NCBI GenBank assembly: GCA_002238805.1
Contig: MPNB01000003.1
Location: 6,407 to 70,406, forward strand
From: Rhodothermaceae bacterium bin80
Lineage (GTDB): Bacteria; Bacteroidota; Rhodothermia; Rhodothermales; Bin80
DNA length: 64,000 bases
Reading direction: 5' to 3'
Shown: positions 1-64,000 of the stretch, in pieces
Layout of the letters: each line of letters begins with the position of its first letter
Position numbering within the stretch: the first letter of the stretch is position 1
Program-made: the position numbers and the translations under genes
Notes under the pieces: generated by a model
The model's input: only the letters and a program-made list of their open reading frames with translations
The model's database searches: none
What the model was told of the DNA's origin: nothing

Positions 1-633
1 TCTGAGCCTTGGCGTATTCCATCGTCCAGCGAACTCGGAGGTTTCGATATTAGCTTTGCAGGGAAGACGAATCGTAAGGTGGATGGTAAGGATGTATTTC
101 TTCCCTACGTGCGAGATCCGGATACCTTGGCTCGACCTTGGGCAAAGCCTGGGACGCCAGGTTTGGAACATCGCCTAGGTGGCTTGGAGAAGCAACACGA
201 GACGGGGGATGTCTCTTACGATCCGGAGAATCACGAATTCATGACGAATCTTCGGGCGGACAAGGTTGAGCGGGTAGCACAATTCATTAAACCCACAGAG
301 ATATACGGTCATGAGGAAGGAGATTTGCTCATAGTTGGTTGGGGATCAACAGATGGGGTTATCAAGACCGCTGTAGATCAACTGCACAATCATGGATTGA
401 AGGTAGGTACGGTTCAGTTGCGCTATATCAATCCACTACCTCCAGATCTAGGATCTATTCTGGGTCGCTTTGACGGCTATTTGGTGCCTGAGTTGAATAA
501 AGGACAACTGGTTCGCATTCTGCGTGACCGCTTCCTGCTGCCATTTACCGCTCTTAACAAAATTCAGGGCCAACCATTCAAAGCCAGTGAAATTGTTGAA
601 GCTGCCATCAATAATTCCGAAGAGATCAGTTAA
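1..633 (+). CDS. korA: 2-oxoglutarate:ferredoxin oxidoreductase alpha subunit, C-terminal part (5' end lies outside the window)
   Basis: Frame 1 is open from base 1, with no stop before the listed Met at 79. The C-terminal sequence looks like a 2-oxoacid:ferredoxin oxidoreductase (LLIVGWGST, VGTVQLRYINPLP, LVPELNKGQL). The stop directly abuts the ATG of the TPP-binding beta subunit at 634. Confidence 0.8.
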   Translation, partial: SEPWRIPSSSELGGFDISFAGKTNRKVDGKDVFLPYVRDPDTLARPWAKPGTPGLEHRLGGLEKQHETGDVSYDPENHEFMTNLRADKVERVAQFIKPTEIYGHEEGDLLIVGWGSTDGVIKTAVDQLHNHGLKVGTVQLRYINPLPPDLGSILGRFDGYLVPELNKGQLVRILRDRFLLPFTALNKIQGQPFKASEIVEAAINNSEEIS

Positions 634-1707
634 ATGCCAACACTCCCCCCTTCCAGGAAACCCACACTACCACCAGGTCGTGGACCGCGCAGAGCGGGCC
701 CACCGAAGGCCAGGATAAACCGCAAGGAGTACACCAGTGATCAGGATGTACGATGGTGCCCAGGCTGTGGGGACTATGCAATTCTCGCGAGCGTGCAGCG
801 GTTAATGCCGCAGCTGGGGGTGAAGCGGGAAAATGTAGTGTTTGTAAGTGGTATTGGCTGTTCAAGCCGATTCCCGTACTACATGAACACGTATGGAATG
901 CACTCCATTCATGGACGTGCTCCTACGATAGCTACAGGGCTCAAGGCCTCGAGGCCGGACCTGGATGTTTGGGTTGTAACAGGGGATGGTGATGCGTTGT
1001 CTATTGGGGGTAATCACTTGATCCATCTGCTGCGTCGGAATGTGAACCTGCAGCTCCTACTGTTCAACAATCAGATCTATGGGCTCACCAAGGGGCAGTA
1101 CAGTCCAACAAGTGAGATCGGTAAAGTGACCAAGAGCAGTCCATTTGGCTCGATTACACCTCCGTTCAACCCTATCTCACTTACTCTTGGCGCTTCGGCG
1201 TCTTTTGTAGCGCGAACCGCTGACCGGGATACGAAGCACCTTACCAAAGTGCTCAAGCGTGCACATACCCATTCAGGCAGTGCGTTTGTGGAGGTCTATC
1301 AGAACTGTAATATCTACAACGACGGAGCTTTTTTTGACTTCACCGAGAGAGCCACCAAGGCTGATCGGACGGTTTACCTGGAGCACGGAAAGCCTATGCT
1401 TTTTGCAAATGGAAAACGAGGCATCAGACTGGATGGATTCAGGACAAGCGTTTTCGATATTGAAGGGAGAGACGCCTCGGTGAACGAAGCCATTATTTAC
1501 GACGAAACCTCTTTGGAGCTTGCTGGGATCGTGAGCCGAATGTCACAACGGCCGGATATGCCCAGACCGTTTGGGGTATTTTTCTGCGAAAAACGCCCAA
1601 CTTACGAGGAGTTGCTACAGGAGCAGATTGCAGCAATCACAGAGAAACAGGGTCAGGGAGATCTGGACGCGTTACTGTACGCGGCCGATACCTGGACTAT
1701 CCAATAG
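634..1707 (+). CDS. korB: 2-oxoglutarate:ferredoxin oxidoreductase beta subunit (TPP-binding)
   Basis: Contains WCPGCGDYAIL, GIGCSSRFPYY and VTGDGDALSIGGNH (the GDG-type TPP motif). It directly follows korA. It has an unusual Pro-rich N-terminal extension. Confidence 0.9.
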   Translation: MPTLPPSRKPTLPPGRGPRRAGPPKARINRKEYTSDQDVRWCPGCGDYAILASVQRLMPQLGVKRENVVFVSGIGCSSRFPYYMNTYGMHSIHGRAPTIATGLKASRPDLDVWVVTGDGDALSIGGNHLIHLLRRNVNLQLLLFNNQIYGLTKGQYSPTSEIGKVTKSSPFGSITPPFNPISLTLGASASFVARTADRDTKHLTKVLKRAHTHSGSAFVEVYQNCNIYNDGAFFDFTERATKADRTVYLEHGKPMLFANGKRGIRLDGFRTSVFDIEGRDASVNEAIIYDETSLELAGIVSRMSQRPDMPRPFGVFFCEKRPTYEELLQEQIAAITEKQGQGDLDALLYAADTWTIQ

Positions 1708-1721
1708 CTTCCTGGTGTGCC

Positions 1722-2927
1722 GTGAAACAGTCTAGATTAAAACTGGGGACATCCTCTCTGGTTGTAGCTGCTTTTGTAGGTCCAGGCACGGTATTGACAT
1801 GTGCCACTGCGGGAATTGACTTCGGCTATGCGTTGGGTTGGGTATTGTTGTTCTCTGTCGGAGCTACGTTTGTGCTGCAGTCATTCACTGCTGGAGCGGG
1901 GATTTTGTCCGGGCTTGGCATGGGGGAAGCGCTGCGTGTGTACACAAAGCAGTCACCAGTCCGGTGGATAGTGATCACTTTGGTAGTTCTGGGACTTTGG
2001 GCTGGTACTGCGGCATTCGAGACGGGTAATATTGCTGGTGCTGTGGCTGGAGTAAATAGCCTTACGGGCGGCTTACTTCCGCGAAGTGTGCTGATTTTGC
2101 TCATCGGTCTGTTGGCGGCCGCAGCGCTCTTACTGCAGCTGCAAATGGTGACAAAACTGCTGGCAGGGCTTGTTGCGCTTATGAGCGCAGTCTTCCTGGT
2201 CACAGTGTTTCTCGCACCAGTAGATTGGCAGGCTGCATTGCAGGGACTCGTTATTCCCCGAATGCCTGACGGCAGTCTGGTGCGCACAATTGCGCTGGTT
2301 GGTACCACAGTTGTGACCTACAATCTATTCTTGCACGGAAGTGCAGCCAAGAAGTATTGGGCCCAGGATGATCCCCAGTTTGCCTGGCGGCGTGAGCTTA
2401 CTGGAATGGCTATTTTCCTGCCGCTTGGGGGAATAATTTCTGTCGCTATCCTTCTTGCCGGTGCCACTCTGGAGGTTGAGTCAGTGGAGTCGGTAGCGGC
2501 GATTGCCCCAGTGATTCGTCCAGCTGTGGGTCCTTTTGCAGAGATACTTTTTGGAGTGGGGCTGTTTGCAGCCGGAATTACTTCAGCGGTGACAGCCCCC
2601 TTGGCAGCAGCCTGTGGTGTACGGGAAATTTTTGGATGGCCAGATGATGCGCGACATCCCGGGTTTCGGATTGTCTGGATATCTGTTCTGCTTACTGGGA
2701 TGGTGTTTGCATTGTTTGGACGGAATCCTTTGGAGATTATTATCGCCGCCCAAGCGGCCAATGGACTACTTCTGCCGTTCATAGCTGGGTTCGTGCTGTT
2801 CCTGGCTGCGCGACAAAAAGCCGTAACTCTACCGCACTGGTACTTAGGCCTTGGAATCCTGGTGACACTTATATGTGCTGGGCTTGGTGGTCGGACGCTT
2901 ATTTGGGTTTGGGGGCAGCTGAGTTAA
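1722..2927 (+). CDS. Nramp-related integral membrane transporter (atypical; canonical metal-site motifs not seen)
   Basis: The 401-aa polytopic protein resembles Nramp/MntH around FGYALGWVLLFS...LQSFTAGAGILSG and NLFLHGS. The DPGN and MPH motifs of MntH are absent. It starts with GTG. Confidence 0.6.
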   Translation: MKQSRLKLGTSSLVVAAFVGPGTVLTCATAGIDFGYALGWVLLFSVGATFVLQSFTAGAGILSGLGMGEALRVYTKQSPVRWIVITLVVLGLWAGTAAFETGNIAGAVAGVNSLTGGLLPRSVLILLIGLLAAAALLLQLQMVTKLLAGLVALMSAVFLVTVFLAPVDWQAALQGLVIPRMPDGSLVRTIALVGTTVVTYNLFLHGSAAKKYWAQDDPQFAWRRELTGMAIFLPLGGIISVAILLAGATLEVESVESVAAIAPVIRPAVGPFAEILFGVGLFAAGITSAVTAPLAAACGVREIFGWPDDARHPGFRIVWISVLLTGMVFALFGRNPLEIIIAAQAANGLLLPFIAGFVLFLAARQKAVTLPHWYLGLGILVTLICAGLGGRTLIWVWGQLS

Positions 2928-3823
2928 GCTGTATCACCAAAAGCTTTGTTCAGTTCACGAATTCGTTTGCGCTCTACCCAGGCAGCCACGAGTATTGAAC
3001 CTTCGTAGAGCAGGTACAACGGAATGGCAGCGGCGAACATGGAGAAAGGGTCGGCAGGAGTGACGAGGGCGCCAAGTACGAAAACGGCCAGAAACGCATA
3101 CTTGCGAAAGGCACGTAACCGCCCTGGTGTAGCGAGCCCCAATTTTGTAAGAAAATAGATTATGACAGGGAGTTCGAAGAGTATCCCGGAGCCAAAGGCC
3201 CACCAGGTCACGCTGCTGAAGTAACGTGTGATGTCGAACTCGTTCCGAATAAGGGGAGAGATACTGAGATTATTGAAAAAATTCAATGCTAATGGGGTGA
3301 TCACATAGTAGCCGAACAGAATGCCGATCACAAAGAAGATGGTTGCAAAGGCTGCAATGAATCGCATGCCAGCTCTTTCTTTCGGATAGAGGCCGGGCTC
3401 GATAAATTTCCAGATGGAGTAAATGAGGATGGGGGAACCAGCTACAAGTCCTACGGCCATAACAATGCCCATGAGTGCAAAGAACTGGCCGGCTACCGTA
3501 CGGTTTTGCAGGTGTAGCTCTTCAAAATCAAACCCCAGGAGTTGGTATGTGATGAAGTCTGATCTTGCAGGGCCCATGAGGATTACATCTACCACCCAGT
3601 CATGGAATATTGCTGCGACGATAGTCATGATGACCACGCCACTTATGCCCCTTAGGATCGTCCAGCGTAGATCTTCCAGGTGATCTAGGAAGGACATTTC
3701 GCTGCCCTTCGGCAGCGTATCCTCGCGTGGTTCAGCAAGCGCTTGAGTATCTGCTGCCTGAACTGCGCTGGATGTTTCCGGTTTTAGGGCACGTCCAAAT
3801 GTTTTTCGCCAATTGAAACCCAT
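2924..3823 (-). CDS. tatC: twin-arginine translocase subunit TatC
   Basis: SFLDHLEDLRWTILR is followed by six predicted TM segments and FLTKLGL/PADPFSM motifs typical of TatC. An alternative start is Met43 at 3697. Confidence 0.9.
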   Translation of the reverse strand: MGFNWRKTFGRALKPETSSAVQAADTQALAEPREDTLPKGSEMSFLDHLEDLRWTILRGISGVVIMTIVAAIFHDWVVDVILMGPARSDFITYQLLGFDFEELHLQNRTVAGQFFALMGIVMAVGLVAGSPILIYSIWKFIEPGLYPKERAGMRFIAAFATIFFVIGILFGYYVITPLALNFFNNLSISPLIRNEFDITRYFSSVTWWAFGSGILFELPVIIYFLTKLGLATPGRLRAFRKYAFLAVFVLGALVTPADPFSMFAAAIPLYLLYEGSILVAAWVERKRIRELNKAFGDTA

Positions 3824-3828
3824 TTCCC

Positions 3829-4437
3829 TTATGCATGCGTAGCCGAATCGGAGCTTCCCGAATTTTCTTGACCTAATGTCAACTCCATCAATGTATCAAC
3901 CCACAACCCCTCCTGCTCAAGTGCCATTCGGCCATCACCCCATGCGAATTCGAAAATTGTCAAGTATCCTTCAACCATAAACCCCTCCCTTCGGAGCTCT
4001 TTGAGAACGCGCTTGGCCGTTCCGCCACTGTTGAGCAGATCGTCAAGAATTACCACCGGAATCGCAGGATCCAGTGGTCCTTCAATCAGGCGGCGACGTC
4101 CGTAGGGTTTGGGCTGAAGTCGGACCAGTCCTCCCTGCAGGGCCGGTGAGCCAGATGCGTTAATTGTTGCACAGACCATGGCGCTGGCCCCAATACCGGA
4201 ACCGGCGACTTGCCTGATCCCGATCCCACGCAATCTGTTGGCAACCAGCTTACCAATCTCACGGGACATTTTTCCATCTAGGAGAGGGATACGCATATCC
4301 AGGAGCCACTCAACTACCCTGCCTTCAGGGTCAAGAAGTGTCTCATTACTACCTGACACTAAGGCTTTATCATAAATCTTCTGGGACAGACCGGATTGGT
4401 GCAGATGGGGCCAATAATCTATTTTCTCTCGTGTCAT
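3829..4437 (-). CDS. phosphoribosyltransferase-family protein (orotate PRTase-like)
   Basis: Has the PRPP-binding loop VVILDDLLNSGGTA. It sits 5 nt upstream of tatC on the same strand. Confidence 0.7.
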   Translation of the reverse strand: MTREKIDYWPHLHQSGLSQKIYDKALVSGSNETLLDPEGRVVEWLLDMRIPLLDGKMSREIGKLVANRLRGIGIRQVAGSGIGASAMVCATINASGSPALQGGLVRLQPKPYGRRRLIEGPLDPAIPVVILDDLLNSGGTAKRVLKELRREGFMVEGYLTIFEFAWGDGRMALEQEGLWVDTLMELTLGQENSGSSDSATHA

Positions 4438-4696
4438 GTGTCGTAACGTATCCGCGCAAAACGCGACCTACGTATACCAAGCGTAGGATACTCGGTTCAG
4501 GTGCGATATCGTTGTGGCGTGCTCAGTCTAAATCGTTTGAAGGGCGAACTTTACTCCTTTCAACTATGAAAACCGTACTCGCAGCGCGCGGAATCATCTA
4601 CGGTAAGTCATGAATTACTGCAGGCTTACACAGGGCTCGTCGTTGGCTTCCAAGCAGACCGTTCTATAATCTATCGGGCACGCACACGCAGGTCAT

Positions 4697-5992
4697 TTAG
4701 GCGATCACAAAATCGTACAGTGGATAGGCGGTGCAGAGCGAATAAACTTCTTTCCGTACCTGATGCTGAATTGACTCGTCATTCGGTGCACTCAACACGC
4801 GGTCAATCAGAGCAACGATGCTCTCTATATCTGCTTCGCTAAAACCTCTCGTGGTGACAGCGGCAGTTCCGAGACGAATGCCACTTGTGACGAAGGGGCT
4901 TTTATCATCAAAGGGAACCATGTTTTTATTGACAGTGATGTGAGCTGCCTGCAATGCTCGCTCTGCGTCCTTTCCCGTGATGTTTTTGCTTCGAAGGTCG
5001 ACCAGAACAAGATGGTTGTCAGTTCCACCGCTCACGACATCATAGCTACGCGACAAAAAGGCGTTTGCCATCTCAGCTGCATTACGTTGCACTTGTCGCG
5101 AGTACTCAACAAATTCAGGTTTCAGTGCTTCCTTAAAGGCGACGGCCTTAGCTGCGATTACGTGCACAAGCGGTCCCCCCTGCATACCGGGGAACACAGC
5201 TGAGTCCAGCAGCTCGCTCATGTTGCGGACGCGGCCGCTTTTTCGCGCAATTTTCCCGAATGGATTTTCAAAGTCACGTCCGACAAGAATCATTCCACCA
5301 CGTGGTCCACGAAGCGTTTTGTGGGTTGTTGTTGTAACAATGTGAGCGTATGGCAACGGGTCATTAAGCAGTCCTGCGGCAATCAATCCAGCAGGGTGGG
5401 CCATATCCATCCATAGGAGGGCATCCACTTCATCAGCGATGGCACGAAAGGCAGCGTAGTCAAAGTCGCGGGAGTACGCACTAGCTCCGATAGAGATAAG
5501 TTTCGGGCGCACAGCTTTTGCTTTTTCCCGGACACGGTCCATGTCAATACGCCCATCCTGTTCGACGCCGTAATAGGTTGCCTTGAACCATATACCGGAG
5601 AAATTTACAGGGCTTCCGTGGGTCAGATGCCCACCGTGCGCAAGATCCAGGCCGAGGAATGTATCTCCGGGATTCAAGCAACTCAGGTACACAGCCGCGT
5701 TGGCTGATGCGCCGGAGTGTGGTTGAACGTTAACCCAGTCACACTTAAAGAGTCGCTTGGCGCGCTCGCGAGCCAAATCTTCTGCCGTATCTGCAAACTC
5801 GCAGCCTCCGTAGTAGCGTCGTCCTGGTAATCCTTCCGCGTATTTATTGGTAAATACAGAGCCCATAGCCTGCATGACGCTTCGGGATACAAAATTTTCC
5901 GAGGCAATCAACTCCAGTCCGTGGTTTTGTCGGTCCACTTCACGTTCAATAGCGGCAAAGATTTTGGGATCCTGCGATACGAGATAGTTCAT
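4697..5992 (-). CDS. glyA: serine hydroxymethyltransferase
   Basis: Shows full-length SHMT signatures: [23 protein letters not shown], and [14 protein letters not shown] containing the PLP lysine. Confidence 0.95.
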
Positions 5993-5999
5993 GTGAGTT

Positions 6000-6800
6000 T
6001 TAGTTGTATGGACTGGCTCCCGTCAGAGCGTACACCAAGATATTAGTTCCCATCTGCAGGGCAGGTTCCCGGATGTCCAATGGGAGGTCGTGCACTGATT
6101 CTGGCTCCCAGCCATCTCCCAAATCGCTCTCGTAACTATAGAAGACGCATAGACGCCCATGCTGGTCGAACAGCCCGAATCCCTGAGGCGGCTTGCCATC
6201 GTGTTCGTGAATTTTTGGGAGACCGTTAGGAAATGAGAAATGTGTATGAAAAATGGGGTGATCAAACGGGAGTTCTATGAATTCCTGTTCCGGGAATACG
6301 CGGGCCATTTCACGGCGGATGGCACTGTCCAAGCCATAGTTGTCATCTATATGCAGGAAACCTCCGTGCTCCAAGTATTGCCGTAAGCGGATGATTTCGT
6401 GCTCCGTAAACACAGCGTTTCCGTGTCCTGTCAGGTACAGATAGGGGAAGGTGAACAGCCGGTCAGTCGAAAGTTCGACGACGTCCGGCCTCGGGTTCAC
6501 ATTTACCAGCGTCTTGTTTCGGACATAGGATAGAAGCTCGGGGAGCGACTGTTCATCACTATACCAGTCTCCTCCTCCGCCATATTTAACACGTGCGACA
6601 GACAGAGCGTACTCCTGTGCCATACAGGGAGCGGCAAACATCAGGCAAATAAAGAGCAGTGCTCTGGTCACAGCAGATGCAATCAAGTTGGGGCGATGGG
6701 TTGTACGATGTACAAAAGAACTTGATTGTCCCAGATGAGCGCAAACATTTCCTTTGTTTAGGATAGGTGCAGCTGAGATCAGCATATGCATATTGGACAA
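6000..6800 (-). CDS. DUF4159-family protein
   Basis: [13 protein letters not shown]...[11 protein letters not shown]...[18 protein letters not shown] matches my memory of the DUF4159 core. The true start may be internal, because a signal-like segment [15 protein letters not shown] lies about 45 aa in. Confidence 0.65.
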
Positions 6801-7270
6801 AGGTCCGTTGTTCCAGGCGTACGATTCTTCGCGTAGAATTCAGGTTCAGGTCGCAATAAAACTGGAACAAGCAAAAGGGGGAGATCAGAACGTATCTGAA
6901 TTCTAGTGCGGATAGTTATGATGATTGTACTGTACACGAATGTAAACGAGACCTAAAATGCGAAGGTTGGGCCTATTATGCTGTTTCAATGAAGCTGGCG
7001 ATGAGTTTGCTGGCATTGCGACGAAGGAGAATATGAAATACTTGAAAGAACAGGGACTGGACTGCTGTGGCGTGTTCCAAAGCCCCTCCGGTGCACCATG
7101 TCGCAGAGGAAGCAGCTAGTGGCTACGAACATGCTTGTGGCGATGAACGCCTCCCAGTTCGTGGTCGCCACGACTGCCAGCACGATAAACAGCAGGGCGG
7201 CGAGGATAATGACGATTCGCATGGGGTAACCCTTTGGGGCTATGGAAGGTTGTGCGGATCGGCCAGGGCA

Positions 7271-7402
7271 TCAACTCCGTAGAGCAGAGCAGGCCGAGTG
7301 TGTTGAGCGCGCTGATGTCGCGCTCATCGACGTGGAAGCATTGCCCCGCTCGATCTTGCTGATGGTGAACTGACTCGTGCCGACATGCTCATCAAGCTCA
7401 CA
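7271..7402 (-). pseudogene. remnant of an XRE-type helix-turn-helix gene
   Basis: The reverse-strand translation reads ...LDEHVGTSQFTISKIERGNAS..., which fits the XRE HTH recognition-helix pattern. The reading is bounded by TAG upstream and TGA downstream with no start codon. A plausible continuation (HVDERDISALNTLGLL) lies in another frame. Confidence 0.3.
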
Positions 7403-7532
7403 CTATTTCCACCCACGAGTAAGGGGGTGTCGCATTCCGGGCGCCTTGCCGTTTGATGGCGACGGACCTCCTTGGGCGGCGAGTTTGCGGCCTTAGAATA
7501 TCGTCCGTGGGCGGAGCGGCCAAAGACGGCCG

Positions 7533-7904
7533 CTAGCTCGAACCCGACCCGAGTTCGATGTGTACGTTATACCAGGTGAAACGCTGGCCACTGGCGTCAA
7601 GCGTGACCTCCTTAGTCTCGTCCGGTTCGAGGGAGGTGCGGGGCGTCGGCCCTAGCTCCTTACCGCTCGACAGGTGGATTTCGACCCGCACATTGGTGAC
7701 CGTGCTCGCAGTGGTGTTGTGGATCGTGCCGATGAATTTTTGCATGCCCGCGTTGTAGCTCAGCGTGAGGTCCACGCCGCTGCGCGTCTCCATCGCCGTC
7801 TCGTCCATATTATAGCGTGTGCCGCTCTCACCGGGTTCCGAGGCGCTGTCGCAGGCGCCTGCCAGCAGGACGAGCAGCAGCGATGCAAGGTGTAATCGTT
7901 TAAT
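7533..7904 (-). CDS. hypothetical lipoprotein, paralog A (no canonical start codon for its signal peptide)
   Basis: The listed ORF starts at Met 7808, but the frame is open upstream to 7913. There it encodes (I)KRLHLASLLLVLLAGAC, a lipobox signal peptide. The only start-like codon is ATT at 7904, preceded by AGGA. The mature part is paralogous to 7930..8394. Confidence 0.5.
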   Translation of the reverse strand: MKRLHLASLLLVLLAGACDSASEPGESGTRYNMDETAMETRSGVDLTLSYNAGMQKFIGTIHNTTASTVTNVRVEIHLSSGKELGPTPRTSLEPDETKEVTLDASGQRFTWYNVHIELGSGSS

Positions 7905-7929
7905 GGTTGGGTCCTATCTTCCCGCCGGC

Positions 7930-8394
7930 CTAGTCGCAGGCCGACATTTCGGGGTGGGCGGTCCAGTCGCCGACGGTGCTCCCGCCGGTGCTGAGGGTGA
8001 TCGTGCGGGTTTGGCCGGGTTGCATGTCGTTGCGGGGTGTTGGGCCAAGCTCAGGTCCGCCCGCCAAGTGGACCTCCACTCGCACCGCACAGATAGTCGA
8101 GTCCGTAGTGTTGGTCACCGATCCGACGAACTGGTCCGTGCTCGCATCGTAGTGGAGCTGCAGGCGTACGCCGCGCCGCTCGGCATCCCAGTGCTCGGTG
8201 CGGCCGATGTACGTGCCGCCCTCCTCCCCCTCGGCCCCCTCGGCATGGCCCTCGCCGCTTTCACCGGCGTGTTCGCCCTCGCCCTCGACGGAAGGTTGCC
8301 GCATGGTGTCGTTCCCAGTGCCGTTGGTGCCGCATGCAACGATGGCGAGGGCCAGCACGATTGTGACTACTGCCTTCCAAGGAATGCTTCTCAT
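7930..8394 (-). CDS. hypothetical lipoprotein, paralog B, with an acidic His/Glu/Gly-rich linker
   Basis: The signal peptide MRSIPWKAVVTIVLALAIVAC is followed by the linker EGEGEHAGESGEGHAEGAEGEEGG. The C-terminal domain FVGSVTNTTDSTICAVRVEVHLAGGPELGPTPR aligns with FIGTIHNTTASTVTNVRVEIHLSSGKELGPTPR of paralog A. Confidence 0.6.
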   Translation of the reverse strand: MRSIPWKAVVTIVLALAIVACGTNGTGNDTMRQPSVEGEGEHAGESGEGHAEGAEGEEGGTYIGRTEHWDAERRGVRLQLHYDASTDQFVGSVTNTTDSTICAVRVEVHLAGGPELGPTPRNDMQPGQTRTITLSTGGSTVGDWTAHPEMSACD

Positions 8395-8772
8395 ATCTCC
8401 TACTGTCTGTTCTTAGTTGGTTGGAGACGCGTTGGATGGGTAACTCAAGAAACGTCCCCTGTATACCCCGGTGGGACCGTAAAGTTTCATCCAGAACCGG
8501 GGTTGGACGCAGGGAGTGCTATCGCCGCCCCCCACTCCTTTGTCCAGTTACGGCCCTGATCGTACCTCCATTTCGGCCAACATGCAAGGGATAAACTGGG
8601 GATTACAAAGCAGGTCTAGGTTTTCAAGCTCTCGCGATTTTGGTGATAACACTTCGGAACGAGACTGTCTCCAGTGGGGCTAACTACATTCAAGAATCAC
8701 GTATTGCGTTACAGGGACGCTACGTAATACTGAAATTCACCTACAAACCGAGGCTGATGTAGTATTGTCGGT

Positions 8773-9321
8773 GGCGCGTGGTTGTTCTATCACGGGACAC
8801 AAGGGAATTCACTGCGATTCGGCAGCATCATTGAGCGGACTCACCCTTACCTGATGCGGGCAAAGCCTGATCCAGTGCATTCGTATCGCTGTATTTGGAG
8901 GGGCACTTCATGAGGATATGTTCGGCTTCGAACACCCCTCCATTCAGGTATCCCTCTACGACGATCTTTTCGGCATCTTCGAAACTCGCCGGTTTTGGGT
9001 CCCGGTAATGCACTTCGCGTACCGCTTCCTCGTTATCCCGCAGGTGGAACCTGAAAAGGTTTTTTTCGGGGTTGTAGTGCGCCGTCTCGGACTGCACCCA
9101 GTTACCAACGACATGAGCGCGTGTCCCGGACGCTTCGGCTTCAGAAAAATGCATATATGCCCCCACCTAGTCTCCGAAACTGAAGAGAAGCAGGGATGCA
9201 AAGCCCACCAGGGCAATCAGACTGATAATGGTGCGAGGTTTGCGCATGATTAAGTCAGTGGTCAACTCTGATCAATCGGTGGATTTTTTTCGCTGAGCAG
9301 GGCTTTCACGGAGGATTCCAG
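8773..9321. repeat. direct repeat copy 1 (degenerate ccmD 3' end plus ccmE)
   Basis: Aligns base for base with 16807..17355 at a constant offset of 8034 and with no indels. I counted about 38 mismatches over the roughly 500 nt I compared by eye, which is about 92% identity. Confidence 0.9.
8828..9265 (-). pseudogene. ccmE: ccmE pseudogene (in-frame TAG at codon 33)
   Basis: It is colinear with the intact ccmE at 16862..17299. Codon 33 is TAG (9167..9169) where the intact copy has CAA (Gln). This cuts off the N-terminal membrane anchor. The ORF track shows only the 112-aa distal piece. Confidence 0.8.
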
Positions 9322-9597
9322 ACGAGTCGGTCCAACAGGGCATCCGCAATCGTAGGATTGGCCATGTTTTTGATATTACTTGGGGACTGGGAAAAAGATG
9401 AGAGAGCGGAGGGAATTGTCAAGGCGATGGGAAATCATAAGACACCGTGGGCCATTTCGACGTTTTCTTCCAGTTCGCAATGCTATCGCTCACAGCCGTC
9501 TTTTGGGTCGCGCTGATCTACTGACGGAGTATCCTATTATATCAGGCTAGCAAATGGTCCTGTCTCGCCCACAGTTATGTATGACCGGTAAGATATT

Positions 9598-10395
9598 TCA
9601 AAAATCCTTCCTTTTGAATTTCCAGACACTCGCTATCAGTGGTACGGTCACCCAAACCACCAGTCCCGCTATGGCAGTTATCACACCTCCCAAGCTACCA
9701 AAAAACTGCTCGAATACTGCACCCGTGTAGCCCATCAGGGCCGACGCTTCAAGGTTCAATAGCAGCAAAACACGAGCGAGATCAATCGGGTTGAGTATCA
9801 TCAACGCGAGCATCGGTTTTTCCAGGGGATAATTCGCAAAAACACTTACGATCACGAGCACCAACCCATCGTAGACCACAGAGAAAAAGATCCAGAGTAG
9901 AACCGATACGCTCAGGCCTCGAAGTCTGTCCTCAAACCGCAGCGCAATGAAAAAAGCCAGGGCGACAAATATGAACGTCAGCAATACGCCAGATCCGGTC
10001 ATGAGTAGTGCCGCCGTCATGTGCGTATCAACCAGCCCACCGCGAAGTACGATCGGAATTCCAGCTCCGATAAGAAAAGATCCCGACAACGGCAATGTTA
10101 GCCCGGCAAACAGTCCGTAAAAAAGAATCGCCCGGTTTACTGGCTGTGCTAGGAGTAATTCAGTAAATGGCCGTGCATTGTAGAGATATATCGTACCAAA
10201 CACGATGCTGACGAGTGGGATAATCACCAGTACAATGCTTGACAGACCAAGCAATGCCTTAGCGCCACTGCCCGTAAAGCGAAATAGTGCTTCCGTCGTG
10301 ACTAGAAAAAACAGTGCATACAGCAGTGTCCATCGGCTTCGAAAAATATCTCGCCACTCATACTTGATGACCTTCGCTACCGCCCTCAAGTTCAT
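9598..10395 (-). CDS. nosY: nitrous-oxide reductase maturation ABC-2 permease NosY
   Basis: The 265-aa six-TM ABC-2-type permease lies immediately downstream of the NosF-like ATPase in a nosZ cluster. Confidence 0.8.
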   Translation of the reverse strand: MNLRAVAKVIKYEWRDIFRSRWTLLYALFFLVTTEALFRFTGSGAKALLGLSSIVLVIIPLVSIVFGTIYLYNARPFTELLLAQPVNRAILFYGLFAGLTLPLSGSFLIGAGIPIVLRGGLVDTHMTAALLMTGSGVLLTFIFVALAFFIALRFEDRLRGLSVSVLLWIFFSVVYDGLVLVIVSVFANYPLEKPMLALMILNPIDLARVLLLLNLEASALMGYTGAVFEQFFGSLGGVITAIAGLVVWVTVPLIASVWKFKRKDF

Positions 10396-10398
10396 TCT

Positions 10399-11109
10399 TT
10401 AGTCCTTTGTACCAACTATGATTTGGGCAATGGCACGTTCGAGCTTGTCCTCTCCAGTGCTATTCTTGATGTCGACTGCTGAGCCAGCAATACTCACACG
10501 CCCATTCACCAGGAAGGCTAGGTCATCAGCCAATTCCTCGATTTCGCTCATAATATGCGAAGTTAGGACGATGGTCTTTCCGTCATCCCGCTCCCGCATG
10601 ATCCAATCCTTAAGCAAACTGCCTGCGACCGGATCAAGGCCCGCCGTAGGTTCGTCTAGAAAGAGTACATCCGGGTCGAATAAAAAGGCCAGGATGGCAT
10701 TGATCTTCTGGCGTGTCCCTCCTGAAAGGGTGCCGAGCGGTTTGTCCAATTCGGAATCAAGCTGAAAAGCCTCGCATAGTCGTTCACCTTTGGCTCCTGG
10801 CTGATCTCGCAATTCTTTCAGCAACATCAAAATTTCACGGGCTTTCAGGTGATCAGGGAAGCGCGCGATCTGCGGCATGTAGCCAATGTGCCTGCGATAG
10901 TCCCATGCCCCGTCAAGTGGCTTGCCGTCAAATATTATCGTCCCAGCCTGTTGCCGCGTGAGTCCCAGGATACACTTGATCAGGGTCGTCTTCCCGGATG
11001 CGTTCGGACCGACAACTGCAGTGACTCTCTTTCGCTTTATTTGCAGATCTATTTTGTCCAGTACGTTGAGTTGCCCGAAGGACTTCACCAGGCCTACAAT
11101 CTCAATCAT
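10399..11109 (-). CDS. nosF: ABC transporter ATP-binding protein NosF
   Basis: Has Walker A GPNASGKTT, signature LSGGTRQK and Walker B LFLDEPTAGLD. It sits between nosD and nosY. Confidence 0.85.
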   Translation of the reverse strand: MIEIVGLVKSFGQLNVLDKIDLQIKRKRVTAVVGPNASGKTTLIKCILGLTRQQAGTIIFDGKPLDGAWDYRRHIGYMPQIARFPDHLKAREILMLLKELRDQPGAKGERLCEAFQLDSELDKPLGTLSGGTRQKINAILAFLFDPDVLFLDEPTAGLDPVAGSLLKDWIMRERDDGKTIVLTSHIMSEIEELADDLAFLVNGRVSIAGSAVDIKNSTGEDKLERAIAQIIVGTKD

Positions 11110-11191
11110 AGCTCTGATTTTGTGTGGACAGAGTGGTGAGCATCACTGACAGAGACATCTGTAAAGCACTGCTCCGAAGCAAGTAAACCCA

Positions 11192-12448
11192 TCACAATCG
11201 TACCATTACCGGCATTTCGTCAGCCAGCGTATCGGGTGTTAACGAAGGCAGGGTGTGCTCTACAGCGTCAAGCACTTGAATGAACAGACTTCGCAACAAT
11301 AGGATAGATGTCTCCGTTCGCTCAACAATCAGTGAAAAGAGGCGCACGGGATGGAAAGGAATGTCACCGTATCCGTCACGGTCAAGGTCGTAGCCCTGGT
11401 AGGCATCCCAATGATTCTTTGAAAACCGGCTGGAATGGTGCCGGCTGTTGGTTGCCACATCGAAGGTGTTATCAATGAAGTTATTATGTGTGAACCAATT
11501 GTCCTGGGCGTTTGCCATAATCTTGACAGCCCAGCCATTTTCGATGAAGTCATTGTGTTCAAACACATTGCGGTTGGCGCCTTCTGCGTATATGCCGATC
11601 GTATTCTTGACAAAGACATTATCATCAATGATACTGTCCGTAATATCCTTGAGCAGGAGCCCGAAGACTGCGCTACCCCAGTTGTGTTCAAATCTGTTGC
11701 CTACCATTTCTACGTTTTCAGAGTACATTACAGCAACCCCGGCATCGTTTGCGCGAAAGACATTGCTATGGTAGGTGCATCGGTCCGAAAACATGAAATG
11801 CAACCCGTAGCGGAGGTTGGATTCGCTTATGTTATCAATTACTGCACTGTCCTCCACGAATTCGAAATAAATGCCGTCGCGGTGTCCTCGAATCTCATTG
11901 CTAACGATTTCGATCTCCTTCGAATACCAAAGATGGATACCATTCCCTGAGCGAGTTTCCGTCAAGCCGGATCCTTGAATCGTGTTGCCGGACAAGCGAC
12001 AGAAACTAGTTCTGGCCAAGTAGATCCCAAAATAGGCGTCGATGATGCGGTTATCTTCAACTCGGCAAAAAGCTGCTCCGTCTATCTTGAGTGCCGCGCG
12101 ATCCTCAACGAAAGTCACCCCTACGTTGCGGAACTCCAGGCCCTGAATCGTTACGCTGTCAGCCACTACGGTCATGATCTGGTTCTCTCCTTTCCCGTCC
12201 AACACAGGGAAATCTTTCCCGATGATCGTGACGGCCTTGTCTACCAGAATCGTCGGCTCATTATAAACGCCCTTCAAGACTAGAATCGAATCACCCGGTT
12301 GAGCTTGGCGGATTGCTGCGCCGATGCTGTGCAAAGGGCCTTCGGAGGAGACCACCACATGCTGTCCGAGCGCACCGGTAACTGTAACTGACGCGACAAG
12401 CAGTGCGAGTAATCGGCTCAATCTTCTAGCGCACAAGACGCGGTGCAT
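11192..12448 (-). CDS. nosD: periplasmic copper-binding beta-helix protein NosD
   Basis: Has a signal peptide and repeated parallel beta-helix units (NxIxxNxxGIYL / GIHLWYS / GLHFMFS). Its position between nosL and nosF fits NosD. Confidence 0.9.
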   Translation of the reverse strand: MHRVLCARRLSRLLALLVASVTVTGALGQHVVVSSEGPLHSIGAAIRQAQPGDSILVLKGVYNEPTILVDKAVTIIGKDFPVLDGKGENQIMTVVADSVTIQGLEFRNVGVTFVEDRAALKIDGAAFCRVEDNRIIDAYFGIYLARTSFCRLSGNTIQGSGLTETRSGNGIHLWYSKEIEIVSNEIRGHRDGIYFEFVEDSAVIDNISESNLRYGLHFMFSDRCTYHSNVFRANDAGVAVMYSENVEMVGNRFEHNWGSAVFGLLLKDITDSIIDDNVFVKNTIGIYAEGANRNVFEHNDFIENGWAVKIMANAQDNWFTHNNFIDNTFDVATNSRHHSSRFSKNHWDAYQGYDLDRDGYGDIPFHPVRLFSLIVERTETSILLLRSLFIQVLDAVEHTLPSLTPDTLADEMPVMVRL

Positions 12449-12463
12449 TGCTATCCCCTAACA

Positions 12464-12952
12464 TTACGGCTGCATTGATTCGAGCAGGTGCATGGACCTA
12501 TCTCCAGACATGCTGACCCGCACAAGACTGTCTACGCCTTGCCAGTCCAGAATTTCGCCGAAAAAGGAATGCTGTACAGCTTGTTGAGTGATTCCAGGAC
12601 CAAATGCTGTCAGGTTCATGCCCATAGGGCTGGGAAGATCTCGGCTGTGCAGAAAGAAAGCCTCGTCCACTGGAATCAACTGGGGTGGGTTTTCATAATC
12701 AACCACCCATAAAGAGTGAATGTGATCCGGTAACAGATCGGCGGTCGCCAGATGGGACGCCAGACATTCGACAGAGTCAAAGGTGAAAAATTTTCCCTTT
12801 GATGTAATAAGTTCCGCACCGTATTGCTCATCCGAAAGCGTCATTTTGCAATAGGCACACCGGTCGTGACCATGGTCTAATGGTTGCGGCTCAAGCGCAC
12901 AGCCTGCAAGCACAACCAGCATGAATCCCAGAATAACTACCCGTTTACTCAT
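12464..12952 (-). CDS. nosL: copper chaperone lipoprotein NosL
   Basis: Has the lipobox MSKRVVILGFMLVVLAGC and the motif CAYCKM...GKFFTFDSVECL typical of NosL. I chose the start at Met10 (12952) of the listed ORF, which overlaps the upstream gene stop by 8 nt. Confidence 0.85.
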   Translation of the reverse strand: MSKRVVILGFMLVVLAGCALEPQPLDHGHDRCAYCKMTLSDEQYGAELITSKGKFFTFDSVECLASHLATADLLPDHIHSLWVVDYENPPQLIPVDEAFFLHSRDLPSPMGMNLTAFGPGITQQAVQHSFFGEILDWQGVDSLVRVSMSGDRSMHLLESMQP

Positions 12953-13571
12953 GTGGTCGGGGATCACTATGGATGCCATTTTTCTGACTGCGGGCAGATG
13001 CGCTGGTCCTGATTTGGGAAATCAATAGTACAATACCGGTGAGCAATGACGAAAATGCAATCCAACCGCCTAGTGCAGGCCAAGAGTGGGCCGTAAAATT
13101 GAGGAGCTTCTTCGTGCCGATGAACGGTGGCTGGTAATGCATCCCAGGAATCTTGATGGCTGCAGTTGGATCAAGATTATGCCCGTAGTCATATTCCCAA
13201 AGATGGAAGTCAATGAGTCCAGCGACGGTACATGTAAGGAATAGCCCAACCCATATACCTAACATAACGGGTTTGCCCGTTGCGGCAGCGACGAGTCCAA
13301 GACCGATCAGGAATGCGATGACCCATGGTATCACTTTCAGTTCCGTAATCGTTTCGGGCGTGATGGCCTTCATCCCGATATAATGATTCAGGCCGTTGAT
13401 GTTCTGCAGGTCGTGGGGCTTCTGACCAGTGATCTGGTTGATCCAGATATACATCCCGATCCCTTCCGGGTACTGTGGTGCTTCCAGCGAGATACTCCAT
13501 ATTGGCGCGACATACGCGACTAAAAGTGCAAGTGATGCAACAGCAAGGGTTATTCTGTAGAGCGAAGTCAT
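12945..13571 (-). CDS. nos-cluster integral membrane protein (NosB-like)
   Basis: The 208-aa protein has about four hydrophobic segments and lies between nosZ and nosL, as in atypical (clade II) nos clusters. No catalytic motif is recognisable. Confidence 0.55.
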   Translation of the reverse strand: MTSLYRITLAVASLALLVAYVAPIWSISLEAPQYPEGIGMYIWINQITGQKPHDLQNINGLNHYIGMKAITPETITELKVIPWVIAFLIGLGLVAAATGKPVMLGIWVGLFLTCTVAGLIDFHLWEYDYGHNLDPTAAIKIPGMHYQPPFIGTKKLLNFTAHSWPALGGWIAFSSLLTGIVLLISQIRTSASARSQKNGIHSDPRPHE

Positions 13572-13790
13572 GTCTGCACGCGTTCACGATTATGATAGTA
13601 CATCGGACGAAGTGATCCGTCAGCGAGAATTATCCCTCCAGAACACATAATCATGCAGACTTGGTCGTGGTGGTACGATCAGTCATGAAGACCATGAGCG
13701 CAGGGCAGTTTTGTAGCGCATGGGGTCTCACATGAATCAGACCATTGAATGTATGAGGCAGGCGCACACGGTTGTGTCGCAGCCACATCA

Positions 13791-15773
13791 TCAATTGCCC
13801 GTGGCATAGCTCAGCGGTACGTCCGATCCCCTCGGCGAAACGCGGACGTAACCCTGCATTTCCTGATGCAGTGCCGAACAAAAGTCCGTGCAGTAGAAAG
13901 GATATACTCCCTCTCCTCGCGGTGTCCACTTTAATGTGCGCGTTTCCCCGGGCATGATCAGCAGTTCTGAATTGTTCGCCCCTATAATTGCAAATCCATG
14001 CGGGACATCCCAGTCCTGCTCCAGATTTGTAACATGGAAGAATACTTCATCACCCACCTGCACGCCTTCGATATTGTCCGGTGCAAAATGGGTACGGATG
14101 GATGTCATGTAAACATGCACCGTATTGCCATCGCGTTCAACGCGCGTTTGAGCTTCGCTCTTGGTAGCAAAGGGATGCTCATTCTCCTCAATGGGAAAAA
14201 ACTGGACTTGGTTATCCATGATCAATTCAGCCGGTAATGCCTGCGCATAGTGTGGTTCGCCCATTGTTGGGAAGTCCAGCAACATCCGCATCTTATCCCC
14301 GCTGATGTCTATGAGTTGTGCGGCATGGGCCAGTTCCGGGCCAGTCGGCAGATAGCGATCTTTGGTGATCTTGTTCATTGCGACAAGATACTTGCCCCAG
14401 GGATTCTGGCTATCACCGCCTGGAATCATCAGATGACCAACGCTATAGAACACGGGGATGCGATCCACGACATCCCAAGGCTCTGCTACCCGCCATTTTA
14501 CGATCTCTGATGAAATGAAGGCAGTCGTATAGGCAAATCCCTGTCCGTCAAATTCCGTATGGAGCGGCCCCAGCCCCGGATTCTCAACCTCGCCGGCAAT
14601 GATGGCTTCATACTGAAGTACGGGAATTCCCTCTATTGTGGTCTCGTAAGCTTCGTCGGCGATGGCTTGCATCATCTTGTCAAACGAATGAACCGGGATC
14701 ACGGTGGCCAGCTTGCCTCCGGCAACGATATACTGACCTGTGGGGTCCACATCAACACCGTGGGGCGATTTCGGCGTCGGTAAGTAATAGACCATTTGAT
14801 CGCAGTCGGCAGCCTCAAGAACCGTTACACTCGTCTTCTCCGTGGAGACCGCTGATTGTGTGGCCCGGTCCATATGATTATGGAAATAGCGGGTATCCAT
14901 TTGACGGGCGTTGCCATCAGCGACGCATTGCTCTGCACGTTGCCAGTTGACTGCAGCAATGAAGTCTTTGTCATTCTGCGAGGCATTGACCTCCAACAGC
15001 GTGTGGGCCTCTTCCGAGTTGTATGAAGTGAAGAACATCCAGCCGAAGGACGGTCCCTTTCCAGCGTGTGCCAGATCATAGTTGAATCCCGGCACTAAAA
15101 TCTGGAATGCCACATCCATTTCTCCTGGGGTGTTCGCATGGATGAAGGAAAGTGAGCCTCTGAAATTGCCAGCATAGTCACTTATTGCCATGTCCCGCTG
15201 CGGAATCGGTATACTGAAGCGTGTGGAAGCGACAAGGTATTCGGAATTGGGCGTAATAAAGGGAGAGCCGTGATTGCCTGCAGAATTTGGGATCTCAATG
15301 ATCTCCTCGGTTGCAAAAGTCGTCAAGTCAACCCGCGCGACACGGGGCGTATTATTGGCATTGATAAATATCCAGCGTCCGTCCGGTACGCCATCTGTCA
15401 TAGACAGTTCAGGATGATGAGCGTCGTCCCACGGTACGAAGCCATATGAGGTATTAAGCATGGGGCGCGTTTCTTCCGTGTACCCCCATCCATTCTCTGG
15501 GAACTGTGAAAAAACGGGGACATCTTTCAGATGACGTCCAGAAGGTAAGCCATAAACCGTCAGGTTGCCGCTGAATCCTCCAGAAAAGAACGAGTAGAAT
15601 TCATCATACTCACCCGGAGGTACGTAAACTTGTCTAGCCGCATCATCGCTAAAGCCGTCCCGCAAGCCCGGATTTTGGCAGGCAAAGAAAAACATTCCGG
15701 ATAACAAGAGGAGGAGGCCACAGCCGGCCAAGAATCGATTGGTCAGGATCGATAACATCGTGTTAGGCTTCAT
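13791..15773 (-). CDS. nosZ: nitrous-oxide reductase NosZ, atypical/clade II type with a Sec/lipoprotein-type signal
   Basis: The C-terminal CuA motif is CTDFCSALHQEMQGY. It has a large His-containing seven-bladed-propeller-type N-domain. The N-terminus MKPNTMLSILTNRFLAGCGLLLLLSGMFFFAC has no twin-arginine motif. Confidence 0.95.
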   Translation of the reverse strand: MKPNTMLSILTNRFLAGCGLLLLLSGMFFFACQNPGLRDGFSDDAARQVYVPPGEYDEFYSFFSGGFSGNLTVYGLPSGRHLKDVPVFSQFPENGWGYTEETRPMLNTSYGFVPWDDAHHPELSMTDGVPDGRWIFINANNTPRVARVDLTTFATEEIIEIPNSAGNHGSPFITPNSEYLVASTRFSIPIPQRDMAISDYAGNFRGSLSFIHANTPGEMDVAFQILVPGFNYDLAHAGKGPSFGWMFFTSYNSEEAHTLLEVNASQNDKDFIAAVNWQRAEQCVADGNARQMDTRYFHNHMDRATQSAVSTEKTSVTVLEAADCDQMVYYLPTPKSPHGVDVDPTGQYIVAGGKLATVIPVHSFDKMMQAIADEAYETTIEGIPVLQYEAIIAGEVENPGLGPLHTEFDGQGFAYTTAFISSEIVKWRVAEPWDVVDRIPVFYSVGHLMIPGGDSQNPWGKYLVAMNKITKDRYLPTGPELAHAAQLIDISGDKMRMLLDFPTMGEPHYAQALPAELIMDNQVQFFPIEENEHPFATKSEAQTRVERDGNTVHVYMTSIRTHFAPDNIEGVQVGDEVFFHVTNLEQDWDVPHGFAIIGANNSELLIMPGETRTLKWTPRGEGVYPFYCTDFCSALHQEMQGYVRVSPRGSDVPLSYATGN

Positions 15774-15804
15774 GTTTTAGTGGTTGCAGGAAAATTGCGT
15801 ACGA

Positions 15805-16281
15805 TTACTGAATCACATCAGCAGCATCAGTTTGACTGCTGCGCAGAAACTCAAGTACTGACCGCGCATCGGCTTCAGTCAGGTTTTGGTTAGGCATTGG
15901 AGTGAAGTACTCCGCCAACATGTCCTGTCCCGCAGGATGTTTTTTTGCCATTTCGTCTGGATTCAGCATCATGTTCATAATGAACTCAGGGCTCCGTCGG
16001 TCCAGCACTTGTCCCAATGGCGGCCCTACATAACGTACGTCCAGCTTATGGCAGGCGGCGCACTTGGTCGCAAATATTGCCTGGCCTTGAGAGACTAGTG
16101 AGGTGTCAATGGTTGCGTCCAGTTCAAGCTCGTCAATAGGTCCGATTCCGTGTTCAAGTTCTGTCCGGGATAGCATGTCTGTTTGTTGTTGCGGCTGTGT
16201 ATCGCCCGGTGCACGATCTCCTCCGTCGGCACACGCTGTTAAGCCGATTAGTATTAACACGCAACCATTGAAGATTCTCAT
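15805..16281 (-). CDS. c-type cytochrome lipoprotein associated with nosZ
   Basis: Has the haem motif CAACH and a distal Met region (MMLNPDEM). The lipobox signal MRIFNGCVLILIGLTAC starts at the ATG at 16281. The listed ORF start at 16311 lies inside the upstream repeat unit. Confidence 0.8.
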   Translation of the reverse strand: MRIFNGCVLILIGLTACADGGDRAPGDTQPQQQTDMLSRTELEHGIGPIDELELDATIDTSLVSQGQAIFATKCAACHKLDVRYVGPPLGQVLDRRSPEFIMNMMLNPDEMAKKHPAGQDMLAEYFTPMPNQNLTEADARSVLEFLRSSQTDAADVIQ

Positions 16282-16458
16282 AGTGGTATTAGGCATTTCG
16301 TCCGTCGGCACACGCTGTTAAACCGATTAGTATTAACACGTAACCATTGAAGACGCTCATAGTGGTATTAGGCATTTCCTCCGTCGGCACACGCTGTTAA
16401 ACCGATCAGTATTAACACGCAACCATTGAAGACGCTCATAGTGATGTTAGATATTTCG
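16222..16458. repeat. three abutting tandem copies of a 79-bp unit covering the 5' end of the cytochrome c gene
   Basis: Units lie at 16222..16300, 16301..16379 and 16380..16458. They differ at about 5 to 7 positions each, and the first bases of a fourth unit follow at 16459. Each unit contains an ATG plus a lipobox signal peptide. Confidence 0.9.
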
Positions 16459-16505
16459 TCCGTATTTTGTTCCCGTCACGGAATAACGGATTTAGCAGTT
16501 TGATT

Positions 16506-16727
16506 CTACCGCGAGTGTTGTGGGTAGAGGTTTAGATCTCCGCGGAAAAAAAGAATTACAGATCTGAAGTTTTCAAATTTTCTGTACCCTCTGCCGATAG
16601 TTTTGACCCCCTGGATCCTCCCATCAACTCGTTCCGATCTGGCGTTGGATTGTTCACGGCAATGTGCATTACCCACGCCTGTGAGATATCGTTCAAACAT
16701 CTCAGCTACTTTCATGATCTCCATCAC
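16506..16727 (-). mobile_element. C-terminal remnant of a transposase (ISL3-like motif)
   Basis: The 73-aa ORF ends in SNARSERVDGRIQGVKTIGRGYRKFENFRSVILFF. This matches the C-terminal pattern (T/S)N-x3-E-x2-N-x2-I-x3-K/R-x3-G(F/Y)R-x-F-x-NFR-x2-IL that I associate with ISL3-family transposases. No catalytic domain is present. Confidence 0.45.
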
Positions 16728-16806
16728 GGACGCTTCTTTCCAGAAGTTACCTTCTTATTCAATTACTCTGGAGTGAGATTTCCCCCGATAATTGAGACGT
16801 TTGGGG

Positions 16807-17355
16807 GGCGCGTGGTTATTCTATCACGGGACGCAAGGAAGTTCACTGTGGTTCGGCAGCTTCACTGAGCGGAATCGTCCTCACCTGATGTGGGTAAAGC
16901 CTGATCCAGTGCACTCGTAGCGTTGTATTTGGAGGGGCACTTCATGAGAATATGTTCGGCTTCGAACACCCCTCCATTCAGGTATCCTTCTACGACGATC
17001 TTTTCGGCATCTTCGAAGCTCGCCGGTTTTGGGTTCCAGTAATGCACTTCGCGTACTGCTCCCTCGTTATCCCGTAGGTGGAACTTGAAAAGGTTTTTTT
17101 CGGGGTCGTAGTGCGCCGTCTCGGACTGTACCCAGCTGCCAACGACATGCGCGCGTGTACCGGATGCTTCGGCTTCAGAAAAATGCATATACACCCCCAC
17201 TTGGTCCCCAAAACTGAAGAGAAGCAGGGATGCAAAGCCCACCAGGGCAATCAGACTGATAATGGTGCGAGGTTTGCGCATGATTAAGTCAGTAGTCAAC
17301 TCTGATCAACCGGTGGATTTTTTTCACTGAGTAGGGTTTTCACGGAGGATTCCAG
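16807..17355. repeat. direct repeat copy 2 (intact ccmE plus ccmD 3' end)
   Basis: This is the partner of 8773..9321 at offset 8034. Confidence 0.9.
16862..17299 (-). CDS. ccmE: cytochrome c maturation haem chaperone CcmE, CxxxY variant
   Basis: Has an N-terminal anchor IISLIALVGFASLLLF and an OB-fold-like body (VVGSWV...VVEGYLNGGVFEAEHILMKCPSKY). Cys sits where canonical CcmE has the haem-binding His. The TTG start overlaps the ccmD stop; an alternative ATG lies at 17281. Confidence 0.8.
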   Translation of the reverse strand: MTTDLIMRKPRTIISLIALVGFASLLLFSFGDQVGVYMHFSEAEASGTRAHVVGSWVQSETAHYDPEKNLFKFHLRDNEGAVREVHYWNPKPASFEDAEKIVVEGYLNGGVFEAEHILMKCPSKYNATSALDQALPTSGEDDSAQ

Positions 17356-17502
17356 TCGATCAATCTTTCGATCTGTGGCATAGATGAACATAGTGATCCC
17401 AATCCAGATGATAAGTACAACGGCAAGAACAACCATCAGTTTGTCGTTGTCCAACATAACGGTCTCAATGCTACCGGCTGCTTGTATTAACAGGGTGATC
17501 AT
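17296..17502 (-). CDS. ccmD: small membrane protein, CcmD-like
   Basis: The 68-aa protein has a single TM segment (LMVVLAVVLIIWIGITMFIY). It lies between ccmC and ccmE with 4-nt overlaps on both sides. Confidence 0.6.
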   Translation of the reverse strand: MITLLIQAAGSIETVMLDNDKLMVVLAVVLIIWIGITMFIYATDRKIDRLESSVKTLLSEKNPPVDQS

Positions 17503-18221
17503 GTTTTTGTTTGGAGATGCTCGTCTTCCTCAATGTTTTGCAGCGTCATTACAGCACGGGCCAGTCTGACACGTTGGGTGTAGAGTAGCCAGCCAACGCC
17601 TATGAATCCAAGGACTGCAGGGTAAAAGATTACCCGCATGATTGGATCCGTGATTTCGCTGAAGGCGGGGTTGCCCTCTGCACCAGGGTGCAGGCTCTCT
17701 AATTGACGCGGAAGCACATAAAGCAGGAAGGGTACGGTTACAAAGGCAAATATATTGTACACAGCAGAGATGCGAGCCCGCTTGCGGGGATCATCCAGTG
17801 CACTTCTAAGGGCAAAATACGCGCAATAAATCAACACCTGAACAGCAGCCATTGATTGCTTGGGATCAAAATTCCACCAGATATTCGTGCCCTCATACCA
17901 AGTGTAATGCGCCCAAACACTACCTGTAGTAAGACCTAGTATGCCGAATATTACCGCAATCAGCGCTGCGATACGGGATCTGATATCACTGACAGGATTA
18001 TTCGTTCGGAGACACTGGATAGCATGTATTGCCGAAAGGGCGGTCAGCGCCATCATGGTGAACCACATGGGAACATGAAAATACAGGTTCCGGGCGGTGT
18101 GCTCCAGCATCGCCAATTTTGGAATGTTCAGCCACACACCGCCAAAAGAAAATGCTCCCAACAGTACGAGCGTCATCCAGACGATAATTGCAAGGCGTAT
18201 TGTCTTGTATTTGCAGGGCAT
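17499..18221 (-). CDS. ccmC: haem exporter protein CcmC
   Basis: It is polytopic with a Trp-rich motif (WAHYTWYEGTNIWWNFDPKQ) comparable to the WGxxWxWD haem-handling motif. Confidence 0.8.
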   Translation of the reverse strand: MPCKYKTIRLAIIVWMTLVLLGAFSFGGVWLNIPKLAMLEHTARNLYFHVPMWFTMMALTALSAIHAIQCLRTNNPVSDIRSRIAALIAVIFGILGLTTGSVWAHYTWYEGTNIWWNFDPKQSMAAVQVLIYCAYFALRSALDDPRKRARISAVYNIFAFVTVPFLLYVLPRQLESLHPGAEGNPAFSEITDPIMRVIFYPAVLGFIGVGWLLYTQRVRLARAVMTLQNIEEDEHLQTKT

Positions 18222-18238
18222 TAGGGTGGAAGACTTTG

Positions 18239-18943
18239 TTAGTCCTGCCAGACGTAGTCAAACAATAGGACGGATGCAGTGATCACGACGCCGGAAAAAC
18301 TAGTTATAATGAGTAAGGATCCAGAGGATGCAGCCCAACCGCCTTCGGTAAATGATTGACCAACAAAACTGAAGTATGTAGACTCAACAGCTGCGAGCAG
18401 AAGGGGGACCAAAAGCGGAAACAACAATACGGGCAAGAGAATCCCGCTCCGTGTTGTTCTCGCAATGATAGCAGCTAACAGCGTCGTTGCCCCCGCAAGC
18501 CCCAATGTACCCAGAAGAAGTGTTAGTATAAATAAGCTTGGCAAGGCAACCTCCACGCCCAGTAGCAGCAGGAATATGCATGCTGAAACGGCATTCGCAC
18601 ACAGGATCGTAAGAAAACTGTAACACAGTTTCCCGGCGTAGACCATGGTGGCCTGCGCATGTATCCGCAAAAAGAGTCCGGTTTTCTGCTCTTTTTCAGA
18701 CAGGAATGCCCGTCCTAGGCCCAGGGCTGCCGTGAAGAGTATCACAATCCAGAGCAATGCTGCCTCTGTTCGTGGTTCAAGGTCACCTCTGCCTGCTGTG
18801 ACCAAGATCAGGAACATTGTGTTCAGGACAAAAATGAGCAGCATACCCAAGACGGATTTGTTACGCAGTTCCAGTTGGAGATCCTTGCGTAGCACTGCTA
18901 TAGCTCCGTTTGTCCAACTTGAGGATTTCCTGGAAGCCATCAT
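18239..18943 (-). CDS. ccmB: haem exporter permease CcmB
   Basis: The 234-aa six-TM protein lies upstream of ccmC. Its start overlaps the murB stop by 4 nt. Confidence 0.75.
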   Translation of the reverse strand: MMASRKSSSWTNGAIAVLRKDLQLELRNKSVLGMLLIFVLNTMFLILVTAGRGDLEPRTEAALLWIVILFTAALGLGRAFLSEKEQKTGLFLRIHAQATMVYAGKLCYSFLTILCANAVSACIFLLLLGVEVALPSLFILTLLLGTLGLAGATTLLAAIIARTTRSGILLPVLLFPLLVPLLLAAVESTYFSFVGQSFTEGGWAASSGSLLIITSFSGVVITASVLLFDYVWQD

Positions 18944-19953
18944 GCTTTACGGCGTGCAGCCAGCTCTTCGGCCGTAATCAGTCCGGCCGGGCGCGGTAGA
19001 AACACGGGTGATCCACCGGTTGGCGGATCAAATTCACCGACAAAATCAATTTCAGTTTCCAGATGGTAGCCCGTCTGCGTAGCTACCTCCTTCTGAACGT
19101 AGGCTACCAGTGCCTGTAAATCTGCGGCCGTACCTTCTCCCTGATTGATCATGATATTAGCATGGCGATGCGTAATTACAATGCCTCCAAAACTTGCACC
19201 TTTAAGTCCACATTCATCGATCAGGCGTCCGGCTCCGATGCCTTGGATCTTCTTAAAGATAGACCCGACGCTGGGTTCAGTATCCAATGGAGGATGCCTC
19301 AGGGCGCGCCAGGCAAGGTTTTCGGTCATTACTTTGCGCAGATCTACCTCCTGTGCAGGTGTAAGCCGGAAGGTGGCACGCAGCACAATGTCATTTCGCC
19401 GATGCAGGACTGAGTAATCGTATCCAAACTCAAAGTAATCCACATCTACACGCTGAAGATCGTTCTCCGCGGTTATGAGATCTGCATGTTCAAGAACTTC
19501 CTCAATAAACATGGTTCGCTCTCGAGCCGGAGCTGGGGAGAGAAAGTGAAGGTTCTGCCAGAGTGCACCCCCCACAGTCGAGGGGATGCCAACGTAGTGT
19601 TCCAACCCGGACAGTGAACGAGCGACAGATGCCTCAATCAGGTCGGGATACACAATGGTGCCACTTTCCGCGGTAACTTGGTTGCCGTCAAATTCAATGT
19701 TTTGAGCAGCATTGTAGATAACGACACCGCGGAAACCGGCATCTCCTATGATCACGTTAGCTCCGCAGCCTAACAGGAAGTGGGGGAGATCAAGTTCACG
19801 CACGGTTTTGATTGCGTGCGCGAGTGCGCCAGCACTTGTAACCTCGACAAAAAGATCGGCCGGACCTCCCAGTTGCATCGTTGTGTACGGTGCCAGTACA
19901 ACGTTCTCCTGAACGGAGCCTGTACCAAGAAGATTTTCAAGCGCTCGTTTCAT
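18940..19953 (-). CDS. murB: UDP-N-acetylenolpyruvoylglucosamine reductase
   Basis: Has an FAD-binding domain (APYTTMQLGGPADLFVEV, LLGCGANVI) and the C-terminal MurB motif GSIFKK/GGIVITHRHANIMIN. I chose the start at MKRALENL (19953). The listed ORF extends to 19992. Confidence 0.9.
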   Translation of the reverse strand: MKRALENLLGTGSVQENVVLAPYTTMQLGGPADLFVEVTSAGALAHAIKTVRELDLPHFLLGCGANVIIGDAGFRGVVIYNAAQNIEFDGNQVTAESGTIVYPDLIEASVARSLSGLEHYVGIPSTVGGALWQNLHFLSPAPARERTMFIEEVLEHADLITAENDLQRVDVDYFEFGYDYSVLHRRNDIVLRATFRLTPAQEVDLRKVMTENLAWRALRHPPLDTEPSVGSIFKKIQGIGAGRLIDECGLKGASFGGIVITHRHANIMINQGEGTAADLQALVAYVQKEVATQTGYHLETEIDFVGEFDPPTGGSPVFLPRPAGLITAEELAARRKA

Positions 19954-20073
19954 ACGCAGTAATAAAACGTTTGAACGTGCAACTTGCAACAAAGCAGATC
20001 GTTGACTACGTTTCTACTGTGGAGATCGGCGTATCTCACATACCACACTACAACTATAACCTGGACAGAGGAA

Positions 20074-20913
20074 ATGAACAACCGAGCAAATTTTTCGAAC
20101 CCGACACGTTTATTGACCAGAGGGGCTATATTACTTGCCGTGATTCTGGTTGTTGGTGCGATGGCTGGCGGTTGTATGACTACGACCATAGTTTCGGGGC
20201 AGGCTGGAGTTCGTTATTCTCCCTTTGGGGGCACAGATACCAGTGATATATACGGTGAAGGGCTCAACCTTCACGCCCCATGGGTGAAAGTGATCAAATA
20301 CGATGTTCGGGTACAGGAGAAATTGGAAAATATGGAGGCCCTATCCTCTAATGGATTGTCGATTGGTACAGATATTTCCGTACGCTGGAGGCCAAGATCG
20401 GAAACCTTACCGTTGTTACATGTGAACTATGGGGTCGATTATTTCCGGAAGCTGATTGGTCCAGAGCTCCGCAGTGTAGTGCGTGAGGTAATTGGTCAGT
20501 TCACCCCCGAAGAACTCTATTCTAGTCGAAGGACCGAATTACAGGATCAGATATATTCCCGTGTGAGGGAGAATGTAGAGAACGAGGATGTCATTGTTGA
20601 GGCCATCCTTATCAGGGATGTGCGGCTTCCCGAGCAAATTAAAGGGGCTATTGAGAACAAGTTAAAAGAGGAGCAGGAGGCGGAGCGTTACGAGTTCACC
20701 ATTCAGAAAGAACGTCTCGAGGCCGAACGCAAACGCATTGAGGCAGAAGGTGAAGCTGCCTATCAGCAGATAATCACTGCAAGTCTCTCGTCTCAGTTCC
20801 TGCGCTTCAAAGGGATCGAAGCCACGCAGCAACTGGCAACCTCTACTAATGCTAAGACCGTAATCGTGGGCAGCGGCAGCGATGGGCTGCCACTGATCCT
20901 AGGTGGTCAGTAG
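20074..20913 (+). CDS. SPFH/Band-7 (prohibitin/HflC-like) membrane protein
   Basis: Has an N-terminal anchor, an SPFH core (VQEKLENMEALSSNGLSIGTDISVRWR...IGPELRSVVREVIGQFTPEELYS) and a coiled-coil EEQEAERYEF...ERKRIEAEGEA. The start is the ATG at 20074. Confidence 0.85.
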   Translation: MNNRANFSNPTRLLTRGAILLAVILVVGAMAGGCMTTTIVSGQAGVRYSPFGGTDTSDIYGEGLNLHAPWVKVIKYDVRVQEKLENMEALSSNGLSIGTDISVRWRPRSETLPLLHVNYGVDYFRKLIGPELRSVVREVIGQFTPEELYSSRRTELQDQIYSRVRENVENEDVIVEAILIRDVRLPEQIKGAIENKLKEEQEAERYEFTIQKERLEAERKRIEAEGEAAYQQIITASLSSQFLRFKGIEATQQLATSTNAKTVIVGSGSDGLPLILGGQ

Positions 20914-21056
20914 CAGAGTATATTTACGGTAGTTGGAACTCAGCCATCCGTCGGGCAAGGTTCTCCCGTTCCGGGGTAACGGATTCTTGGGATAGCGGGG
21001 ATGGTTTTTCTACTGCCAATTGCAAAAAAAGTGTTATTTTTTGGTGAGGGGACTTA

Positions 21057-21072
21057 CAGATCATGTGATCTG
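21057..21072. promoter_or_regulatory. perfect 16-bp palindrome upstream of susC-like gene (candidate operator or 5' hairpin)
   Basis: CAGATCA-TG-TGATCTG lies about 55 nt upstream of the ATG at 21127 and just downstream of a TTG...TATTTTTTG stretch that resembles a Bacteroidota -33/-7 promoter. Confidence 0.3.
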
Positions 21073-21126
21073 CTGGCTCCTCGTCCCTTCAGACTAATCC
21101 ACTCACAAAACATAAGGGAGATACTT

Positions 21127-24100
21127 ATGAAATGGTTTTCTTTCGTGGCAGTGCTATGTGCGTTGCTTTTTCCGGGGCTGGTGAGCGCACAGAGTGTAAT
21201 CTCGGGAACGGTTACCGATGAAACAGGTGAGCCGCTCATTGGAGCGAATGTGCTCATTGAGTCATTGGTTATAGGTGCGTCCACCGACCTAGATGGGAAC
21301 TACACCTTCCAGGTGCCTGCTGCAAATGTCGGGCAAATACTGGAGCTGACCGCTGGCTACATTGGTTTTACAGACCAGGTTCGAACCATCACGGTCAGCG
21401 AGGGCATTATGACAGAGGATTTTGTTCTGGCTGCTGATCTATTGCAGTTGGACGAGTTTGTGGTCACCGGTGTTGCCGAAGCTACACCCAAGAAGAAACT
21501 GGCCTTCACCGTGAGCCAGGTGGGCTCTGAAGACATTACATTGGCGCCGGCATCAAACCCGATTGCTTCCATCCAAGGGAAGGTTGCCGGTGTGGCTGTT
21601 CAAGCACGCAGTGGTACGCCTGGGGATGCGGTTTCTGTTCGTCTGCGGGGTGCTACCAGTATTACCGGGAGTAATCAGCCACTCTACATTGTTGATGGGG
21701 TCGTTCTTGGTGCTAATCAGGTCGACATTGATGCGCTTGACATTGATAATCTAGAGATCGTCAAGGGGGCTGCGGCCTCTTCACTCTACGGATCACGTGC
21801 CCAGAATGGTGTGATCAATATCACAACGCAGCGGGGCGGAGCTGTTCCCCTGAACCAGACCCGCGTGACGGTTCGTAACGAGTTTGGTGTGAGTGGTGTG
21901 GCCAAGTCATTCCAGGCCAATACATCCCATGATCTGCAAGTGGATGGATCTGGGAATTTCCTGGATAATGCGGGAGCAAGAAATGAATGTACGACCTGTT
22001 TGAGCAATGGATATGGCCCAGGCACGCTGCAGGATACGAACCCGCATGGTGCTGCTTTTTATGACAAACCGTATCAAGGCGCACTCTATAACGCGTTCGA
22101 TCAATTTTTCAATCCCGGAAATACGTGGACCAACTATGTCGGTGTAAGCCAGAACAGTTCCAAGACAAATTTTCTGGCTTCTTTCACGAACGTTGTTGAG
22201 CAGGGTGCTATTCAGGGTTTGACAGGCCTCGAGCGCAGGAATGTCCGGGTTAACTTGGATCACCGTATTCGGCCTAACCTTACTGTCTCAAGCTCGGGAT
22301 TCTATTCCCAGTCGAAGAACGATGCGATGACCTCATCTTTGGCTTCAGATTCAAACGTCAATCCGTTTTTTGGTTTGATGTTCACAAATCCGCTGGTCAA
22401 TCTGTCAGCAAAGGATGAAGCAGGTGAACTCAAAGTTCAGGCAGATCCATTGGCCGTAGAGGAAAATCCATTGTATGTGATTGAGAACGCTGATATGAAT
22501 CAGGACCGCTCGCGTATCCTTGGGAATTTCCGGGCACGCTGGAGCCCGCTTGACTGGATGGACTTAGAGAGCAATTTCAGCTACGACCGCTCTGACAGGG
22601 ATGAGTTGGAGTTTTACGACATCGGGTTCGCAACTATTGATCCATCCCCGTTAAATGATGGTCGCATTGAACGGCGTAACGCGGTCAGTGAGGCAATCAA
22701 TTACGATATTACGGCTTCTTTCCGTAAGCGGTTTGAAAGCTTCACCACACGTGCTCAACTCAAGGCGCAGGTGGAAGATTTTGATTCGTTCTCAGAATTT
22801 GTATTAGGGACCGATATCGTAACCTTGGGTATCTCGGATCTCTCCAACGTGGAGACAGAAGGCGAAAAAGTATTTGGCAACGGCTCCTCAACGGTTCGGT
22901 CTGAGGGCTATTATGCAACTGTCGGGGTGGATTACGAGGACAAGTACATCGTGGATGTATTCTTCCGCCGGGATGGCAGTTCGTTGTTTGGTGCAGAAGA
23001 GCGCTGGCAGTCTTACTACCGTGGTAGCGCTGCATGGCGTGTCTCGGAAGAAGACTTCTGGCCAACCAACAGCCCCGTAACCGAGTTGAAGTTACGTGCC
23101 TCAATCGGAACAGCCGGGGGTCGTCCTCGCTTCCAGGCGCAATATGAGACACTCTCACTCAGTAATGGCCAGCTCTCAAAGGCGACCTTGGGGAATGCGT
23201 TCCTGAAGCCGGAATTGCAGACAGAAACAGAATTTGGATTGGATGTGGGTGTTCTAGATCGCATATTTATCGAGTTGGTGTATGCGGATACCGAAGTGGA
23301 GGATCTGCTTCTGGCAGTTCCGCTTGCAGGCTACTTCGGGTTTGGCTCACAGTGGCGTAATGCAGGTAATCTGGCATCAAATACAGTAGAGGCCAGTGTG
23401 AATGCGAACATCTACAATTCTCGAGATATGGATTTTGAGGTCGGTGTCATTTTCGACCGGACGCGTCAGGAGATCACCGAATTCCATTCCAATCCATATC
23501 TGGGTGGACCACAGAACCTGTTCTTCTATCGAGAAGGCGAAATTCTGGGTTCGATGTACGGCAATAAGTTCATCACAGAACTCTCTGAACTGCCCGCTGG
23601 TGCGGATGCAAGCTACTTTGACGTGAACGACGACGGCTACGTTGTAGCGGTTGGCCAAGGGAACAGTTACAGCAGTGGCCCGGGTACAGATGGCACTTTG
23701 GGCGGGGAGGATGATCTGTGGGGTACGACTGTTTCTGTGGGTGACGACAACTATCGCTGGGGAATCCCGATCAAGTACTACGACGAGGCTAATGAGACGG
23801 ACCGGGTCCAGATCGCTGACGCCCTTCCGAATTTCAGTGTTGGAGTGAATTCCACATTCCGCTACAAAGGATTCACACTGTATATGCTGTGGGGCGCTCA
23901 AATTGGCGGTGACGTTTATAACTTCACAAAGCAGTGGAGCTACCGTGATGGTCGCAACACCGACCAGGATCAGGGTGGTAAGCAGGAAGGCATGAAGAAG
24001 TCCACCACGTACTACGAAGTGCTCTACGATGCTACCGCAAAGAACAGTCACTTTGTAGAAGATGCGACATATATCAAGCTGCGTGAGCTTTCGGTGGGAT

Positions 24101-24315
24101 ATACACTGAACCGTCGGCAGCTCTCACGTGTCTTTGGTAATGTGCTGCATTCCGTTTCGGCCAGCATCATTGGGCGTAACCTGTTGACGTTCTCTGATTA
24201 CTCAGGGTTCGATCCCGAAGTAGGTTCCGGGCCAGACGCGACGTTATACCGCGTGGACAATTTCAATTACCCACCCTTCCGCACGGTTCGGGCAAAGCTG
24301 GAATTCCAGTTTTAG
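21127..24315 (+). CDS. SusC/RagA-family TonB-dependent outer-membrane receptor
   Basis: The signal peptide is MKWFSFVAVLCALLFPGLVSAQ. A carboxypeptidase-regulatory-like domain (ISGTVTDETGEPLIGANV...TDLDGNYTF) and a plug (IVKGAAASSLYGSRAQNGVINITT) follow. The protein ends in a terminal aromatic residue (...LEFQF) and is followed by a SusD-like gene. Confidence 0.9.
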   Translation: MKWFSFVAVLCALLFPGLVSAQSVISGTVTDETGEPLIGANVLIESLVIGASTDLDGNYTFQVPAANVGQILELTAGYIGFTDQVRTITVSEGIMTEDFVLAADLLQLDEFVVTGVAEATPKKKLAFTVSQVGSEDITLAPASNPIASIQGKVAGVAVQARSGTPGDAVSVRLRGATSITGSNQPLYIVDGVVLGANQVDIDALDIDNLEIVKGAAASSLYGSRAQNGVINITTQRGGAVPLNQTRVTVRNEFGVSGVAKSFQANTSHDLQVDGSGNFLDNAGARNECTTCLSNGYGPGTLQDTNPHGAAFYDKPYQGALYNAFDQFFNPGNTWTNYVGVSQNSSKTNFLASFTNVVEQGAIQGLTGLERRNVRVNLDHRIRPNLTVSSSGFYSQSKNDAMTSSLASDSNVNPFFGLMFTNPLVNLSAKDEAGELKVQADPLAVEENPLYVIENADMNQDRSRILGNFRARWSPLDWMDLESNFSYDRSDRDELEFYDIGFATIDPSPLNDGRIERRNAVSEAINYDITASFRKRFESFTTRAQLKAQVEDFDSFSEFVLGTDIVTLGISDLSNVETEGEKVFGNGSSTVRSEGYYATVGVDYEDKYIVDVFFRRDGSSLFGAEERWQSYYRGSAAWRVSEEDFWPTNSPVTELKLRASIGTAGGRPRFQAQYETLSLSNGQLSKATLGNAFLKPELQTETEFGLDVGVLDRIFIELVYADTEVEDLLLAVPLAGYFGFGSQWRNAGNLASNTVEASVNANIYNSRDMDFEVGVIFDRTRQEITEFHSNPYLGGPQNLFFYREGEILGSMYGNKFITELSELPAGADASYFDVNDDGYVVAVGQGNSYSSGPGTDGTLGGEDDLWGTTVSVGDDNYRWGIPIKYYDEANETDRVQIADALPNFSVGVNSTFRYKGFTLYMLWGAQIGGDVYNFTKQWSYRDGRNTDQDQGGKQEGMKKSTTYYEVLYDATAKNSHFVEDATYIKLRELSVGYTLNRRQLSRVFGNVLHSVSASIIGRNLLTFSDYSGFDPEVGSGPDATLYRVDNFNYPPFRTVRAKLEFQF

Positions 24316-24331
24316 CGTGAGGTAACCGAAC

Positions 24332-25981
24332 ATGAAACCTGAAGACATAAATCAGATGAAACGAATCGTTTTTTACACATTGGTCGGCTTACTGTCGTTG
24401 AGTGCTGCTGGCTGCCAGGATTTGGCCGTTGAAAATAATAATGCTCCAGACCGGAAGGTTGCTTTCGCGCAGCCCGGGGATGTTGTAAACTTGGTCAAAG
24501 GTACTTTTGCTGATTACTGGCTCAGCATCCAGAATTGCGGCAATGGTGCGATGTTTTTTTCGACATTGGCAGATGAGAATTCTTCATCGTGGGCCAACTG
24601 GGGGATGAGAGACATGTCAAGTGAGCCTCGCATTGCCTGGGATAACAGTTCAACCTATAGTCGTGCTGCTTCTACGAGGGAACCGTGGTTTGACTCTTAC
24701 CGTGGTATCTCGAATGCAAACGACGCCCTGCAGGCTATCGCGCGTGCTGAAGAAGAAGAAAGTGTAGAGAATAACATTTTCACACGCGAAGGTTATGATA
24801 CAGCGCGCCTGAAAGCATTTGCAAAAATGAACCAGGGCCTCATGCACGGGACACTCTCTTTGATCTTTGATCAGGCATTCATTGTCGATGAGACTGTAGA
24901 TTTGGAGAATGATGCGCTGGAATTGCGTTCGTACATGGAAGTAAACCAGGAGGCTATTCGGATGCTTGAAGAGGCACGTGCGATTGCGCAGGCAGGTTCA
25001 TTCTCGTTTACGGCGACAGAAGACTGGATCTGGGGTCTTGATGTAACTTCAGATGACATGGTTAAACTGCTTAACTCGTTCATTGCGCGGTTAACCGTTC
25101 AGGTTGCCCGTGATGAGTCTGAGCGCGCCGCGGTAAACTGGAGTGAAGTGATGAGTCGTATAGATGCCGGTATTACCGAAGATTTCTCGCCCATTGGTGA
25201 CGACGATGGCACTACGGAATGGGATTGTCTTAAGTTTTACGGGCAAAACGGAACCACTTGGAGCAGGGCTGATTACCGCACGATTGGGCCGGCGGATGAG
25301 TCTGGCGGTTACGATGCATGGCTGGCAAAACCCCTTGGAGAACGCTTAGTCTTCGACATTGCTACAGCGGATCGTAGGATCGTAGGAGACGCCACCGATC
25401 TGACAGTTGATGGTTCTGATTTCCAATACCAAGGTAACAATGGGCCATTCCCTGCCGCCCGTGGTGTTTATCACTATTCGTCGCACAATCATAAGCGCTA
25501 TCAGTACTACAATTTGGGGAATTCTAACGGAGCAATGCCCCACATGATTATGGCAGAGATGGATATGTACAAAGCTGAGGCACTGTTGCGTACGAACGGC
25601 AGTACGTCCGTGGTTGCTGATCTGATTAACAAAACTCGCGTGAGCCGGGGGATGCTTAATCCAGCCTCTGCTACGGATTCACCCGGTTCGTCTACAGATG
25701 CGCAGAGTCACATGGATTCAGCCAGTCTATGGGCGAAGCTTAAGCATGAGCGGCGTATAGAGACGTTCCAGACTTGGGCTGGCTTGGCATATTATGATGA
25801 TAGGGGATTGGGTGATCTTGTTACGGGTACGCCGATCCATTTCCCTGTGCCAGGCAGAGAATTGGAAACGCTGGGATTACAAAGCTATACGTTTGGCGGT
25901 GTTGGAGGTACTGGAGGTGCTCCAATTGCCTATCAGCGGGACGATTATCGGCAGGATTCCGATAATGTCCGTCCCCGCTAA
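24332..25981 (+). CDS. RagB/SusD-family nutrient-binding outer-membrane lipoprotein
   Basis: Has the lipobox LLSLSAAGC, TPR-like helical content and a C-terminal region (KHERRIETF...AYYDDRGLGD) typical of SusD-like proteins. It lies immediately downstream of the SusC-like gene. Confidence 0.85.
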   Translation: MKPEDINQMKRIVFYTLVGLLSLSAAGCQDLAVENNNAPDRKVAFAQPGDVVNLVKGTFADYWLSIQNCGNGAMFFSTLADENSSSWANWGMRDMSSEPRIAWDNSSTYSRAASTREPWFDSYRGISNANDALQAIARAEEEESVENNIFTREGYDTARLKAFAKMNQGLMHGTLSLIFDQAFIVDETVDLENDALELRSYMEVNQEAIRMLEEARAIAQAGSFSFTATEDWIWGLDVTSDDMVKLLNSFIARLTVQVARDESERAAVNWSEVMSRIDAGITEDFSPIGDDDGTTEWDCLKFYGQNGTTWSRADYRTIGPADESGGYDAWLAKPLGERLVFDIATADRRIVGDATDLTVDGSDFQYQGNNGPFPAARGVYHYSSHNHKRYQYYNLGNSNGAMPHMIMAEMDMYKAEALLRTNGSTSVVADLINKTRVSRGMLNPASATDSPGSSTDAQSHMDSASLWAKLKHERRIETFQTWAGLAYYDDRGLGDLVTGTPIHFPVPGRELETLGLQSYTFGGVGGTGGAPIAYQRDDYRQDSDNVRPR

Positions 25982-26006
25982 GCATATCTAGACAGGAGAT
26001 AAGGTC

Positions 26007-26040
26007 GGGGAGGTCAGTGCGTCGAAAGCGCTGACCTCCC
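26007..26040 (+). terminator. stem-loop after the SusD-like gene (possible attenuating or terminating hairpin)
   Basis: GGGAGGTCAG...CTGACCTCCC forms a 10-bp GC-rich stem around a 14-nt loop, 26 nt after the stop. There is no clear T-tract afterwards. Confidence 0.35.
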
Positions 26041-26072
26041 TGTGTATATTGGATAATCACGACTGAATATGG

Positions 26073-26570
26073 GTGAATTCTATGCATCGAGTAATGATTT
26101 TGGCTTTGGGCATCATGCTATTCTTGGGGGCCTGTTCCGGTCCCGGCTCTGATGGCGACCGTGCTGCCAGTAGTACGCTAAGGTTCAACCTCGGGACCTC
26201 AGCGCGGAATCATATCGTCACAACAGCTGAAAACGCTCTGCTAACACGGTACGGATATCGATTGGATCGACGCGTAGATACGGCTGAAGATGTACGATTG
26301 GAGACATCATGGAAAGAAGTTACCGCACTTGAAGATGAACGACTATCCGGGTATACCCAGGTGAGAGTGCGCGTTTCGGTTACGGCACGTCCACGCAGCC
26401 GTGCAGGAGGCATAGGTAGTACATTTGCCGCACGTATGGTAGCCGAGTGTGAGGGACAACCTGCAGTGGGAGGTAATTGGGTAGAAGTACCAATTACGTC
26501 TGAACGGGAAGCATATTTTGAAGAGATTGCCGAGTACCTCGAGAATGAGTTCAAGGGTGGCGTGATGTAG
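26073..26570 (+). CDS. hypothetical lipoprotein
   Basis: Has the lipobox signal ILALGIMLFLGAC and no recognisable domain. It occupies the slot that SusE/F-like lipoproteins usually fill. Confidence 0.5.
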   Translation: MNSMHRVMILALGIMLFLGACSGPGSDGDRAASSTLRFNLGTSARNHIVTTAENALLTRYGYRLDRRVDTAEDVRLETSWKEVTALEDERLSGYTQVRVRVSVTARPRSRAGGIGSTFAARMVAECEGQPAVGGNWVEVPITSEREAYFEEIAEYLENEFKGGVM

Positions 26571-26584
26571 CCGGGCCTTTCTGG

Positions 26585-29500
26585 ATGTTCAGCCGGCCTT
26601 TAAATAACACCCTGTGCTTCGTCCTGCTTGGTGCGCTCGTCCTTGTAGGGTGCGGTAGAGAGTCCGAACGTACGTGGGTGCCTTTCGAAGGGTATGAAGT
26701 GCGTCCGCTTGTTCCCCCGATCGGTAAAGGTACAGGGTTTACGGAAGTCTCAAACTCCATTGCGTTCAGCAATGCAATCAGCACTTCGGCCTTCGTAACC
26801 AACCGACATGTTGTGAATGGATCGGGTGTAGCTACGGGTGATGTAGACGGAGATGGCCTGCCCGATGTTTTTCTGGCAGGCATGGAGCATAGGAGTACGC
26901 TCCATCGCAACCAGGGGGATTGGCAATTCGAGGATGTGACCCTCGGGGCTAACCTGGGTTTGGTGAACCCGCGGGCAACCGGGGCAACGTTCGCTGACGT
27001 GGATGCAGATGGTGACTTGGATCTGTTTGTGACATCGCTTGAAAGCGGTTCACAACTGTTCCTGAACGATGGTGCAGGTCAATTCACAGACCATACCGCA
27101 CAGGCAAACCTTCCGCAATCCGGAGGCGCAACTACGGTTGCGCTGGCAGACATGGATCAGGATGGTGACCTGGATATATATATAGGCTTCTACAAGGAGG
27201 CCACGGTCAAAGATATCTGGCCGCCCAATGAAATCACCTTCGAACGCGTTGTAAAACAGGTTGCCGACTCGTTCGTGGTCAGTGATTACTGGGCAGATGA
27301 TTACAAGCTCATACGCCAGGGCGACCGCCTGATGCGTGTAGAGTTGGCAGAGCCAGATCGCGTATTCTTCAATGATGGGGCAGGCTATTTTACCGAAATA
27401 TCCTTTACAGATGGACTTTTTCTGGACGAAGAAGGTCATCCGTTAACGGAGTCCCCGCGAGATTGGACTCTAGCAGTACGCTTCCAGGACTTTAATGGAG
27501 ATGGGTACCAGGATCTCTATGTATGCAATGATTTCGAAAGCCCTGATCATTTTTGGCTGGGCAGTGCAGAGGGTACTTTCAGGGCAGTCTCCACATTGGC
27601 CCTGAGGAAAACCAGTCAGTCGACGATGTCCGTGGCTGCAGCAGATGTTGATGCAGATGGAGATGTGGACATGTTTCTGGCGGACATGCTGAGCCGGGAC
27701 TATATACGTCGGCAAAAGCAACATTTTGTAATACCTCCCGAGGTATTAACTATGGGAGATATTCGTGCACGTCCGCAGGAGATGCAGAACATGCTGCTGT
27801 TGAATCGCTCCGATACGACCTTTTCCGAGATAGCACGCATGAGTGGCGTTGCCGCGACGGGCTGGACATGGAGCAGTGCATTCATGGATGTGGATTTGGA
27901 TGGTCTGCAGGATTTGCTCCTCACCACCGGTCATGCATACGATGCAATGGATGCAGACGCACAAATCGCCACAGGCTCTTCCCGACGCCCCTGGCGAGAG
28001 GTTCTGTTGGATTTTCCAGACCTGGATCTACCAAATATTGCGTTTCGCAATCTCGGTGGTGCCCGTTTTGAGTGGGTTGAGGAAGGTTGGGGGCTTGGGG
28101 TAATCGCTGATGTGGCACATGGAATGGCCTTCGCAGACCTTGACGAAGACGGAGATCAGGATGTGATCATAAATCGCTTGGATGCTCCCGTGGGGGTATT
28201 TCGTAATGATGCAGAGGGTGAGCGAATTCTCGTTCGTCTTCGAGGGAATGAACCGAACCCACAGGGGGTTGGTGCAGTGGTGCATGTTGTTAGCGATAGT
28301 TTGCCCCCTCAGCGACAGGAAATTCTTGCAGGCGGACAATACCTCTCCTCAAACGACGCATCGCTCACGTTTGCCTATGCTCCGGGTGCACAGATTGAGG
28401 TGCATTGGGCAGGTGGCGGTCGCAGTGTCATAAAGGAGGTCATATCTAGTTACGAGTACAGAATCTTTCAGCCGGAAATCGAAGCAACCGAACCGTCTGC
28501 GGTTCAGGCTACGGAGACACTGTTCACAACGTTGAGCACGGGATTGCATCACGAAGAAACCAGTTACGCAGATTTTAATCGACAACCACTTTTGCCACAT
28601 AAACTTAGCCAGAGAGGCCCTGCGCTGGTGGCAGCAGACGTGGATGCAGACGGTGATGAGGATCTGATCCTGGGTGGAGGTAAGGGCAAACGGCTTCAGT
28701 TATCGATAAACGACGGCGGGCGGTTCACAACCACCCAGAGATTGGGCAATTTTTCTTCAGGAGATCACGGGGGTATAGTAGTTTTACCGGGTACCTCTAC
28801 GGTGCTGGCAGGAGTAAGTAACTATGAACGCACGCCGCAGGAAGCCGCAGAAGTTTCGCAAATTGTTCGGCTACCATCACTATATGGTTCTGAGACCTTG
28901 CATATATTCGGGCCGGAGAGCCCGGGGGCACTTGCATTGGGAGATTTTACTGGCGATGGTTTGCTTGAGCTCTTTGTAGGTGGTCATTTCATGCCCGGAC
29001 AGTATCCGGTGAATGTGAGCAGTGTCATCTACCGGATCGAAAATGGAATGCTGGTGCGAGATGACGCTCTTAGTGTGCCATTTGAAACGATAGGGCTCGT
29101 CTCCGGGGCTACTGCTGCCGATCTCAATGGCGATGGCACTACTGATTTGGCACTCGCGACGATGTGGGGGCCGGTACATGTATTTCACAACCGAGGAGAC
29201 GGGCAGTTTGTGCGGATGACGCGTGCGTTGGGATTGGCCGAGTATACTGGATGGTGGAATGGCGTGGCACCCGCAGATTTTGATGGGGATGGCAGACTGG
29301 ACTTGATTGCAACGAACTGGGGGCAAAACATCCCATATGCCCAGGATGTACCGCTCCGTGCGTATTACGGAGACTTGGATAATAATGGCAGCCTGGATAT
29401 TCTGGAGGTACAGCATACCTCGGAATTAGATGCTTTTGGCCTGGTACGGGATTTTCGTACGCTCACGCATGCCTTGCCAACGCTGCGGCAGCATATTCGG

Positions 29501-30223
29501 ACCTACGAGGAATTTGCGACACGTTCGGCGATGGATATCTTTGGCTCTGTACTGAGGGGAGTTGCTCAGCACGAGGTCACACAATGGCAGACAACGGTAT
29601 TTTTGAACCGGGAATCTCACTATGAGGCGGTGCCGCTTGCCGCTGAGGCCCAATGGTCGCCCGCCTTTGCGCCGGTTCCGGGGGATTTCAACGGTGACGG
29701 CCGTACAGACTTGTTTCTAAGTCAAAACTTTTTTGCGGTGGCTTCGGGCTATCCACGCTTGGACAGTGGTCTTGGATTGCTATTACTGGCGGATGAATCC
29801 CATAGACTTGTGCCACAACCGGCGCAGGTATCAGGTATTTACATTTACGGTTCACAGCGGGCTGCGGTGGGGGCAGATTTCGATCTTGATGGTCGGCTGG
29901 ATCTTGCTGTTACACAGAATGCTGGACCGATAGTACACCTTCGGAATACGACTGCAGTAACGGGTCTTCGTGTCGAATTGCAGGAGAATACCATGAATAC
30001 GGCTGCAATTGGGGCTCATGTCCGTGCGGAATACCGGGATGGCAGCCTGGGTGCTTCAGTGCCTGTGGTTGCAGGAAGCGGATATTGGTCACAGAGCAGT
30101 CTTGCACCGATATTGGCTCCGCGTGATCGGATTGTTAAAGTACACGTTAGCTGGCCGGATGGCGCAGCTACCACGACAGCTATCCAGCCGGATGTGCAGT
30201 CAATTGTAATCGCACAGCAATAG
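26585..30223 (+). CDS. FG-GAP/VCBS-repeat lipoprotein with two ASPIC/UnbV-like modules (CRTAC1-like)
   Basis: Has the lipobox LVLVGC and many DxDxDG calcium-loop repeats (DVDGDGLPDVF, DVDADGDLDLFV, DMDQDGDLDIYI, DLDEDGDQDVI). UnbV-like segments occur mid-protein (GVGAVVHVV...AGGQYLSSNDASLTF) and at the C-terminus (IGAHVRAEY...GSGYWSQSS). Confidence 0.85.
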   Translation: MFSRPLNNTLCFVLLGALVLVGCGRESERTWVPFEGYEVRPLVPPIGKGTGFTEVSNSIAFSNAISTSAFVTNRHVVNGSGVATGDVDGDGLPDVFLAGMEHRSTLHRNQGDWQFEDVTLGANLGLVNPRATGATFADVDADGDLDLFVTSLESGSQLFLNDGAGQFTDHTAQANLPQSGGATTVALADMDQDGDLDIYIGFYKEATVKDIWPPNEITFERVVKQVADSFVVSDYWADDYKLIRQGDRLMRVELAEPDRVFFNDGAGYFTEISFTDGLFLDEEGHPLTESPRDWTLAVRFQDFNGDGYQDLYVCNDFESPDHFWLGSAEGTFRAVSTLALRKTSQSTMSVAAADVDADGDVDMFLADMLSRDYIRRQKQHFVIPPEVLTMGDIRARPQEMQNMLLLNRSDTTFSEIARMSGVAATGWTWSSAFMDVDLDGLQDLLLTTGHAYDAMDADAQIATGSSRRPWREVLLDFPDLDLPNIAFRNLGGARFEWVEEGWGLGVIADVAHGMAFADLDEDGDQDVIINRLDAPVGVFRNDAEGERILVRLRGNEPNPQGVGAVVHVVSDSLPPQRQEILAGGQYLSSNDASLTFAYAPGAQIEVHWAGGGRSVIKEVISSYEYRIFQPEIEATEPSAVQATETLFTTLSTGLHHEETSYADFNRQPLLPHKLSQRGPALVAADVDADGDEDLILGGGKGKRLQLSINDGGRFTTTQRLGNFSSGDHGGIVVLPGTSTVLAGVSNYERTPQEAAEVSQIVRLPSLYGSETLHIFGPESPGALALGDFTGDGLLELFVGGHFMPGQYPVNVSSVIYRIENGMLVRDDALSVPFETIGLVSGATAADLNGDGTTDLALATMWGPVHVFHNRGDGQFVRMTRALGLAEYTGWWNGVAPADFDGDGRLDLIATNWGQNIPYAQDVPLRAYYGDLDNNGSLDILEVQHTSELDAFGLVRDFRTLTHALPTLRQHIRTYEEFATRSAMDIFGSVLRGVAQHEVTQWQTTVFLNRESHYEAVPLAAEAQWSPAFAPVPGDFNGDGRTDLFLSQNFFAVASGYPRLDSGLGLLLLADESHRLVPQPAQVSGIYIYGSQRAAVGADFDLDGRLDLAVTQNAGPIVHLRNTTAVTGLRVELQENTMNTAAIGAHVRAEYRDGSLGASVPVVAGSGYWSQSSLAPILAPRDRIVKVHVSWPDGAATTTAIQPDVQSIVIAQQ

Positions 30224-30224
30224 T

Positions 30225-33200
30225 GTGATGTATGACAGTTATCGAAAATGGGCGATCGTGACAGTTATCGCGATAGTAGGCTGTACTGATTCGCCAACCG
30301 ACTGGACACAGAGAGATGGTTTTCGTTACCGGGAGCTGAATGTGCAGGGTCGGTCGCGTACGGGTTTCAAAGAGGTTACTTCGCAGCGGTCCGGGATCAT
30401 GGCAGTCAATGCTGTATCACAGGACGCGATATTAGCAAACCGGCACATGATGCATGGATCCGGTATTGCAATTGGGGATGTGACGGGTGATGGATTGCCC
30501 GACGTGTATGTAGCCCGGTTATCGGCACCGGATGTGCTCTACCAAAACCTTGGTGATTGGAAATTTGAGAATATTTCTGTCCGGGCGGGGCTGGACAGCA
30601 CGGCTCGCGCCACAGCCGGTGTGGTAATGGCTGATTTGGACGGTGATTATGATTTGGATTTACTTCTCACTATGCCTCTTGGTCCGGGGGCGGTATATCG
30701 CAATCTGGGAGGGGGCAGGTTTGAGCTCGTTCCCAACGCTTCAGGACTAAATTCTTCGTACGCCAGCACAACCGCAGCTTTGGCCGACATCGATCACGAC
30801 GGAGATTTAGATGCATACATTGCCCGGTACAAGCGAATTGCACTGGCCGACAGTTTGCCCCCTGCGGCCATTAGCTGGGAAGCGGTACTATCGGAGGGAG
30901 AACAGATTCCAAAAAAGGAATTCCAGGCACATTACAAGTTTACACAGGTCGGGACCAAAATCATACGTAGCGAGCTTGCAGAACCGGATGGGCTTTATCT
31001 CAATGATGGTTCGGGACATTTTACTCCGGTCTCATGGACTAACGGGGCTTTTTTGGATACGGCAGGAGATCCGATAGCATCAGCCCCAAAGGATTGGGCA
31101 CTTACGGCCAAGTTTTATGATGTGACGGGGGATGGTATAGCAGATCTGTATGTTTGCAACGATTTTGACAGCCCTGATGCACTTTGGATCGGGCTCGGAA
31201 ATGGTGTTTTTCGACATGCGCCAGATAATGCGTTACGTAAGACAAGTAACGCGACTATGTCGGTAGATTTTTCAGATGTGAATCGTGACGGTATTGTTGA
31301 TTTTTTTATGACCGACATGTTGAGTCGCGATTATTCCCGGAGGCTTCGTCAGCGGAATACGCGCATCCCGCTGGAAGGTCCTCCAGGTGATTTGTCGTTC
31401 CGTCCTCAGGAAATGCAAAACGCACTCATGGTTGGTCGCGGGGACACCACCTTTGCAGAACTAGCCTGGTTTGCGCAGGTAGCTGCATCTGACTGGTCCT
31501 GGGCTACGAGTTTCATGGATGTCGATCTGGATGGCTGGGAAGACATTTTAATCACGACGGGACATGTGTACGACGTACAGGATCTAGATGCACAAGGAGT
31601 AGAGCAGCGTCGCATGGCAGCGGCCCCCTCTTGGCAGGCAGCCAGGCGACTGCTCCTGCATTTTCCGCCTCTCGCACTCGAAAACGTAGCATTTCGTAAC
31701 CGTGGAGATTTGACGTTCGAGAATATGCCTGGAGGATGGGGGTTAGGTCAAAGCGCTGATGTGGCGCATGGAATGGCACTGGGAGATCTGGATGGAGATG
31801 GCGATTTGGACATCGTTACGAACAGGCTGAATGCGGCACCGGGCGTTTATCGCAATACGGGGAAGGCAGATCGGTTGGTGGTTATGTTGGAAGGCGAGCC
31901 TCCAAACACGGGTGGGGTTGGAGCGGCGATACGTGTACACTGTGCGGGGTTACCGGAGCAGTCTAAGCAAATGTCTTCGGGAGGAAGTTATCTGTCATCC
32001 AATCAGTTGATCGCGGTTTTTGCAGTAGGATCTTGGCCGTGCCGGGTTGAAGTTGCCTGGCCGAGGGGTAAACACTCGAGTGTTAACGTGGAAGCGGGTA
32101 ACAGACTTTATGTGATTGAAGAATCAGGGGCAACGGATCCAACTCAGTCACAGCTGCTTTCCCCGGCGGTGTCCATGTATACGCTGCATTCGCAGCTTGA
32201 GCCGCTGATAGAACATGAGTTTGATGATTTTGAGCTTCAGCCGCTGCTGCCTTGGCGCCTCAGTCGGCGGGGGCCGGCACTCGCCGCCATAGATGTTGAC
32301 TGGGATGGTCGTTTTGAGTTACTGGAAGGCGGGGGGCAGAATCAGGCATTCAGACTGCAGGGCAGACCCATCCTAGCCCCACTGTTAGGTGATGCAACAG
32401 GCATTATTGCTCTTCCCATCAGCCGTAGTCGTATACGTGTGATGGTGGGTGAGTCCGGCTATGAGCGCTTTCCAGACTCGTCCTGGATCCATATTTATGA
32501 TATTGCGCCGGATGGCAAAGAATTACAGCATCAAAGGCTTTCCTTTGGTCTGAGTGTGCCGGGACCGTTGTCTGTGGCAGATATCGATTCTGATGGGGAT
32601 TTGGATCTTTTTGTCGGGGGGCATTTCATTCCCGGGGCATATCCGAGAGTTGCAAACAGTCGCATCTATCTGAACGAAGACGGGGCTTATAGGCTTGGAG
32701 AGTCTCTAAATGGATTAGGGCTCGTAAGCGGCAGTGTGTTCGGAGATATGAATGGCGACGGACACGAGGACCTCGTGCTTGCCACGGAGTGGGGGCCAGT
32801 TCGGGTGCTTATAAGAGTAGAGGAAGGTTTTTCAGATCAGACTGAATTTTTTGGTCTGCAATCCTTCCGGGGCTTGTGGCGTGGTGTGTCAGTCGGTGAT
32901 TTTGACGGTGATGGCAGACTTGATATTGTCGCTTCAAATGCCGGATGGAACAGTCGCTATAGTCGCAGTACACAGGTGCGTCTGCACTACGGTGATTTCG
33001 ATGCTAATGGCACGACTGACATTCTGGAATCATTTCTGGATCCGGTCACGAATAAATATCGGTCATCACGTATGCTCGCTGATCTGATACCGGCCATCCC
33101 CCCAATACAGATGCGTGTCACTTCGCACCAGGACTTCAGCACTATGGAGGTTGCACAACTTATGCCATCAGCAGGGGAGAATGCTCAGATCGCCGAAGCA

Positions 33201-33830
33201 GACATGTATGCATCGAGTATCTTTCTTAGCAGGGGGGATCATTTTGAGCACCGTCCATTGCCTGCGGAAGTACAGTACAGCACAAGTATCAGCCCTGTTG
33301 TACTGGATGCGAATCTTGATGGGCACGAAGACATCATTTTATCTCAGAATTGGTTCGCTTATCCTTTGTCAACACCGAGGCAGGATGCGGGTCGGGGACT
33401 CTTGCTATTAGGCCACGGTGATGGCACGTTCACCCCGGCTCCCCAATCCGGATTTGAAATCTATGGAGAGGGGCGGGCTGTCTCTGTTGGAGATTTTGAT
33501 GGAGACGGACAGGATGAGATTGCTTTTTCGCAGCACAATGGTGCGACACTCGTGTATCGTAGAACGTTGTACAGGGAGGGCATTTCTGTTGAATTTGATC
33601 CTCCCACCGATGCTATTGGGGCGATTCTTCGTGTGGTTTATTCAGATGGGAGTCGAGGACCAGCCCGTTCAGTAACTGGGGGAACGGGATATTGGTCGCA
33701 GAATGCGACAACGACTACCCTTGGATTCAGTGGTACTCCGGCTGGAATTGAAGTGATCTGGCCCGGTGGTCAGCAACCGGTTGTGGTGAAACTGGAGGAG
33801 GGCAGAAGAGTGTTGTTGACGAAGCAATAG
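30225..33830 (+). CDS. FG-GAP/VCBS-repeat lipoprotein with two ASPIC/UnbV-like modules (paralog of the previous gene)
   Basis: Has the lipobox VIAIVGC and the same architecture, colinear with 26585..30223 (for example GVGAAIRVHC...SGGSYLSSNQ and GGTGYWSQNA). It starts 2 nt after the preceding stop. Confidence 0.85.
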   Translation: MMYDSYRKWAIVTVIAIVGCTDSPTDWTQRDGFRYRELNVQGRSRTGFKEVTSQRSGIMAVNAVSQDAILANRHMMHGSGIAIGDVTGDGLPDVYVARLSAPDVLYQNLGDWKFENISVRAGLDSTARATAGVVMADLDGDYDLDLLLTMPLGPGAVYRNLGGGRFELVPNASGLNSSYASTTAALADIDHDGDLDAYIARYKRIALADSLPPAAISWEAVLSEGEQIPKKEFQAHYKFTQVGTKIIRSELAEPDGLYLNDGSGHFTPVSWTNGAFLDTAGDPIASAPKDWALTAKFYDVTGDGIADLYVCNDFDSPDALWIGLGNGVFRHAPDNALRKTSNATMSVDFSDVNRDGIVDFFMTDMLSRDYSRRLRQRNTRIPLEGPPGDLSFRPQEMQNALMVGRGDTTFAELAWFAQVAASDWSWATSFMDVDLDGWEDILITTGHVYDVQDLDAQGVEQRRMAAAPSWQAARRLLLHFPPLALENVAFRNRGDLTFENMPGGWGLGQSADVAHGMALGDLDGDGDLDIVTNRLNAAPGVYRNTGKADRLVVMLEGEPPNTGGVGAAIRVHCAGLPEQSKQMSSGGSYLSSNQLIAVFAVGSWPCRVEVAWPRGKHSSVNVEAGNRLYVIEESGATDPTQSQLLSPAVSMYTLHSQLEPLIEHEFDDFELQPLLPWRLSRRGPALAAIDVDWDGRFELLEGGGQNQAFRLQGRPILAPLLGDATGIIALPISRSRIRVMVGESGYERFPDSSWIHIYDIAPDGKELQHQRLSFGLSVPGPLSVADIDSDGDLDLFVGGHFIPGAYPRVANSRIYLNEDGAYRLGESLNGLGLVSGSVFGDMNGDGHEDLVLATEWGPVRVLIRVEEGFSDQTEFFGLQSFRGLWRGVSVGDFDGDGRLDIVASNAGWNSRYSRSTQVRLHYGDFDANGTTDILESFLDPVTNKYRSSRMLADLIPAIPPIQMRVTSHQDFSTMEVAQLMPSAGENAQIAEADMYASSIFLSRGDHFEHRPLPAEVQYSTSISPVVLDANLDGHEDIILSQNWFAYPLSTPRQDAGRGLLLLGHGDGTFTPAPQSGFEIYGEGRAVSVGDFDGDGQDEIAFSQHNGATLVYRRTLYREGISVEFDPPTDAIGAILRVVYSDGSRGPARSVTGGTGYWSQNATTTTLGFSGTPAGIEVIWPGGQQPVVVKLEEGRRVLLTKQ

Positions 33831-33834
33831 ATTC

Positions 33835-35988
33835 ATGTCACGTTATTTGACGCTGCTCTTTTTGTTGCTTGCTGCATGCAGATCAACCGAGCCCGAGGGC
33901 ACGGTACAAATGGCTGCGGAGCTTGAAGCAATTGCCGCGGAAACCGACCGAAATCCCCGTCAGAATGCTCATGCAAATGTGGCACGCGCAGCCGCGTTGG
34001 GCATACAGACCATTCCAACAGCTCTTCCCGATCGTATACAGTACAGCGCTTTACTCGGGACCGAGCTGCTGCGGGCAGGGGATAGCGAAGCCGCAGCCGG
34101 GGTATTCGAAGAGATTCTGCAATTACTGGACGCATCCCCCGATGAATTTAATCCGTCGTGGCGTTTGGCTGTTATGGATCACCTCGCGCTCAGCCACTTG
34201 CGGATTGGAGAGCAAGAAAACTGCCTGGTGGATCACAGCGCCTCCAGATGCCTGTTCCCAATCGATCCCACAGGCGTTCATACTCGGCAGCGAGGGTCAG
34301 CAGTGGCCATTCAGTGGTATGAAAAAATTCTTGAAGAAGCCCCAGAGGATATGAATGCTTTGTGGTTGCTGAATCTGGCCCACATGACGCTGGGTACACA
34401 TCCAGACGGGGTTGATTCTAGGTGGAGGATTCCAGTGAATGCATTTCATCAAGGGGCATCAATTCCGAGATTTGTGGATGTGGCTCCACTCCTGGGTGTA
34501 AATGTTATGGGGCTGTCTGGAGGCATCGTACTGGAAGATTTGTCTGGTGATGGATGGCTGGATATTATGATTTCTTCTTGGGGGTTGCGTGATCAGCTTC
34601 GGTACTTTGAGAATGACGGTAAAGGCAAATTTGAGGACCGTACGCATATAGCCGGGTTAACCGGTTTGACAGGGGGACTGAATCTGGTGCACGCAGACTA
34701 CGATAATGATGGCGATCAGGATGTGTTTGTGCTGCGTGGAGCGTGGCTAAGCGAAGGTCACCCGAATTCGCTCCTGCGCAATAATGGTCGAGGCAAGTTC
34801 GAAGACGTCACCATAGAATCTGGAGTTTATTCCCGTCACCCGACACAGACAGCTGCATGGAGTGACTTTGACCGTGATGGGGATCTAGATCTATTTATTG
34901 GGAATGAGTCCAATCCGCAAGCAGGGCGGCATCCGAGCGAGTTGTTTATTAACCAGGGCAATGGGACTTTTGTGGAGTCCGCTCGGGAATATGGGTTGGC
35001 GCTTATTGGCTACATTAAGGCCGTTGCCTGGGGAGATTATGACAATGATGGATGGCCCGACCTGTTCGTCAGCAGGTATCTCGAATCGAACCTGCTTCTA
35101 CGTAATGAGAATGGAAAGGTATTCACAGATGTAAGCAGTACTGCAGGTGTGCATGAACCAATAGATAGCTTCCCGGCGTGGTTCTGGGATTTTGATCAGG
35201 ATGGCTGGTTGGATCTGTTTGTTTCTGGCTGGCGTGCTACAGCCGGTGATATAGCTGCCGAATATCTTGAGTTGCCTGGCGGAGATGAGAAACCCCGGTT
35301 GTACCGGAATCGGCAGGATGGCACCTTTGAAGATGTAACAGAAGCAATGGGATTGAATAAAGTTATGTACACGATGGGGTGCAACTATGGGGATCTGGAT
35401 GGAGATGGATGGCTAGATTTTTATGTGGGAACCGGTGATCCAAACCTCCGGGCACTCATGCCCAACAGGATGTTTCGAAATGTTGAGGGATCTCGCTTTG
35501 AAGAAGTCACGGTCGCAGGAGGTTTTGGCCATCTACAGAAGGGACATGGCGTAGCATTTGGAGATATAAATCACGACGGAGCTCAGGACGTGTATCAGGT
35601 CATGGGAGGAGCCTTTGAGGGAGACCTCGCGCGCAATGTGCTCTTCGAGAATCCGGGACATACGAATGCCTGGGTTGTGCTTTCTCTAGAGGGTACAGGT
35701 TCTAATCGAAGTGCCATTGGGGCGCGTATATCACTCGTCACGGATGTGGATACCCTGTATCGTACGGTCGGGACAGGTGCGAGCTTTGGGTCGTCACCAC
35801 TTCGCTTGGAAATTGGCCTTGGCAAAGCTACAGCAATTGAGCTGGTAACGGTTGTATGGCCGGCTACCGGCATAGTACAGCAGTTTGAGAATGTACCGAT
35901 GCGGCAACTGATTGGCATCCGTGAAGAAACATCTACAATCGAAAGGGTACCTTTCATATCCGTACAATTGGGAGTACCTCCCCCTTAG
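33835..35988 (+). CDS. CRTAC1-family lipoprotein (helical/TPR-like N-domain plus FG-GAP repeats plus UnbV module)
   Basis: Has the lipobox LLFLLLAAC, FG-GAP loops (DYDNDGDQDVFV, DFDRDGDLDLFI, DYDNDGWPDLFV, DLDGDGWLDFYV) and a C-terminal UnbV-like segment (AIGARISLV...GTGASFGSSPLRLEIGLG). Confidence 0.85.
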   Translation: MSRYLTLLFLLLAACRSTEPEGTVQMAAELEAIAAETDRNPRQNAHANVARAAALGIQTIPTALPDRIQYSALLGTELLRAGDSEAAAGVFEEILQLLDASPDEFNPSWRLAVMDHLALSHLRIGEQENCLVDHSASRCLFPIDPTGVHTRQRGSAVAIQWYEKILEEAPEDMNALWLLNLAHMTLGTHPDGVDSRWRIPVNAFHQGASIPRFVDVAPLLGVNVMGLSGGIVLEDLSGDGWLDIMISSWGLRDQLRYFENDGKGKFEDRTHIAGLTGLTGGLNLVHADYDNDGDQDVFVLRGAWLSEGHPNSLLRNNGRGKFEDVTIESGVYSRHPTQTAAWSDFDRDGDLDLFIGNESNPQAGRHPSELFINQGNGTFVESAREYGLALIGYIKAVAWGDYDNDGWPDLFVSRYLESNLLLRNENGKVFTDVSSTAGVHEPIDSFPAWFWDFDQDGWLDLFVSGWRATAGDIAAEYLELPGGDEKPRLYRNRQDGTFEDVTEAMGLNKVMYTMGCNYGDLDGDGWLDFYVGTGDPNLRALMPNRMFRNVEGSRFEEVTVAGGFGHLQKGHGVAFGDINHDGAQDVYQVMGGAFEGDLARNVLFENPGHTNAWVVLSLEGTGSNRSAIGARISLVTDVDTLYRTVGTGASFGSSPLRLEIGLGKATAIELVTVVWPATGIVQQFENVPMRQLIGIREETSTIERVPFISVQLGVPPP

Positions 35989-35997
35989 TCGAGGATT

Positions 35998-37776
35998 ATG
36001 GTTACTGAGAAGTTTCTGGGAATGCGTTACGTATTTTGCTTAGCTGCTTATCTGGTGGCTATACAGGCTACCCGTGCACAGTCGACAGATCTGGAAGCCA
36101 TAGCCGAGTCCGTCGCGCAATACGAGATTGTTCTGGCGTCTGAACCCTCGATGGATGATGGTTCTCAGACCATTGAAGTACGGCGGCTTCTTCCATTACT
36201 TCCTGAATCTGTTGCTCAGAAGGTGATTGTACCGGATTCCGGCCACATAACTTCAGACGCCCGGGATGCCATTTTGGGCTGGTGGAGAACTCAGGATCCG
36301 TTACCAGCCTCTGAGGTCAATGAGCGAATGGTGGAGCATGTCCGGCGTGTGCAATATGCGCTGGAGCGCTATGTATGTGCTACATGTCCGATGGGTTATG
36401 ATGCACGCGGAGAAATTTATGTTCGTTATGGTGCACCGGAGCGCATTACACGGATTGTATTTGATGACCCACTGCTCATTGACGCAATTTACCAACCAGG
36501 TGTTGCTGTGAGCCCCGGAGATTTTCCAGAGAATGAATTCTGGAGATATCTGAATATCAACCGCGATGCCTACTTCCTGTTTATTCGAGATGGCAAACCA
36601 TACCGGCTTGGTGACACTTCTGATCTATTGCCAACAGCACTTCGGTCTGGTCTAGGACAGGGAGGGCGTGGACTAGTTAAGTCCAAAATGGTACTTGCTG
36701 TTATGCGTTCTATGTACAGGCAGCTTGCTTTAGAGCATTACCATTTTGGGTCGAGATTCAATGAGGTTGATAGATGGTTGGCTGCACACGAAGAGACAGG
36801 ACGTCTGCAGAGCCGCGACATGATGGAGAACGCGAAGATTATCACAGGTGCTACATTACTGACTCAGGGTGAGCGTCCCGAAACCACAGAGTTTGACCAA
36901 GATTTGGGCCAGCCTGCCCATATCTTTGCCCAAGGCATGATCACGAATGCTCGAATTGAAGACGACCAGGCCGCCTATCAAAAGGAAATATTGCTACCTC
37001 CGAGTACTTCGGATGTCCTTTCAACATTGCCTACATTGCCATTGGGCGTGCGTTATGCGAGATTCCTAGAGCCCGATGGCACAACAACAACAGAGATCTA
37101 TTGGCATCCTGAATCCGGTGGATTGATTGCTCCGGGGCATGCATCTGAACCGGTATACTTCATACAAACCTACGCGGCGCAGGAGAGTGCTGATCATACA
37201 TTGCGGCGCAGCAGTACTGATGCGATACGTATTCATATCCCGCCGTCTGGTGAGCCAGTAACGATTCCGGTACAAACAATTAAGGTGACCGGAGATACTG
37301 GTCTGTATCACTTAGCCCTTCAATGGGATCAGTATGGGGTTAACTCTGAGGGAATTGGCCCTCGATTGCAGGTTGCTTCCAGACGGGTAGACTCACTTCG
37401 TTCGCTGGATGCGAGTGGTTTTGCTTTGGAAATGAGTGATCTGAAGCCTCTTGTTCACACCGAAAGCGGGGCCCCGTTGCCATGGCCTCATGACTGGGTT
37501 ATTCCAAGCATGAGGTTCGGGCTGGCATTTGAAATTTATCATCTTACGTATGGTGTAAAAGATGCAACGTCATACACTGTGACCTACGAAGTTACCCCTG
37601 AGCGCAGGCGTACTTCATCGACCAGTGTGGAGTTTGAGGGTCAGAGTCGGGTGGAGCGGACAGAGGTTGTGCTGGATATCGGCAGAAGAACAGGCATGGT
37701 TCGTATAAGGGTCAGGGTTAGAGATGAAATATCAGGTATGGAAGTATCCAGGGTGCTTAGTGTAGAGATGCGCTGA
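35998..37776 (+). CDS. GWxTD-domain-like secreted protein
   Basis: Has a signal peptide. WWRTQDPLPASEVNERMVEHVRRVQYALERY...MGYDARGEIYVRYGAPERI fits the GWxTD-domain pattern as I remember it, with the W degenerate here. Confidence 0.6.
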   Translation: MVTEKFLGMRYVFCLAAYLVAIQATRAQSTDLEAIAESVAQYEIVLASEPSMDDGSQTIEVRRLLPLLPESVAQKVIVPDSGHITSDARDAILGWWRTQDPLPASEVNERMVEHVRRVQYALERYVCATCPMGYDARGEIYVRYGAPERITRIVFDDPLLIDAIYQPGVAVSPGDFPENEFWRYLNINRDAYFLFIRDGKPYRLGDTSDLLPTALRSGLGQGGRGLVKSKMVLAVMRSMYRQLALEHYHFGSRFNEVDRWLAAHEETGRLQSRDMMENAKIITGATLLTQGERPETTEFDQDLGQPAHIFAQGMITNARIEDDQAAYQKEILLPPSTSDVLSTLPTLPLGVRYARFLEPDGTTTTEIYWHPESGGLIAPGHASEPVYFIQTYAAQESADHTLRRSSTDAIRIHIPPSGEPVTIPVQTIKVTGDTGLYHLALQWDQYGVNSEGIGPRLQVASRRVDSLRSLDASGFALEMSDLKPLVHTESGAPLPWPHDWVIPSMRFGLAFEIYHLTYGVKDATSYTVTYEVTPERRRTSSTSVEFEGQSRVERTEVVLDIGRRTGMVRIRVRVRDEISGMEVSRVLSVEMR

Positions 37777-38102
37777 TGATTGTAAGCAGGGTAGATTTTT
37801 TCCAGCAGGTCTGGGATACGGTTGCCATAATTCCAACCTCAAAGGTTACAACATATGGGCATATTGCCGAATACTTGGGAAGTAGGAGTGCAGCGCGCAC
37901 AGTTGGGTGGGCCCTCAAGGCGGCCAAGGGGGCCCATTTGCCGTGTCACCGGGTTGTGAATCGGTACGGTGCATTGACGGGGGCGAAGCAGTTTGGTGGG
38001 GTTAACGTTATGGAACAGTTGCTCCGGAGGGAAGGGGTAACGTTTGACGAAGATGGTTGCGTGATTCTCTCACTCCACCTCTGGATTCCCGGTAGCGGGT
38101 AG
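37776..38102 (+). CDS. MGMT-family protein (methylated-DNA-protein-cysteine methyltransferase DNA-binding domain only)
   Basis: The 108-aa protein has IPTSKVTTYGHIAEYLG and the active-site-type motif PCHRVV. Its ATG overlaps the upstream TGA by 1 nt. Confidence 0.8.
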   Translation: MIVSRVDFFQQVWDTVAIIPTSKVTTYGHIAEYLGSRSAARTVGWALKAAKGAHLPCHRVVNRYGALTGAKQFGGVNVMEQLLRREGVTFDEDGCVILSLHLWIPGSG

Positions 38103-38347
38103 ACTTGTTCGTGTTGCCGAGTCTGCTACCTTGGGTTGGCAGTGAAAAGTTCAGGGAGCGAGCTTGTATGATGGGATATGGGGCATGATGAGGAAACGTT
38201 TGGGAGTTATACCCACAGACAAAAGGCAAAACGTCCTGCAAAATCATCTTGGAAGCGTAGCTCACAAAGAAAAAAGTAGCCCATTCTGGCCCCTGAATAC
38301 CAGAAGCAGAAAAATCCACTGCAATGATAAAGATGCGCCAAGGCCGT

Positions 38348-39061
38348 TTAACGCACTATGCGTGATTGAAGGATGGGTGCCAAAATCTCCCAGACATTGT
38401 CAGCTAGTATCCGTTGTCCGGCAGCGGTGGGATGAATCCCGTCTGGTTGGTTGAGTTCGGCAATGCCACCAACTCCTTCCAGTAGAAATGGGATCAGAGC
38501 AGCGCCGGTTTCTTGGGCCACGGCAGGAAACACTGCCCTGAATTCTTCCTGGAATTGTGGTCCTAGGTTTGGGGGTAGCTGCATTCCCGCAATAACGATG
38601 TTAACCTCAGGGCTTGCTGCTCTCGTCTGGTTGACGATTTGTAGCAGGTTGGCCTTTGTGAGTGCTGGCGAAATTCCCCGCAGACCGTCATTGCCGCCCA
38701 AAGCTACAACCAGGACATCGGGCGGGTTGCGCAGCTGCCAGCCCAGCCGTCGGAGGCCTCCTGAAGAAGTGTCACCGCTCACTCCGGCGTTAACCATGAT
38801 CACGGGCCACCGCAGCGAATCTACGCGTGTCTGCAGGAATGAAGGATAGGCTTCGTTTACGGACAACCCATAGCCTGCGGTCAGACTGTTACCCAGAAAA
38901 ACCACACGCACGGGGTTGATTGAATCCTGTGCGACAGCAGGTCGTACAGATAACAGAACACAAAGAAGGCCACTCGTGTATAGGAGCCGGGTTGAGAGAA
39001 AGCCAGTCAAGACAGTGGGATTATAATGCTCGAAATTACAGGGCTTACCAAGACATACCAA
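38348..39061 (-). CDS. tesA: SGNH/GDSL arylesterase-lysophospholipase (TesA-like)
   Basis: Has block I VVFLGNSLTAGYG, block III GGNDGLRG and block V DGIHPT. It is divergent from ybbA/ybbP-like genes, as in E. coli. The true start may be the TTG at 39010. Confidence 0.8.
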   Translation of the reverse strand: MVCLGKPCNFEHYNPTVLTGFLSTRLLYTSGLLCVLLSVRPAVAQDSINPVRVVFLGNSLTAGYGLSVNEAYPSFLQTRVDSLRWPVIMVNAGVSGDTSSGGLRRLGWQLRNPPDVLVVALGGNDGLRGISPALTKANLLQIVNQTRAASPEVNIVIAGMQLPPNLGPQFQEEFRAVFPAVAQETGAALIPFLLEGVGGIAELNQPDGIHPTAAGQRILADNVWEILAPILQSRIVR

Positions 39062-39721
39062 AGTGGGTCCCGATTACTGACGGTCCTTGATAATGTTACC
39101 TTTGCAATTGACGCAGGAGATACCTGTGCGGTAGTAGGGCCGTCCGGTAGCGGAAAAACCACACTACTTGGATTGTGTGCAGGCCTGGATTCGCCTTCCT
39201 CAGGCACCGTAAAGCTTGCAGGGAAGGATCTTGGTCGATGTTCCGAGGATGAGCGTGCAGAAATTCGGCGTAATGCTGTCGGATTCGTTTTTCAGACGTT
39301 TAGATTGATCCCAACACTTACGGCTCTGCAGAATGTCATGGTGCCTCTGGAGCTCAGTGGTCAAAGCGGCGCCCGCAAGCGTGCCTTGGAATTACTCCGT
39401 GAGGTTGGGCTGAAAGGGCGCGAGCATCACTACCCCGTGCAAATGAGTGGTGGAGAGCAACAGCGGGTCGGATTGGCCCGGGCATTCATCAACCGTCCAG
39501 CTATTCTCTTTGCTGATGAACCTACGGGTAATCTTGATACCACTACAGGTATCAGGATCGAAGAACTGCTGCTTGATTTGAATCGTACAGCCGGGACAGC
39601 GTTAGTTGTTGTAACACACGATCTCAGATTGGCCCATTCATGCCATCGGGTGTTGGAGCTTGAGGCAGGTCGAATTGTTCGCGACTATAACGGTGAAGTT
39701 GAAGTACCTGTATCGGCATGA
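39026..39721 (+). CDS. ABC transporter ATP-binding protein (YbbA/LolD-like)
   Basis: Has Walker A GPSGSGKTT, signature MSGGEQQRV and Walker B LFADEPTGNLD. Confidence 0.9.
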   Translation: MLEITGLTKTYQSGSRLLTVLDNVTFAIDAGDTCAVVGPSGSGKTTLLGLCAGLDSPSSGTVKLAGKDLGRCSEDERAEIRRNAVGFVFQTFRLIPTLTALQNVMVPLELSGQSGARKRALELLREVGLKGREHHYPVQMSGGEQQRVGLARAFINRPAILFADEPTGNLDTTTGIRIEELLLDLNRTAGTALVVVTHDLRLAHSCHRVLELEAGRIVRDYNGEVEVPVSA

Positions 39722-42237
39722 TCAGTACTTGGACTTTGCGCATGGCATGGAGGGAAAGTCGGGGCAGCCGTCGCCGGCTATTGGTTTTCCTGTCCTCAAT
39801 GGTGGTCGGTGTTGCTCTCCTGGTGGCCATATCTTCCACGTCAGATAGTCTCCAGTACAGTGTGGATGAACAGGCACGAGAGCTCCTCGGTGCAGATATG
39901 CGGTTCTCAAGCAACCAGCCGTTTGCTGACACCATAAGCGCGGCTATCGACACAATTGGCATTGCCAAGGCACAGCGAATCTCAACATTATCTGTAGCCT
40001 ATTTTCCGGCACAGGGCCAGGCACGTTTGGCAGGCATACACGCTACGGAGGATAAATATCCATTTTACGGGTCACTTAAGACAGATCCAGTAGAGGCTGT
40101 CAGCCAATTCCGAAACGGTTCGGGCGCCCTGGTTGACCGGGGGTTGATGCGAATGTTGGGGATTGAGGTAGGAGACACCGTTCAAGTAGGCAGACGCAAA
40201 TATGCTATTGCCGGCTCACTCATAGGCGCGCCGGGTGAGTCGGAGATCAGTATGATCGTCATGCCTTCCATCTATGTTCCGCTGGAAACGCTGGATACCT
40301 TGTTACTTGGATTCGGGGCAATGGCGAACTACGAAGTCTACGTAAAGCTTGCACCTGACGAGGATCCTGAGGAGATACGTGATTCCTTGTATAGCTCTCC
40401 TTCCGGGTTTGCCGCAGGAATTGATACGGTGGCAGAGCAGCGGGAAAATTGGGAAGAGGCTTTAGACTTTTTTAGCAAATTTCTAGGTTTGGCAGGATTT
40501 GGTGCACTGATACTTGGAGGACTTGGGGTGGGAGGTGCAATCAGGGCACATGTTCGCCGCTGCTTTAACAATATTGCAGTGCTACAATGTTTGGGTGCGG
40601 GTAGTGGGGGAGTTTTTGCTGTTTATTTCGTCCAGGCATTCATGCTCGGGTGCATTGCCGGAGTACTTGGATGTATTGGGGGGGCGCTTTCACAGATGCT
40701 GATTCCGTATGCATTGGACTCCTTCCTGCCGTTTGAGATTGCACTTCGTGTATCCTGGCCAAGCATGGCGATGGGGTTTGGCGTGGGGCTGGCAGTGACA
40801 CTGATTTTCGCAATCTTGCCTCTTTTGGATGTACGTGGTGTTTCGCCTCTACGTGCACTTCGCTCTAGTATTGAGCCGCTTACCCCGGCGCGTGTACGAT
40901 TACTTGCTTATGTGGTAATAGTGGGTGGTTTGATTGTAATTGCCGCTCTGCAGTCCGGAAGCTGGGCGGCTAGTGCCTATTATGCATTGGCTATTACAGT
41001 TGCTCTGGGTGCACTCTTGCTGGTCGCCAAGCTGTTGATGCTGCTTGCACGGCGTATCACAAATCGTATACCATTCTATCCATTTCGTCAGGGACTGGCC
41101 AACCTACATCGGCCGGGCAATCAGACCGTATTGGTGATGATAGCATTAGGGTTGGGTACATTTATTGTCATGGTGCTGCTTATAAGCGAGAGCATGATTA
41201 CCGGTCAGATTGATTTGGTAGGTGCTGAAGGTCGACCAGACATGATATTTTTTGATATCCAGAACGATCAGTTAGAGGGAATCACTGAATTGATTGAGGA
41301 GCAGCGCTGGCCAATTGTTGACAGTTCTCCGGTGGTAAACATGCGCCTGCATGCTGTCGGTGATCAGACTGTGGAAGAAATTATGCAGGACTCCAGCCGT
41401 GAAGTTACATGGCCGTTAATCCGTGAATACAGGTCCACATATCGCGCACAACTCACTGATGCAGAGAAGCTTGTCAGCGGTACGTTTGCAGGAGTACATC
41501 ACACGGATTCAGCTTTCGTTCAGATATCGATAGAAGAAGATTTTGCGCGCAACGAATTACTGGCAGAGATTGGTGATACGCTTATTTTCGATGTCCAGGG
41601 AATGCAGGTTCCCACTAGGGTCACCAGCTTGCGTGAGGTAGACTGGGAGCAGATGCGGTCGAATTTTTACGTTGTTTTTCCAACTAATGTCTTGGAAGAG
41701 GCACCGCAAACGCACGTAATCTCAAGTCGTAGAGGGGAGGGTACTACACCTGACTCGTTGCAGGCAGCTGTAGCAGCCTCTTACCCGAATGTTACCGCAC
41801 TTAGTTTGGAGGCGATTGTGAGGATCATTCGTGAAGTGCTTGATCGCATTGGCTTTGCCATTCAGTTTATGGCTTATTTTTGTTTTGCTGCTGGAATTTT
41901 AGTACTGATAGGTGCTCTTTTGATTGGACGTCTGCAACGAATTGAAGAGAGTGGGCTACTCAAGACCTTGGGGGGCAGCAGAAAGCAATTGTTAATCATT
42001 GCACTCACGGAGTACTCCGTCTTGGGTCTTCTGTCCAGTGCTACCGGTCTAATATTATCTTTGGTAGCTGGATGGGTTTTATCTGTGACAGCATTTGATC
42101 TTCCATTGAGAATTTCAGGGCAGTCCATATTATTGGTAATTGCTGTGGTCATTGCTTTAACCGTAATGGTTGGTTTCTTGAGCAGCAGGAGCATTTATGA
42201 TCGGTCGACACTCTCTGTATTGCGTGCAGAAGGTTGA
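39718..42237 (+). CDS. FtsX-family ABC transporter permease (YbbP-like, duplicated FtsX domains)
   Basis: The 839-aa protein has two blocks of four TM segments separated by a large soluble domain. It overlaps the ATPase gene by 4 nt. Confidence 0.85.
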   Translation: MISTWTLRMAWRESRGSRRRLLVFLSSMVVGVALLVAISSTSDSLQYSVDEQARELLGADMRFSSNQPFADTISAAIDTIGIAKAQRISTLSVAYFPAQGQARLAGIHATEDKYPFYGSLKTDPVEAVSQFRNGSGALVDRGLMRMLGIEVGDTVQVGRRKYAIAGSLIGAPGESEISMIVMPSIYVPLETLDTLLLGFGAMANYEVYVKLAPDEDPEEIRDSLYSSPSGFAAGIDTVAEQRENWEEALDFFSKFLGLAGFGALILGGLGVGGAIRAHVRRCFNNIAVLQCLGAGSGGVFAVYFVQAFMLGCIAGVLGCIGGALSQMLIPYALDSFLPFEIALRVSWPSMAMGFGVGLAVTLIFAILPLLDVRGVSPLRALRSSIEPLTPARVRLLAYVVIVGGLIVIAALQSGSWAASAYYALAITVALGALLLVAKLLMLLARRITNRIPFYPFRQGLANLHRPGNQTVLVMIALGLGTFIVMVLLISESMITGQIDLVGAEGRPDMIFFDIQNDQLEGITELIEEQRWPIVDSSPVVNMRLHAVGDQTVEEIMQDSSREVTWPLIREYRSTYRAQLTDAEKLVSGTFAGVHHTDSAFVQISIEEDFARNELLAEIGDTLIFDVQGMQVPTRVTSLREVDWEQMRSNFYVVFPTNVLEEAPQTHVISSRRGEGTTPDSLQAAVAASYPNVTALSLEAIVRIIREVLDRIGFAIQFMAYFCFAAGILVLIGALLIGRLQRIEESGLLKTLGGSRKQLLIIALTEYSVLGLLSSATGLILSLVAGWVLSVTAFDLPLRISGQSILLVIAVVIALTVMVGFLSSRSIYDRSTLSVLRAEG

Positions 42238-42258
42238 TCGGTAGTATAGTGAGGCATA

Positions 42259-42924
42259 ATGCATCAGATATCCGAAAGGGTCAATCAAGTTCAAGAACAC
42301 ATTGCCCGAGCCTGCCATTGTGCCGGGCGCGATGTTGAGGAGATAACGCTCGTCGCTGTTACCAAGACTTGGCCTCCCGAAATTGTACAGGCTGGATTGG
42401 AGGCTGGGCTTATAGACTTTGGAGAAAATAAAGTACAGGAGCTGGTTACTAAGGCACCGCTTTTCCCAACAGCCAATTGGCATATGATCGGGCATCTGCA
42501 GCGCAACAAGGCACGTCATGTTGTGGCACACGCACGGGAGTTTCACGCATTGGACAGCTTACGTCTGGCCAAGGCGCTAAATCGCCACGCTGAACAAGCG
42601 GAGCGCGTACTGCCCTGTTTCGTGCAGGTAAATGTGTCTGGAGAAGATTCCAAGTTCGGTCTGCATCCACCATTGGTTGATGAGTTTATGGCGCAGCTGA
42701 ATGGTCTCGAACATATACGACTGACTGGATTGATGACTTTGGCTTCCCCAGATGCTCGCAAGGTACGAGAGGAATTTCGTCTACTGCGGAGTATACAGTC
42801 TAGGTATGTGCACTTAGGCTGTCAGCACCTTTCGATGGGCATGAGTGGGGATTATGAAATCGCGATAGAAGAAGGGGCTACACACGTGCGGGTTGGTTCT
42901 GCGCTGTTTGGGCATCGGCGATAG
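42259..42924 (+). CDS. yggS: YggS-family pyridoxal-phosphate homeostasis protein
   Basis: Contains VAVTKT (the PLP lysine), FGENKVQE, HMIGHLQRNK and LSMGMSGDYEIAIEEGATHVRVGSALFG. Confidence 0.9.
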   Translation: MHQISERVNQVQEHIARACHCAGRDVEEITLVAVTKTWPPEIVQAGLEAGLIDFGENKVQELVTKAPLFPTANWHMIGHLQRNKARHVVAHAREFHALDSLRLAKALNRHAEQAERVLPCFVQVNVSGEDSKFGLHPPLVDEFMAQLNGLEHIRLTGLMTLASPDARKVREEFRLLRSIQSRYVHLGCQHLSMGMSGDYEIAIEEGATHVRVGSALFGHRR

Positions 42925-42948
42925 TTGATATATAATCCAATTAATTCG

Positions 42949-43809
42949 ATGGAGACAGACATTCCAGATTCCAAAACACAGGTGGAACGGGTAGACGCCG
43001 CGGCAGCGATTGTGCGTGCAGTTACGGATTTTAAGCCTAAGATTGGCTTGATACTAGGTACCGGTCTAGGGAAATTAGCCGAAAGAATTAATGTTCAGCA
43101 TGCCATACCGTATGATTCACTTCCGCATTTCCCGGTTTCAACGGTAGAATCTCACCGGGGTCGCCTGCTTATTGGTACTCTGGAGGGTGTTCCAGTTGTA
43201 TGTATGCAAGGGCGGATGCATGTGTACGAAGGGTATAGTGCTAGAGAGGTCACTTTTCCTATCCGTGTGATGGTCTGCCTGGGTATCGAGTGCCTGCTTA
43301 TATCTACTGCCTGTGGTGGTATGAATCCAGCATATCGCCGCGGCGAGTTGATGCTACTCTCGGATCACATCAATCTGCAAGGAGTCAATCCGCTTGTTGG
43401 GCCAAATGTGGATGCGTGGGGACCACGATTCCCTGATATGAGTGAACCGTACGATGTAGAGCTGCGAGTTCGCGCGAAGCAGATCGCAGATAAGCATGCA
43501 ATCAAGCTCCACGAGGGAGTATATGTATCTGTATTGGGTCCCAACCTGGAAACAAAGGCAGAGTATAGATTTCTGCGTACTATAGGTGCGGATGTTGTAG
43601 GTATGTCTACAACGCCGGAGGTGACTGTTGCAAGACATATGGACTTACGCGTGATGGCTATCGGTATTATCACTGATGAGTGTTTCCCGGATACGCTTCA
43701 GCCTGTTACGCTTGAAGAGGTTTTGGAGGCGGCGGGCATCGCAGAGCCGAAGCTCACTGCAATCATGTCGGATATGGTTGTATCTTTCCATGAAGATCAG
43801 TCACGGTGA
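42949..43809 (+). CDS. purine nucleoside phosphorylase (PNP/PunA-type)
   Basis: Contains ILGTGLG, HRGRLLIGTLEGVPVVCMQGRMHVYEGY, GPNLETKAEYRFLR and VGMSTTPEV. I chose the ATG at 42949; an in-frame TTG at 42925 abuts the yggS stop. Confidence 0.9.
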   Translation: METDIPDSKTQVERVDAAAAIVRAVTDFKPKIGLILGTGLGKLAERINVQHAIPYDSLPHFPVSTVESHRGRLLIGTLEGVPVVCMQGRMHVYEGYSAREVTFPIRVMVCLGIECLLISTACGGMNPAYRRGELMLLSDHINLQGVNPLVGPNVDAWGPRFPDMSEPYDVELRVRAKQIADKHAIKLHEGVYVSVLGPNLETKAEYRFLRTIGADVVGMSTTPEVTVARHMDLRVMAIGIITDECFPDTLQPVTLEEVLEAAGIAEPKLTAIMSDMVVSFHEDQSR

Positions 43810-44084
43810 GTAATAAAAAATAAACCAAATCTCTCAGGTACGCACCACTCGCATTCTCAGGCTTTGTGGGACGTTAGTAGAGATATTGATCCTTCGCTCA
43901 GCAAAAAATAAATAAGTGCATATAGCGCAACTCGTTGGCGGTAGCGCAATGCTCCAGCAGCAGTGACATCCAAAACAGGTGTGTCGCAAGGAAGCAGGTT
44001 GGAACTAGGATATGCACTCAGTCCGGTAGTCGAACAAGAACGCTAAAGATTCGTTCAGCGCGCTTGCTTTCAAGCTCTAAGGGC

Positions 44085-47000
44085 ATGCAGCGTTTTGAGG
44101 AAATTCGGCGTATTGACGCCCAGATTATTGAGCAACAGATTCGTGATTGGTGGGAATCTGCGCGTATTTTCGAGAAGAGTATTCAGGCACGTACCGGAGC
44201 ACCTACGTACACCTTTTATGAAGGTCCTCCCACTGCAAATGGACACCCGGGTATTCACCATGTGATGGCCAGAACCATAAAGGATGTGTTCTGCAGGTAC
44301 CATACAATGAAGGGATGCCTCGTTGAGCGTAAGGCAGGTTGGGATACGCATGGGTTACCTGTCGAGATTGAGGTCGAGAAAGCTCTCAATCTCGATGGAC
44401 GCGAGGACGTTCTGCGCTACGGTTTGGCAAAGTTCAATCAGAAGTGCCGTGAGAGTGTATTGATCTATAAAGAGGAGTGGGACGAACTGACACGTCAGAT
44501 GGGTTACTGGGTGGACTTGGATAACCCCTACGTGACGTTCGAAACAAAATATATCGAAACCGAATGGTGGTTAATCAAGAAGATTTACGAGAAGGGGCTC
44601 CTCTATAAGGGACATAAGATTCATTGGTACAGTCCGGGATCCGGCACGATTTTGAGCTCACATGAAGTGAGCTTGGGCTACAAAGAAGTTCAAGATCCCA
44701 GCGTGACAGTTCGGTTCAGCTCACTTGATCGGCCTGATACGTACTTGCTTGCCTGGACGACTACTCCCTGGACGCTCATTTCTAACACAGCTCTAGCGGT
44801 GGGGTCGGACATTGAGTACGTCTCGGTTCGTTGTGCCTCTTTCCCGGAATCAGAACTGATTTTGGCCCGGGCTCGACTGGAAATGCTACGTGAAGATTAT
44901 GAGATAACCGGCACGTTGAGCGGGGATGAGCTTGTGGGGGAGCGTTACGAGCCGCTTTTCAGTTTCTTCAAAGACCAAGGCCACGATGCCTGGCAAATAG
45001 TTGCGGGCGATTTTGTGTCGACGGAGGATGGCACGGGGATAGTACATATAGCTCCTGCTTTTGGTGCAGATGACTATGTGGTCGGAAAATCTCATGGATT
45101 TCCAGTCTTGAATCCAATTGATCTGCGGGGGAAATTTCTTCCGAACGTGCCTCTTGTGGGTGGGCTCTGGTTCAAGGAGGCAGACATATATATCATCCGG
45201 GATCTACGAGGGCGTGGGCTCTTGCACCGTCACGATAGCTATGTGCATAACTATCCACATGATTGGCGTAAGGGCACGCCGCTTATGAGTTACCCAGTGG
45301 AAAGTTGGTTTATCCGCACAACGGCAATTCGTGATCGGTTGGTGGAACTCAACGAGACTATTGGCTGGCAACCCAACTCTATTGGACAGGGGCGATTCGG
45401 AGAGTGGTTGTCCAACAATGTAGACTGGGCGCTTAGTCGTCAGCGTTTCTGGGGTACTCCACTCCCTGTGTGGGTATCTGATCGTGATCCGAGTATCATT
45501 GAAGTGATCGGCTCAATTCAGGAGTTACGTGAACGGTGTGGGGATCAACTGCCGGCCAGAGATGAGGATATTGATTTGCACCGACCGTTTGTAGATGAGC
45601 TTACGTGGACCGGGTCGGACGGAGGAACGATGCGCCGGGTACCGGAGACGATTGATGTATGGTTTGATTCGGGGGCCATGCCATTTGCTCAATGGCACTA
45701 TCCGTTCGAAAACAAAGAGGCGTTTGAGAGAAGCTTTCCCGCGGATTTTATTGCTGAGGGTGTAGACCAGACGCGGGGTTGGTTCTATACGCTACATGCG
45801 ATAGCTGCCTTGGTTATGGATAGTGTCTCATTCCGCAACTGTGTTGTGAATGGACTGCTGTTGGATGCTAAGGGTGAGAAGATGTCCAAGACCCGAGGCA
45901 ATGCACTGGATCCTTTCGCGGTGATAGAAGAGCATGGGGTGGATCGGGTAAGATGGTACATGATGAGCAATTCACCGCCGTGGGAAGATCTCAAGTTCAG
46001 TCTCACCGGTGTTAAGGAGGTGGAGCGGAAACTATTCAGTACTCTGACAAATGTCTACAGTTTTTTTGCCACTTACGCCAATATTGATGGTTTCACGAGT
46101 GCAGAAGCAGCTCCGCCGATAGCCGAACGTCCGGAATTGGACAGATGGATATTGAGTCGGTTACAGTCTACAGCTGGATTCGTGGACATAGCGCTAACAG
46201 ATTATCATCCCACGAGGGCAGCGCGCGCTGTTGAAGATTTTGTAGAGGATCTATCCAACTGGTATATCCGCAGGTCTAGAAGACGATTCTGGAGTGCAAA
46301 GGCTAAACTACCTTCCGAATCAGATGTCGACAAATGGGCAGCATATCATACGGTGCATACCTGCCTTGAAACGCTCACGCGTCTCATGGCTCCGATTGCT
46401 CCGCACTACAGTGAATGGTTGTATCGGCAGCTTATCATAAATCTTAAGGGTGCAGCCGAGTCGGTTCATCTGGCAATATTTCCAGAAAAGGATGAGACCC
46501 TGGTAGACGCTTCATTGGAGATGAGAATGAAGCTGGCCCAGGTGGTTTCGTCAATAGTACTGGGGTTGCGCAACCAGGCGAAGTTGAATATTCGTCAACC
46601 TGTAGGTCGTGTACTGGTGGTCGTAGATAAAAAATGTACGAAAGACATGGTCGCTCCGGTTGCCTCGATCATTTTGGACGAGGTGAATGCACGAACCATG
46701 GAATACGTTGATGCTACCAGTAACATTGTATGGCGAAAGGCACGTCCGAACTTTCGCCAGTTGGGCCGTAGAGCCGGACGTCATATGCCCAAAGTTAAAA
46801 AAGCGATTTTAGCTTTGGGGGTGAAACAGCTCGAGAGATATGCAGCGGGTGAATCATTAACGATCACCGGAGATGGATTTCACCTGGACTTACAGCCGGG
46901 GGACATTGAGGTCGTAACCGAGGGAATTGAAGGTTGGCTAGTGGGACAGGAGGGGGGATATACGGTTGCAATGGATACAGTGATTACTGAGGAGTTGCTG

Positions 47001-47261
47001 CATGAAGGGCTGGTGCGTGAGAGTATCAACAGACTCCAGAATCTCAGAAAGGCCGCAGGATTTAATGTTACAGACCGAATTCATATCGAGTACAATGCGA
47101 CAGGCATTCTGTCCAAGGCGATAGAACGGTATGCTGAGCATGTGAGAAACGAAACGCTGGCAGTTACGTTGAAATCGGCACAATTTCCCACGGGAGAGCG
47201 TGTCGAACGATTCAGTATTGGCAAGGAGTCGGTTACAATCGGAGTGAACCGGTTGATATGA
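44085..47261 (+). CDS. ileS: isoleucine-tRNA ligase
   Basis: Contains PPTANGHPGIHH (the HIGH motif), KMSKTRGN (the KMSKS motif) and an editing-domain insertion. The start is taken at MQRFEEI (44085). The listed ORF extends 50 codons upstream through low-complexity sequence. Confidence 0.95.
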   Translation: MQRFEEIRRIDAQIIEQQIRDWWESARIFEKSIQARTGAPTYTFYEGPPTANGHPGIHHVMARTIKDVFCRYHTMKGCLVERKAGWDTHGLPVEIEVEKALNLDGREDVLRYGLAKFNQKCRESVLIYKEEWDELTRQMGYWVDLDNPYVTFETKYIETEWWLIKKIYEKGLLYKGHKIHWYSPGSGTILSSHEVSLGYKEVQDPSVTVRFSSLDRPDTYLLAWTTTPWTLISNTALAVGSDIEYVSVRCASFPESELILARARLEMLREDYEITGTLSGDELVGERYEPLFSFFKDQGHDAWQIVAGDFVSTEDGTGIVHIAPAFGADDYVVGKSHGFPVLNPIDLRGKFLPNVPLVGGLWFKEADIYIIRDLRGRGLLHRHDSYVHNYPHDWRKGTPLMSYPVESWFIRTTAIRDRLVELNETIGWQPNSIGQGRFGEWLSNNVDWALSRQRFWGTPLPVWVSDRDPSIIEVIGSIQELRERCGDQLPARDEDIDLHRPFVDELTWTGSDGGTMRRVPETIDVWFDSGAMPFAQWHYPFENKEAFERSFPADFIAEGVDQTRGWFYTLHAIAALVMDSVSFRNCVVNGLLLDAKGEKMSKTRGNALDPFAVIEEHGVDRVRWYMMSNSPPWEDLKFSLTGVKEVERKLFSTLTNVYSFFATYANIDGFTSAEAAPPIAERPELDRWILSRLQSTAGFVDIALTDYHPTRAARAVEDFVEDLSNWYIRRSRRRFWSAKAKLPSESDVDKWAAYHTVHTCLETLTRLMAPIAPHYSEWLYRQLIINLKGAAESVHLAIFPEKDETLVDASLEMRMKLAQVVSSIVLGLRNQAKLNIRQPVGRVLVVVDKKCTKDMVAPVASIILDEVNARTMEYVDATSNIVWRKARPNFRQLGRRAGRHMPKVKKAILALGVKQLERYAAGESLTITGDGFHLDLQPGDIEVVTEGIEGWLVGQEGGYTVAMDTVITEELLHEGLVRESINRLQNLRKAAGFNVTDRIHIEYNATGILSKAIERYAEHVRNETLAVTLKSAQFPTGERVERFSIGKESVTIGVNRLI

Positions 47262-47294
47262 GTATCTCTCGTATAAAAGCAGAGCATTATTACT

Positions 47295-47720
47295 ATGAAT
47301 GCCCAGAAAGCAACCCAAGCGGCATCTGAGACCAAAGATAGCCGTCCTGAGACCCCTTTTGATGACAGTTTGCTGGCCCATTTTCGTGCATTGCTTCTTG
47401 ATAAGCGCGGAAACGCGATCGAGGAGGTCAAACGAATGCAGGCCCAGATCAAAGACTCGCGCGAGCAATCGGAGAGTGATTCTGCCTACAGTTTTCATAT
47501 GGCTGATGCCGGAACTGATGCAATGGAACGCGAAAAGTTGTACCTGATGCTGGCGCGTCAGCAAAAGTACATTGGCTACCTGGATCGCGCCCTAGAACGT
47601 ATTGAGAACCGAACATACGGGGTGTGTAGGGTGACGGGTAATCCCATATCGAAAGAGCGACTTGAGGCGGTACCCCATACGGAGATCTCTATTGAGGCCA
47701 AACTAAAGCAAAAACGCTAG
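47295..47720 (+). CDS. TraR/DksA-family protein (degenerate zinc finger)
   Basis: Has a coiled-coil N-part and the C-terminal motif YGVCRVTGNPISKERLEAVPHT. It lies between ileS and lspA. Confidence 0.7.
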   Translation: MNAQKATQAASETKDSRPETPFDDSLLAHFRALLLDKRGNAIEEVKRMQAQIKDSREQSESDSAYSFHMADAGTDAMEREKLYLMLARQQKYIGYLDRALERIENRTYGVCRVTGNPISKERLEAVPHTEISIEAKLKQKR

Positions 47721-47728
47721 TTTGTCGC

Positions 47729-48346
47729 ATGCGATTGTTTTGGATTGTCGCCGGAGTATTGGTACTGGATCAGGCGACAAAGCTGATGGTACGGCTCAAT
47801 ATGGACACTGGCCATCTTGGAGCGATCAATCTTTTGGGCGATTGGCTCAAGTTTACGTACACTGAAAATCCTGGAATGGCTTTCGGGATTACTTTCGGTC
47901 CGGCGGGATTGATCACAGTTTTTTCGCTTATAGCTGCTGCGATGATAACGGTCTATATGTTGCGTGTACGGACTGGTTATCTACCGTATACGGTCAGCCT
48001 AGCGTGCATACTCGGTGGAGCTTTGGGTAATATTATTGACCGTCTTTTCTATGGGATGGTGTTTGACTACGCTCCCTTTTTCCAGGGGCGGGTTGTTGAT
48101 TTTATTCATTTTGACGTTTGGCACGGTCGATTACCTTCCTCTGTCCCGTTGATTGGGGATACATACCTGTCGTTTTTTCCCATCTTCAACGTGGCAGATA
48201 TTGGAATTGTAGGCGGAGTAATAGGGATTCTGGTTTTTCAGAAAAATTTTCTAGCTGGATTGACTGCCGAGCAATCTTCGGAGAAAATTGTCGATCCCGA
48301 GGTGCTAGGTTCATCTCTCCAAGAGTCACATTCTGTGGCGGAGTGA
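47729..48346 (+). CDS. lspA: lipoprotein signal peptidase II
   Basis: Contains DQATK, NPGMAFG, GGALGNIIDR, VVDFI and FNVADI motifs. It shows the conserved ileS-lspA linkage. Confidence 0.9.
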   Translation: MRLFWIVAGVLVLDQATKLMVRLNMDTGHLGAINLLGDWLKFTYTENPGMAFGITFGPAGLITVFSLIAAAMITVYMLRVRTGYLPYTVSLACILGGALGNIIDRLFYGMVFDYAPFFQGRVVDFIHFDVWHGRLPSSVPLIGDTYLSFFPIFNVADIGIVGGVIGILVFQKNFLAGLTAEQSSEKIVDPEVLGSSLQESHSVAE

Positions 48347-48496
48347 ACGTACTGGCTTGCAGAATTGATGCCATCCACATGAGATGTCCAAGATGTGGCC
48401 ACTTTCCTGTCTGGCTCTCTGAGTTGATTGTTTTTTTGGGGATCTGTTCAATGGTGACCCTGAGAGGTGTGATTTAGGAGGGTATCCGTATTGTAT

Positions 48497-48598
48497 ATGT
48501 CACTTAAAAAGCTGTGGAGGCGTTGGGGGTGCAGAGGCGTGAAACAGGTGAGGTTGCATCCGCAGAAGACAAAGATCGTCTATTGCAAAAGACACTAA
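48497..48598 (+). pseudogene. short remnant resembling the C-terminal side of a group-II-intron/retron-type reverse transcriptase palm domain
   Basis: The 33-codon ORF ends ...VRLHPQKTKIVYCKRH*. The (L)HPEKTKIVYCKD string is one I associate with bacterial reverse transcriptases. No YADD box or upstream RT domains are present. Confidence 0.3.
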
Positions 48599-49038
48599 TT
48601 AGGAGTAAGGAATATTCGAGAAGAAGTCCATCTTCTGATTAAGTCTTGACCGCGCTCTTTCTTTTTACAGCGTGCTTATTGTTGTTGTCAGGTACAGCAG
48701 ATAGATGTACCCGCTCTGCTCAGTCAATGTAGGTGTCGCCCTCGCCTTAGACCGGGCGAATAGGGGTGCAATAACCCATGCGAACCCATGAAACCACGCC
48801 CGGAATTCCAACGCTGAATAGACGGTCTGGCGCTCATTTGCGCTCATGGTCGGTGCTGCACACGTTAGGTTCGCTGGCGAGTAGCTGGAAGAGGACATAC
48901 TTCCTGTCACGCCCATTGATGCGACGAACTACTTCGCGGTCTTGTCGCATAGAGAGGTGCCAGTGATCCACCAGGCTGCTGTAACGAAGAATGCTTTCGA
49001 CGAGGCTGAGCCGGCATCGTCTGCCCTTCGTGCGCAGG

Positions 49039-50253
49039 CTAAGAAGGTGACGTGAGGCTATGCATCCGAACGGTTTGGACGCCAAGCTCGGACCGATGGA
49101 CCAGGAGCACGTAATCGGCTCCGAATTCCCAAACATCGCCGGGGAGCTGGGCCATGTGACAAGCGAACTTGCCGTCAGCACCGAAGGCGAGCCATCCACG
49201 ATCCTCTCGGGGCCGGTCGTATTGGCGGATCCAGATGCGGCCGTCACGACCGATCTTGACACTGGACATAGCTGGGAAAACGTCAGCCACCGGACGCTCT
49301 GGACTCATCCTGGCGTCATCATACTGATTCCACTCCGAAGATGACGGTTGGCTACGGCGCTCCCGGTAATCCTCGCGCCAAGCGCGTACGTCCGCGCGCG
49401 TAACCTCACGGTCCGGTTCTGACCAGCGGATGATCATCCGCAAGTTGAATTCATCGTCCAGAACCTGTACCTCGGGTTTGCTCCCATGTGCCAGCACGAT
49501 GGTTGATCCCAGCGCGTCAACTTCCGCGGCTCCCTCGAAGAGCGGGAACAACGAGAAGCCCTCAGCTTCACTGACCTTGCCATAGGTTACGTGGGGGATC
49601 CGGGCAAGGTTGCCGACAAGATTCCCGTCGGGATCGTGGAACTCCACTATCATCGTGTCCGGAGCGCCAAAGTCCGGGGTGCGCATTCCTACCCCTGCCC
49701 CTTCCTCTTTGGCGTTCACGGTATACCCGTTATCGAGCACGCCTCCAGCCCTTGACGAGTTTATATACGTCGGCTTGAGGCCTACGGTCCGCACGAATTC
49801 GCCCTGGGCCGTGAAGACGTTGTAGCGCCATGGGCGGTAGTCGCCCACCCAGAGCGTATCGCCTGCGGCGACCCACAGGATAAAGGGATTAGAAAACTCA
49901 CCAGGGCCTTTGCCGCGCTGGCCCATTGACCGTAAGTGGCGCCCCGAAGCGTCGTAGATGCGAACTTCGGCAGACGTGCGATCGACCGCCACAACGGATC
50001 CATCTGACAGACGCCCCATCCCCCGGATCGAGGAGAACCATTGGTTATCGTCTTCCTCGTCATCTCCAATGACCAAGACGGGTTCCTCGCTGAATGTGCA
50101 CGTCGCCTCCGAGCTTGCGGGGGCGCTAGTTACGATCTGTGCGCTGGAGCTGTCGATGGCCACGGTTTCGGACGGTGCTTGCTGGGCGCAGGCACTGAGG
50201 GGCAAGACAAGCGTGAGAATAAGGCTTCCTAGAGACCGATTGGGTGTAGTCAT
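49039..50253 (-). CDS. lipoprotein, six-bladed beta-propeller (NHL/TolB-like) family
   Basis: Has the lipobox LVLPLSAC and repeated blade-like units (GRLSDGSVVAVDRTSAEVRIYDASGRHLRSMGQRGKGPGEF, GDTLWVGDYRPWRYNVFTAQGEF). The gene is GC-rich relative to its flanks. Confidence 0.55.
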   Translation of the reverse strand: MTTPNRSLGSLILTLVLPLSACAQQAPSETVAIDSSSAQIVTSAPASSEATCTFSEEPVLVIGDDEEDDNQWFSSIRGMGRLSDGSVVAVDRTSAEVRIYDASGRHLRSMGQRGKGPGEFSNPFILWVAAGDTLWVGDYRPWRYNVFTAQGEFVRTVGLKPTYINSSRAGGVLDNGYTVNAKEEGAGVGMRTPDFGAPDTMIVEFHDPDGNLVGNLARIPHVTYGKVSEAEGFSLFPLFEGAAEVDALGSTIVLAHGSKPEVQVLDDEFNLRMIIRWSEPDREVTRADVRAWREDYRERRSQPSSSEWNQYDDARMSPERPVADVFPAMSSVKIGRDGRIWIRQYDRPREDRGWLAFGADGKFACHMAQLPGDVWEFGADYVLLVHRSELGVQTVRMHSLTSPS

Positions 50254-50356
50254 TTTTGCTATCTTGCGGTGGACGGGAACTCGAGAGGTCAGGCTCGCAA
50301 ACCGTACAAACTATCTTAAGTTCAGGAAAGACACAACGATCAAGGTATTAGGCAAA

Positions 50357-50983
50357 TTACTCACCGATCACTTCCTTGAGTTTAACCTCGGCAGCGTAAA
50401 ACAGCTTCTCGCGATAGCTCTGTAGCGTTTTCCGCATATCCGCAGAAACTTCCCTCAGCCCGACTGTTATTTCGGCACGTGCCTGTTCCAGTTTCTCCGG
50501 GGGTATTGATGTTCCAGTGACATTTTCGTGTTTCTGGATAGCGTACTCGACTATATCATTGAGCTTATCTCTAATAAGTCTTGCGTTGAATGCTTCACGG
50601 AATCGGATACTATCGCGTGCAGCATCTTTGTCCCCAGATTTTTCATCTGATTTGCGGGTTGCCAACTCGTGAGAATCAAATATTTGAACAATCTTGATAA
50701 ACCCACTAATCTCCATCAATCCTTGTACCGGTTCTGGGAGGCCACACAAGCCAAATGTTCTGCCTGATTCCCCGTACTCACGCGCTAAAAGAAGTAGTAT
50801 GCGTAACCCTGCACTGGATATAAAGGAAAGTTTGGAAAAATCCAAGATCAGACTCGGTTCATCAGGTGCAGACCCAGCCTTGACAAGATCATCAAAGGTG
50901 GCAGCATTTTGGGTGTCAATCCTACCCCTAACATTTCCGACGAGGGTGCTTTCCGTTCTATTCCAAGAGATTGATACTGACAT
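50357..50983 (-). CDS. STAS-domain protein with an unrecognised C-terminal helical extension (paralog 1)
   Basis: The N-terminal 105 aa resemble SpoIIAA/anti-sigma-antagonist STAS domains (LILDFSKLSFISSAGLRILLL...GLCGLPEPVQGLMEISGF). About 90 extra residues are conserved with the neighbouring paralog. Confidence 0.75.
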   Translation of the reverse strand: MSVSISWNRTESTLVGNVRGRIDTQNAATFDDLVKAGSAPDEPSLILDFSKLSFISSAGLRILLLLAREYGESGRTFGLCGLPEPVQGLMEISGFIKIVQIFDSHELATRKSDEKSGDKDAARDSIRFREAFNARLIRDKLNDIVEYAIQKHENVTGTSIPPEKLEQARAEITVGLREVSADMRKTLQSYREKLFYAAEVKLKEVIGE

Positions 50984-51182
50984 GTGTAAACTGAGAAGAT
51001 TAGAACTTTTTGGGGCTGAGCACTAAAACGCACGTGGTCCCGAGGCTTTTCTGCAAAAACTTTGCGAAAAAATCCGTTCATGTAGAAATACGCAAGTATA
51101 GTAGGACCGGTTTGAGCAATGGTCCCTGGTTGCCCATTTTCAAACATGAAGCACAGCTTTATTGGCAATGAACGATGTGGAC

Positions 51183-51827
51183 TTACTCACCGACCACTTT
51201 TTTCAGTCTGACATCTGCCGTAATGAATAATTTTTTTCGATAACTCCGCAATTTTCTCCTGATTTCTCGGGAAATATTCTGGAGTTCGACCTCGATCTCA
51301 ACGGCGGCAGACTTTCTGACTTCGGGAGGGAGGTCCGTGCCAGTCAAACTTTCATGTTTCGAGATAACATACTGAGCGATATCAGAGAACCTATCCCGAA
51401 TAATGTCTCTGTCGAATGTATCCCGCCAATCCTGAGGTTCAACTGAATCCTCATCGTCCGATAATTCAAACTCTTCGGGGCGTTCGCCCGTCATTGATTC
51501 AACTGATGACGCTTTAGAGTCATAAACCTGCACAATTCTTCGGAATCCGCTGATCTCCACCAGTTCCTGTATTGGTTCCGGGAGTGAGCATAAACCAAAC
51601 ATCCTGTCGGAGTTCTTATAATCCCGTGCACAAAGGAGCAGAATACGGAGACCTGCACTGGTGATGAACTCAAGCTTGGAGAAATCCAAGATCAGGTACG
51701 GCTCATCAGCCTTGGTTCCTGACTTGATTAAGTCGGCAAAGGTGTTGGCGCTTTGGCTGTCAACCCTGCCTTCGACACCTCCAACAAGGGCATTCCCTAG
51801 TCTACTCCAAGAGATTGATACTGACAT
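51183..51827 (-). CDS. STAS-domain protein with an unrecognised C-terminal helical extension (paralog 2)
   Basis: It is colinear with 50357..50983 (MSVSISW..., LILDFSKLEFITSAGLRILLL, ...KLFITADVRLKKVVGE). An acidic linker (PEEFELSDDEDSVEPQD) lies between the domains. Confidence 0.75.
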   Translation of the reverse strand: MSVSISWSRLGNALVGGVEGRVDSQSANTFADLIKSGTKADEPYLILDFSKLEFITSAGLRILLLCARDYKNSDRMFGLCSLPEPIQELVEISGFRRIVQVYDSKASSVESMTGERPEEFELSDDEDSVEPQDWRDTFDRDIIRDRFSDIAQYVISKHESLTGTDLPPEVRKSAAVEIEVELQNISREIRRKLRSYRKKLFITADVRLKKVVGE

Positions 51828-52163
51828 GTTTAAAGGAAAAAAGTGATCGAGATCTGTTACAGATATCTAATACCTAACAGAGCAGGTGTGCAAGACAGAC
51901 ATTGTGATTAAGTCCTAGTTCATTCCTGTGCGAGCATTCCGATGGCTGGCCTACTCAGAGTGGATTGTGTGGCTGGTAGCCAAAAACCAAAGTAACGTGC
52001 GCGGCACAAAACCCAACTAACATTGACAAAAATTCTCTGAGAATCGCATACATGACATACCAATCTGACTAGGTTTGTCGAAACTCAGCAGAAATTTTAA
52101 ACGGGTTTCGGAGCCAGGTCAGTAGGTCAAAATATAAGTATAATAATTGTGTTGCAACGCAGG

Positions 52164-53642
52164 TCAATTACCTTCATCACTGCCAGTCAGTCGTCGTTTA
52201 TGTGCAGCGATACCGAGGATCACGGTCGCAACGCAGGCCCCCATCAAGATGAGCGCAACAGGGCGTTCAAAGAAACTGAGCGGACTCCAGTTGGATTTGA
52301 TGGCACTGACCATAAAATGCTGTTCAAGGATTGGCCCTAATACCATACCTAGGACTACTTGTGCGAGCGGAAACCCACCTCTGCGCAACATTAGAGCGAC
52401 CACCCCCATCAATGCCATAACACCCACATCCAGAGGGTTGTTGTTTATTGCGTAGGCGCCCGTAACACATGTTGCAGCTATCACGGGCAAAAGCAGGCTG
52501 AAAGGCAGGCGCAGCGCTGTGCGGGCTATGCGGGCCGTTAGAAGCCCTACTGTGGGTAACAATAAAATATTTGCAATCAGGAAGGCGCCAAAGAGCATCC
52601 AGATCAAAGGCATCTGCTCTTGAAACAGGAGTGGACCAGGTGTCACCCCTTTCATCATGAAGACTCCCAGAACCATGGCGGTGACGGTGTCTCCAGGCAG
52701 ACCCAATGAAAGAGCAGGGATCCATGCACTTGCGACCGCAGCGTTGTTGCTGCTCACGCCAGCCAGCACTACCCGTTCCTCATTTTTCTGTCGTTTTGCA
52801 GATATTTTTTCAAGACTGCAAGCAACCCAGGCACCAATATCTGCGCCCGCACCGGGTAGGAATCCCACAAAAATCCCAAGCAATGAGGAACGCACTACAA
52901 GTTTGCGGGCCTTGCGAATTAATTTCAGCGGGGCTGCGTAAAAATTATTGAGTGCTCTACGATGGATCGAAGCATGTGCTGCCGGGGCAGATTTCGTACC
53001 GGCGCCCATATGGTACAATACTTCGGAGAATCCGAACAACCCAATCATTACGGCTATGTAATCCAGCCCGCCTAGAAAAGCGGGGTTTCCAAAGTGAAAT
53101 CTGGGATAACCTAGCGTAGGATCGATTCCCACGGTTGAGAGCAAGAGTCCAATCAAGAGGCTGATAAATCCTTTTAGCAGGTGACGTCCCGAAGCGAAGA
53201 CGCCAGCAGTCAAGCCTAATACAGCGATCCAGAAGTACTCAAATGACGAAAACATTGCGGCCAAAGTGGCCAGTGCCAGGGCCCCACCGGCAAGAACCAG
53301 CGTGCCGAGTATGCCACCGACCGAGGATCCCAAGGCACTAATCCCGAGTCCATACAGCGCACCTCGCGACCTGCTAAGGTTGTGAAGCTCATCGGCGTAC
53401 GCTGCACTGGCTGGCGTTCCTGGAATCCGTGCAATAGCTGAACCAACATCGCCGGCGTATATGGCTACCGAAGAAATAGCAATAATTGCCGGAAGTGCGA
53501 TGGCGGCGTCGAGAAAGAATGCTATCGGGATAAAAAGCGCAACAGCGAGTGTAGCGGTCAATCCTGGTACTGCTCCGAAGAGTGCACCATAAAGCGCGCC
53601 GGCAATCAGTGCAAGGAATCCTTCCCAACTCACGAGTGTCAT
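52164..53642 (-). CDS. tctA: tripartite tricarboxylate transporter large permease TctA
   Basis: It is polytopic with G(A/L)xPG(L/A) repeats (FGAVPGLTAT, GFLPGAGADIG, ALSLGLPGDT). The start is taken at the ATG at 53642, which overlaps the tctB stop. The listed ORF extension to 53744 runs inside tctB. Confidence 0.9.
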   Translation of the reverse strand: MTLVSWEGFLALIAGALYGALFGAVPGLTATLAVALFIPIAFFLDAAIALPAIIAISSVAIYAGDVGSAIARIPGTPASAAYADELHNLSRSRGALYGLGISALGSSVGGILGTLVLAGGALALATLAAMFSSFEYFWIAVLGLTAGVFASGRHLLKGFISLLIGLLLSTVGIDPTLGYPRFHFGNPAFLGGLDYIAVMIGLFGFSEVLYHMGAGTKSAPAAHASIHRRALNNFYAAPLKLIRKARKLVVRSSLLGIFVGFLPGAGADIGAWVACSLEKISAKRQKNEERVVLAGVSSNNAAVASAWIPALSLGLPGDTVTAMVLGVFMMKGVTPGPLLFQEQMPLIWMLFGAFLIANILLLPTVGLLTARIARTALRLPFSLLLPVIAATCVTGAYAINNNPLDVGVMALMGVVALMLRRGGFPLAQVVLGMVLGPILEQHFMVSAIKSNWSPLSFFERPVALILMGACVATVILGIAAHKRRLTGSDEGN

Positions 53643-54070
53643 TAGAGGGCCAGCAATCCGGAAAAGAGCAGGTGTATCGCTATTCCGGCGGCTGTAGAAG
53701 TAATTAGCACCGCTTTGATTCGAGCTCGCATGACAATTCCACACACCAGGCAGGTCATACCAGCAGCAGCGCCAATACTGATCCAGGGGTTGATCAGCAG
53801 GAAGAGGATTGCACCCGACAGTCCGCCCAAAATGCGTGTGATGCCTTTTCTGTGCAGTCGTTGTGCAGAAGTATCAACTTCAACAGACGGTCGCCAAATC
53901 AGGCCGATTCCAGCCAGAGCTAGCAAAAATGCCAGCACATTTGGAAAAAGCCCTGGTCCAGGATAGCCTTCCGGGAGGGAAGGGAAATTACGGGCACTCA
54001 ACCATGTGAAGGCTGCGAGGGTCAGAAATACTACCCCCGGTATTCGCGAAACAATACTGTTACAGGGCAA
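53642..54070 (-). CDS. tctB: tripartite tricarboxylate transporter small permease TctB
   Basis: The 142-aa four-TM protein lies between the tctC-like and tctA genes. Confidence 0.7.
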   Translation of the reverse strand: MPCNSIVSRIPGVVFLTLAAFTWLSARNFPSLPEGYPGPGLFPNVLAFLLALAGIGLIWRPSVEVDTSAQRLHRKGITRILGGLSGAILFLLINPWISIGAAAGMTCLVCGIVMRARIKAVLITSTAAGIAIHLLFSGLLAL

Positions 54071-55067
54071 GGCCTGCCTCGTTCATGAGCATACCATTAC
54101 GGCTATCCTCTTCCCGGAGGAATAACTCAAGAGAGTCTCCAGTAAGGTGCTGCAACCTGAATCCTGCACGTTCAAGAGGTACGCTGAATTCAGGTCGTCG
54201 GGATGCATTCCAAACGGCCACGCGCAGCAGTTCCAAGCGTGCGTTTGGTAGGTTTTCTGGGGCGGCAAGCACCATCCAGCCACCTTCGGATGCATAGTCA
54301 ATCCCGAGCTCCTTGAGCGTGGGTACGTCTGGCGCTACGGACAGTCGCTCATTTGCCATTAGAGCAAGTGTTCGAACCCGACCAGCCCGGCGCAGCGCAT
54401 CGGTTTCAGCCAGAGAGGCCGTCACAACATCAACTCCACCTGCCAGCAGTTCCTGTAGGGCAGCCGCTGCACCCTGACTGGGAACCCATGGCATGGCTGA
54501 TTGATCAAGGCCCACGGCTTCAAGAAATCCGATCCGGCACAAATCCCATATACCACCCAGAGAGGTACCGCTTGCTGTTAACGTCCCTGGTTCTGCCTTA
54601 AGCGCGGCAACGAGATCATGCACATCTTGCCAAGGTGCATCATTGCGCACCGTAATAGCGCTTGAGTTAACCGTAACCAGCGCGATCGGGGAGTAGTTCG
54701 TATAATCAAGAGGGGTGAGGCCAGTCCAGTGCATCATCGTGATTTCGACGGTGATGGCTCCCAGGGTATAGCCATCCGGCTGGGCCTGACTAAGAGCATA
54801 GTGCCCAACAATCCCCCCGCCACCGGTTCGATTGACTACGTTCACAGGCTGTTCCAACTCATCCTGGAGCACAGCAGCCAGGGTGCGGGTGGCAGTATCA
54901 GTGCCTCCACCCGCTTTCCAAGGCACGATGACGGTCAGCGGACGGGAAGGGTAGGCCTGCTCAATATTAGGTTGACAGGCACACAGTGTGACCAGTAATA
55001 GGCCAATCCAGACGCTTCCTCGATCAACCACCACTCCAAGGCGGGGCAACACCATTCGAACGAGCAT
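54060..55067 (-). CDS. tctC: Bug/TctC-family periplasmic substrate-binding protein
   Basis: Has a signal/lipobox (LLLVTLCAC) and Bug-family core motifs (VVNRTGGGGIVG, PDGYTLG, VPSQGAAAALQELLAGGVDV). The start is uncertain; GTG codons at 55034 and 55031 are also possible. Confidence 0.85.
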   Translation of the reverse strand: MLVRMVLPRLGVVVDRGSVWIGLLLVTLCACQPNIEQAYPSRPLTVIVPWKAGGGTDTATRTLAAVLQDELEQPVNVVNRTGGGGIVGHYALSQAQPDGYTLGAITVEITMMHWTGLTPLDYTNYSPIALVTVNSSAITVRNDAPWQDVHDLVAALKAEPGTLTASGTSLGGIWDLCRIGFLEAVGLDQSAMPWVPSQGAAAALQELLAGGVDVVTASLAETDALRRAGRVRTLALMANERLSVAPDVPTLKELGIDYASEGGWMVLAAPENLPNARLELLRVAVWNASRRPEFSVPLERAGFRLQHLTGDSLELFLREEDSRNGMLMNEAGLAL

Positions 55068-55539
55068 AAGCGATCAGCTGTCCCAAGTGCTCATGGGTAT
55101 GTCCGGCAAGGATCGACATGGCTCCGTATACGTTCAGCTGCATCCCAAAGAGTTCAATAGACTCACCCAAGTCAGCATCTCCCAAGGTTTCCAGAAGTCC
55201 GCGTACATGATTTTGAGAAGCCATCAACCGTTCGAGGGCGCCTTCTTTCGTGTCGGATGCGGTAGCCTCGTAGTCGGATGCATGGCCCAATGCTGCGGCA
55301 ATGCCAAAGTTGGCATCTGATACGTGATTCAGAACCTCGAGAACTGAACGGATTCCTTCCGCAGGGCGCCAGTCATGAAGGTCTTCGGGGATGGCTTCTC
55401 CCAGAGCATGCAGTTTTCCAGAGACACCATCAAAATCGCCGGAAAAAGCAGTGAGATAAGCACTATTGTCATGCTCCTGTGCACTGGCTGGCAGAGCCAC
55501 AACAGTCGCGATCAGGAAAAGGGTAATTACTTGTTTCAT
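55024..55539 (-). CDS. DinB-family (four-helix-bundle, metal-binding) protein with signal peptide
   Basis: Has a signal peptide and conserved His positions (LNHVSDANF, ILAGHTHEHLGQL) typical of DinB_2-like proteins. Confidence 0.7.
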   Translation of the reverse strand: MKQVITLFLIATVVALPASAQEHDNSAYLTAFSGDFDGVSGKLHALGEAIPEDLHDWRPAEGIRSVLEVLNHVSDANFGIAAALGHASDYEATASDTKEGALERLMASQNHVRGLLETLGDADLGESIELFGMQLNVYGAMSILAGHTHEHLGQLIAYARSNGVAPPWSGG

Positions 55540-55591
55540 CAGTTAAGCATGGTTTTTGAGGCAACAACGAGCAGGTGTAACTGACTAAGAT

Positions 55592-57172
55592 CTATTCCGT
55601 TTCCTTGTTCTGTTGCTTTTCCACCATATTTGCCACGTCCTCTAAGAGGGCCTTTGCATCGTAGAGGATACCATCCTTGATAGTATACTCGACCCCTCCT
55701 ACATACTCAACCTCGCCGGTTTCATCGTCGAGCTTCATAGCACCTGTTCCATAAAGAACCTTAAAGTTTGCCAGCGGATTTTCGTCCACAATAAGTAAAT
55801 CTGCACGCATGCCGGCGCGAATGACTCCAAAGTCTATGGGTTTCTGGAGGGATTTATAAATCTCCATGGCCCCGTGCATGGTAGCAGCGCGAACAACTTC
55901 TAAGGGATGAAATCCAGCCTCCTGCAGCAATTCGAGTTCCAGGATTGTTCCAAACCCATAGAGTTGATAGATATAGCCGCTATCACTACCAATTGTAACC
56001 TTGCCTCCCAGGTTCTTGTATTCATTCAGGAACTGCATCCAGACCTGATAAAACTTCTTCCACGCCACCTCATCATGAGTAGTCCAGTCAAAGAAATATG
56101 ACCCATGATCAGTGCGGCTTGGAATAAAGAATTCCCAGAGACTATTGAGCGTGTATTTCTTGTGCCAATCCGCATTCTTAGCTCGCATCACATCCCGTCC
56201 TGCCGAATAGATGGTCAATGTGGGATTGATGTAGTAGTCCAGTTCCAGGAACTCATTCATAACAGCGTGCCATCGATCGCTGTTTGGGGTTACCAGCGAC
56301 CACTGACGTGCAACTTGCCCGAAACGCATCTGCTCGTCATTGTAGTCCATATCTACAGGCCAGGGCTGCACATCATGTGCGTCGTACAGTGCTTCGAAGA
56401 GTCCGTAGAAATGGGTCATACTGCCAAGTCCAAGCCTGGCTGCATCCAGCGCGTTCATTTGAGCCACGCCCATCTGTCCCAGGTGGGCCGTGGATCCGAG
56501 GTTATGCTTGGCAGCCTCATCCAATAGGGCAGCCATAATATCTGGTGGATAGGAGCCAAGCTTGAGGCCATCCACTCCAGATTCGGCCGCAAACTGTACC
56601 CAGGCGCGTGCGGCCTCCGGGGTTGTGACGGGGCCTTGATCCCAGCCACTGCCTGGTCGATGATAGCTTACCATGTGGGGGGCAGTGATTGTATTCTTGG
56701 CGCTTCGCTCTTTTTCGCTCAGTGACCACTCAAAGCCTCCGAAGGAAACTCCCCGCACTGTTGTGATTCCGTGAGCAAGCCACAGCTTATAGATATATTC
56801 CGCTTCGGGGGCCTTGGGAGTTCCACCTGTATGGGCATGCAGATCTACAATCCCGGGCATCACGTATTTTCCGTGTGCATCAATTTCACGTGTTGCGTCG
56901 CCGGGCCGGCGATCCTCGTTGATATCCACATAAGGGGCGCCAACACTGGTTACACGTACGATGCGATTTCCTTCAATCACGATATCCATGGGACTGCGGG
57001 GGGGTGAGCCTGTCCCGTCAATCACAGTAGCTCCCCGGATGATCAGGCGTTCAAAAGGGCCCTCGCCTTCATCAGGTCCGCGATCCGGTGCCGGCGTAAC
57101 TTGTGCAAATGCGAGCAAAGGAAGTGATATGATCGCAAACAGCAAGATCACCAGAATTTGTAAATACTTCAT
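55592..57172 (-). CDS. secreted amidohydrolase-family metallo-hydrolase
   Basis: The signal peptide is MKYLQILVILLFAIISLPLLAFAQ. It has the metal motif GIVDLHAHTG and the C-terminal motif RADLLIVDENPL typical of amidohydrolase-fold enzymes. The start is the ATG at 57172. Confidence 0.8.
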   Translation of the reverse strand: MKYLQILVILLFAIISLPLLAFAQVTPAPDRGPDEGEGPFERLIIRGATVIDGTGSPPRSPMDIVIEGNRIVRVTSVGAPYVDINEDRRPGDATREIDAHGKYVMPGIVDLHAHTGGTPKAPEAEYIYKLWLAHGITTVRGVSFGGFEWSLSEKERSAKNTITAPHMVSYHRPGSGWDQGPVTTPEAARAWVQFAAESGVDGLKLGSYPPDIMAALLDEAAKHNLGSTAHLGQMGVAQMNALDAARLGLGSMTHFYGLFEALYDAHDVQPWPVDMDYNDEQMRFGQVARQWSLVTPNSDRWHAVMNEFLELDYYINPTLTIYSAGRDVMRAKNADWHKKYTLNSLWEFFIPSRTDHGSYFFDWTTHDEVAWKKFYQVWMQFLNEYKNLGGKVTIGSDSGYIYQLYGFGTILELELLQEAGFHPLEVVRAATMHGAMEIYKSLQKPIDFGVIRAGMRADLLIVDENPLANFKVLYGTGAMKLDDETGEVEYVGGVEYTIKDGILYDAKALLEDVANMVEKQQNKETE

Positions 57173-57173
57173 G

Positions 57174-57944
57174 TCATATCTGTGAGAATGGAAGGGGTCG
57201 AAGAATGAAATCCGTAATATTAGAAACGGTATCCGCGTAAGTGGGATCATCGCGCAGAGCGATCCATTCTGGATCAACAATGAACCTTGACCACGCGACA
57301 TCTCGTTCAGACATGTTCTCGAACCCCAGCATATAGGTCAAATTGGGCATTAGAGGTCCATAGAGTGTCTCACCGAAGAATACTGGATTAAGCCCAGTCT
57401 TATGGAAGATGGCAATTTCCCCACCTTCGTTGAACATGGCAATTTTTTTCTGCCCTGCGATGCTGCTGTGGCTCTCGTAGATTCGAAGTTCGAATATTCT
57501 ATCCGGTCCATTGGCGGGTGTTGCTATTTGCGGCATATCTACGAAGGCATGCATGAGTTGGTGCTCCCGTCGCACGTAGGCTGGATTGTCGAGTTTGGCA
57601 TTCAGGAAATCTGCTCCCGAACGTTGAAATTCCACATCATCCAAGAGCAGTGTACTGCTCCGTACGGCAGAGTCCATGCTTTGATGGGGGAGTATAACGT
57701 AGAGAGACGGCTGGTTGGGGCCATACATAGGTGCAAATACGCCTACCGGTCCGATGCCTAATCGTCCGTAAGCAGGCAATGCTACATCCCGATAAAAATC
57801 AGCAACACGCGATTTACCGGCTCCAACGTTTGTATGATACGTTATGAGTTCAAAATACTGTTGTTGTTTCCCGGAAGTGTTAGAGGGTACAAACGGTAGT
57901 GCTACGGCCAACGGGACCGATGACATAAAGGAACGGCGATGCAT
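57174..57944 (-). CDS. NIPSNAP-family protein with a Tat-like signal
   Basis: Has two NIPSNAP-like halves (YFELITYH..., IFELRIYESHS...). The N-terminus MHRRSFMSSVPLAVALPF contains an RRxF motif. Confidence 0.65.
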   Translation of the reverse strand: MHRRSFMSSVPLAVALPFVPSNTSGKQQQYFELITYHTNVGAGKSRVADFYRDVALPAYGRLGIGPVGVFAPMYGPNQPSLYVILPHQSMDSAVRSSTLLLDDVEFQRSGADFLNAKLDNPAYVRREHQLMHAFVDMPQIATPANGPDRIFELRIYESHSSIAGQKKIAMFNEGGEIAIFHKTGLNPVFFGETLYGPLMPNLTYMLGFENMSERDVAWSRFIVDPEWIALRDDPTYADTVSNITDFILRPLPFSQI

Positions 57945-57955
57945 AGGTGTAAAGG

Positions 57956-59266
57956 ATGAATGAATCTCAAAATAGGGATTTATGGGCGTCAGAGTCTAAT
58001 TTTGCGGCCAAGAGAATATTTAGTGCTGCGGTAGACGGCGTAAGTGCTTATAGGTTATTGGAGCAGGTGAATAACTTGCCTATCTCCGATTCATGTCGTG
58101 TTGTTGGTGCGGGCAAAGCAGCTATGCCTATGGCTGCAGCGCTGGAGCAATGCTTTCCGAATGCTGTATTTGAAGGCGAGGTGGTTGTACCGCATGGATA
58201 TATGGACTCCTTTCCGGATGAGTTAGCACGCCCCAAGGCCATAAGGATATCCGAAGGTGGACATCCCATTCCCAATGTTAATAGTCAGCGGGCGGCAGAG
58301 CGTGCTCTGAAGATTGCGAAAGATTGTGGACAGAACGATACACTTATAGTGTTACTCAGCGGGGGGGCTTCGGCGTTGTGGAGTGCACCAGATAAAGGCT
58401 TAACCCTGCAGGATATCCGTACAGTAAACCATATGTTGTTGCAGAGCGGTGCGGACATTCATCAGTTGAATACAATCCGTAAGCATCTGTCGGCCATAAA
58501 AGGTGGACGTCTCGCAGTAGCAACGTGGCCAGGACGCGTGGTCACACTCGCCGTATCGGATGTTATTGGTGATGATATGTCAGTAATTGGGAGTGGGCCT
58601 ACAGTGGGTGATCTAACCACTTGGCAGGATGCGACGGACATTATCCAAGCCTTGGATTTACGGTTACCAACGGCGGTGCACCAGCATCTTCAACTTGGAG
58701 TTGAAGGTGGTTTACCAGATACGCCGAAGCCAAACTCGAAGCTTGTGCAACAGTCTATTTTTCGACTTTTGGCCTCAAATGCTGACGCGTTGAAGGCGGC
58801 CGAGGCTACCGCTCAGAATATGGGATATGAGGTTGTATCGGTGGATCATGATGTATGTGGTGAAGCACGGGAAGTGGGAGCAGCCATGGCGCGGTGTGTT
58901 TTGCGCCTAAAACCAGGTCAGTGTTTTATTTGGGGTGGTGAAACTACGGTTACCGTACGCGGTAATGGAAAGGGTGGACGTAACCAAGAGTTGGCATTAG
59001 CGGCAGCATGTGAGCTTGAGGGCACATCTTTGGATGCCGTACTGCTTTCTGGCGGTACGGATGGAATTGATGGACCCACAGATGCTGCGGGGGGGTGGGT
59101 TAATCCAGACACAGTTCCGATGGCGCTAGCTCACGGAGTGGATCCTCAAGCTGCCCTCGAAGCAAATGACGCATATAACTGTCTCCGTGCTACGAAACAA
59201 CTTTTAATCACTGGCCCGACCCATACAAATGTGATGGATGTAGGCATAGGTCTTGTAGCATCATGA
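57956..59266 (+). CDS. glycerate kinase type-2 / hydroxypyruvate-reductase-like (DUF4147 plus MOFRL) protein
   Basis: Contains [58 protein letters not shown] and [18 protein letters not shown]. Confidence 0.8.
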
Positions 59267-61284
59267 GCAACCGTTTGGCTTCCGAAAAGAGCCCATATCT
59301 TCTCCAGCATAAGGATAATCCAGTTAACTGGTGGCCTTGGGGAGATGCAGCTTTTGCAGCTGCCCGTACAACTGATCGACCAATATTTCTCTCAATTGGG
59401 TATGCGACCTGTCATTGGTGTCATGTGATGGAGCGGGAGTCGTTCGAGGATGCAGAAGTGGCCCAGTTGCTGAACGACACATTCATTAACATCAAAGTTG
59501 ATCGTGAAGAGCGCCCGGATGTGGATACCATCTATATGAATGCCTGCCAGGTTGCGACCGGGCGCGGTGGATGGCCGCTCTCCATAATGATGACTCCGGA
59601 CATGCGCCCATTTTTTGCGGCCACGTATGTCCCCAAGACCGGGCGCTATGGGCGCGATGGTATGCTGCAGATCATCCCACGTGTAGCAGAAATATGGCAG
59701 AAGGATCGGTCTGCACTGCAGAATGTCGCAGAAAATTTTCTAAATGCGTTGAAGAACGCCTCTATGCATAATCTTGCGGGAGAGGAGCTATCTACACAGG
59801 TCCTTGATGCAGCATTTAGACACCACGAGCAACAATATGACTCGGTCAACGGTGGATTTGGTCATGCTCCCAAGTTTCCATCCCCGGAACGCCTGAGATT
59901 CTTGCTGCGCTATTGGAATCGCACAGGAAATACTCGAGCACTGCAGATGGTTGAGCACACGCTTCAGCAAATGCGCCGAGGGGGATTGTTTGATCAATTG
60001 GGTGGGGGCTTCCATCGATACAGCACGGATCCAATGTGGCTTTTGCCTCATTTCGAAAAGATGCTGTATGATCAGGCGCTCCTGGTATTGGTTTATCTCG
60101 AGGCATTTCAGGCAACCGGACGTCTGGAGTATGAGCAGACAGTTCGGAGCGTATTGGAGTACGTTTGCCGCGAATTACAAAATGCTGAGGGCGCCTATTG
60201 TACCGGAGAGGATGCAGATTCTGAAGGAATCGAAGGAAAATATTATGTCTGGAGCATAGATGAAGTGCGTAGAGTACTGGATCCAGCTGCCACAAGACTT
60301 GTGACGGCTGCCTTCAACCTTACCGAAACAGGTAATTATGTCGATGAAGCTACTCGAGATCGGACAGGTGACAACATATTTCATCGTTCCCCTGGAGATG
60401 ATCTCTCCGATAGCATAAGTCTATGCGCGGCCTCCAGGCGGCTATTCGAGCTTCGTGCTCAGCGTGTACGTCCGCTCCTTGACGACAAGGTGTTGACGGA
60501 CTGGAATGGACTCATGATTGCCGCTCTTGCGCGGTGTGGTGCGGTATTGAACGATGCTGATTTAATTCGTCGTGCAGTAAAATGCGCACAATTCATTGAA
60601 GCACATATGGTACCAGAGTCAGGCAGACTGCTGCACCGATGGCGTGAAGGGGAAGCTGCAATAGCCGGTATGCTGGATGATTATGCTTATATGGTCATGG
60701 GACTCCTAGCACTTTATGAAGCCACCGGCGAAGAGGACTACTGTTCATGGGCTCTGGTGCTCACACAAACAGTACTTGCCGAATTCAGAGCTGAAGATGG
60801 TGGCTTTTATCTGACTGCACAAGACAGCAAGACACTCCTGATGCGTCCCAGGCAGCCATTTGACAGTGCACTCCCGGCAGGCGGTGCTGTAATGATGATG
60901 AATCTGTTACGTCTGGGGCGCATAACCGGTGAGACTGAACTGGAAGCCGTTGGGCATGATGCGATTGCAGCGCATTCGACAGGGCTACGGCAGTATCCTG
61001 ATGGCTTTAATGCAGCGTTGTCTGCCTTGGACTATGCATTGGGGCCCAGCACCGAGGTAATAGTTTCAGGCGCCCGCAGTCTCGCCAGAACGCAAGCGAT
61101 GCTATTGGCTCTTAGAGGAACTTACGCTCCCAATGCTGTGATTCTTTCACGTCCGGCTTTCAGGGACAGTAATGAGCCGGCGATACATGTGTGTCATGGG
61201 AGCACATGTGATCTGCCAACCGAGGATACTGAAGTGGTTATTGCCCGATTACAAACGCCACGGATTAAACACCGACTAGGATGA
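59263..61284 (+). CDS. thioredoxin-domain (DUF255) plus six-hairpin glycosidase-like protein, YyaL/SSP411 family
   Basis: Contains [41 protein letters not shown] and [25 protein letters not shown]. Confidence 0.85.
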
Positions 61285-62459
61285 ATGAAGTCTTCATTTT
61301 GAGTGCCACCCGCTCTCCAATTGGTCGTTTTGGAGGGACACTTCGGTCGTTGAGTCCGGCGGAAATTGCGGCACCGGTTCTTCGGTCAGCACTGGAGCGG
61401 TCCGTAGTGCCGGGCTTGTTACCCGATTTGATTTTGATGGGTCATGTTCTGAGAGGTGGTCATGGACAGCTTGTTCCTCGACAGGCCGCAAAACTTGCAG
61501 GCATCCCTCACTCCGTTGATGCAGTTGGCATCGATATGGTATGTTCCTCCGGTATGATGAGTCTGATAGCAGGAGCGGCATTTATTCAGTCGGGTGCCTC
61601 GAATTTGATCCTGGCGGGAGGTGTGGAATCTATGTCGGATACAAGGTTTGCGCTCTCTAGCAAGGCCAGATGGGGATACAAGTATCTACCTGGACAGGGG
61701 GAAGCGGTGGTAGACCTTTTGTACAGGGATGGGTTATCAGATCCCACAAACGGTGAAGCTATGGGAGTACAGGCGGAGCGTTTGGCACAGACGCTCTGCA
61801 TAAGCCGCCGAGAGCTGGATGCAGTAGCTGCGGAGTCTCATTCCCGTGCACACAGGGCGACATTAAATGGCGGGTTCAATGCTGAAATTACCCCAATCCC
61901 TACCAGGAAGGGCAACCTGGAGCAGGACGAGGGAATTCGCTCGGGCACAACTGTAAAAACACTTGCTGATCTGCGTTCCGTTTTTGTACAGGATGGATTA
62001 CTGACTGCCGGCAATAGCAGTCAAATAAGCGATGGAGCTGCAGCACTTCTGCTTGCCAGTGGAAAGTTCGTGAGAGATTACAGTCTGCGGCCGATAGCCC
62101 GTATACATGGTAGTGCATGGGCTGCCGGAACATGGGATCGGTTCATAGAGGTTCCTGCCGAGGCAGCCCGGCGCGCATTAGATGTGACTGGCATGCGCGT
62201 GGAGGACATAGATCTATATGAAAACAACGAGGCGTTCGCTTTGAGTACGCTACTTTTCGTTCGTGATTTTGGAATTGACCCAGAGGTACTAAACGTGAAT
62301 GGTGGTGCCATTGCCTTGGGACATCCAATCGGATGTTCAGGGGCCAGGATTGTCGTGACACTCCTGCATGCACTCAGGACACATGGAAAATCACTTGGTC
62401 TTGCTGCTCTCTGCCACGGCACAGGTGGGGGGACAGCAGTAGTGGTAGAGTACCTATAG
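61281..62459 (+). CDS. acetyl-CoA C-acetyl/acyltransferase (thiolase)
   Basis: Has the active-site Cys context VCSSGM, then [25 protein letters not shown] and the C-terminal CHGTGGG. Confidence 0.9.
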
Positions 62460-62808
62460 CGTGCAATGCTCCGTACGCTCACGTATATGTTTATTGGAGT
62501 AACTGGTATGGCGTGACATTTGAGGAGTGTTCAAAAATGGTTGATGGTGGGGTATGCAGGCATTTTGGTGTTCCTACGGCCCATCTATTCCGCATCTTCC
62601 TGGATGAATCAGTTCAGTCAGGGCGCATTTGAGATCACCATGTCTCTCCTTATCCGTCTGGATTAATCGTTTCCCTGATGGTGCTTCCCTCGATATACAT
62701 TTGGCGTGTAGCCCAGAAAGGAAATTTGTGAGATCCCCGTTCCAATTCAGCTTTAATCCAAATAGCGCATTTCAAGCGAATTGAAGGTGAATAGGGTTCC
62801 CAAGGATT

Positions 62809-64000
62809 TTATGCGCTGGGTATCGGGTTCCTGATCCTACGGATACGGAGTTTAACATTTTTTCTGGGAGCGCAGGACGGAAATGGATGGATCTTGAGTT
62901 CGCGGTCTTCGGGTAGCAGATCCAACTCAAAGTGATATGCAAGAAGCAGAATGTTTGCAACCATCAGAAGGTCCGTGTAACGACGTCCCAAGCAGGTGTG
63001 TGTACCTAGACCATATGGCATATAGGCCCCGGGCTGTTTATGTTCGGCTCGCTCTGGTAGGTAGCGGTCTATATCAAATTGGTATGGTTTTTTAAAAAGA
63101 GTGTCATCATAATGGGTTGCGGTATGACCGATAAGCAGTCGTGTTCCGGGCGGGATTTCATAACCCTCAACCACAAAACGATTCACGACTGCTCTTATTT
63201 GCCAGGGAATCACGGGATACATGCGGGTCGACTCCAAAATGAGACGATGGGTAATATCCACGTTGCTAAGATTGAAATCTTCTCCTTTGGGCAGGTGTCC
63301 GTTCCCGAAAAGATTCTCAGCTTCTTTGTAGACTCCCTCGTATACCTCCGGGTTTCGAATCATACAGTAGAGTGCAAAAGAAATTCCTCCGCCCACATAA
63401 ATAGCCGCGACCATACCCGCAGCAAGAGGGAAAGTCAAATCTGTCTCTGATATAAGTTGAGGATCGTTCCTGTGGAGTTCCAGAAATGCATCAGCAATAT
63501 CAATAGGTTGTCCTTTACGCTGTCCTGGTGTATGCGATAGGAGGACATTCTCAACTAATTCATGCACCAGCTTTTCATAACGCTTCATCTTAGGCGTTTT
63601 CATCATGAATTTGGGTATCGCCTTAGTTACGTGAACGATAAGCGCACGATGTTCATAGTCCAGTACTTTTTTGGAGAACTGGGTGCAGTCAGTGCTGATG
63701 ACTAGAGGGCCGATCTGATCAGCCATGTACGCTCTAATTACATCAATCATCGGAAAGACATCGCCCTCTTTCCATTTGCTCATTGATAACCTGCTGTGAT
63801 GGTACAAATCCGGCAATTGGTTTGTCAGTGCAGAACGAGAATAGCTTCCCTTCACTGCTTTGCGCATTCTGTAATGATTGGCGCCATCTGAGCCCGGCAG
63901 TGTTCTGGTAGAACCGAATGCGTTTTCGAAGTCTCCGATGTATTCTTTGGAGCGTAAATAAAATCGGGCATTCCTGTTGATCCACTGATTTGCTTCCGCC
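62809..64000 (-). CDS. cytochrome P450 (N-terminus outside the window)
   Basis: Has the haem-thiolate loop PYGLGTHTCLGRRY, the EXXR region (ESTRMYP) and an I-helix-like AGMVAAIYVGGG. The frame stays open upstream of the listed Met (63867) to base 64000 (...FGSTRTLPGSDGANHYRMRKA...). Confidence 0.85.
   Translation of the reverse strand, partial: AEANQWINRNARFYLRSKEYIGDFENAFGSTRTLPGSDGANHYRMRKAVKGSYSRSALTNQLPDLYHHSRLSMSKWKEGDVFPMIDVIRAYMADQIGPLVISTDCTQFSKKVLDYEHRALIVHVTKAIPKFMMKTPKMKRYEKLVHELVENVLLSHTPGQRKGQPIDIADAFLELHRNDPQLISETDLTFPLAAGMVAAIYVGGGISFALYCMIRNPEVYEGVYKEAENLFGNGHLPKGEDFNLSNVDITHRLILESTRMYPVIPWQIRAVVNRFVVEGYEIPPGTRLLIGHTATHYDDTLFKKPYQFDIDRYLPERAEHKQPGAYMPYGLGTHTCLGRRYTDLLMVANILLLAYHFELDLLPEDRELKIHPFPSCAPRKNVKLRIRRIRNPIPSA

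Follow-up and report, generated by a model that had tools for sequence, protein, structure and literature searches.

A nitrous oxide reductase module gained beside the ccm operon of an uncultured Rhodothermales bacterium, with a foreign-type ccmE at the operon junction

The ccmE repeats at the locus

The window (the whole stretch of 64,000 nucleotides that was analysed) carries a cytochrome c maturation (ccm) operon with a nitrous oxide reductase (nos) cluster directly downstream, and all genes of this region lie on the minus strand. Two direct copies of a 549-bp segment bracket the cluster, a proximal one (P) that is joined to ccmBCD and a distal one (D):

17296..19992, minus strand: resident murB-ccmB-ccmC-ccmD, 98.8% identical to the relative L089
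16807..17355, minus strand: P, with the final 19 ccmD codons, an intact ccmE and 55 nt downstream
16862-17281, minus strand: the intact ccmE in P, 139 aa
9322..16806, minus strand: segment of 7485 bp made up of two spacers and the nos module; L089, L001, L090 and L088 lack it at their empty sites
8773..9321, minus strand: D, now a pseudogene, with the ccmD tail and ccmE allele of the resident

A repeat search and a fixed-offset comparison align 8773-9321 with 16807-17355 at an offset of 8034, ungapped and with 505 of 549 positions matching (92.0%). Extension to 8770-9321 gives 507/552 matches, and beyond the repeat limits the matches at this offset fall to about 25%, the chance level. The initial annotation had described the same offset, an identity of ~92% without indels, copies carrying the last ccmD codons plus all of ccmE, and a proximal copy that is intact beside a decayed distal one, and each of these points is borne out. 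Both copies hold 19 ccmD codons, a complete ccmE and 55 nt past the ccmE stop. The ccmE of D is interrupted by a single in-frame TAG at 9167-9169 and has no indels. The longest block identical between P and D is 83 nt (repeat positions 63-145), and the TAG, at position 153, lies downstream of it.

The nos module and its surroundings

The DNA between the repeats contains the nos genes and fragments of insertion sequences:

16509..16754, minus strand: C-terminal fragment of an ISL3-family transposase (PF01610, E=5.9e-9, profile positions 180-240 of 240), truncated on its 5' side
16216..16463, minus strand: 79-nt tandem unit in ~3.1 copies of 90-92% identity, each with the cytC ATG and a lipoprotein-type signal peptide
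15805..16281, minus strand: cytC, monohaem c-type cytochrome with a CAACH motif and lipoprotein signal, opening the conserved nos module
13791..15773, minus strand: nosZ, 660 aa (Pfam), with a CuA motif and no twin-arginine motif
12945..13571, minus strand: 208-aa membrane protein, conserved in related nos clusters
12464..12979, minus strand: nosL (Pfam)
11192..12448, minus strand: nosD (Pfam)
10399..11109, minus strand: nosF, ABC ATPase (Pfam)
9598..10395, minus strand: nosY, ABC-2 permease (Pfam), where homology to other nos clusters ends (about 9592)
9322..9434, minus strand: tentative candidate for a relic of IstB, the IS21 helper ATPase; it reads ...NPTIADALLDRLV and is cut exactly at the ccmD-tail junction

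The NosZ N-terminus, MKPNTMLSILTNRFLAGCG..., has no RR motif, the CuA motif reads CTDFCSALHQEM, and a nos_propeller domain is present. Its top matches are named 'Sec-dependent nitrous-oxide reductase'. A NosZ without a Tat signal, accompanied by nosL, nosD, nosF, nosY and a cytochrome c, makes this a clade II nos cluster. Compared with the Clade II (Sec-dependent) clusters of Bacteroidota/Rhodothermota, which share the propeller NosZ, the lack of a twin-arginine signal, the adjacent c-type cytochrome and nosLDFY, the genes are ordinary; what is unusual is the location inside the tail of a ccm operon, together with the triplication at the start of cytC. Of the 79-nt units, just the final one shares the reading frame of cytC. 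A reading of the 208-aa ORF and nosL as a frameshift pseudogene was rejected, as nosL has a lipoprotein signal of its own and relatives differ in the split. In some relatives the two are fused in one long gene call.

The closest homologues of nosZ are 93-94% identical and found in other genomic contexts. For the module as a whole the nearest relatives share 77-81% DNA identity, with homology confined to 16267-9592. These relatives lie in four or more other contexts, with transposases adjoining two of them. The nos module is mobile cargo.

The earlier description of seven nos genes plus transposition debris between the copies agrees with the Pfam-supported nos genes and the ISL3 fragment, which also supplies the mobility-gene remnant of a genomic island; the IstB motif is non-significant. 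The IstB-like fragment has no Pfam match, and tblastn against plasmids recovered IstB genes over 15 aa only, at E about 1-3. At the junction 9321/9322, a truncated IS-like reading frame is fused abruptly to mid-ccmD with microhomology of at most 1-2 nt. No tyrosine or serine recombinase lies within or beside the element, all inter-repeat ORFs being nos genes or IS fragments, and no inverted repeats of at least 30 nt occur in 7000-19000. The GC content of 0.47-0.53 across 9300-16800 equals that of the flanks, making the insert indistinguishable from the host, which fits a closely related donor. A promoter and terminator scan of 8600-17600, which does not cover Bacteroidota-type promoters, returned fewer sites than shuffled sequence. 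No flanking direct repeats were found around the nos clusters of the relatives L081, L082 and L085, or around the other ccmC-D-E insertions (L012, L014, L017, L019, L015 and L073).

The empty site and the age of the event

Four close relatives (L089, L001, L090 and L088) carry murB-ccmB-ccmC-ccmD-ccmE followed by the DNA left of 8773, with one 549-bp segment. The initial annotation had proposed insertion of the nos cluster next to the ccm operon and had suggested looking for exactly this arrangement; its presence in four genomes confirms the proposal. In the nearest relatives the order is murB-ccmBCDE, p154 (154 aa), p91 (91 aa), DUF4159 and SHMT. The names p154 and p91 are given here to two small genes of unassigned function. 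In blastn against L001, window positions 22000-16811 and 9325-1 overlap exactly at L001 10863-11411, the single copy at the empty site, which matches both window repeat copies. L089, L090 and L088 give the same overlap pattern. The gained unit is 8034 bp, comprising 7485 bp of new DNA and one repeat copy.

The window is sister to L089 in 5/5 flanking regions tested, at 98.2-98.8% identity. Flank identity to the window is about 95-98% for L001 and L090 and about 84-87% for L002 and L006. The island is hence a presence/absence difference among very close relatives, at a collinear site with flanks 97-99% identical, as in a genomic island. The three closest relatives have no nos module at this locus and are not among the best nosZ matches, and no nosZ occurs within 10 kb of ccm at any of 80 Rhodothermales loci. 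Since L089 is the sister of the window and L001 and L090 branch outside this pair, and since none of the three has the island, the insertion must be younger than ~1.5% divergence. This shows that the 8034-bp unit was gained after the split from L089, the closest relative, in an event younger than 1.2-1.8% divergence. The 8% divergence of the repeats therefore predates the event, and the earlier reading of this divergence as the mark of an old event does not hold. Window alleles are shuffled, being L001/L088-like at 17371-17522, closest to L090 in 7500-8772 and L089-like elsewhere, which shows frequent homologous exchange in the population.

Origin of the two ccmE copies

The two copies differ in their relation to the single copy of the relatives. 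D is 96.4-96.9% identical to that of L001, L089 and L090, while P is 91.8-92.5% identical to the same three and 94% to L088. The outgroup L006 is about 86% identical to both, and this equal distance indicates that P is not simply fast-evolving. P and L089 are separated by a dS of 0.23 at a dN/dS of 0.19, whereas dS inside the species cluster is 0.04-0.05 (0.043-0.054). Divergence from L001 per 150 nt rises from 0-6 differences in ccmBCD to 7-13 inside P. The private change of D is only about 1.4%, similar to the flanks. At the first three of the 44 sites at which P and D differ (positions 19, 24 and 30) it is P that agrees with L089; from position 46 on, D agrees with L089 at 34 sites and the other seven are isolated D-specific changes. 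P is identical to L089 over positions 1-45 and of foreign (donor) type over 46-549. The D alleles at the three left-end sites (G, G and C) also occur in L090 and partly in outgroups.

This distribution of alleles shows that D is the resident ccmE and that P, from position 46, is foreign, having diverged by ~8% as a working orthologue in another, related lineage would. On the same sequence evidence, the ccmE now joined to ccmBCD is the incoming xenologue, and the native ccmE lies displaced 8 kb downstream and bears a nonsense codon. The incoming copy is predicted to be the one that now does the job. The proposal in the initial annotation that the repeat is a duplicate of the genome's own target is contradicted by the ~92% identity of P to every relative, set against 96-97% for D, and by the dS of 0.23 and dN/dS of 0.19 for P. 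Among the relatives, the closest other allele to P is that of L088 (94%), itself an empty site. Protein look-ups found no donor genome, circle or second island host, and all foreign-CcmE contigs (13/13) have the same neighbours.

Route of integration

The favoured reading, at a probability of roughly 0.6, is RecA-type integration through ccmD'-ccmE homology, most simply by a single crossover with a circular donor. Host homologous recombination would have acted across the 549-bp homology, with neither integrase nor transposase. In the simplest form, one reciprocal crossover between a donor circle and the chromosome would have occurred near repeat positions 30-46, and the circle would already have held an illegitimate joint between the IS fragment downstream of nosY and a ccmD tail. 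The outcome would be an intact ccm operon with a c-type cytochrome and N2O reductase directly downstream in the same orientation. A single reciprocal crossover automatically leaves two hybrid direct repeats around the insert. Agreement with L089 along the repeat reads p, p, p and then d from position 46, as in reciprocal hybrids, with a left part of three sites whose alleles also segregate in L090. The three left-end alleles of D could be resident polymorphism rather than donor sequence. Counting against the circle is the position of the apparent crossover, which falls in 15 nt of identity close to the margin of the homologous segment, whereas RecA exchange would be expected in the block of 83 nt.

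Suicide plasmids integrate by single crossover through a cloned homology arm (Campbell-type), and integrase-borne islands and prophages insert in the 3' end of tRNA or protein genes and bring a replacement 3' end. The locus resembles the latter in that a functional replacement is supplied, the host operon stays intact and the native copy is found, displaced, at the island's other end. It differs in having no integrase or excisionase gene and a 549-bp repeat at 92% in place of a short identical att core. Likeness to Campbell-type integration, including the pcp-mediated cfr(C) circle of Campylobacter coli (PMC10770853), extends to arm-length direct repeats, the lack of a site-specific recombinase, repeat copies resembling donor/recipient hybrids and reversibility in principle. 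Here, in contrast, the arm is an 8%-diverged housekeeping orthologue, the cargo is a respiratory cluster, and the circle and its transfer are only inferred. RecA-mediated exchange tolerates divergence of this size (PMC6382021), and in the Campylobacter experiment circular intermediates form and integrate through flanking-gene homology (PMC10770853). The island capture at this locus clearly exemplifies a process that is already known.

Alternative routes

A linear donor fragment (ccmD'tail-ccmE'-nos-IS fragment), taken up for example by transformation, is an unlikely competitor. Its homologous end would lie in ccmDE and its illegitimate end in the recipient ccmD, making P donor and D wholly recipient. 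The abrupt 9321/9322 junction suits such a fragment, as do an exchange point at the very edge of the homology, expected when a fragment is anchored by its end, and the occurrence of the three left-end D alleles in L090. The illegitimate joint would however have to fall upstream of the homologous exchange, duplicating 549 bp instead of deleting. Donor sequence diverged by 8% in P 1-45 should show about 3.6 differences from L089, but 0 are seen; a recipient origin of both P 1-45 and D 1-45 predicts no difference between them, yet three sites differ. Homology-facilitated illegitimate recombination likewise combines one homologous anchor with one illegitimate joint and leaves foreign DNA beside a conserved gene, but it usually deletes recipient DNA rather than duplicating it, and here 549 bp are present twice. 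It is mentioned for natural transformation in PMC6382021. Quite improbable is the import of a ready-made, repeat-flanked island from an island-bearing relative by double crossover in the flanking or repeat homology (allelic replacement). The visible shuffling of alleles in the species cluster would allow it, but no other island-bearing lineage was found among the 80 Rhodothermales ccm loci and 13 foreign-CcmE contigs, and both exchange points would have to hit the same 16-nt repeat interval, which a single reciprocal crossover gives automatically.

The model of the initial annotation, in which the genome's own 549 bp were duplicated and the copies, identical at first, diverged by 8% in place over a long period, and which would require the relatives to have lost the island by repeat recombination, is highly improbable. 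A P x D deletion product would resemble the relatives' single copy, and P and D are similarly distant from outgroups. With the window nested in empty-site genomes (L089 as sister; L001, L090 and L088 outside), however, the island would have to have been lost several times independently, with every crossover in the first 46 nt. D would also have had to stay intact while redundant, because the relatives have a D-type gene as their only ccmE; the private change of D, at only about 1.4%, is close to that of the flanks. P is under purifying selection with a dS 4-5 times the within-cluster value, and no transposase makes target duplications of 549 bp. Transposition with target duplication, the other part of that model, is out: the repeat is 549 bp, there are no inverted ends and no intact transposase but only a fragment, and one copy is foreign (dS 0.23) even though the event postdates the 1.2-1.8% split. 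An assembly chimera, in which two co-occurring strains ~92% identical were joined via shared k-mers in ccmE, is scarcely credible. Every dataset is a metagenome assembly and the 83-nt block is common to both copies, but a stretch of 15,139 bp including both repeat copies is 100% identical in contigs of the JGI samples 3300027327 and 3300002151, and the intact P-type CcmE is read on 13 contigs in protein look-ups. Such identity in contigs from other metagenomes makes an artefact unlikely; the chimera would have to yield 15 kb at 100% identity from different samples and sources, with both novel junctions present in the reads and L089-like DNA on both sides of the island. Assemblers resolve repeats of 92% identity easily, and the earlier argument that 8% divergence speaks against an artefact is supported as regards a collapse.

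Reversal and wider meaning

Integration by RecA-type recombination would leave repeats through which the island could be lost again. Such reversal is possible but disfavoured, because the repeats are only 92% identical and a crossover in the 83-nt block leaves a ccmE bearing the stop. The clean deletion envisaged in the initial annotation is thus supported only in part. A rather improbable extension is an integrase-free, self-targeting island that, bearing a functional version of the operon's conserved 3' end, loops out via its own repeats and uses host recombination to re-insert into the ccmE of any related Rhodothermales, replacing the host ccmE each time. If true, the capacity to reduce N2O would pass from strain to strain at a site that in this clade serves as a hot spot for other cargo as well.

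The locus cautions against taking the divergence of flanking repeats as a measure of insertion age. Xenologous replacement of the housekeeping gene ccmE is seen here as a by-product of island capture. A complete N2O-reductase module is documented here, base by base, as a trait that is strain-specific inside a single species-level cluster of uncultured Rhodothermales, which matters for inferring N2O-sink capacity from taxonomy or MAGs.

Organisation of the repeat and neighbouring genes

With a constant offset of 8034 nt, the segments 8773-9321 and 16807-17355 align without gaps and agree at 505 of 549 positions (92.0%), exactly as described in the initial annotation. In the fixed-offset comparison, identity drops to chance level at once beyond the 549-bp limits. 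Every gene of the nos/ccm region lies on the minus strand, and the order of transcription is as follows.

Gene order of the nos/ccm region, in transcription order
19992-18940, minus strand: murB, the first gene, followed by ccmB and ccmC
17502-17296, minus strand: ccmD, after ccmC
17281-16862, minus strand: intact ccmE (139 aa) of the proximal repeat copy (P), followed by a 550-nt spacer
ending at 9598, minus strand: cytC, nosZ, a 208-aa membrane protein gene, nosL, nosD, nosF and nosY, followed by a 276-nt spacer
9321-8773, minus strand: second ccmD tail and ccmE, forming the distal repeat copy (D)
downstream of D, minus strand: p154 and p91 (small genes, 154 and 91 aa), a DUF4159 gene and SHMT

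The earlier description of P as intact and D as decayed is borne out by the 139-aa ccmE of P and by a single in-frame TAG (9167-9169) in the ccmE of D, which is full length apart from this stop. Neither ccmF nor ccmH adjoins ccmE anywhere within the 64-kb window. Classical CcmE carries the haem-binding motif HxxxY. In the CcmE of the window (16862-17281) and of all relatives the sequence MKCPSKY stands at this place, which presumably makes it a Cys-type variant.

The intact CcmE (P0241, MCY4674399.1) is present on 13 contigs in NCBI, JGI and ENA. Over 15,139 bp, both copies included, the JGI contigs L086 and L087, which come from separate samples (3300027327 and 3300002151), match the window at 100% identity, and so both novel junctions must exist in the reads. 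As the flanks on either side of the island are also of the same strain type, it is very improbable that the two-copy structure is an assembly chimera, in keeping with the initial annotation.

Empty sites in relatives

A CcmC-based scan of GTDB species representatives gave 80 Rhodothermales loci, and in none of the 80 does nosZ lie within 10 kb of ccmC. The empty site that the initial annotation proposed to look for is present in close relatives. L001 (OZ219799.1) aligns with window 22000-16811 and with window 9325-1, and the two alignments have exactly L001 10863-11411 in common, the 549-bp segment. The same empty site, with a single copy of the segment, is found in L089, L090 and L088, relatives located via the CcmE protein cluster. 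The island is therefore an insertion relative to these sites.

The polarity of this event follows from the flanks. The window is nearest to L089 in all five flanking regions (98.2-98.8%), with flank identities of ~95-98% for L001 and L090 and ~84-87% for L002 and L006 on the outgroup side, which nests the window among empty-site genomes. If the empty sites had instead arisen by deletion of the island, this nesting would require several independent losses, whereas a single gain in the lineage of the window explains the data.

Origins of the two copies and route of integration

The two copies differ in origin. Compared with the single copy in L001, L089 and L090, D shows 96.4-96.9% identity and P only 91.8-92.5%; P reaches 94.0% against L088. 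Both are ~86% identical to the outgroup L006, indicating that P is deeper-branching and not merely fast-evolving. Differences from L001 per 150 nt number 0-6 in ccmB-ccmD, 7-13 in P, and 6, 4 and 1 in D. For the ccmE coding part, dS between P and L089 is 0.23 with a dN/dS of 0.19, against a within-cluster dS of 0.043-0.054. P is thus a ccmE that evolved under function in another lineage. This xenologous ccmE now serves the ccm operon, and the native ccmE has been displaced and bears a nonsense mutation. Since P diverged elsewhere, the 8% divergence is older than the insertion, which postdates the split from L089. The initial annotation had taken this divergence as the sign of an old event and the repeats as a duplication of recipient target DNA; the first reading is reversed, and the second is ruled out by the foreign origin of P.

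The distribution of the 44 differences between P and D may locate the exchange. At repeat positions 19, 24 and 30, the three that come first, it is P that agrees with L089; from position 46 onward the agreement with L089 lies with D, at 34 sites. D also has seven isolated private sites, among them the TAG at position 153. Positions 1-45 of P and the adjoining ccmD are of resident type; a donor-type P 1-45 would predict ~3.6 differences from L089, and none is observed. With modest statistical support, this pattern fits a single reciprocal crossover with a circular donor. One exchange between such a circle and the chromosome at repeat positions 30-46, a placement that draws on few sites, would give a P made of the recipient left part and donor right part, and a D made of the donor left part and recipient right part. 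The donor molecule would already have borne an illegitimate joint between an IS fragment and the ccmD tail. Two recipient left ends should be identical (~0.6 differences expected), but three differences are observed. All three left alleles of D also occur in L090 and two of them in outgroups, and thus they may be resident polymorphism. For this reason a linear donor fragment, with one homologous and one illegitimate end, is retained as the main rival. A third option is import of a ready-made island via double crossover.

We infer that the host's homologous recombination carried out the integration, using the 549-bp arm. A divergence of 8% lowers RecA-mediated exchange but stays well inside the range that experiments have shown to be permissive (PMC6382021), and earlier work documents circular intermediates whose formation and integration rely on a copy of a flanking gene (PMC10770853). 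Neither a donor genome nor a circle was found, with the intact CcmE traced on 13 contigs. The island behaves like a Campbell-type integration and resembles integrase-borne islands with a replacement gene end in supplying a gene end. However, it falls outside the classes of transposon insertions and integrase-mediated elements.

Content of the insert

The insert contains no integrase, intact transposase or inverted terminal repeat, and site-specific recombination machinery is absent from it. The spacer adjoining P holds the final ~60 codons of an ISL3 transposase (PF01610, E=5.9e-9). In the spacer adjoining D, a reading frame (...NPTIADALLDRLV) is truncated exactly at the junction and resembles the IS21 IstB C-terminus over 15 aa only, with non-significant E-values. 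Insert and host have the same GC content, which fits a closely related donor.

The nos genes are an ordinary clade II set. DNA homology to the nearest other nos clusters is 77-81% and is confined to the interval between 16267, which lies within the cytC signal peptide, and ~9592 at the nosY end. These clusters lie in at least four settings other than that of the window, never close to ccm; two directly adjoin transposase genes, and a search for flanking repeats around the clusters found none. The varied contexts mark the nos module as mobile cargo in Rhodothermales. The transposase genes beside the closest clusters are of IS4 type (DDE_Tnp_1), IS256 type (Transposase_mut) and rve type (L091 1225-2028; L092 4543-5688 and 19480-21666).

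At 16216-16463 a 79-nt unit is repeated in tandem ~3.1 times with 90-92% identity. The unit takes in the ribosome-binding region, the ATG and the lipoprotein signal peptide of the cytochrome c linked to nos, and as 79 is not a multiple of three, the last copy alone is in frame with the cytochrome gene. The repeat recurs unchanged in L086 and L087, two independent contigs, and is absent from related nos clusters, whose homology begins at 16267. In the window, the 208-aa membrane protein gene (12945-13571) and nosL (12464-12979) overlap by ~35 nt in different frames. A single gene call of 352-375 aa covers both in several relatives (L082 12266-13384; L092 12107-13234; L085 12229-13287). Since nosL carries its own lipobox, these are probably separate genes that share a frame in some genomes.

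The ccm operon tail in relatives

Downstream of D, a 1.7-kb stretch (~6925-8654) reaches 60-65% GC where its surroundings have ~50%, and codes for two small paralogues of 154 aa (7930-8394) and 91 aa (7533-7808), neither with a Pfam match above threshold. The stretch is present in L001, L089 and L090 and absent from L088 and L002-L007, where DUF4159 directly follows ccmE. It is an older insertion ~120 nt from the repeat end, which makes two hits at one spot.

In other Rhodothermales, unrelated cargo interrupts or follows ccmC-ccmD-ccmE (L012 and L014 10900-12650; L017 10690-14390; L019 10700-12900; L016 8060-10200; L015 10900-13600). Examples include an AAA_15/AAA_21+DUF3696 ATPase, a 974-aa protein without Pfam match, a GmrSD nuclease, a Type ISP restriction enzyme fragment, and a T2SSE-type ATPase with a response regulator. 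No direct repeats flank these cargoes. The tail of the ccm operon seems to be a hot spot for repeated integration in the clade. The closest relative of the window also shifts along the locus, being L001/L088-like at the ccmD/ccmC end (17371-17522), L090-like in p154-p91 (7500-8772) and L089-like elsewhere, which indicates frequent homologous exchange inside the species cluster.

Reversibility and significance

The initial annotation expected recombination between the copies to delete the island cleanly, which holds in part. The longest perfectly matching block spans 83 nt (positions 63-145), followed by blocks of 38, 29, 26 and 25 nt. The TAG comes only after the 83-nt block, so the likeliest deletion would leave a stop-bearing ccmE, and a working gene would be restored only via exchange in the short blocks downstream of the TAG. 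The nonsense mutation may hence help lock the island in place. The island is a well-resolved natural example that bears on the ecology of N2O reduction and on the dating of islands.

Follow-up and report, generated by a model that had tools for sequence, protein, structure and literature searches.

Why does the first gene of a nos cluster carry its own start three times over? We analyzed a 64,000-nucleotide stretch of the genome of the uncultured Rhodothermaceae bacterium bin80 (here called the window; positions are counted from its first letter), in which the start of a nos-linked lipoprotein cytochrome c gene lies within a tandem array of 79-bp units. The explanation that we consider reasonably probable is a scar, fixed and lineage specific, left by two successive slipped-strand or microhomology-mediated duplications and tolerated through reinitiation, with no dedicated role for the array. 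The observed basis of this explanation is the structure of the array, the microhomology at its boundaries, its fixation across assemblies, its absence in relatives, and the asymmetric decay of its copies.

The tandem array and its recovery in separate assemblies

The array overlaps the first of two genes that concern us here.

15805 to 16296, minus strand: nos-linked lipoprotein cytochrome c, 163 amino acids (158 amino acids from the ATG at 16281), assigned from Pfam and homologues
13791 to 15773, minus strand: nosZ, with a Sec/lipoprotein-type N terminus, 32 nt downstream of the cytochrome gene, assigned from Pfam

The cytochrome matches the Pfam family Cytochrom_C (7e-12) and carries the lipobox LTAC and the haem motif CAACH. 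nosZ is followed by a gene for a 208-amino-acid membrane protein and then by nosL, nosD, nosF, and nosY. The homologues of the cytochrome share this gene order, and each has a lipobox of the form L-x-[AG]-C. The protein is the first-gene lipoprotein cytochrome c of Sec-type nos clusters, as in Rhodothermales/Bacteroidota relatives.

Tandem Repeats Finder (TRF) reported positions 16222 to 16463 as a single tandem array with a period of 79, 3.1 copies, 92% matches, 0% indels, and a score of 414. The array consists of three units, numbered here from the upstream side, with a stretch of microhomology at each outer boundary.

16453 to 16463, minus strand: upstream boundary microhomology ACGGACGAAAT, just before and into U1, from the sequence
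16380 to 16458, minus strand: U1, from the sequence and homologue comparison
16301 to 16379, minus strand: U2, from the sequence and homologue comparison
16222 to 16300, minus strand: U3, the functional cytochrome c start (MPNTTMRIFNGCVLILIGLTAC...), from the sequence and homologues
16216 to 16226, minus strand: downstream boundary microhomology ACGGAGGAGAT, at the end of U3 and just beyond, from the sequence

The units abut exactly, head to tail, without a spacer and at a constant period. Per 79 positions, U1 and U2 differ at 7, U1 and U3 at 8, and U2 and U3 at 5 (90 to 94% identity). When the whole 4.08-Mb genome was searched, each unit matched just its sister units (E values of 1e-25 to 1e-30); the unit is absent elsewhere in the genome and is therefore not a mobile element. 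The TRF result, the lack of indels, and the exclusive matching of the units to each other bear out the preliminary description of three abutting 79-bp units on the minus strand between 16222 and 16458. The 79-bp triplication is far beyond chance, and it is neither a dispersed repeat nor a mobile element.

We found no match to the unit in 40 relatives. An exact-pattern scan of genome and metagenome contig collections, from which records of this genome or very near ones were possibly excluded, did not find the unit core, which shows just that the unit is missing from the other lineages in these collections. Elsewhere in the genome, long tandem repeats have periods that are nearly all multiples of 3, and none of the exceptions reiterates a gene start.

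The outer boundaries of the array share an 11-nt imperfect direct repeat, ACGGAsGArAT, with ACGGACGAAAT and ACGGAGGAGAT matching at 9 of 11 positions. The junction between U1 and U2 (junction 1), ACGGAGGAAAT, is a hybrid of these two boundary sequences. The first 5 nt of the upstream microhomology are what TRF counted as the extra 0.1 copy. U2 is like U3 over the first 15 nt and like U1 at positions 24, 25, and 57. Such a distribution of shared differences agrees with duplication in two rounds and would be expected from one unequal crossover inside a two-copy array.

Close homologues of the cytochrome conserve a basic residue at position 7 and a cysteine at position 12, and the units differ in how far they keep these. 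U3 retains the first ATG, R7, and C12; its specific differences are a synonymous Gly codon (GGC versus GGT) and the R7/I8 codons, with the basic residue of the relatives retained. In U1, four transitions lie inside 9 nt of the first 15 nt, the ancestral first ATG is mutated to ATA, and R7S is present. U2 keeps both of its ATGs, at 16375 and 16360, and carries R7S and C12Y. Changes at conserved positions are confined to U1 and U2. Judged on these few sites, constraint looks to be visible on the last copy, U3, alone.

The genome is a metagenome-type assembly of 192 contigs, which raises the possibility that the array is an assembly artefact, made, for example, by stringing strain variants together. 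The exact cytochrome protein is recorded on 12 contigs. Four further assemblies, namely, JGI 3300027327, JGI 3300002151, a Logan assembly (k = 31) of SRR6214543, and the NCBI MAG GCA_026713585.1, all contain the three units, spaced 79 bp apart, and match the window at 100% identity over 0.9 to 2.3 kb, which makes five assemblies with the window itself. SRR6214543 is a metagenome of the sponge Aplysina aerophoba (10.1101/2024.01.09.574914). Within positions 16150 to 16520, all words of at least 28 bases are unique, and the longest tract common to units is 27 nt. The array can therefore be traversed in just one way in a k = 31 graph, and the reads must contain the junction words, GACGGAGGAAATGCC and GACGGACGAAATGCC. 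With the array recovered identically from all four of these sources and with an unambiguous path through it, an artefact is scarcely credible. Copy number was checked at the level of the assembly consensus and of word uniqueness, and minor variants are invisible in a consensus. The assemblies may derive largely from one sponge species or specimen, and fixation is shown for one population only. The presence of three copies in all five assemblies is uninformative as to benefit versus neutrality.

Tandem repeats at gene starts are a classic substrate of phase variation; examples are the pentamers in Neisseria opa and the 7-bp repeats upstream of Haemophilus hmw1A and hmw2A. One option offered in the preliminary description was a copy-number-variable contingency repeat, that is, a locus that would switch or grade nos expression within the population. 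Like the opa and hmw repeats, it is a tandem array that occupies the beginning of a gene whose product is exported. However, the opa and hmw units are 5 to 7 nt long, perfect, and variable, and they switch frame or promoter strength, whereas the units here are 79 nt long, 6 to 10% diverged, and invariant, with exactly three of them in each of five separately produced assemblies. Between such long, diverged units without an identical tract of at least 28 nt, slippage should therefore be rare. Since every unit also brings a start of its own, gain or loss of copies would leave the frame of the last copy unaltered. In view of the five identical assemblies, the divergence of the units, and this insensitivity of the last copy, we consider a contingency locus very unlikely.

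Reading frames created by the array

Gene callers start the cytochrome protein at 16296 (MPNTTMRIF..., P0001, 163 amino acids). Its eight closest homologues (74 to 77% identity) are 163 to 164 amino acids long and align collinearly from this start. From the called start and the homologue lengths, the unit therefore includes just 4 nt ahead of the ancestral start codon. The rest is in essence the first 25 codons, which makes the unit about 95% coding and leaves hardly any leader and no space for a promoter. This composition speaks against the earlier proposal that promoter-proximal sequence had been triplicated. The genuine ATG had been placed at 16281, and here the gene callers and the lengths of the nearest homologues favor 16296 instead. 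U2 and U3 each contain an in-frame pair of ATGs 15 nt apart, 16375/16360 and 16296/16281 (GAAATGCCTAATACCACTATGAG), and the earlier statement that a stop precedes 16281 by 7 nt holds for the second ATG of U3.

Since 79 equals 3 × 26 + 1, each upstream copy is thrown out of frame and is shifted by one base on entering the next unit, where the shifted reading runs ...GGA sGA AAT GCC TAA. Two mini-ORFs result.

16368 to 16439, minus strand: mini-ORF 1, 23 amino acids, MSVFNGCVLILIGLTACADGGNA followed by the stop; its TAA overlaps the ATG at 16375 as ATGCCTAA (ORF list and sequence)
16289 to 16375, minus strand: mini-ORF 2, 28 amino acids, MPNTTMSVFNGYVLILIGLTACADGRNA followed by the stop (23 amino acids from the ATG at 16360); its TAA overlaps the gene ATG at 16296 (ORF list and sequence)

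The TAA of each mini-ORF lies 2 nt past the first ATG of the next unit and 7 nt before the second ATG, and this stop/start overlap is found at both junctions. The ORF list agrees with the earlier observation that two signal-peptide-like mini-ORFs precede the first nos gene. Both exist as first described apart from two details of the second, which ends ...CADGRNA and not, like mini-ORF 1, ...CADGGNA and which is 28 amino acids long when started at 16375.

The mini-ORFs have a hydrophobic core and the lipobox LTAC, and they precede genes of a periplasmic copper enzyme system. They could thus be read, as the preliminary description had suggested for a secretion-coupled leader, as leader peptides of the SecM/CutF/CruR type that would be coupled to secretion or copper and would tune the downstream genes. 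The ribosome exit tunnel holds roughly 30 to 40 residues, and chains of 23 to 28 amino acids end wholly inside it, where export cannot feed back on translation. The basic residue 7 of close homologues, in the n-region, is Ser in both mini-ORFs. Neither mini-ORF has a PP/RAPP stalling motif or a CxxxC/CXXC motif; no second Cys follows the lipobox Cys, after which just 6 residues remain. The RNA from 16480 to 16200 folds no more stably than its shuffled versions, 191 of 200 of which equal or exceed it in stability (z = +1.59). No stem-loop is present that would mask the following start, and an Rfam scan of the region gave no match.

Leader-peptide control of copper proteins does exist, as CutF and CruR show (PMC9973294, PMC9426467). 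CutF, from cutFOG of Rhodobacter capsulatus (PMC9973294), and CruR, of Bordetella bp2923 (PMC9426467), both combine a signal peptide with a cysteine-based sensing motif and a stalling motif at the C terminus; CutF also has a stem-loop that masks the next start (PMC9973294). In these systems, the sensing motif is CxxxC or CXXC and the stalling motif is PP or RAPP (PMC9973294, PMC9426467). Like CutF, CruR, SecM, MifM, and VemP, the mini-ORFs are upstream ORFs that encode an export-signal-like sequence, here ahead of genes of an extracytoplasmic copper-dependent system. In contrast, sensors of the CutF/CruR/SecM type are longer (up to about 150 amino acids), carry sensing and stalling motifs, usually come with a masking stem-loop, and form conserved families; none of this applies here, and the mini-ORFs are absent from all related nos clusters examined. 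Given the short peptides, the missing motifs, the lost basic residue, and the lack of a masking RNA structure, we regard a leader-peptide function as extremely unlikely.

Related nos loci, the upstream region, and the imported island

The preliminary description had suggested comparing orthologous nos regions. We examined 77 related loci (9 from order-level genomes, 7 from metagenomes, and 61 from species-representative genomes), and none of the 77 has a comparable tandem repeat at the start of the homologous gene. The 7 metagenome loci are the closest relatives, at 74 to 77% protein identity. The closest available relative is just 77% identical in protein, so the comparison covers loci more distant than the immediate ancestor. 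Neither nosZ nor the cytochrome was found in the 23 same-genus genomes and the 1 same-family genome searched; both were found in about half of the order's other families. We also considered an origin of the units from two alleles, with copies from different lineages joined head to tail, which is less likely given that no nos genes turned up in the same-genus genomes searched.

Upstream of the array lies a transposase remnant, and the nos cluster as a whole is bracketed by two ccmD'-ccmE copies.

16500 to 16740, minus strand: 5'-truncated remnant of an ISL3-family transposase (Pfam DDE_Tnp_ISL3, positions 185 to 240 of 240)
16804 to 17359, minus strand: inner, intact ccmD'-ccmE copy, the donor allele (92.2% identity to congener G001)
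8770 to 9325, minus strand: outer ccmD'-ccmE copy, the resident allele, a pseudogene with an in-frame TAG (96.5% identity to G001)

About 40 relatives of the ISL3 remnant occur in the genome, congeners have many more, and the matches end at 16504 to 16489. Its 3' end is about 40 nt upstream of U1, where relatives carry promoter and 5'-UTR sequence. Several of the closest relatives (loci L019 and L021 to L023) have a consensus TTGACA-N18-TATAAT about 75 nt before the ATG. A consensus scan of the gene strand from ccmE to the cytochrome gene found neither sigma-70-like sites nor terminators, the promoter type of this lineage lying outside such a scan. Transcripts may come from read-through of murB-ccmBCDE or from the IS remnant. 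We also looked at a motif, TTTAAGACAAAAT, that precedes the homologous gene in 5 of the 9 order-level loci; just upstream of U1 it has a weak partial match, GAACAAAAT, that is nonsignificant at such degeneracy, and the motif was set aside.

With the native upstream region replaced by IS debris and no recognizable promoter upstream of U1 on the gene strand, transcription might start inside U2 or U3. The upstream units would then lie outside the mRNA, the mini-ORFs would never be made, and the duplication would matter only as DNA. This reading places a promoter within the signal-peptide coding sequence or at a junction, and the consensus scan, with the same limit as to promoter type, found no promoter-like site inside the units either. 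Same-strand read-through from ccmBCDE or the IS remnant is an equally simple source of transcripts, and we judge it improbable that the upstream units are silent.

The ccmD'-ccmE direct repeats that bracket the nos cluster are 556 bp long and 91.7% identical without gaps. Congener G001 represents the empty site, in which the downstream flank is followed by a single ccmE and then by ccmC and ccmB. The ccmC/ccmB flanks are 98 to 99% identical to G001, against 92.2% for the inner copy, which is therefore the donor allele that was imported with nos. The island is, judging by these identities, a fairly recent import from an unsampled lineage that is about 8% diverged. The divergence of the units (6 to 10%) exceeds that of the resident ccmDE from G001 (about 2 to 3.5%), which suggests that the array is older than the transfer; it was probably already present in the donor. 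The 8% divergence of the ccmDE repeats was rejected as a means of dating the array, since the two copies are donor and resident alleles and not the products of duplication in situ.

The exchange of the native upstream sequence also bears on a reading in which the array has been retained adaptively as an expression device. With the native promoter and 5'-UTR lost, the repeated starts would offer extra ribosome entry and hand-over to nosC, and the mini-ORFs would keep a long foreign leader translated, guard it against premature termination or decay, and set the output of nosC-nosZ. The stop/start overlaps at both junctions are what such a device would use, but a unit length of 79 nt produces this geometry automatically, without any need for selection. 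As the z score shows, the leader has unusually little structure, and the site that relatives have for their promoter is taken here by the ISL3 end, with no sigma-70-like site on the gene strand. The persistence of the array through 6 to 10% divergence also speaks for retention, its apparent age being the sole hint of this kind. Against retention, the first ATG of U1 and conserved residues in both upstream copies have been lost, as drift predicts, and no relative has converged on such a design. We hold this reading to be unlikely, though not negligibly so. More tentative still is the narrower claim that the reiterated starts were kept by selection as a "ribosome relay" that, by means of ATGCCTAA, would restore or set the translation of nosC-nosZ after the IS insertion and the transfer. 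The array is like translationally coupled leader cistrons in that the stop lies inside or next to the following start, a geometry that permits ribosome hand-over; unlike in those cistrons, the geometry here is a by-product of unit length and is conserved in no relative.

A duplication scar as the probable explanation

Tandem duplication between short direct repeats by slipped-strand or microhomology-mediated events is a general class of bacterial mutation and is RecA independent. The array shares with slipped-strand duplications the lack of a spacer, the boundary repeat, the hybrid junction, the single-copy state of relatives, and the lack of a mobile-element signature. It is unlike the typical case in that two rounds have occurred, with copies that have since diverged by 6 to 10%, and in that the segment holds a start codon and a signal peptide and so creates reading frames.

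A slippage relic was among the options first put forward for this locus, and it is the one that we favor on the strength of the boundary microhomology, the absence of the array in 77 loci, and the decay of conserved residues confined to the upstream copies. The position of the locus inside a heavily rearranged, imported island, with its ISL3 remnant, its ccmDE alleles, and the empty site in G001, also supports a scar. On the other side, the array has resisted collapse despite its apparent age, which could hint at selection for keeping it.

From the observed features of the array, we infer slippage as the mechanism, cotranscription of the units, reinitiation, and neutrality. The duplicated segment would have comprised codons 1 to 25 of the cytochrome gene together with 4 nt upstream. 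Slippage or unequal exchange at the 11-nt microhomology, in two rounds, would have led to the three units, with U3 serving as the working gene start and U1 and U2 as decaying pseudo-starts. If transcribed, U1 and U2 would be read as mini-ORFs of 23 and 28 amino acids. Ribosomes ending a mini-ORF would stop at the next start, and reinitiation, along with direct initiation at U3, would sustain cytochrome synthesis. Tolerance of the scar would follow from an intact last copy and from pseudo-starts that each terminate at the start codon of the following unit, and the array would have no dedicated sensing or switching role.

The array by itself is a small evolutionary curiosity. It indicates that an out-of-frame duplication of a gene start can fix and persist, here with a unit length that places each stop on the next start codon. 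For annotators, the start of the nos-linked cytochrome is ambiguous (16296 or 16281), with two pseudo-starts ahead of it. The array lies in a recently imported nos island, so this sponge symbiont may rely on improvised upstream sequence to express N2O reduction.

Sequences upstream of the nos cytochrome c gene

In the metagenome loci L019, L021, L022 and L023, from the closest relatives (74 to 77% identity), a perfect TTGACA-N18-TATAAT promoter consensus lies ~75 nt 5' of the cytochrome ATG, and a conserved CACTCGTATCAAnTTCAC element is found in the 5' untranslated region. The window lacks both elements. The nos leader of the window abuts a remnant of an insertion sequence:

16500-16740, 3' remnant of an ISL3-family element, 240 bp

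The ISL3-family element is highly multiplied in the genus, with ~40 places in the genome of the window and many in four congeners (G001, G003, G006 and G011). Among the last bases of the remnant is a TAGAAT hexamer (16509-16504), which could be a candidate -10 element directed towards nosC.

In five of nine order-level genomes (loci L003, L004, L005, L006 and L010), the gene strand carries a recurrent motif, TTTAAGACAAAAT, 5' of the nos cytochrome gene, with three copies in L005. The motif is often accompanied, at a distance of 6 nt, by a weak inverted partner. It may be an operator for a nos regulator. The window matches it only by the partial GAACAAAAT at 16470-16462.

Other tandem repeats in the genome

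A noncoding tandem repeat of this genome (contig C88, 7498-7679; period of 70 bp, 2.6 copies, 92% identical) lies directly upstream of a gene start, and every unit contains GGAAGACAAAGT. Long in-frame tandem repeats are numerous, and their periods match those usual for WD40-, LRR- and Sel1/TPR-like protein repeats:

Period 126, contigs C48, C153, C29 and C106
Period 72/216, contigs C189, C41, C149 and C32
Period 108, contig C77

This assignment, made from the period alone, would fit eukaryote-like repeat proteins, which are common in sponge symbionts.

The ccmD'-ccmE repeats and entry of the nos island

Two direct repeats bracket the nos island:

8770-9325, ccmD'-ccmE, 556 bp, outer copy (pseudogene)
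16804-17359, ccmD'-ccmE, 556 bp, inner copy (intact)

The outer ccmE (8828-9250) is interrupted by an in-frame TAG that follows ...LLFSFGD, at a position that encodes Gln in the intact copy. The canonical CcmE motif is HxxxY, and both copies have CPSKY in its place.

Compared with congener G001, the inner copy is 92.2% identical, the adjoining ccmC and ccmB are 98 to 99% identical, and the outer pseudogene is 96.5% identical. By these identities, the inner intact copy is the foreign allele and the outer pseudogene the resident one, and we rejected in situ duplication as the origin of the repeats. Congener G001 has the empty island site (locus L093). It follows that the nos island carried in its own ccmE and that, on one side, it entered by homologous crossover within ccmD.

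In the region 13791-16296 lie nosZ and the nos cytochrome c gene; we found neither gene in 23 same-genus genomes or one same-family genome, mostly at least 95% complete. Roughly half of the order's other families yielded both genes. This species appears to have acquired N2O reduction recently.

Follow-up and report, generated by a model that had tools for sequence, protein, structure and literature searches.

An operon of eight co-directional genes in Rhodothermaceae bacterium bin80, contained in a window of 64,000 nucleotides (contig MPNB01000003.1, assembly GCA_002238805.1), is read here, with moderate confidence, as a SusC/SusD-type TonB-dependent capture-and-import system in which propeller lipoproteins and a GWxTD protein would serve as partners of the transporter, with the MGMT gene at its end lying outside the system. 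The earlier note on this DNA had counted nine genes; the list of open reading frames of the window gives eight, all on the forward strand, from susC through the MGMT gene. The tight packing it described is borne out, with intergenic gaps of 16, 91, 14, 1, 4 and 9 nt followed by a 1-nt overlap, and the gene identities it proposed are recovered by Pfam and NCBIfam scans for the SusC-like protein, the three FG-GAP/UnbV proteins, the GWxTD protein and the MGMT protein, the SusD-like protein matching only below cut-off. Lipoboxes are found in the SusD-like protein, a 165-aa protein and the three FG-GAP/UnbV proteins, referred to as FG1, FG2 and FG3. The genes flanking the operon are Band_7, MurB, CcmBCE, GDSL, ABC and FtsX.

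The SusCD core

The SusC/RagA-type TonB-dependent outer-membrane transporter (21127-24315) matches TIGR04056 over model positions 3-981 with 541.2 bits (cut-off 368.25) and is built from a CarboxypepD_reg domain (PF13715, 60 bits), a Plug domain (PF07715, 56 bits) and the barrel. The TIGR04057 signature scores 41.8 bits, slightly under its cut-off of 46.2, and an STN signalling domain was not found by the Pfam scan. The reading frame is open from 21001, with an AAGGGAG Shine-Dalgarno sequence and a signal peptide (MKWFSF...VSAQS) that fit the ATG at 21127. On the 5' side of susC lies a promoter-like stretch, TTGC...TATTTTTTG, together with an inverted repeat (21020-21072, forward strand, from reading the sequence). 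This repeat, CAGATCA-TG-TGATCTG at 21057-21072, has a 7-2-7 layout and is not a perfect 16-bp palindrome because its central two bases are unpaired; it occurs as a single copy in the genome, and the stretch is partly kept in the orthologous loci G284 and L001, but not as a palindrome. A regulatory role for this stretch is only conjecture.

The divergent SusD-like lipoprotein (24332-25981) is the weak point of the assignment, as the evidence for its identity consists of its position, its lipobox (LSAAGC) and profile matches below threshold. It scores 22.9 bits against PF14322, under the cut-off of 27, and has no NCBIfam match. Its family profile matches the solved SusD homologue 9rx3 with E = 7e-4, and in an hhalign comparison with the genome's own PF07980 SusD the probability is 44% over the W...Y..ISNAN region. 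Among its 380 homologues, all inspected contexts place the gene just 3' of a SusC gene, three relatives (P0072, P0090, P0091) have a precomputed PF14322 match, and the L048 homologue reaches 22.2 against 23.1 for PF07980. The protein is predicted to form the lid of the SusC barrel.

The third gene encodes a 165-aa lipoprotein (26073-26570) with no Pfam, NCBIfam or PDB match, which belongs to a small conserved family. Homologues with 34-60% identity lie directly 3' of the same SusD family in L100, L001, L104 (two copies) and L105, so that the small lipoprotein trails the operon's SusD family in five contexts. From this arrangement the family appears to be specific to this SusCD subfamily and to occupy the "SusE position".

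The 91-nt gap between the SusD-like gene and the small lipoprotein gene holds a GC-rich hairpin with a 15-bp stem (26006-26042, forward strand; -35.4 kcal/mol, z = -4.95), and none of 200 shuffled sequences folds as well. Hairpins of other sequence stand at the equivalent place in the orthologous loci L100 and L001, the latter with a U-tail; position is thus conserved and sequence is not. The hairpin probably acts by attenuation or partial termination and would set the ratio of SusCD to accessory proteins; it could also end transcription completely, in which case susCD and the cargo genes would be uncoupled.

CRTAC1-like propeller lipoproteins

FG1 (26585-30223, 1212 aa), FG2 (30225-33830, 1201 aa) and FG3 (33835-35988, 717 aa) all have matches to PF13517, PF01839 and PF07593 above the cut-offs and together hold five UnbV modules. 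FG1 consists of two CRTAC1-like modules, each an FG-GAP propeller with UnbV (PF13517 261 bits; UnbV matches at 28265-28444 and 30005-30181), and matches the CRTAC1 structure 9etn with E = 1.3e-11. Its paralogue FG2, 41% identical to it, likewise has two modules, and FG3 has a single module behind an N-terminal region of about 200 aa. The earlier estimate of about 3100 residues of propeller/UnbV cargo therefore holds, the three lipoproteins amounting to about 3,130 residues. Acidic residues after the lipobox cysteine are only suggestive of surface exposure.

A profile of the module matches 9etn with E = 2e-47, profile positions 59-552 aligning with chain residues 22-495 across propeller and UnbV; the next matches are integrin alpha propellers, and further ones are the propellers of Tc-toxin B subunits and kaptin/ITFG2. 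All five modules share with vertebrate CRTAC1 (PDB 9ETN) the FG-GAP beta-propeller, the UnbV/ASPIC domain and calcium-type loops of the form Dx[DN]x[DN]G, of which FG1 has 13, FG2 11 and FG3 six. In contrast to the vertebrate protein, the bacterial forms are lipoproteins, contain a single module or two in tandem and have their genes in a transporter operon, and FG3 has its extra N-terminal region, for which no family match was found. Animal CRTAC1 ends in a C-terminal calcium-binding EGF-like domain, whereas no EGF-type domain was detected in FG1-FG3 with Pfam.

In the sister genome G300 the FG2 orthologue is an IS-riddled pseudogene, split by four transposase genes and containing stop codons, with FG3, GWxTD and MGMT genes persisting behind it. 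Not every propeller is therefore required, and in G300 the genes behind FG2 cannot rely solely on the susC promoter.

The GWxTD protein and the MGMT flank

The long-form GWxTD protein (35998-37776, 592 aa) matches TIGR04514 with 36.6 bits (cut-off 28) over residues 87-153, and close homologues are labelled "GWxTD domain-containing protein" by NCBI. It carries a type I signal peptide, and its translation probably begins at the ATG at 36019. An AlphaFold model made with 44 input sequences (pLDDT 84.9) predicts a GWxTD domain of helical/alpha-beta type at the N-terminus, followed by a helical linker and, at the C-terminus, two beta-sandwich domains; with this model Foldseek returned only tandem beta-sandwich proteins, with TM-scores relative to the query of at most 0.17. 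Long-form proteins span 570-800 aa, and their genes stand directly 3' of SusC-SusD in at least nine Rhodothermales loci (L041, L042, L044, L047, L048, L049, L050, L051, L056) and adjoin SusCD in L052, L055 and C161. In the three other genomes inspected (L057-L059), short forms of about 460 aa are not beside SusC. The best explanation is that the exported long-form protein represents a further class of proteins that regularly accompany TonB-dependent transporters.

The last gene (37776-38102) overlaps the GWxTD stop codon by 1 nt and encodes an MGMT-domain protein of 108 aa (PF01035 87.2 bits; TIGR00589 57.2 bits, cut-off 46.4) which has the PCHR acceptor-cysteine motif within LPCHRVV and no signal peptide. 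The full-length Ogt/Ada architecture is absent from these 108 residues, the equivalog models scoring 58.8 against 192 and 51.4 against 345, and the protein appears from its sequence to be a stand-alone MGMT C-terminal-domain protein. The gene had been listed as a component of the operon, a role which its contexts do not bear out: it follows GWxTD in L040, L041, L042, L044, L047 and L051, FG3 in L001, where propellers are present and GWxTD is absent, and SusD directly in L103, where the order is murB-Band7-SusC-SusD-MGMT with zero cargo. In L044, direct repeats derived from MGMT (279 bp, 98.9% identical) bracket an 8.7-kb cassette. MGMT thus looks like the 3' border that stays constant at a murB...MGMT site, a conserved neighbour rather than a working part.

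Conservation and variation across the phylum

The genome has four TIGR04056-positive SusC genes including that of the operon. FG/UnbV genes lie behind three of them and a GWxTD paralogue behind two; the fourth SusC gene belongs to a classical GH116/sulfatase polysaccharide-utilisation locus (PUL). Of 201 genomes sampled from the phylum, 86 contain UnbV. From each of 40 different genomes of the phylum outside the order the best UnbV gene was taken; it lies in a co-directional SusC-SusD-FG arrangement in 25 of them, with four ambiguous and 11 unlinked cases. Among the unlinked cases, seven are proteins of about 600 aa with a single module and three (L065, L088, L089) are longer; the remaining locus (L091) is truncated by the end of its contig. 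The SusCD pairs of these recurring propeller loci are only about 25% identical to each other. Where the SusD is a more distant member of this family, with 48-60% identity, an FG/UnbV gene still adjoins SusCD, even when it lies on the opposite strand. The co-occurrence proposed for checking is therefore conserved and not due to chance for SusCD and the CRTAC1-like proteins, and the nine or more Rhodothermales loci extend it to GWxTD.

The cargo itself is variable. Beside the same SusCD family, relatives carry no cargo, Calx-beta/T9SS proteins, an M14 peptidase, BNR, LRR or propellers; in L104 the same SusD and small-lipoprotein families sit with an M14 carboxypeptidase, and an M24 peptidase gene lies behind the paralogous locus C161. 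A divergent HAMP/HisKA kinase adjoins the locus in the relatives L002-L004 and L102. Propellers are thus no obligatory companions of the transporter, and the "dedicated machine" of the earlier note gives way to a composite: the same SusCD family occurs at the murB site without cargo (L103) and with other cargo elsewhere. Judged by gene order, the operon appears to combine a core of SusC, SusD and the small lipoprotein with a variable cargo.

Comparison with known SusCD systems

The eight proteins were searched for CAZyme and other domains with Pfam and NCBIfam at E <= 0.01. Glycoside hydrolases, lyases, esterases, peptidases, HTCS and ECF/anti-sigma regulators were found by these libraries neither in the eight proteins nor in the adjacent genes. 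The proposed absence of CAZyme, peptidase and regulator is upheld by these HMMs, and no domain of the kinds named as contradicting it was detected. The classical PUL definition does not apply, as Pfam and NCBIfam find no GH, PL or CE and no linked HTCS, ECF-sigma/anti-sigma or SusR-type regulator in the operon and its neighbours. The hydrolase gene closest to the operon encodes a GDSL lipase; it is on the opposite strand and forms a divergent pair with ABC and FtsX genes, much as in E. coli tesA-ybbA-ybbP.

With the Sus-like PULs and utilisomes for starch and levan in Bacteroides thetaiotaomicron the operon shares a TIGR04056 SusC with CarboxypepD_reg and Plug domains, a lid-lipoprotein gene 16 nt further 3', additional lipoprotein genes at the SusE/F position, a post-susD hairpin and the orientation of all genes on a single strand. 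It differs from them in having no detected GH, PL, CE, CBM, regulator or SusC STN domain and in its accessory proteins, which are CRTAC1-like propellers and a GWxTD protein. Non-glycan SusCD-type systems are RagAB, a peptide importer of Porphyromonas gingivalis, BtuB/BtuG and XusAB. These resemble the operon in combining a SusC-like barrel with a surface lipoprotein without CAZymes, and they provide a precedent for a non-carbohydrate ligand. They are not known to have CRTAC1-like or GWxTD partners, and GH genes are frequent in SusCD-propeller loci at large.

A model of the operon and its alternatives

The model of a capture-and-import system builds on gene content, domain identities and the conserved adjacency of SusCD with propellers, with the small lipoprotein and with GWxTD, all of which are observed directly. 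Its import core would consist of SusC, the divergent SusD lid and the family-specific 165-aa lipoprotein, to which the lineage would have added three calcium-binding CRTAC1-like propeller/UnbV lipoproteins. These are predicted to face the surface and, by analogy with surface glycan-binding proteins, may capture the ligand, plausibly through a calcium-dependent interaction with a polymer, while the exported GWxTD protein would act as a second partner of the transporter. Transcription probably starts 5' of susC, and the post-susD hairpin would probably lower read-through, leaving SusCD in excess over the accessory proteins. The murB...MGMT chromosomal site would host differing SusCD cassettes and cargos in different Rhodothermales.

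The nature of the ligand separates this model from an importer of protein, peptide, extracellular-matrix or other non-carbohydrate ligands comparable to RagAB, which we regard as unlikely. Such an importer would agree with the operon in which Pfam and NCBIfam detect no CAZyme, with the M14 and M24 peptidase genes of L104 and C161, and with the protein-binding role of CRTAC1 and integrin propellers in animals; the genome also encodes an ankyrin-repeat protein and a sulfatase, which may hint at a host-associated lifestyle. The two peptidase genes may, however, be chance neighbours, peptidases are outside the 25 most frequent neighbour families of the SusC-SusD-propeller module in the phylum census, and that module is found beside GH30 (6 ORFs), GH3 (3), alpha-amylase (2) and ECF/FecR regulators, as is typical of glycan PULs. 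The suggestion of a possibly non-glycan ligand thus gains no positive support, and a glycan or glycoconjugate seems slightly more likely. The same GH30 and GH3 neighbours also fit a glycan pathway that needs a first cleavage, and the propellers or the GWxTD protein could then be undescribed non-hydrolytic polymer-cleaving enzymes, for example calcium-dependent lyases, in a PUL whose CAZymes are outside the family libraries. Calcium-dependent beta-propeller polysaccharide lyases do exist (PL11, PL22, PL24/25) and offer a precedent, three of the four SusCD loci of the genome have no other candidate enzyme, and certain His, Asp, Asn and Arg residues are invariant in the GWxTD domain. We nevertheless judge hidden catalysis to be quite improbable: the 59 PDB matches of the module profile up to E = 1 include no lyase or hydrolase, the closest homologues, CRTAC1 and integrin alpha, are binding proteins, and three to five reiterated modules per locus suit avidity-type binding better than catalysis.

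The operon could also be two unrelated units, with susCD standing alone up to the hairpin and the downstream lipoproteins and GWxTD being adhesins, host-interaction or envelope proteins that happen to occupy a site permissive for insertions, flanked by susD and MGMT. This would accommodate the terminator-like hairpin after susD in three orthologous loci, the cargo-free SusCD at the same site in L103, the differences in cargo between relatives and the IS elements accumulating in this region in G300, as well as the interpretation of FG-GAP proteins as adhesins in marine Bacteroidetes (PMC2668756). It is made highly unlikely by the SusC-SusD-propeller order, which 25 of the 40 unrelated genomes and three loci of the bin80 genome show with such divergent SusCD pairs, and by the repeated position of GWxTD behind SusCD; this recurrence is far above what a permissive site would give.

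A literature search found no study describing a SusCD-propeller/UnbV cluster and no published work on CRTAC1-like propellers or GWxTD proteins as Sus accessory proteins. The SusC-SusD-propeller cluster is a type that is widespread in the phylum and not peculiar to one genome.

Gene content of the operon

The ORF list places eight plus-strand genes at 21127-38102, and not the nine counted in the earlier note, with successive intergenic distances of 16, 91, 14, 1, 4 and 9 nt and a final 1-nt overlap; the gene order, the packing and the domain classes described there otherwise hold. Gene one encodes a genuine SusC. Its ATG at 21127 is preceded by AAGGGAG, a typical signal peptide is encoded from there, and the protein reaches 541 bits against TIGR04056 (cut-off 368) with CarboxypepD_reg and Plug domains, while the domain search found no STN signalling domain in it. 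The second gene encodes a 549-aa lipoprotein with a lipobox in the position of SusD. It scores 22.9 bits against PF14322, below the cut-off of 27, its family profile matches the solved SusD homologue 9rx3 at E = 7e-4, and hhalign against the PF07980 SusD of the same genome gives a probability of 44%. Position, lipobox and these weak, sub-threshold matches together point to a divergent SusD.

The third gene, directly behind this SusD, encodes a 165-aa lipoprotein without a known family. Genes four to six encode the FG-GAP/UnbV lipoproteins FG1, FG2 and FG3 (1212, 1201 and 717 aa), followed by a GWxTD protein of 592 aa (TIGR04514, 36.6 bits against a cut-off of 28) that begins with a type I signal peptide and, as the eighth gene, a 108-aa protein with an MGMT C-terminal domain and a PCHRV motif. 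PDB sequence searches with SusD, the small lipoprotein and the GWxTD protein gave no meaningful match.

Upstream, the operon is bordered by Band_7, murB and ccmBCE genes, and downstream by GDSL lipase, ABC and FtsX genes. Neither in the eight proteins nor in the neighbouring genes did Pfam and NCBIfam scans detect a CAZyme, peptidase or regulator domain, in agreement with the reported absence of CAZymes and of regulators of polysaccharide utilisation loci (PULs). The downstream genes at 38348-42237, a GDSL/SGNH hydrolase gene divergent from genes for an ABC ATPase and an FtsX/MacB-type permease, lie outside the SusC-SusD (SusCD) locus; the set resembles tesA-ybbA-ybbP of E. coli.

The propeller lipoproteins and their link to SusCD

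Together, FG1-FG3 contain five propeller-plus-UnbV modules with 30 calcium-type loops of the pattern Dx[DN]x[DN]G. A module profile built from these five modules and four modules elsewhere in the same genome matches CRTAC1 (PDB 9ETN) at E = 2e-47. As this match covers the propeller and the UnbV domain alike, the description of these lipoproteins as CRTAC1-like is accurate. Integrin alpha propellers are the next matches (about 1e-6), and no polysaccharide lyase or hydrolase appears among the PDB matches of the profile up to E = 1. An enzyme role for the propellers finds no support at the sequence level.

UnbV is matched 15 times in the genome, TIGR04056 SusC genes number only four, and three of these are followed by FG/UnbV genes (in the window and on contigs C102 and C161). 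The fourth, on contig C6, sits in a classical PUL alongside genes for GH116, SusD and a sulfatase. At a fifth locus, on contig C70, a SusC-like barrel is coupled to three single-module propellers. Homologues of the window SusD at 48-60% identity retain an FG/UnbV gene next to SusCD, in some cases on the opposite strand. Of 201 genomes sampled across the phylum, 86 contain UnbV. For 40 different genomes, all outside the order, the top UnbV match of each was examined; 25 showed the co-directional SusC-SusD-propeller arrangement, while four were ambiguous and 11 unlinked; two-module proteins of about 1100 aa were mostly linked and single-module proteins of about 600 aa mostly unlinked. This shows that the link between SusCD and CRTAC1-like propellers is real and general, and that the architecture is common in the phylum.

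A Pfam census of 110 ORFs adjacent to 29 linked or ambiguous loci counted PAP2 (10), GH30 (6), FecR (6), ECF sigma (3-4), GH3 (3) and alpha-amylase (2). Because the architecture elsewhere adjoins glycoside hydrolases (GH30, GH3) and PUL-typical regulators (FecR, ECF sigma), the proposal of a possibly non-glycan ligand is weakened.

Several further features of these loci were observed (L numbers denote inspected loci, which are in other genomes except for L006 and L008). The commonest neighbour of SusC-SusD-propeller loci is a PAP2-superfamily protein of about 450 aa (L060, L063, L064, L068, L071, L076, L081, L082 and others), behind which a protein of about 303 aa without a family is often encoded; both are absent from the window. 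Between the propeller genes of C102-type loci, a conserved protein of about 190 aa without a family recurs (C102:11945-12529; L067, L068, L080, L083), which is unrelated to the 165-aa lipoprotein of the window. The paralogous C161 locus (27570-37496; L006) contains SusC, a SusD of the SusD-like_2 type, a GWxTD paralogue encoded on the other strand and a propeller of 1094 aa, then an SRAP gene and an M24 peptidase gene. A parallel between SRAP, which acts in abasic-site DNA repair, and the MGMT gene was considered, since both are small DNA-repair-type genes near a propeller gene, and is probably a coincidence. The sole classical PUL-like SusCD locus of the genome (C6:10138-27765; L008) comprises GH116, SusC, SusD, a second barrel, the sulfatase and a 201-aa ankyrin-repeat protein, which may hint at a host-associated lifestyle.

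The GWxTD protein

Matches to the GWxTD domain occur in 121 of 301 genomes of the phylum, but relatives that match the window protein over its full length occur only in its own order and one neighbouring family. In nine of the 17 inspected loci of such relatives the gene lies directly 3' of SusC-SusD on the same strand, counting L047, where the SusD gene was not detected by BLAST; a propeller gene is present in none of the nine. Two further loci and C161 of the window's own genome have the gene beside SusCD on the other strand. The remaining loci are one window-type arrangement in a sister genome, one with convergent propeller genes nearby, one in which SusC lies about 4 kb off and three that lack SusC nearby. 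The GWxTD protein is a regular partner of SusCD in Rhodothermales.

An AlphaFold model based on 44 homologues (pLDDT 84.9) predicts a GWxTD domain of helical/alpha-beta fold at the N-terminus, which a helical linker joins to two beta-sandwich domains at the C-terminus. With this model, Foldseek recognised tandem beta-sandwich proteins only (factor XIII barrels, arrestin, VPS26 and RbmA; query-relative TM-scores did not exceed 0.17), which leaves the N-terminal domain without a structural relative. The invariant residues of the family are Trp, His, Asp, Asn and Arg, and none is Cys.

Core and cargo

The SusD family of the window occurs in several contexts. At L103, a minimal form of the locus that lacks accessory genes, murB and Band_7 lie upstream and MGMT follows SusCD directly, with no gene between. 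Its SusD homologue is P0091, and at 5820-11932 the ccm-murB-Band_7 order is upstream as in the window, with MGMT 16 nt after SusD. At L001 the family is found with MGMT, three propellers and the small lipoprotein, whereas GWxTD is absent. Three propellers and the small lipoprotein also accompany it in another setting, L105, and at L104 (11759-16458) it occurs with two small lipoproteins, an M14 carboxypeptidase and a BNR/T9SS protein. The SusCD family is accompanied by two Calx-beta/Por_Secre_tail (T9SS) proteins at L102 (12198-20157) and by an LRR protein at L002 (12236-15823). Other large repeat or surface proteins thus replace or accompany the propellers at L102, L002 and L104. A divergent 1200-aa HAMP/HisKA kinase gene with adjacent sulfate-assimilation genes was also seen at L002-L004 and L102.

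The 165-aa lipoprotein belongs to a conserved family (34-60% identity) whose genes lie behind the window-type SusD in five contexts. As the lipoprotein recurs while the contexts differ, SusC, SusD and the small lipoprotein form the core, behind which the cargo of accessory genes is variable. The dedicated machine proposed in the earlier note is a composite operon, with cargo that varies between relatives.

Possible cassette exchange at the murB...MGMT site

In other Rhodothermales, a SusC-SusD-GWxTD-MGMT arrangement adjoins murB. Identity to the window at these loci is 23-31% for SusC, about 61% for MurB and 71-72% for MGMT. In two of these genomes, the nearest counterparts that the genome has to the window SusC and SusD (39% and 35%) are found away from the murB site, at L048 and L056, with a GWxTD gene of their own and without MGMT, yet the window GWxTD is nearer to the copies at the murB site than to these. 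The conflicting relationships of SusC/SusD, GWxTD and flanks suggest that the cassette has been replaced between constant flanks.

The MGMT gene follows GWxTD in six other loci, and could on that account be regarded as a component or regulator of the system. However, it lies behind FG3 at L001 and behind SusD at L103, and is thus kept without GWxTD and without cargo, respectively. It is also far better conserved (57-79% identity) than the cassette (23-35%), and it forms repeats at L044 (G256:C1:2691000-2710999). There, a 279-bp direct repeat of MGMT coding sequence (9119-9397 and 17836-18114, 98.9% identical), whose two copies differ only at their ends, encloses an 8.7-kb SusC-SusD-lipoprotein-GWxTD cassette, which looks like the signature of a cassette insertion or duplication through homologous recombination at MGMT. 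A role as component or regulator is therefore rejected, and we conclude that MGMT is a positional flank outside the uptake system, which may draw on the transcription of the operon. No direct repeats were found to flank the locus of the window itself, where the sole repeats are reiterated calcium-loop codons.

In G300, a sister genome of the same genus, two insertions of about 3.6 kb break the FG2 orthologue (L040 13500-17181; L101 1155-4758) into three fragments; the inserted DNA encodes ISL3, Mutator-family, IS110 and DDE_Tnp_1 transposases. Three in-frame stops interrupt the N-terminal fragment, which is parted from FG1 by another 5.8 kb. Despite the interrupted FG2, FG3, GWxTD and MGMT persist downstream.

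Possible transcription signals

The hairpin noticed in the 91-nt gap behind the SusD-like gene is located at 26006-26042 and is significant (z = -4.95). L100 and L001 each have a strong hairpin, unrelated in sequence, at the corresponding place near susD, and that of L001 carries a U-tail. Such a hairpin would fit attenuation between susCD and the accessory genes, and it leaves room for a full terminator. Upstream of susC, at 21057-21072, lies a 7-2-7 inverted repeat (CAGATCA TG TGATCTG), which falls short of a perfect 16-bp palindrome and occurs nowhere else in the genome. It was rejected as an operator, as two orthologous loci have not preserved its palindromic form.

Implications for SusCD systems

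The locus is a real, conserved and uncharacterised variant of SusCD uptake loci. Particular to the window are the union of propeller and GWxTD partner families in one operon, the divergent SusD with its small-lipoprotein subfamily, and the murB...MGMT setting. Capture and import is the best-supported reading of the locus, and we lean slightly towards it. A bolder and rather doubtful proposal is that SusCD and double-propeller lipoproteins of the CRTAC1-like kind, accompanied in the window by a long GWxTD protein, would constitute an undescribed class of outer-membrane "utilisome". Reiterated calcium propellers would there stand in for enzymes as well as glycan-binding proteins, and would mark out a new class of substrate or a new mechanism of capture; in Rhodothermales, the cassettes would be exchanged at the fixed murB...MGMT site by homologous recombination, with MGMT as the homology arm. 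In the open literature we found nothing linking UnbV, ASPIC, FG-GAP or VCBS proteins with SusD or PULs, nothing on GWxTD and no published function of CRTAC1-like propeller proteins in bacteria; FG-GAP and ASPIC domains are mentioned only as adhesion or eukaryote-like repeats.

Telling the components apart from the conserved MGMT flank avoids a false functional link to DNA repair, and the locus supplies a defined partner for two families without a function, the long-form GWxTD protein and the 165-aa lipoprotein, which makes them testable. SusC/SusD systems are the main polymer uptake route of Bacteroidota and are usually interpreted through their CAZymes. Here, most SusCD pairs of one genome are coupled to CRTAC1-like calcium propellers. 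If these propellers are capture or processing parts, a substantial share of predicted PULs has substrates or mechanisms that are invisible to CAZyme-based annotation.
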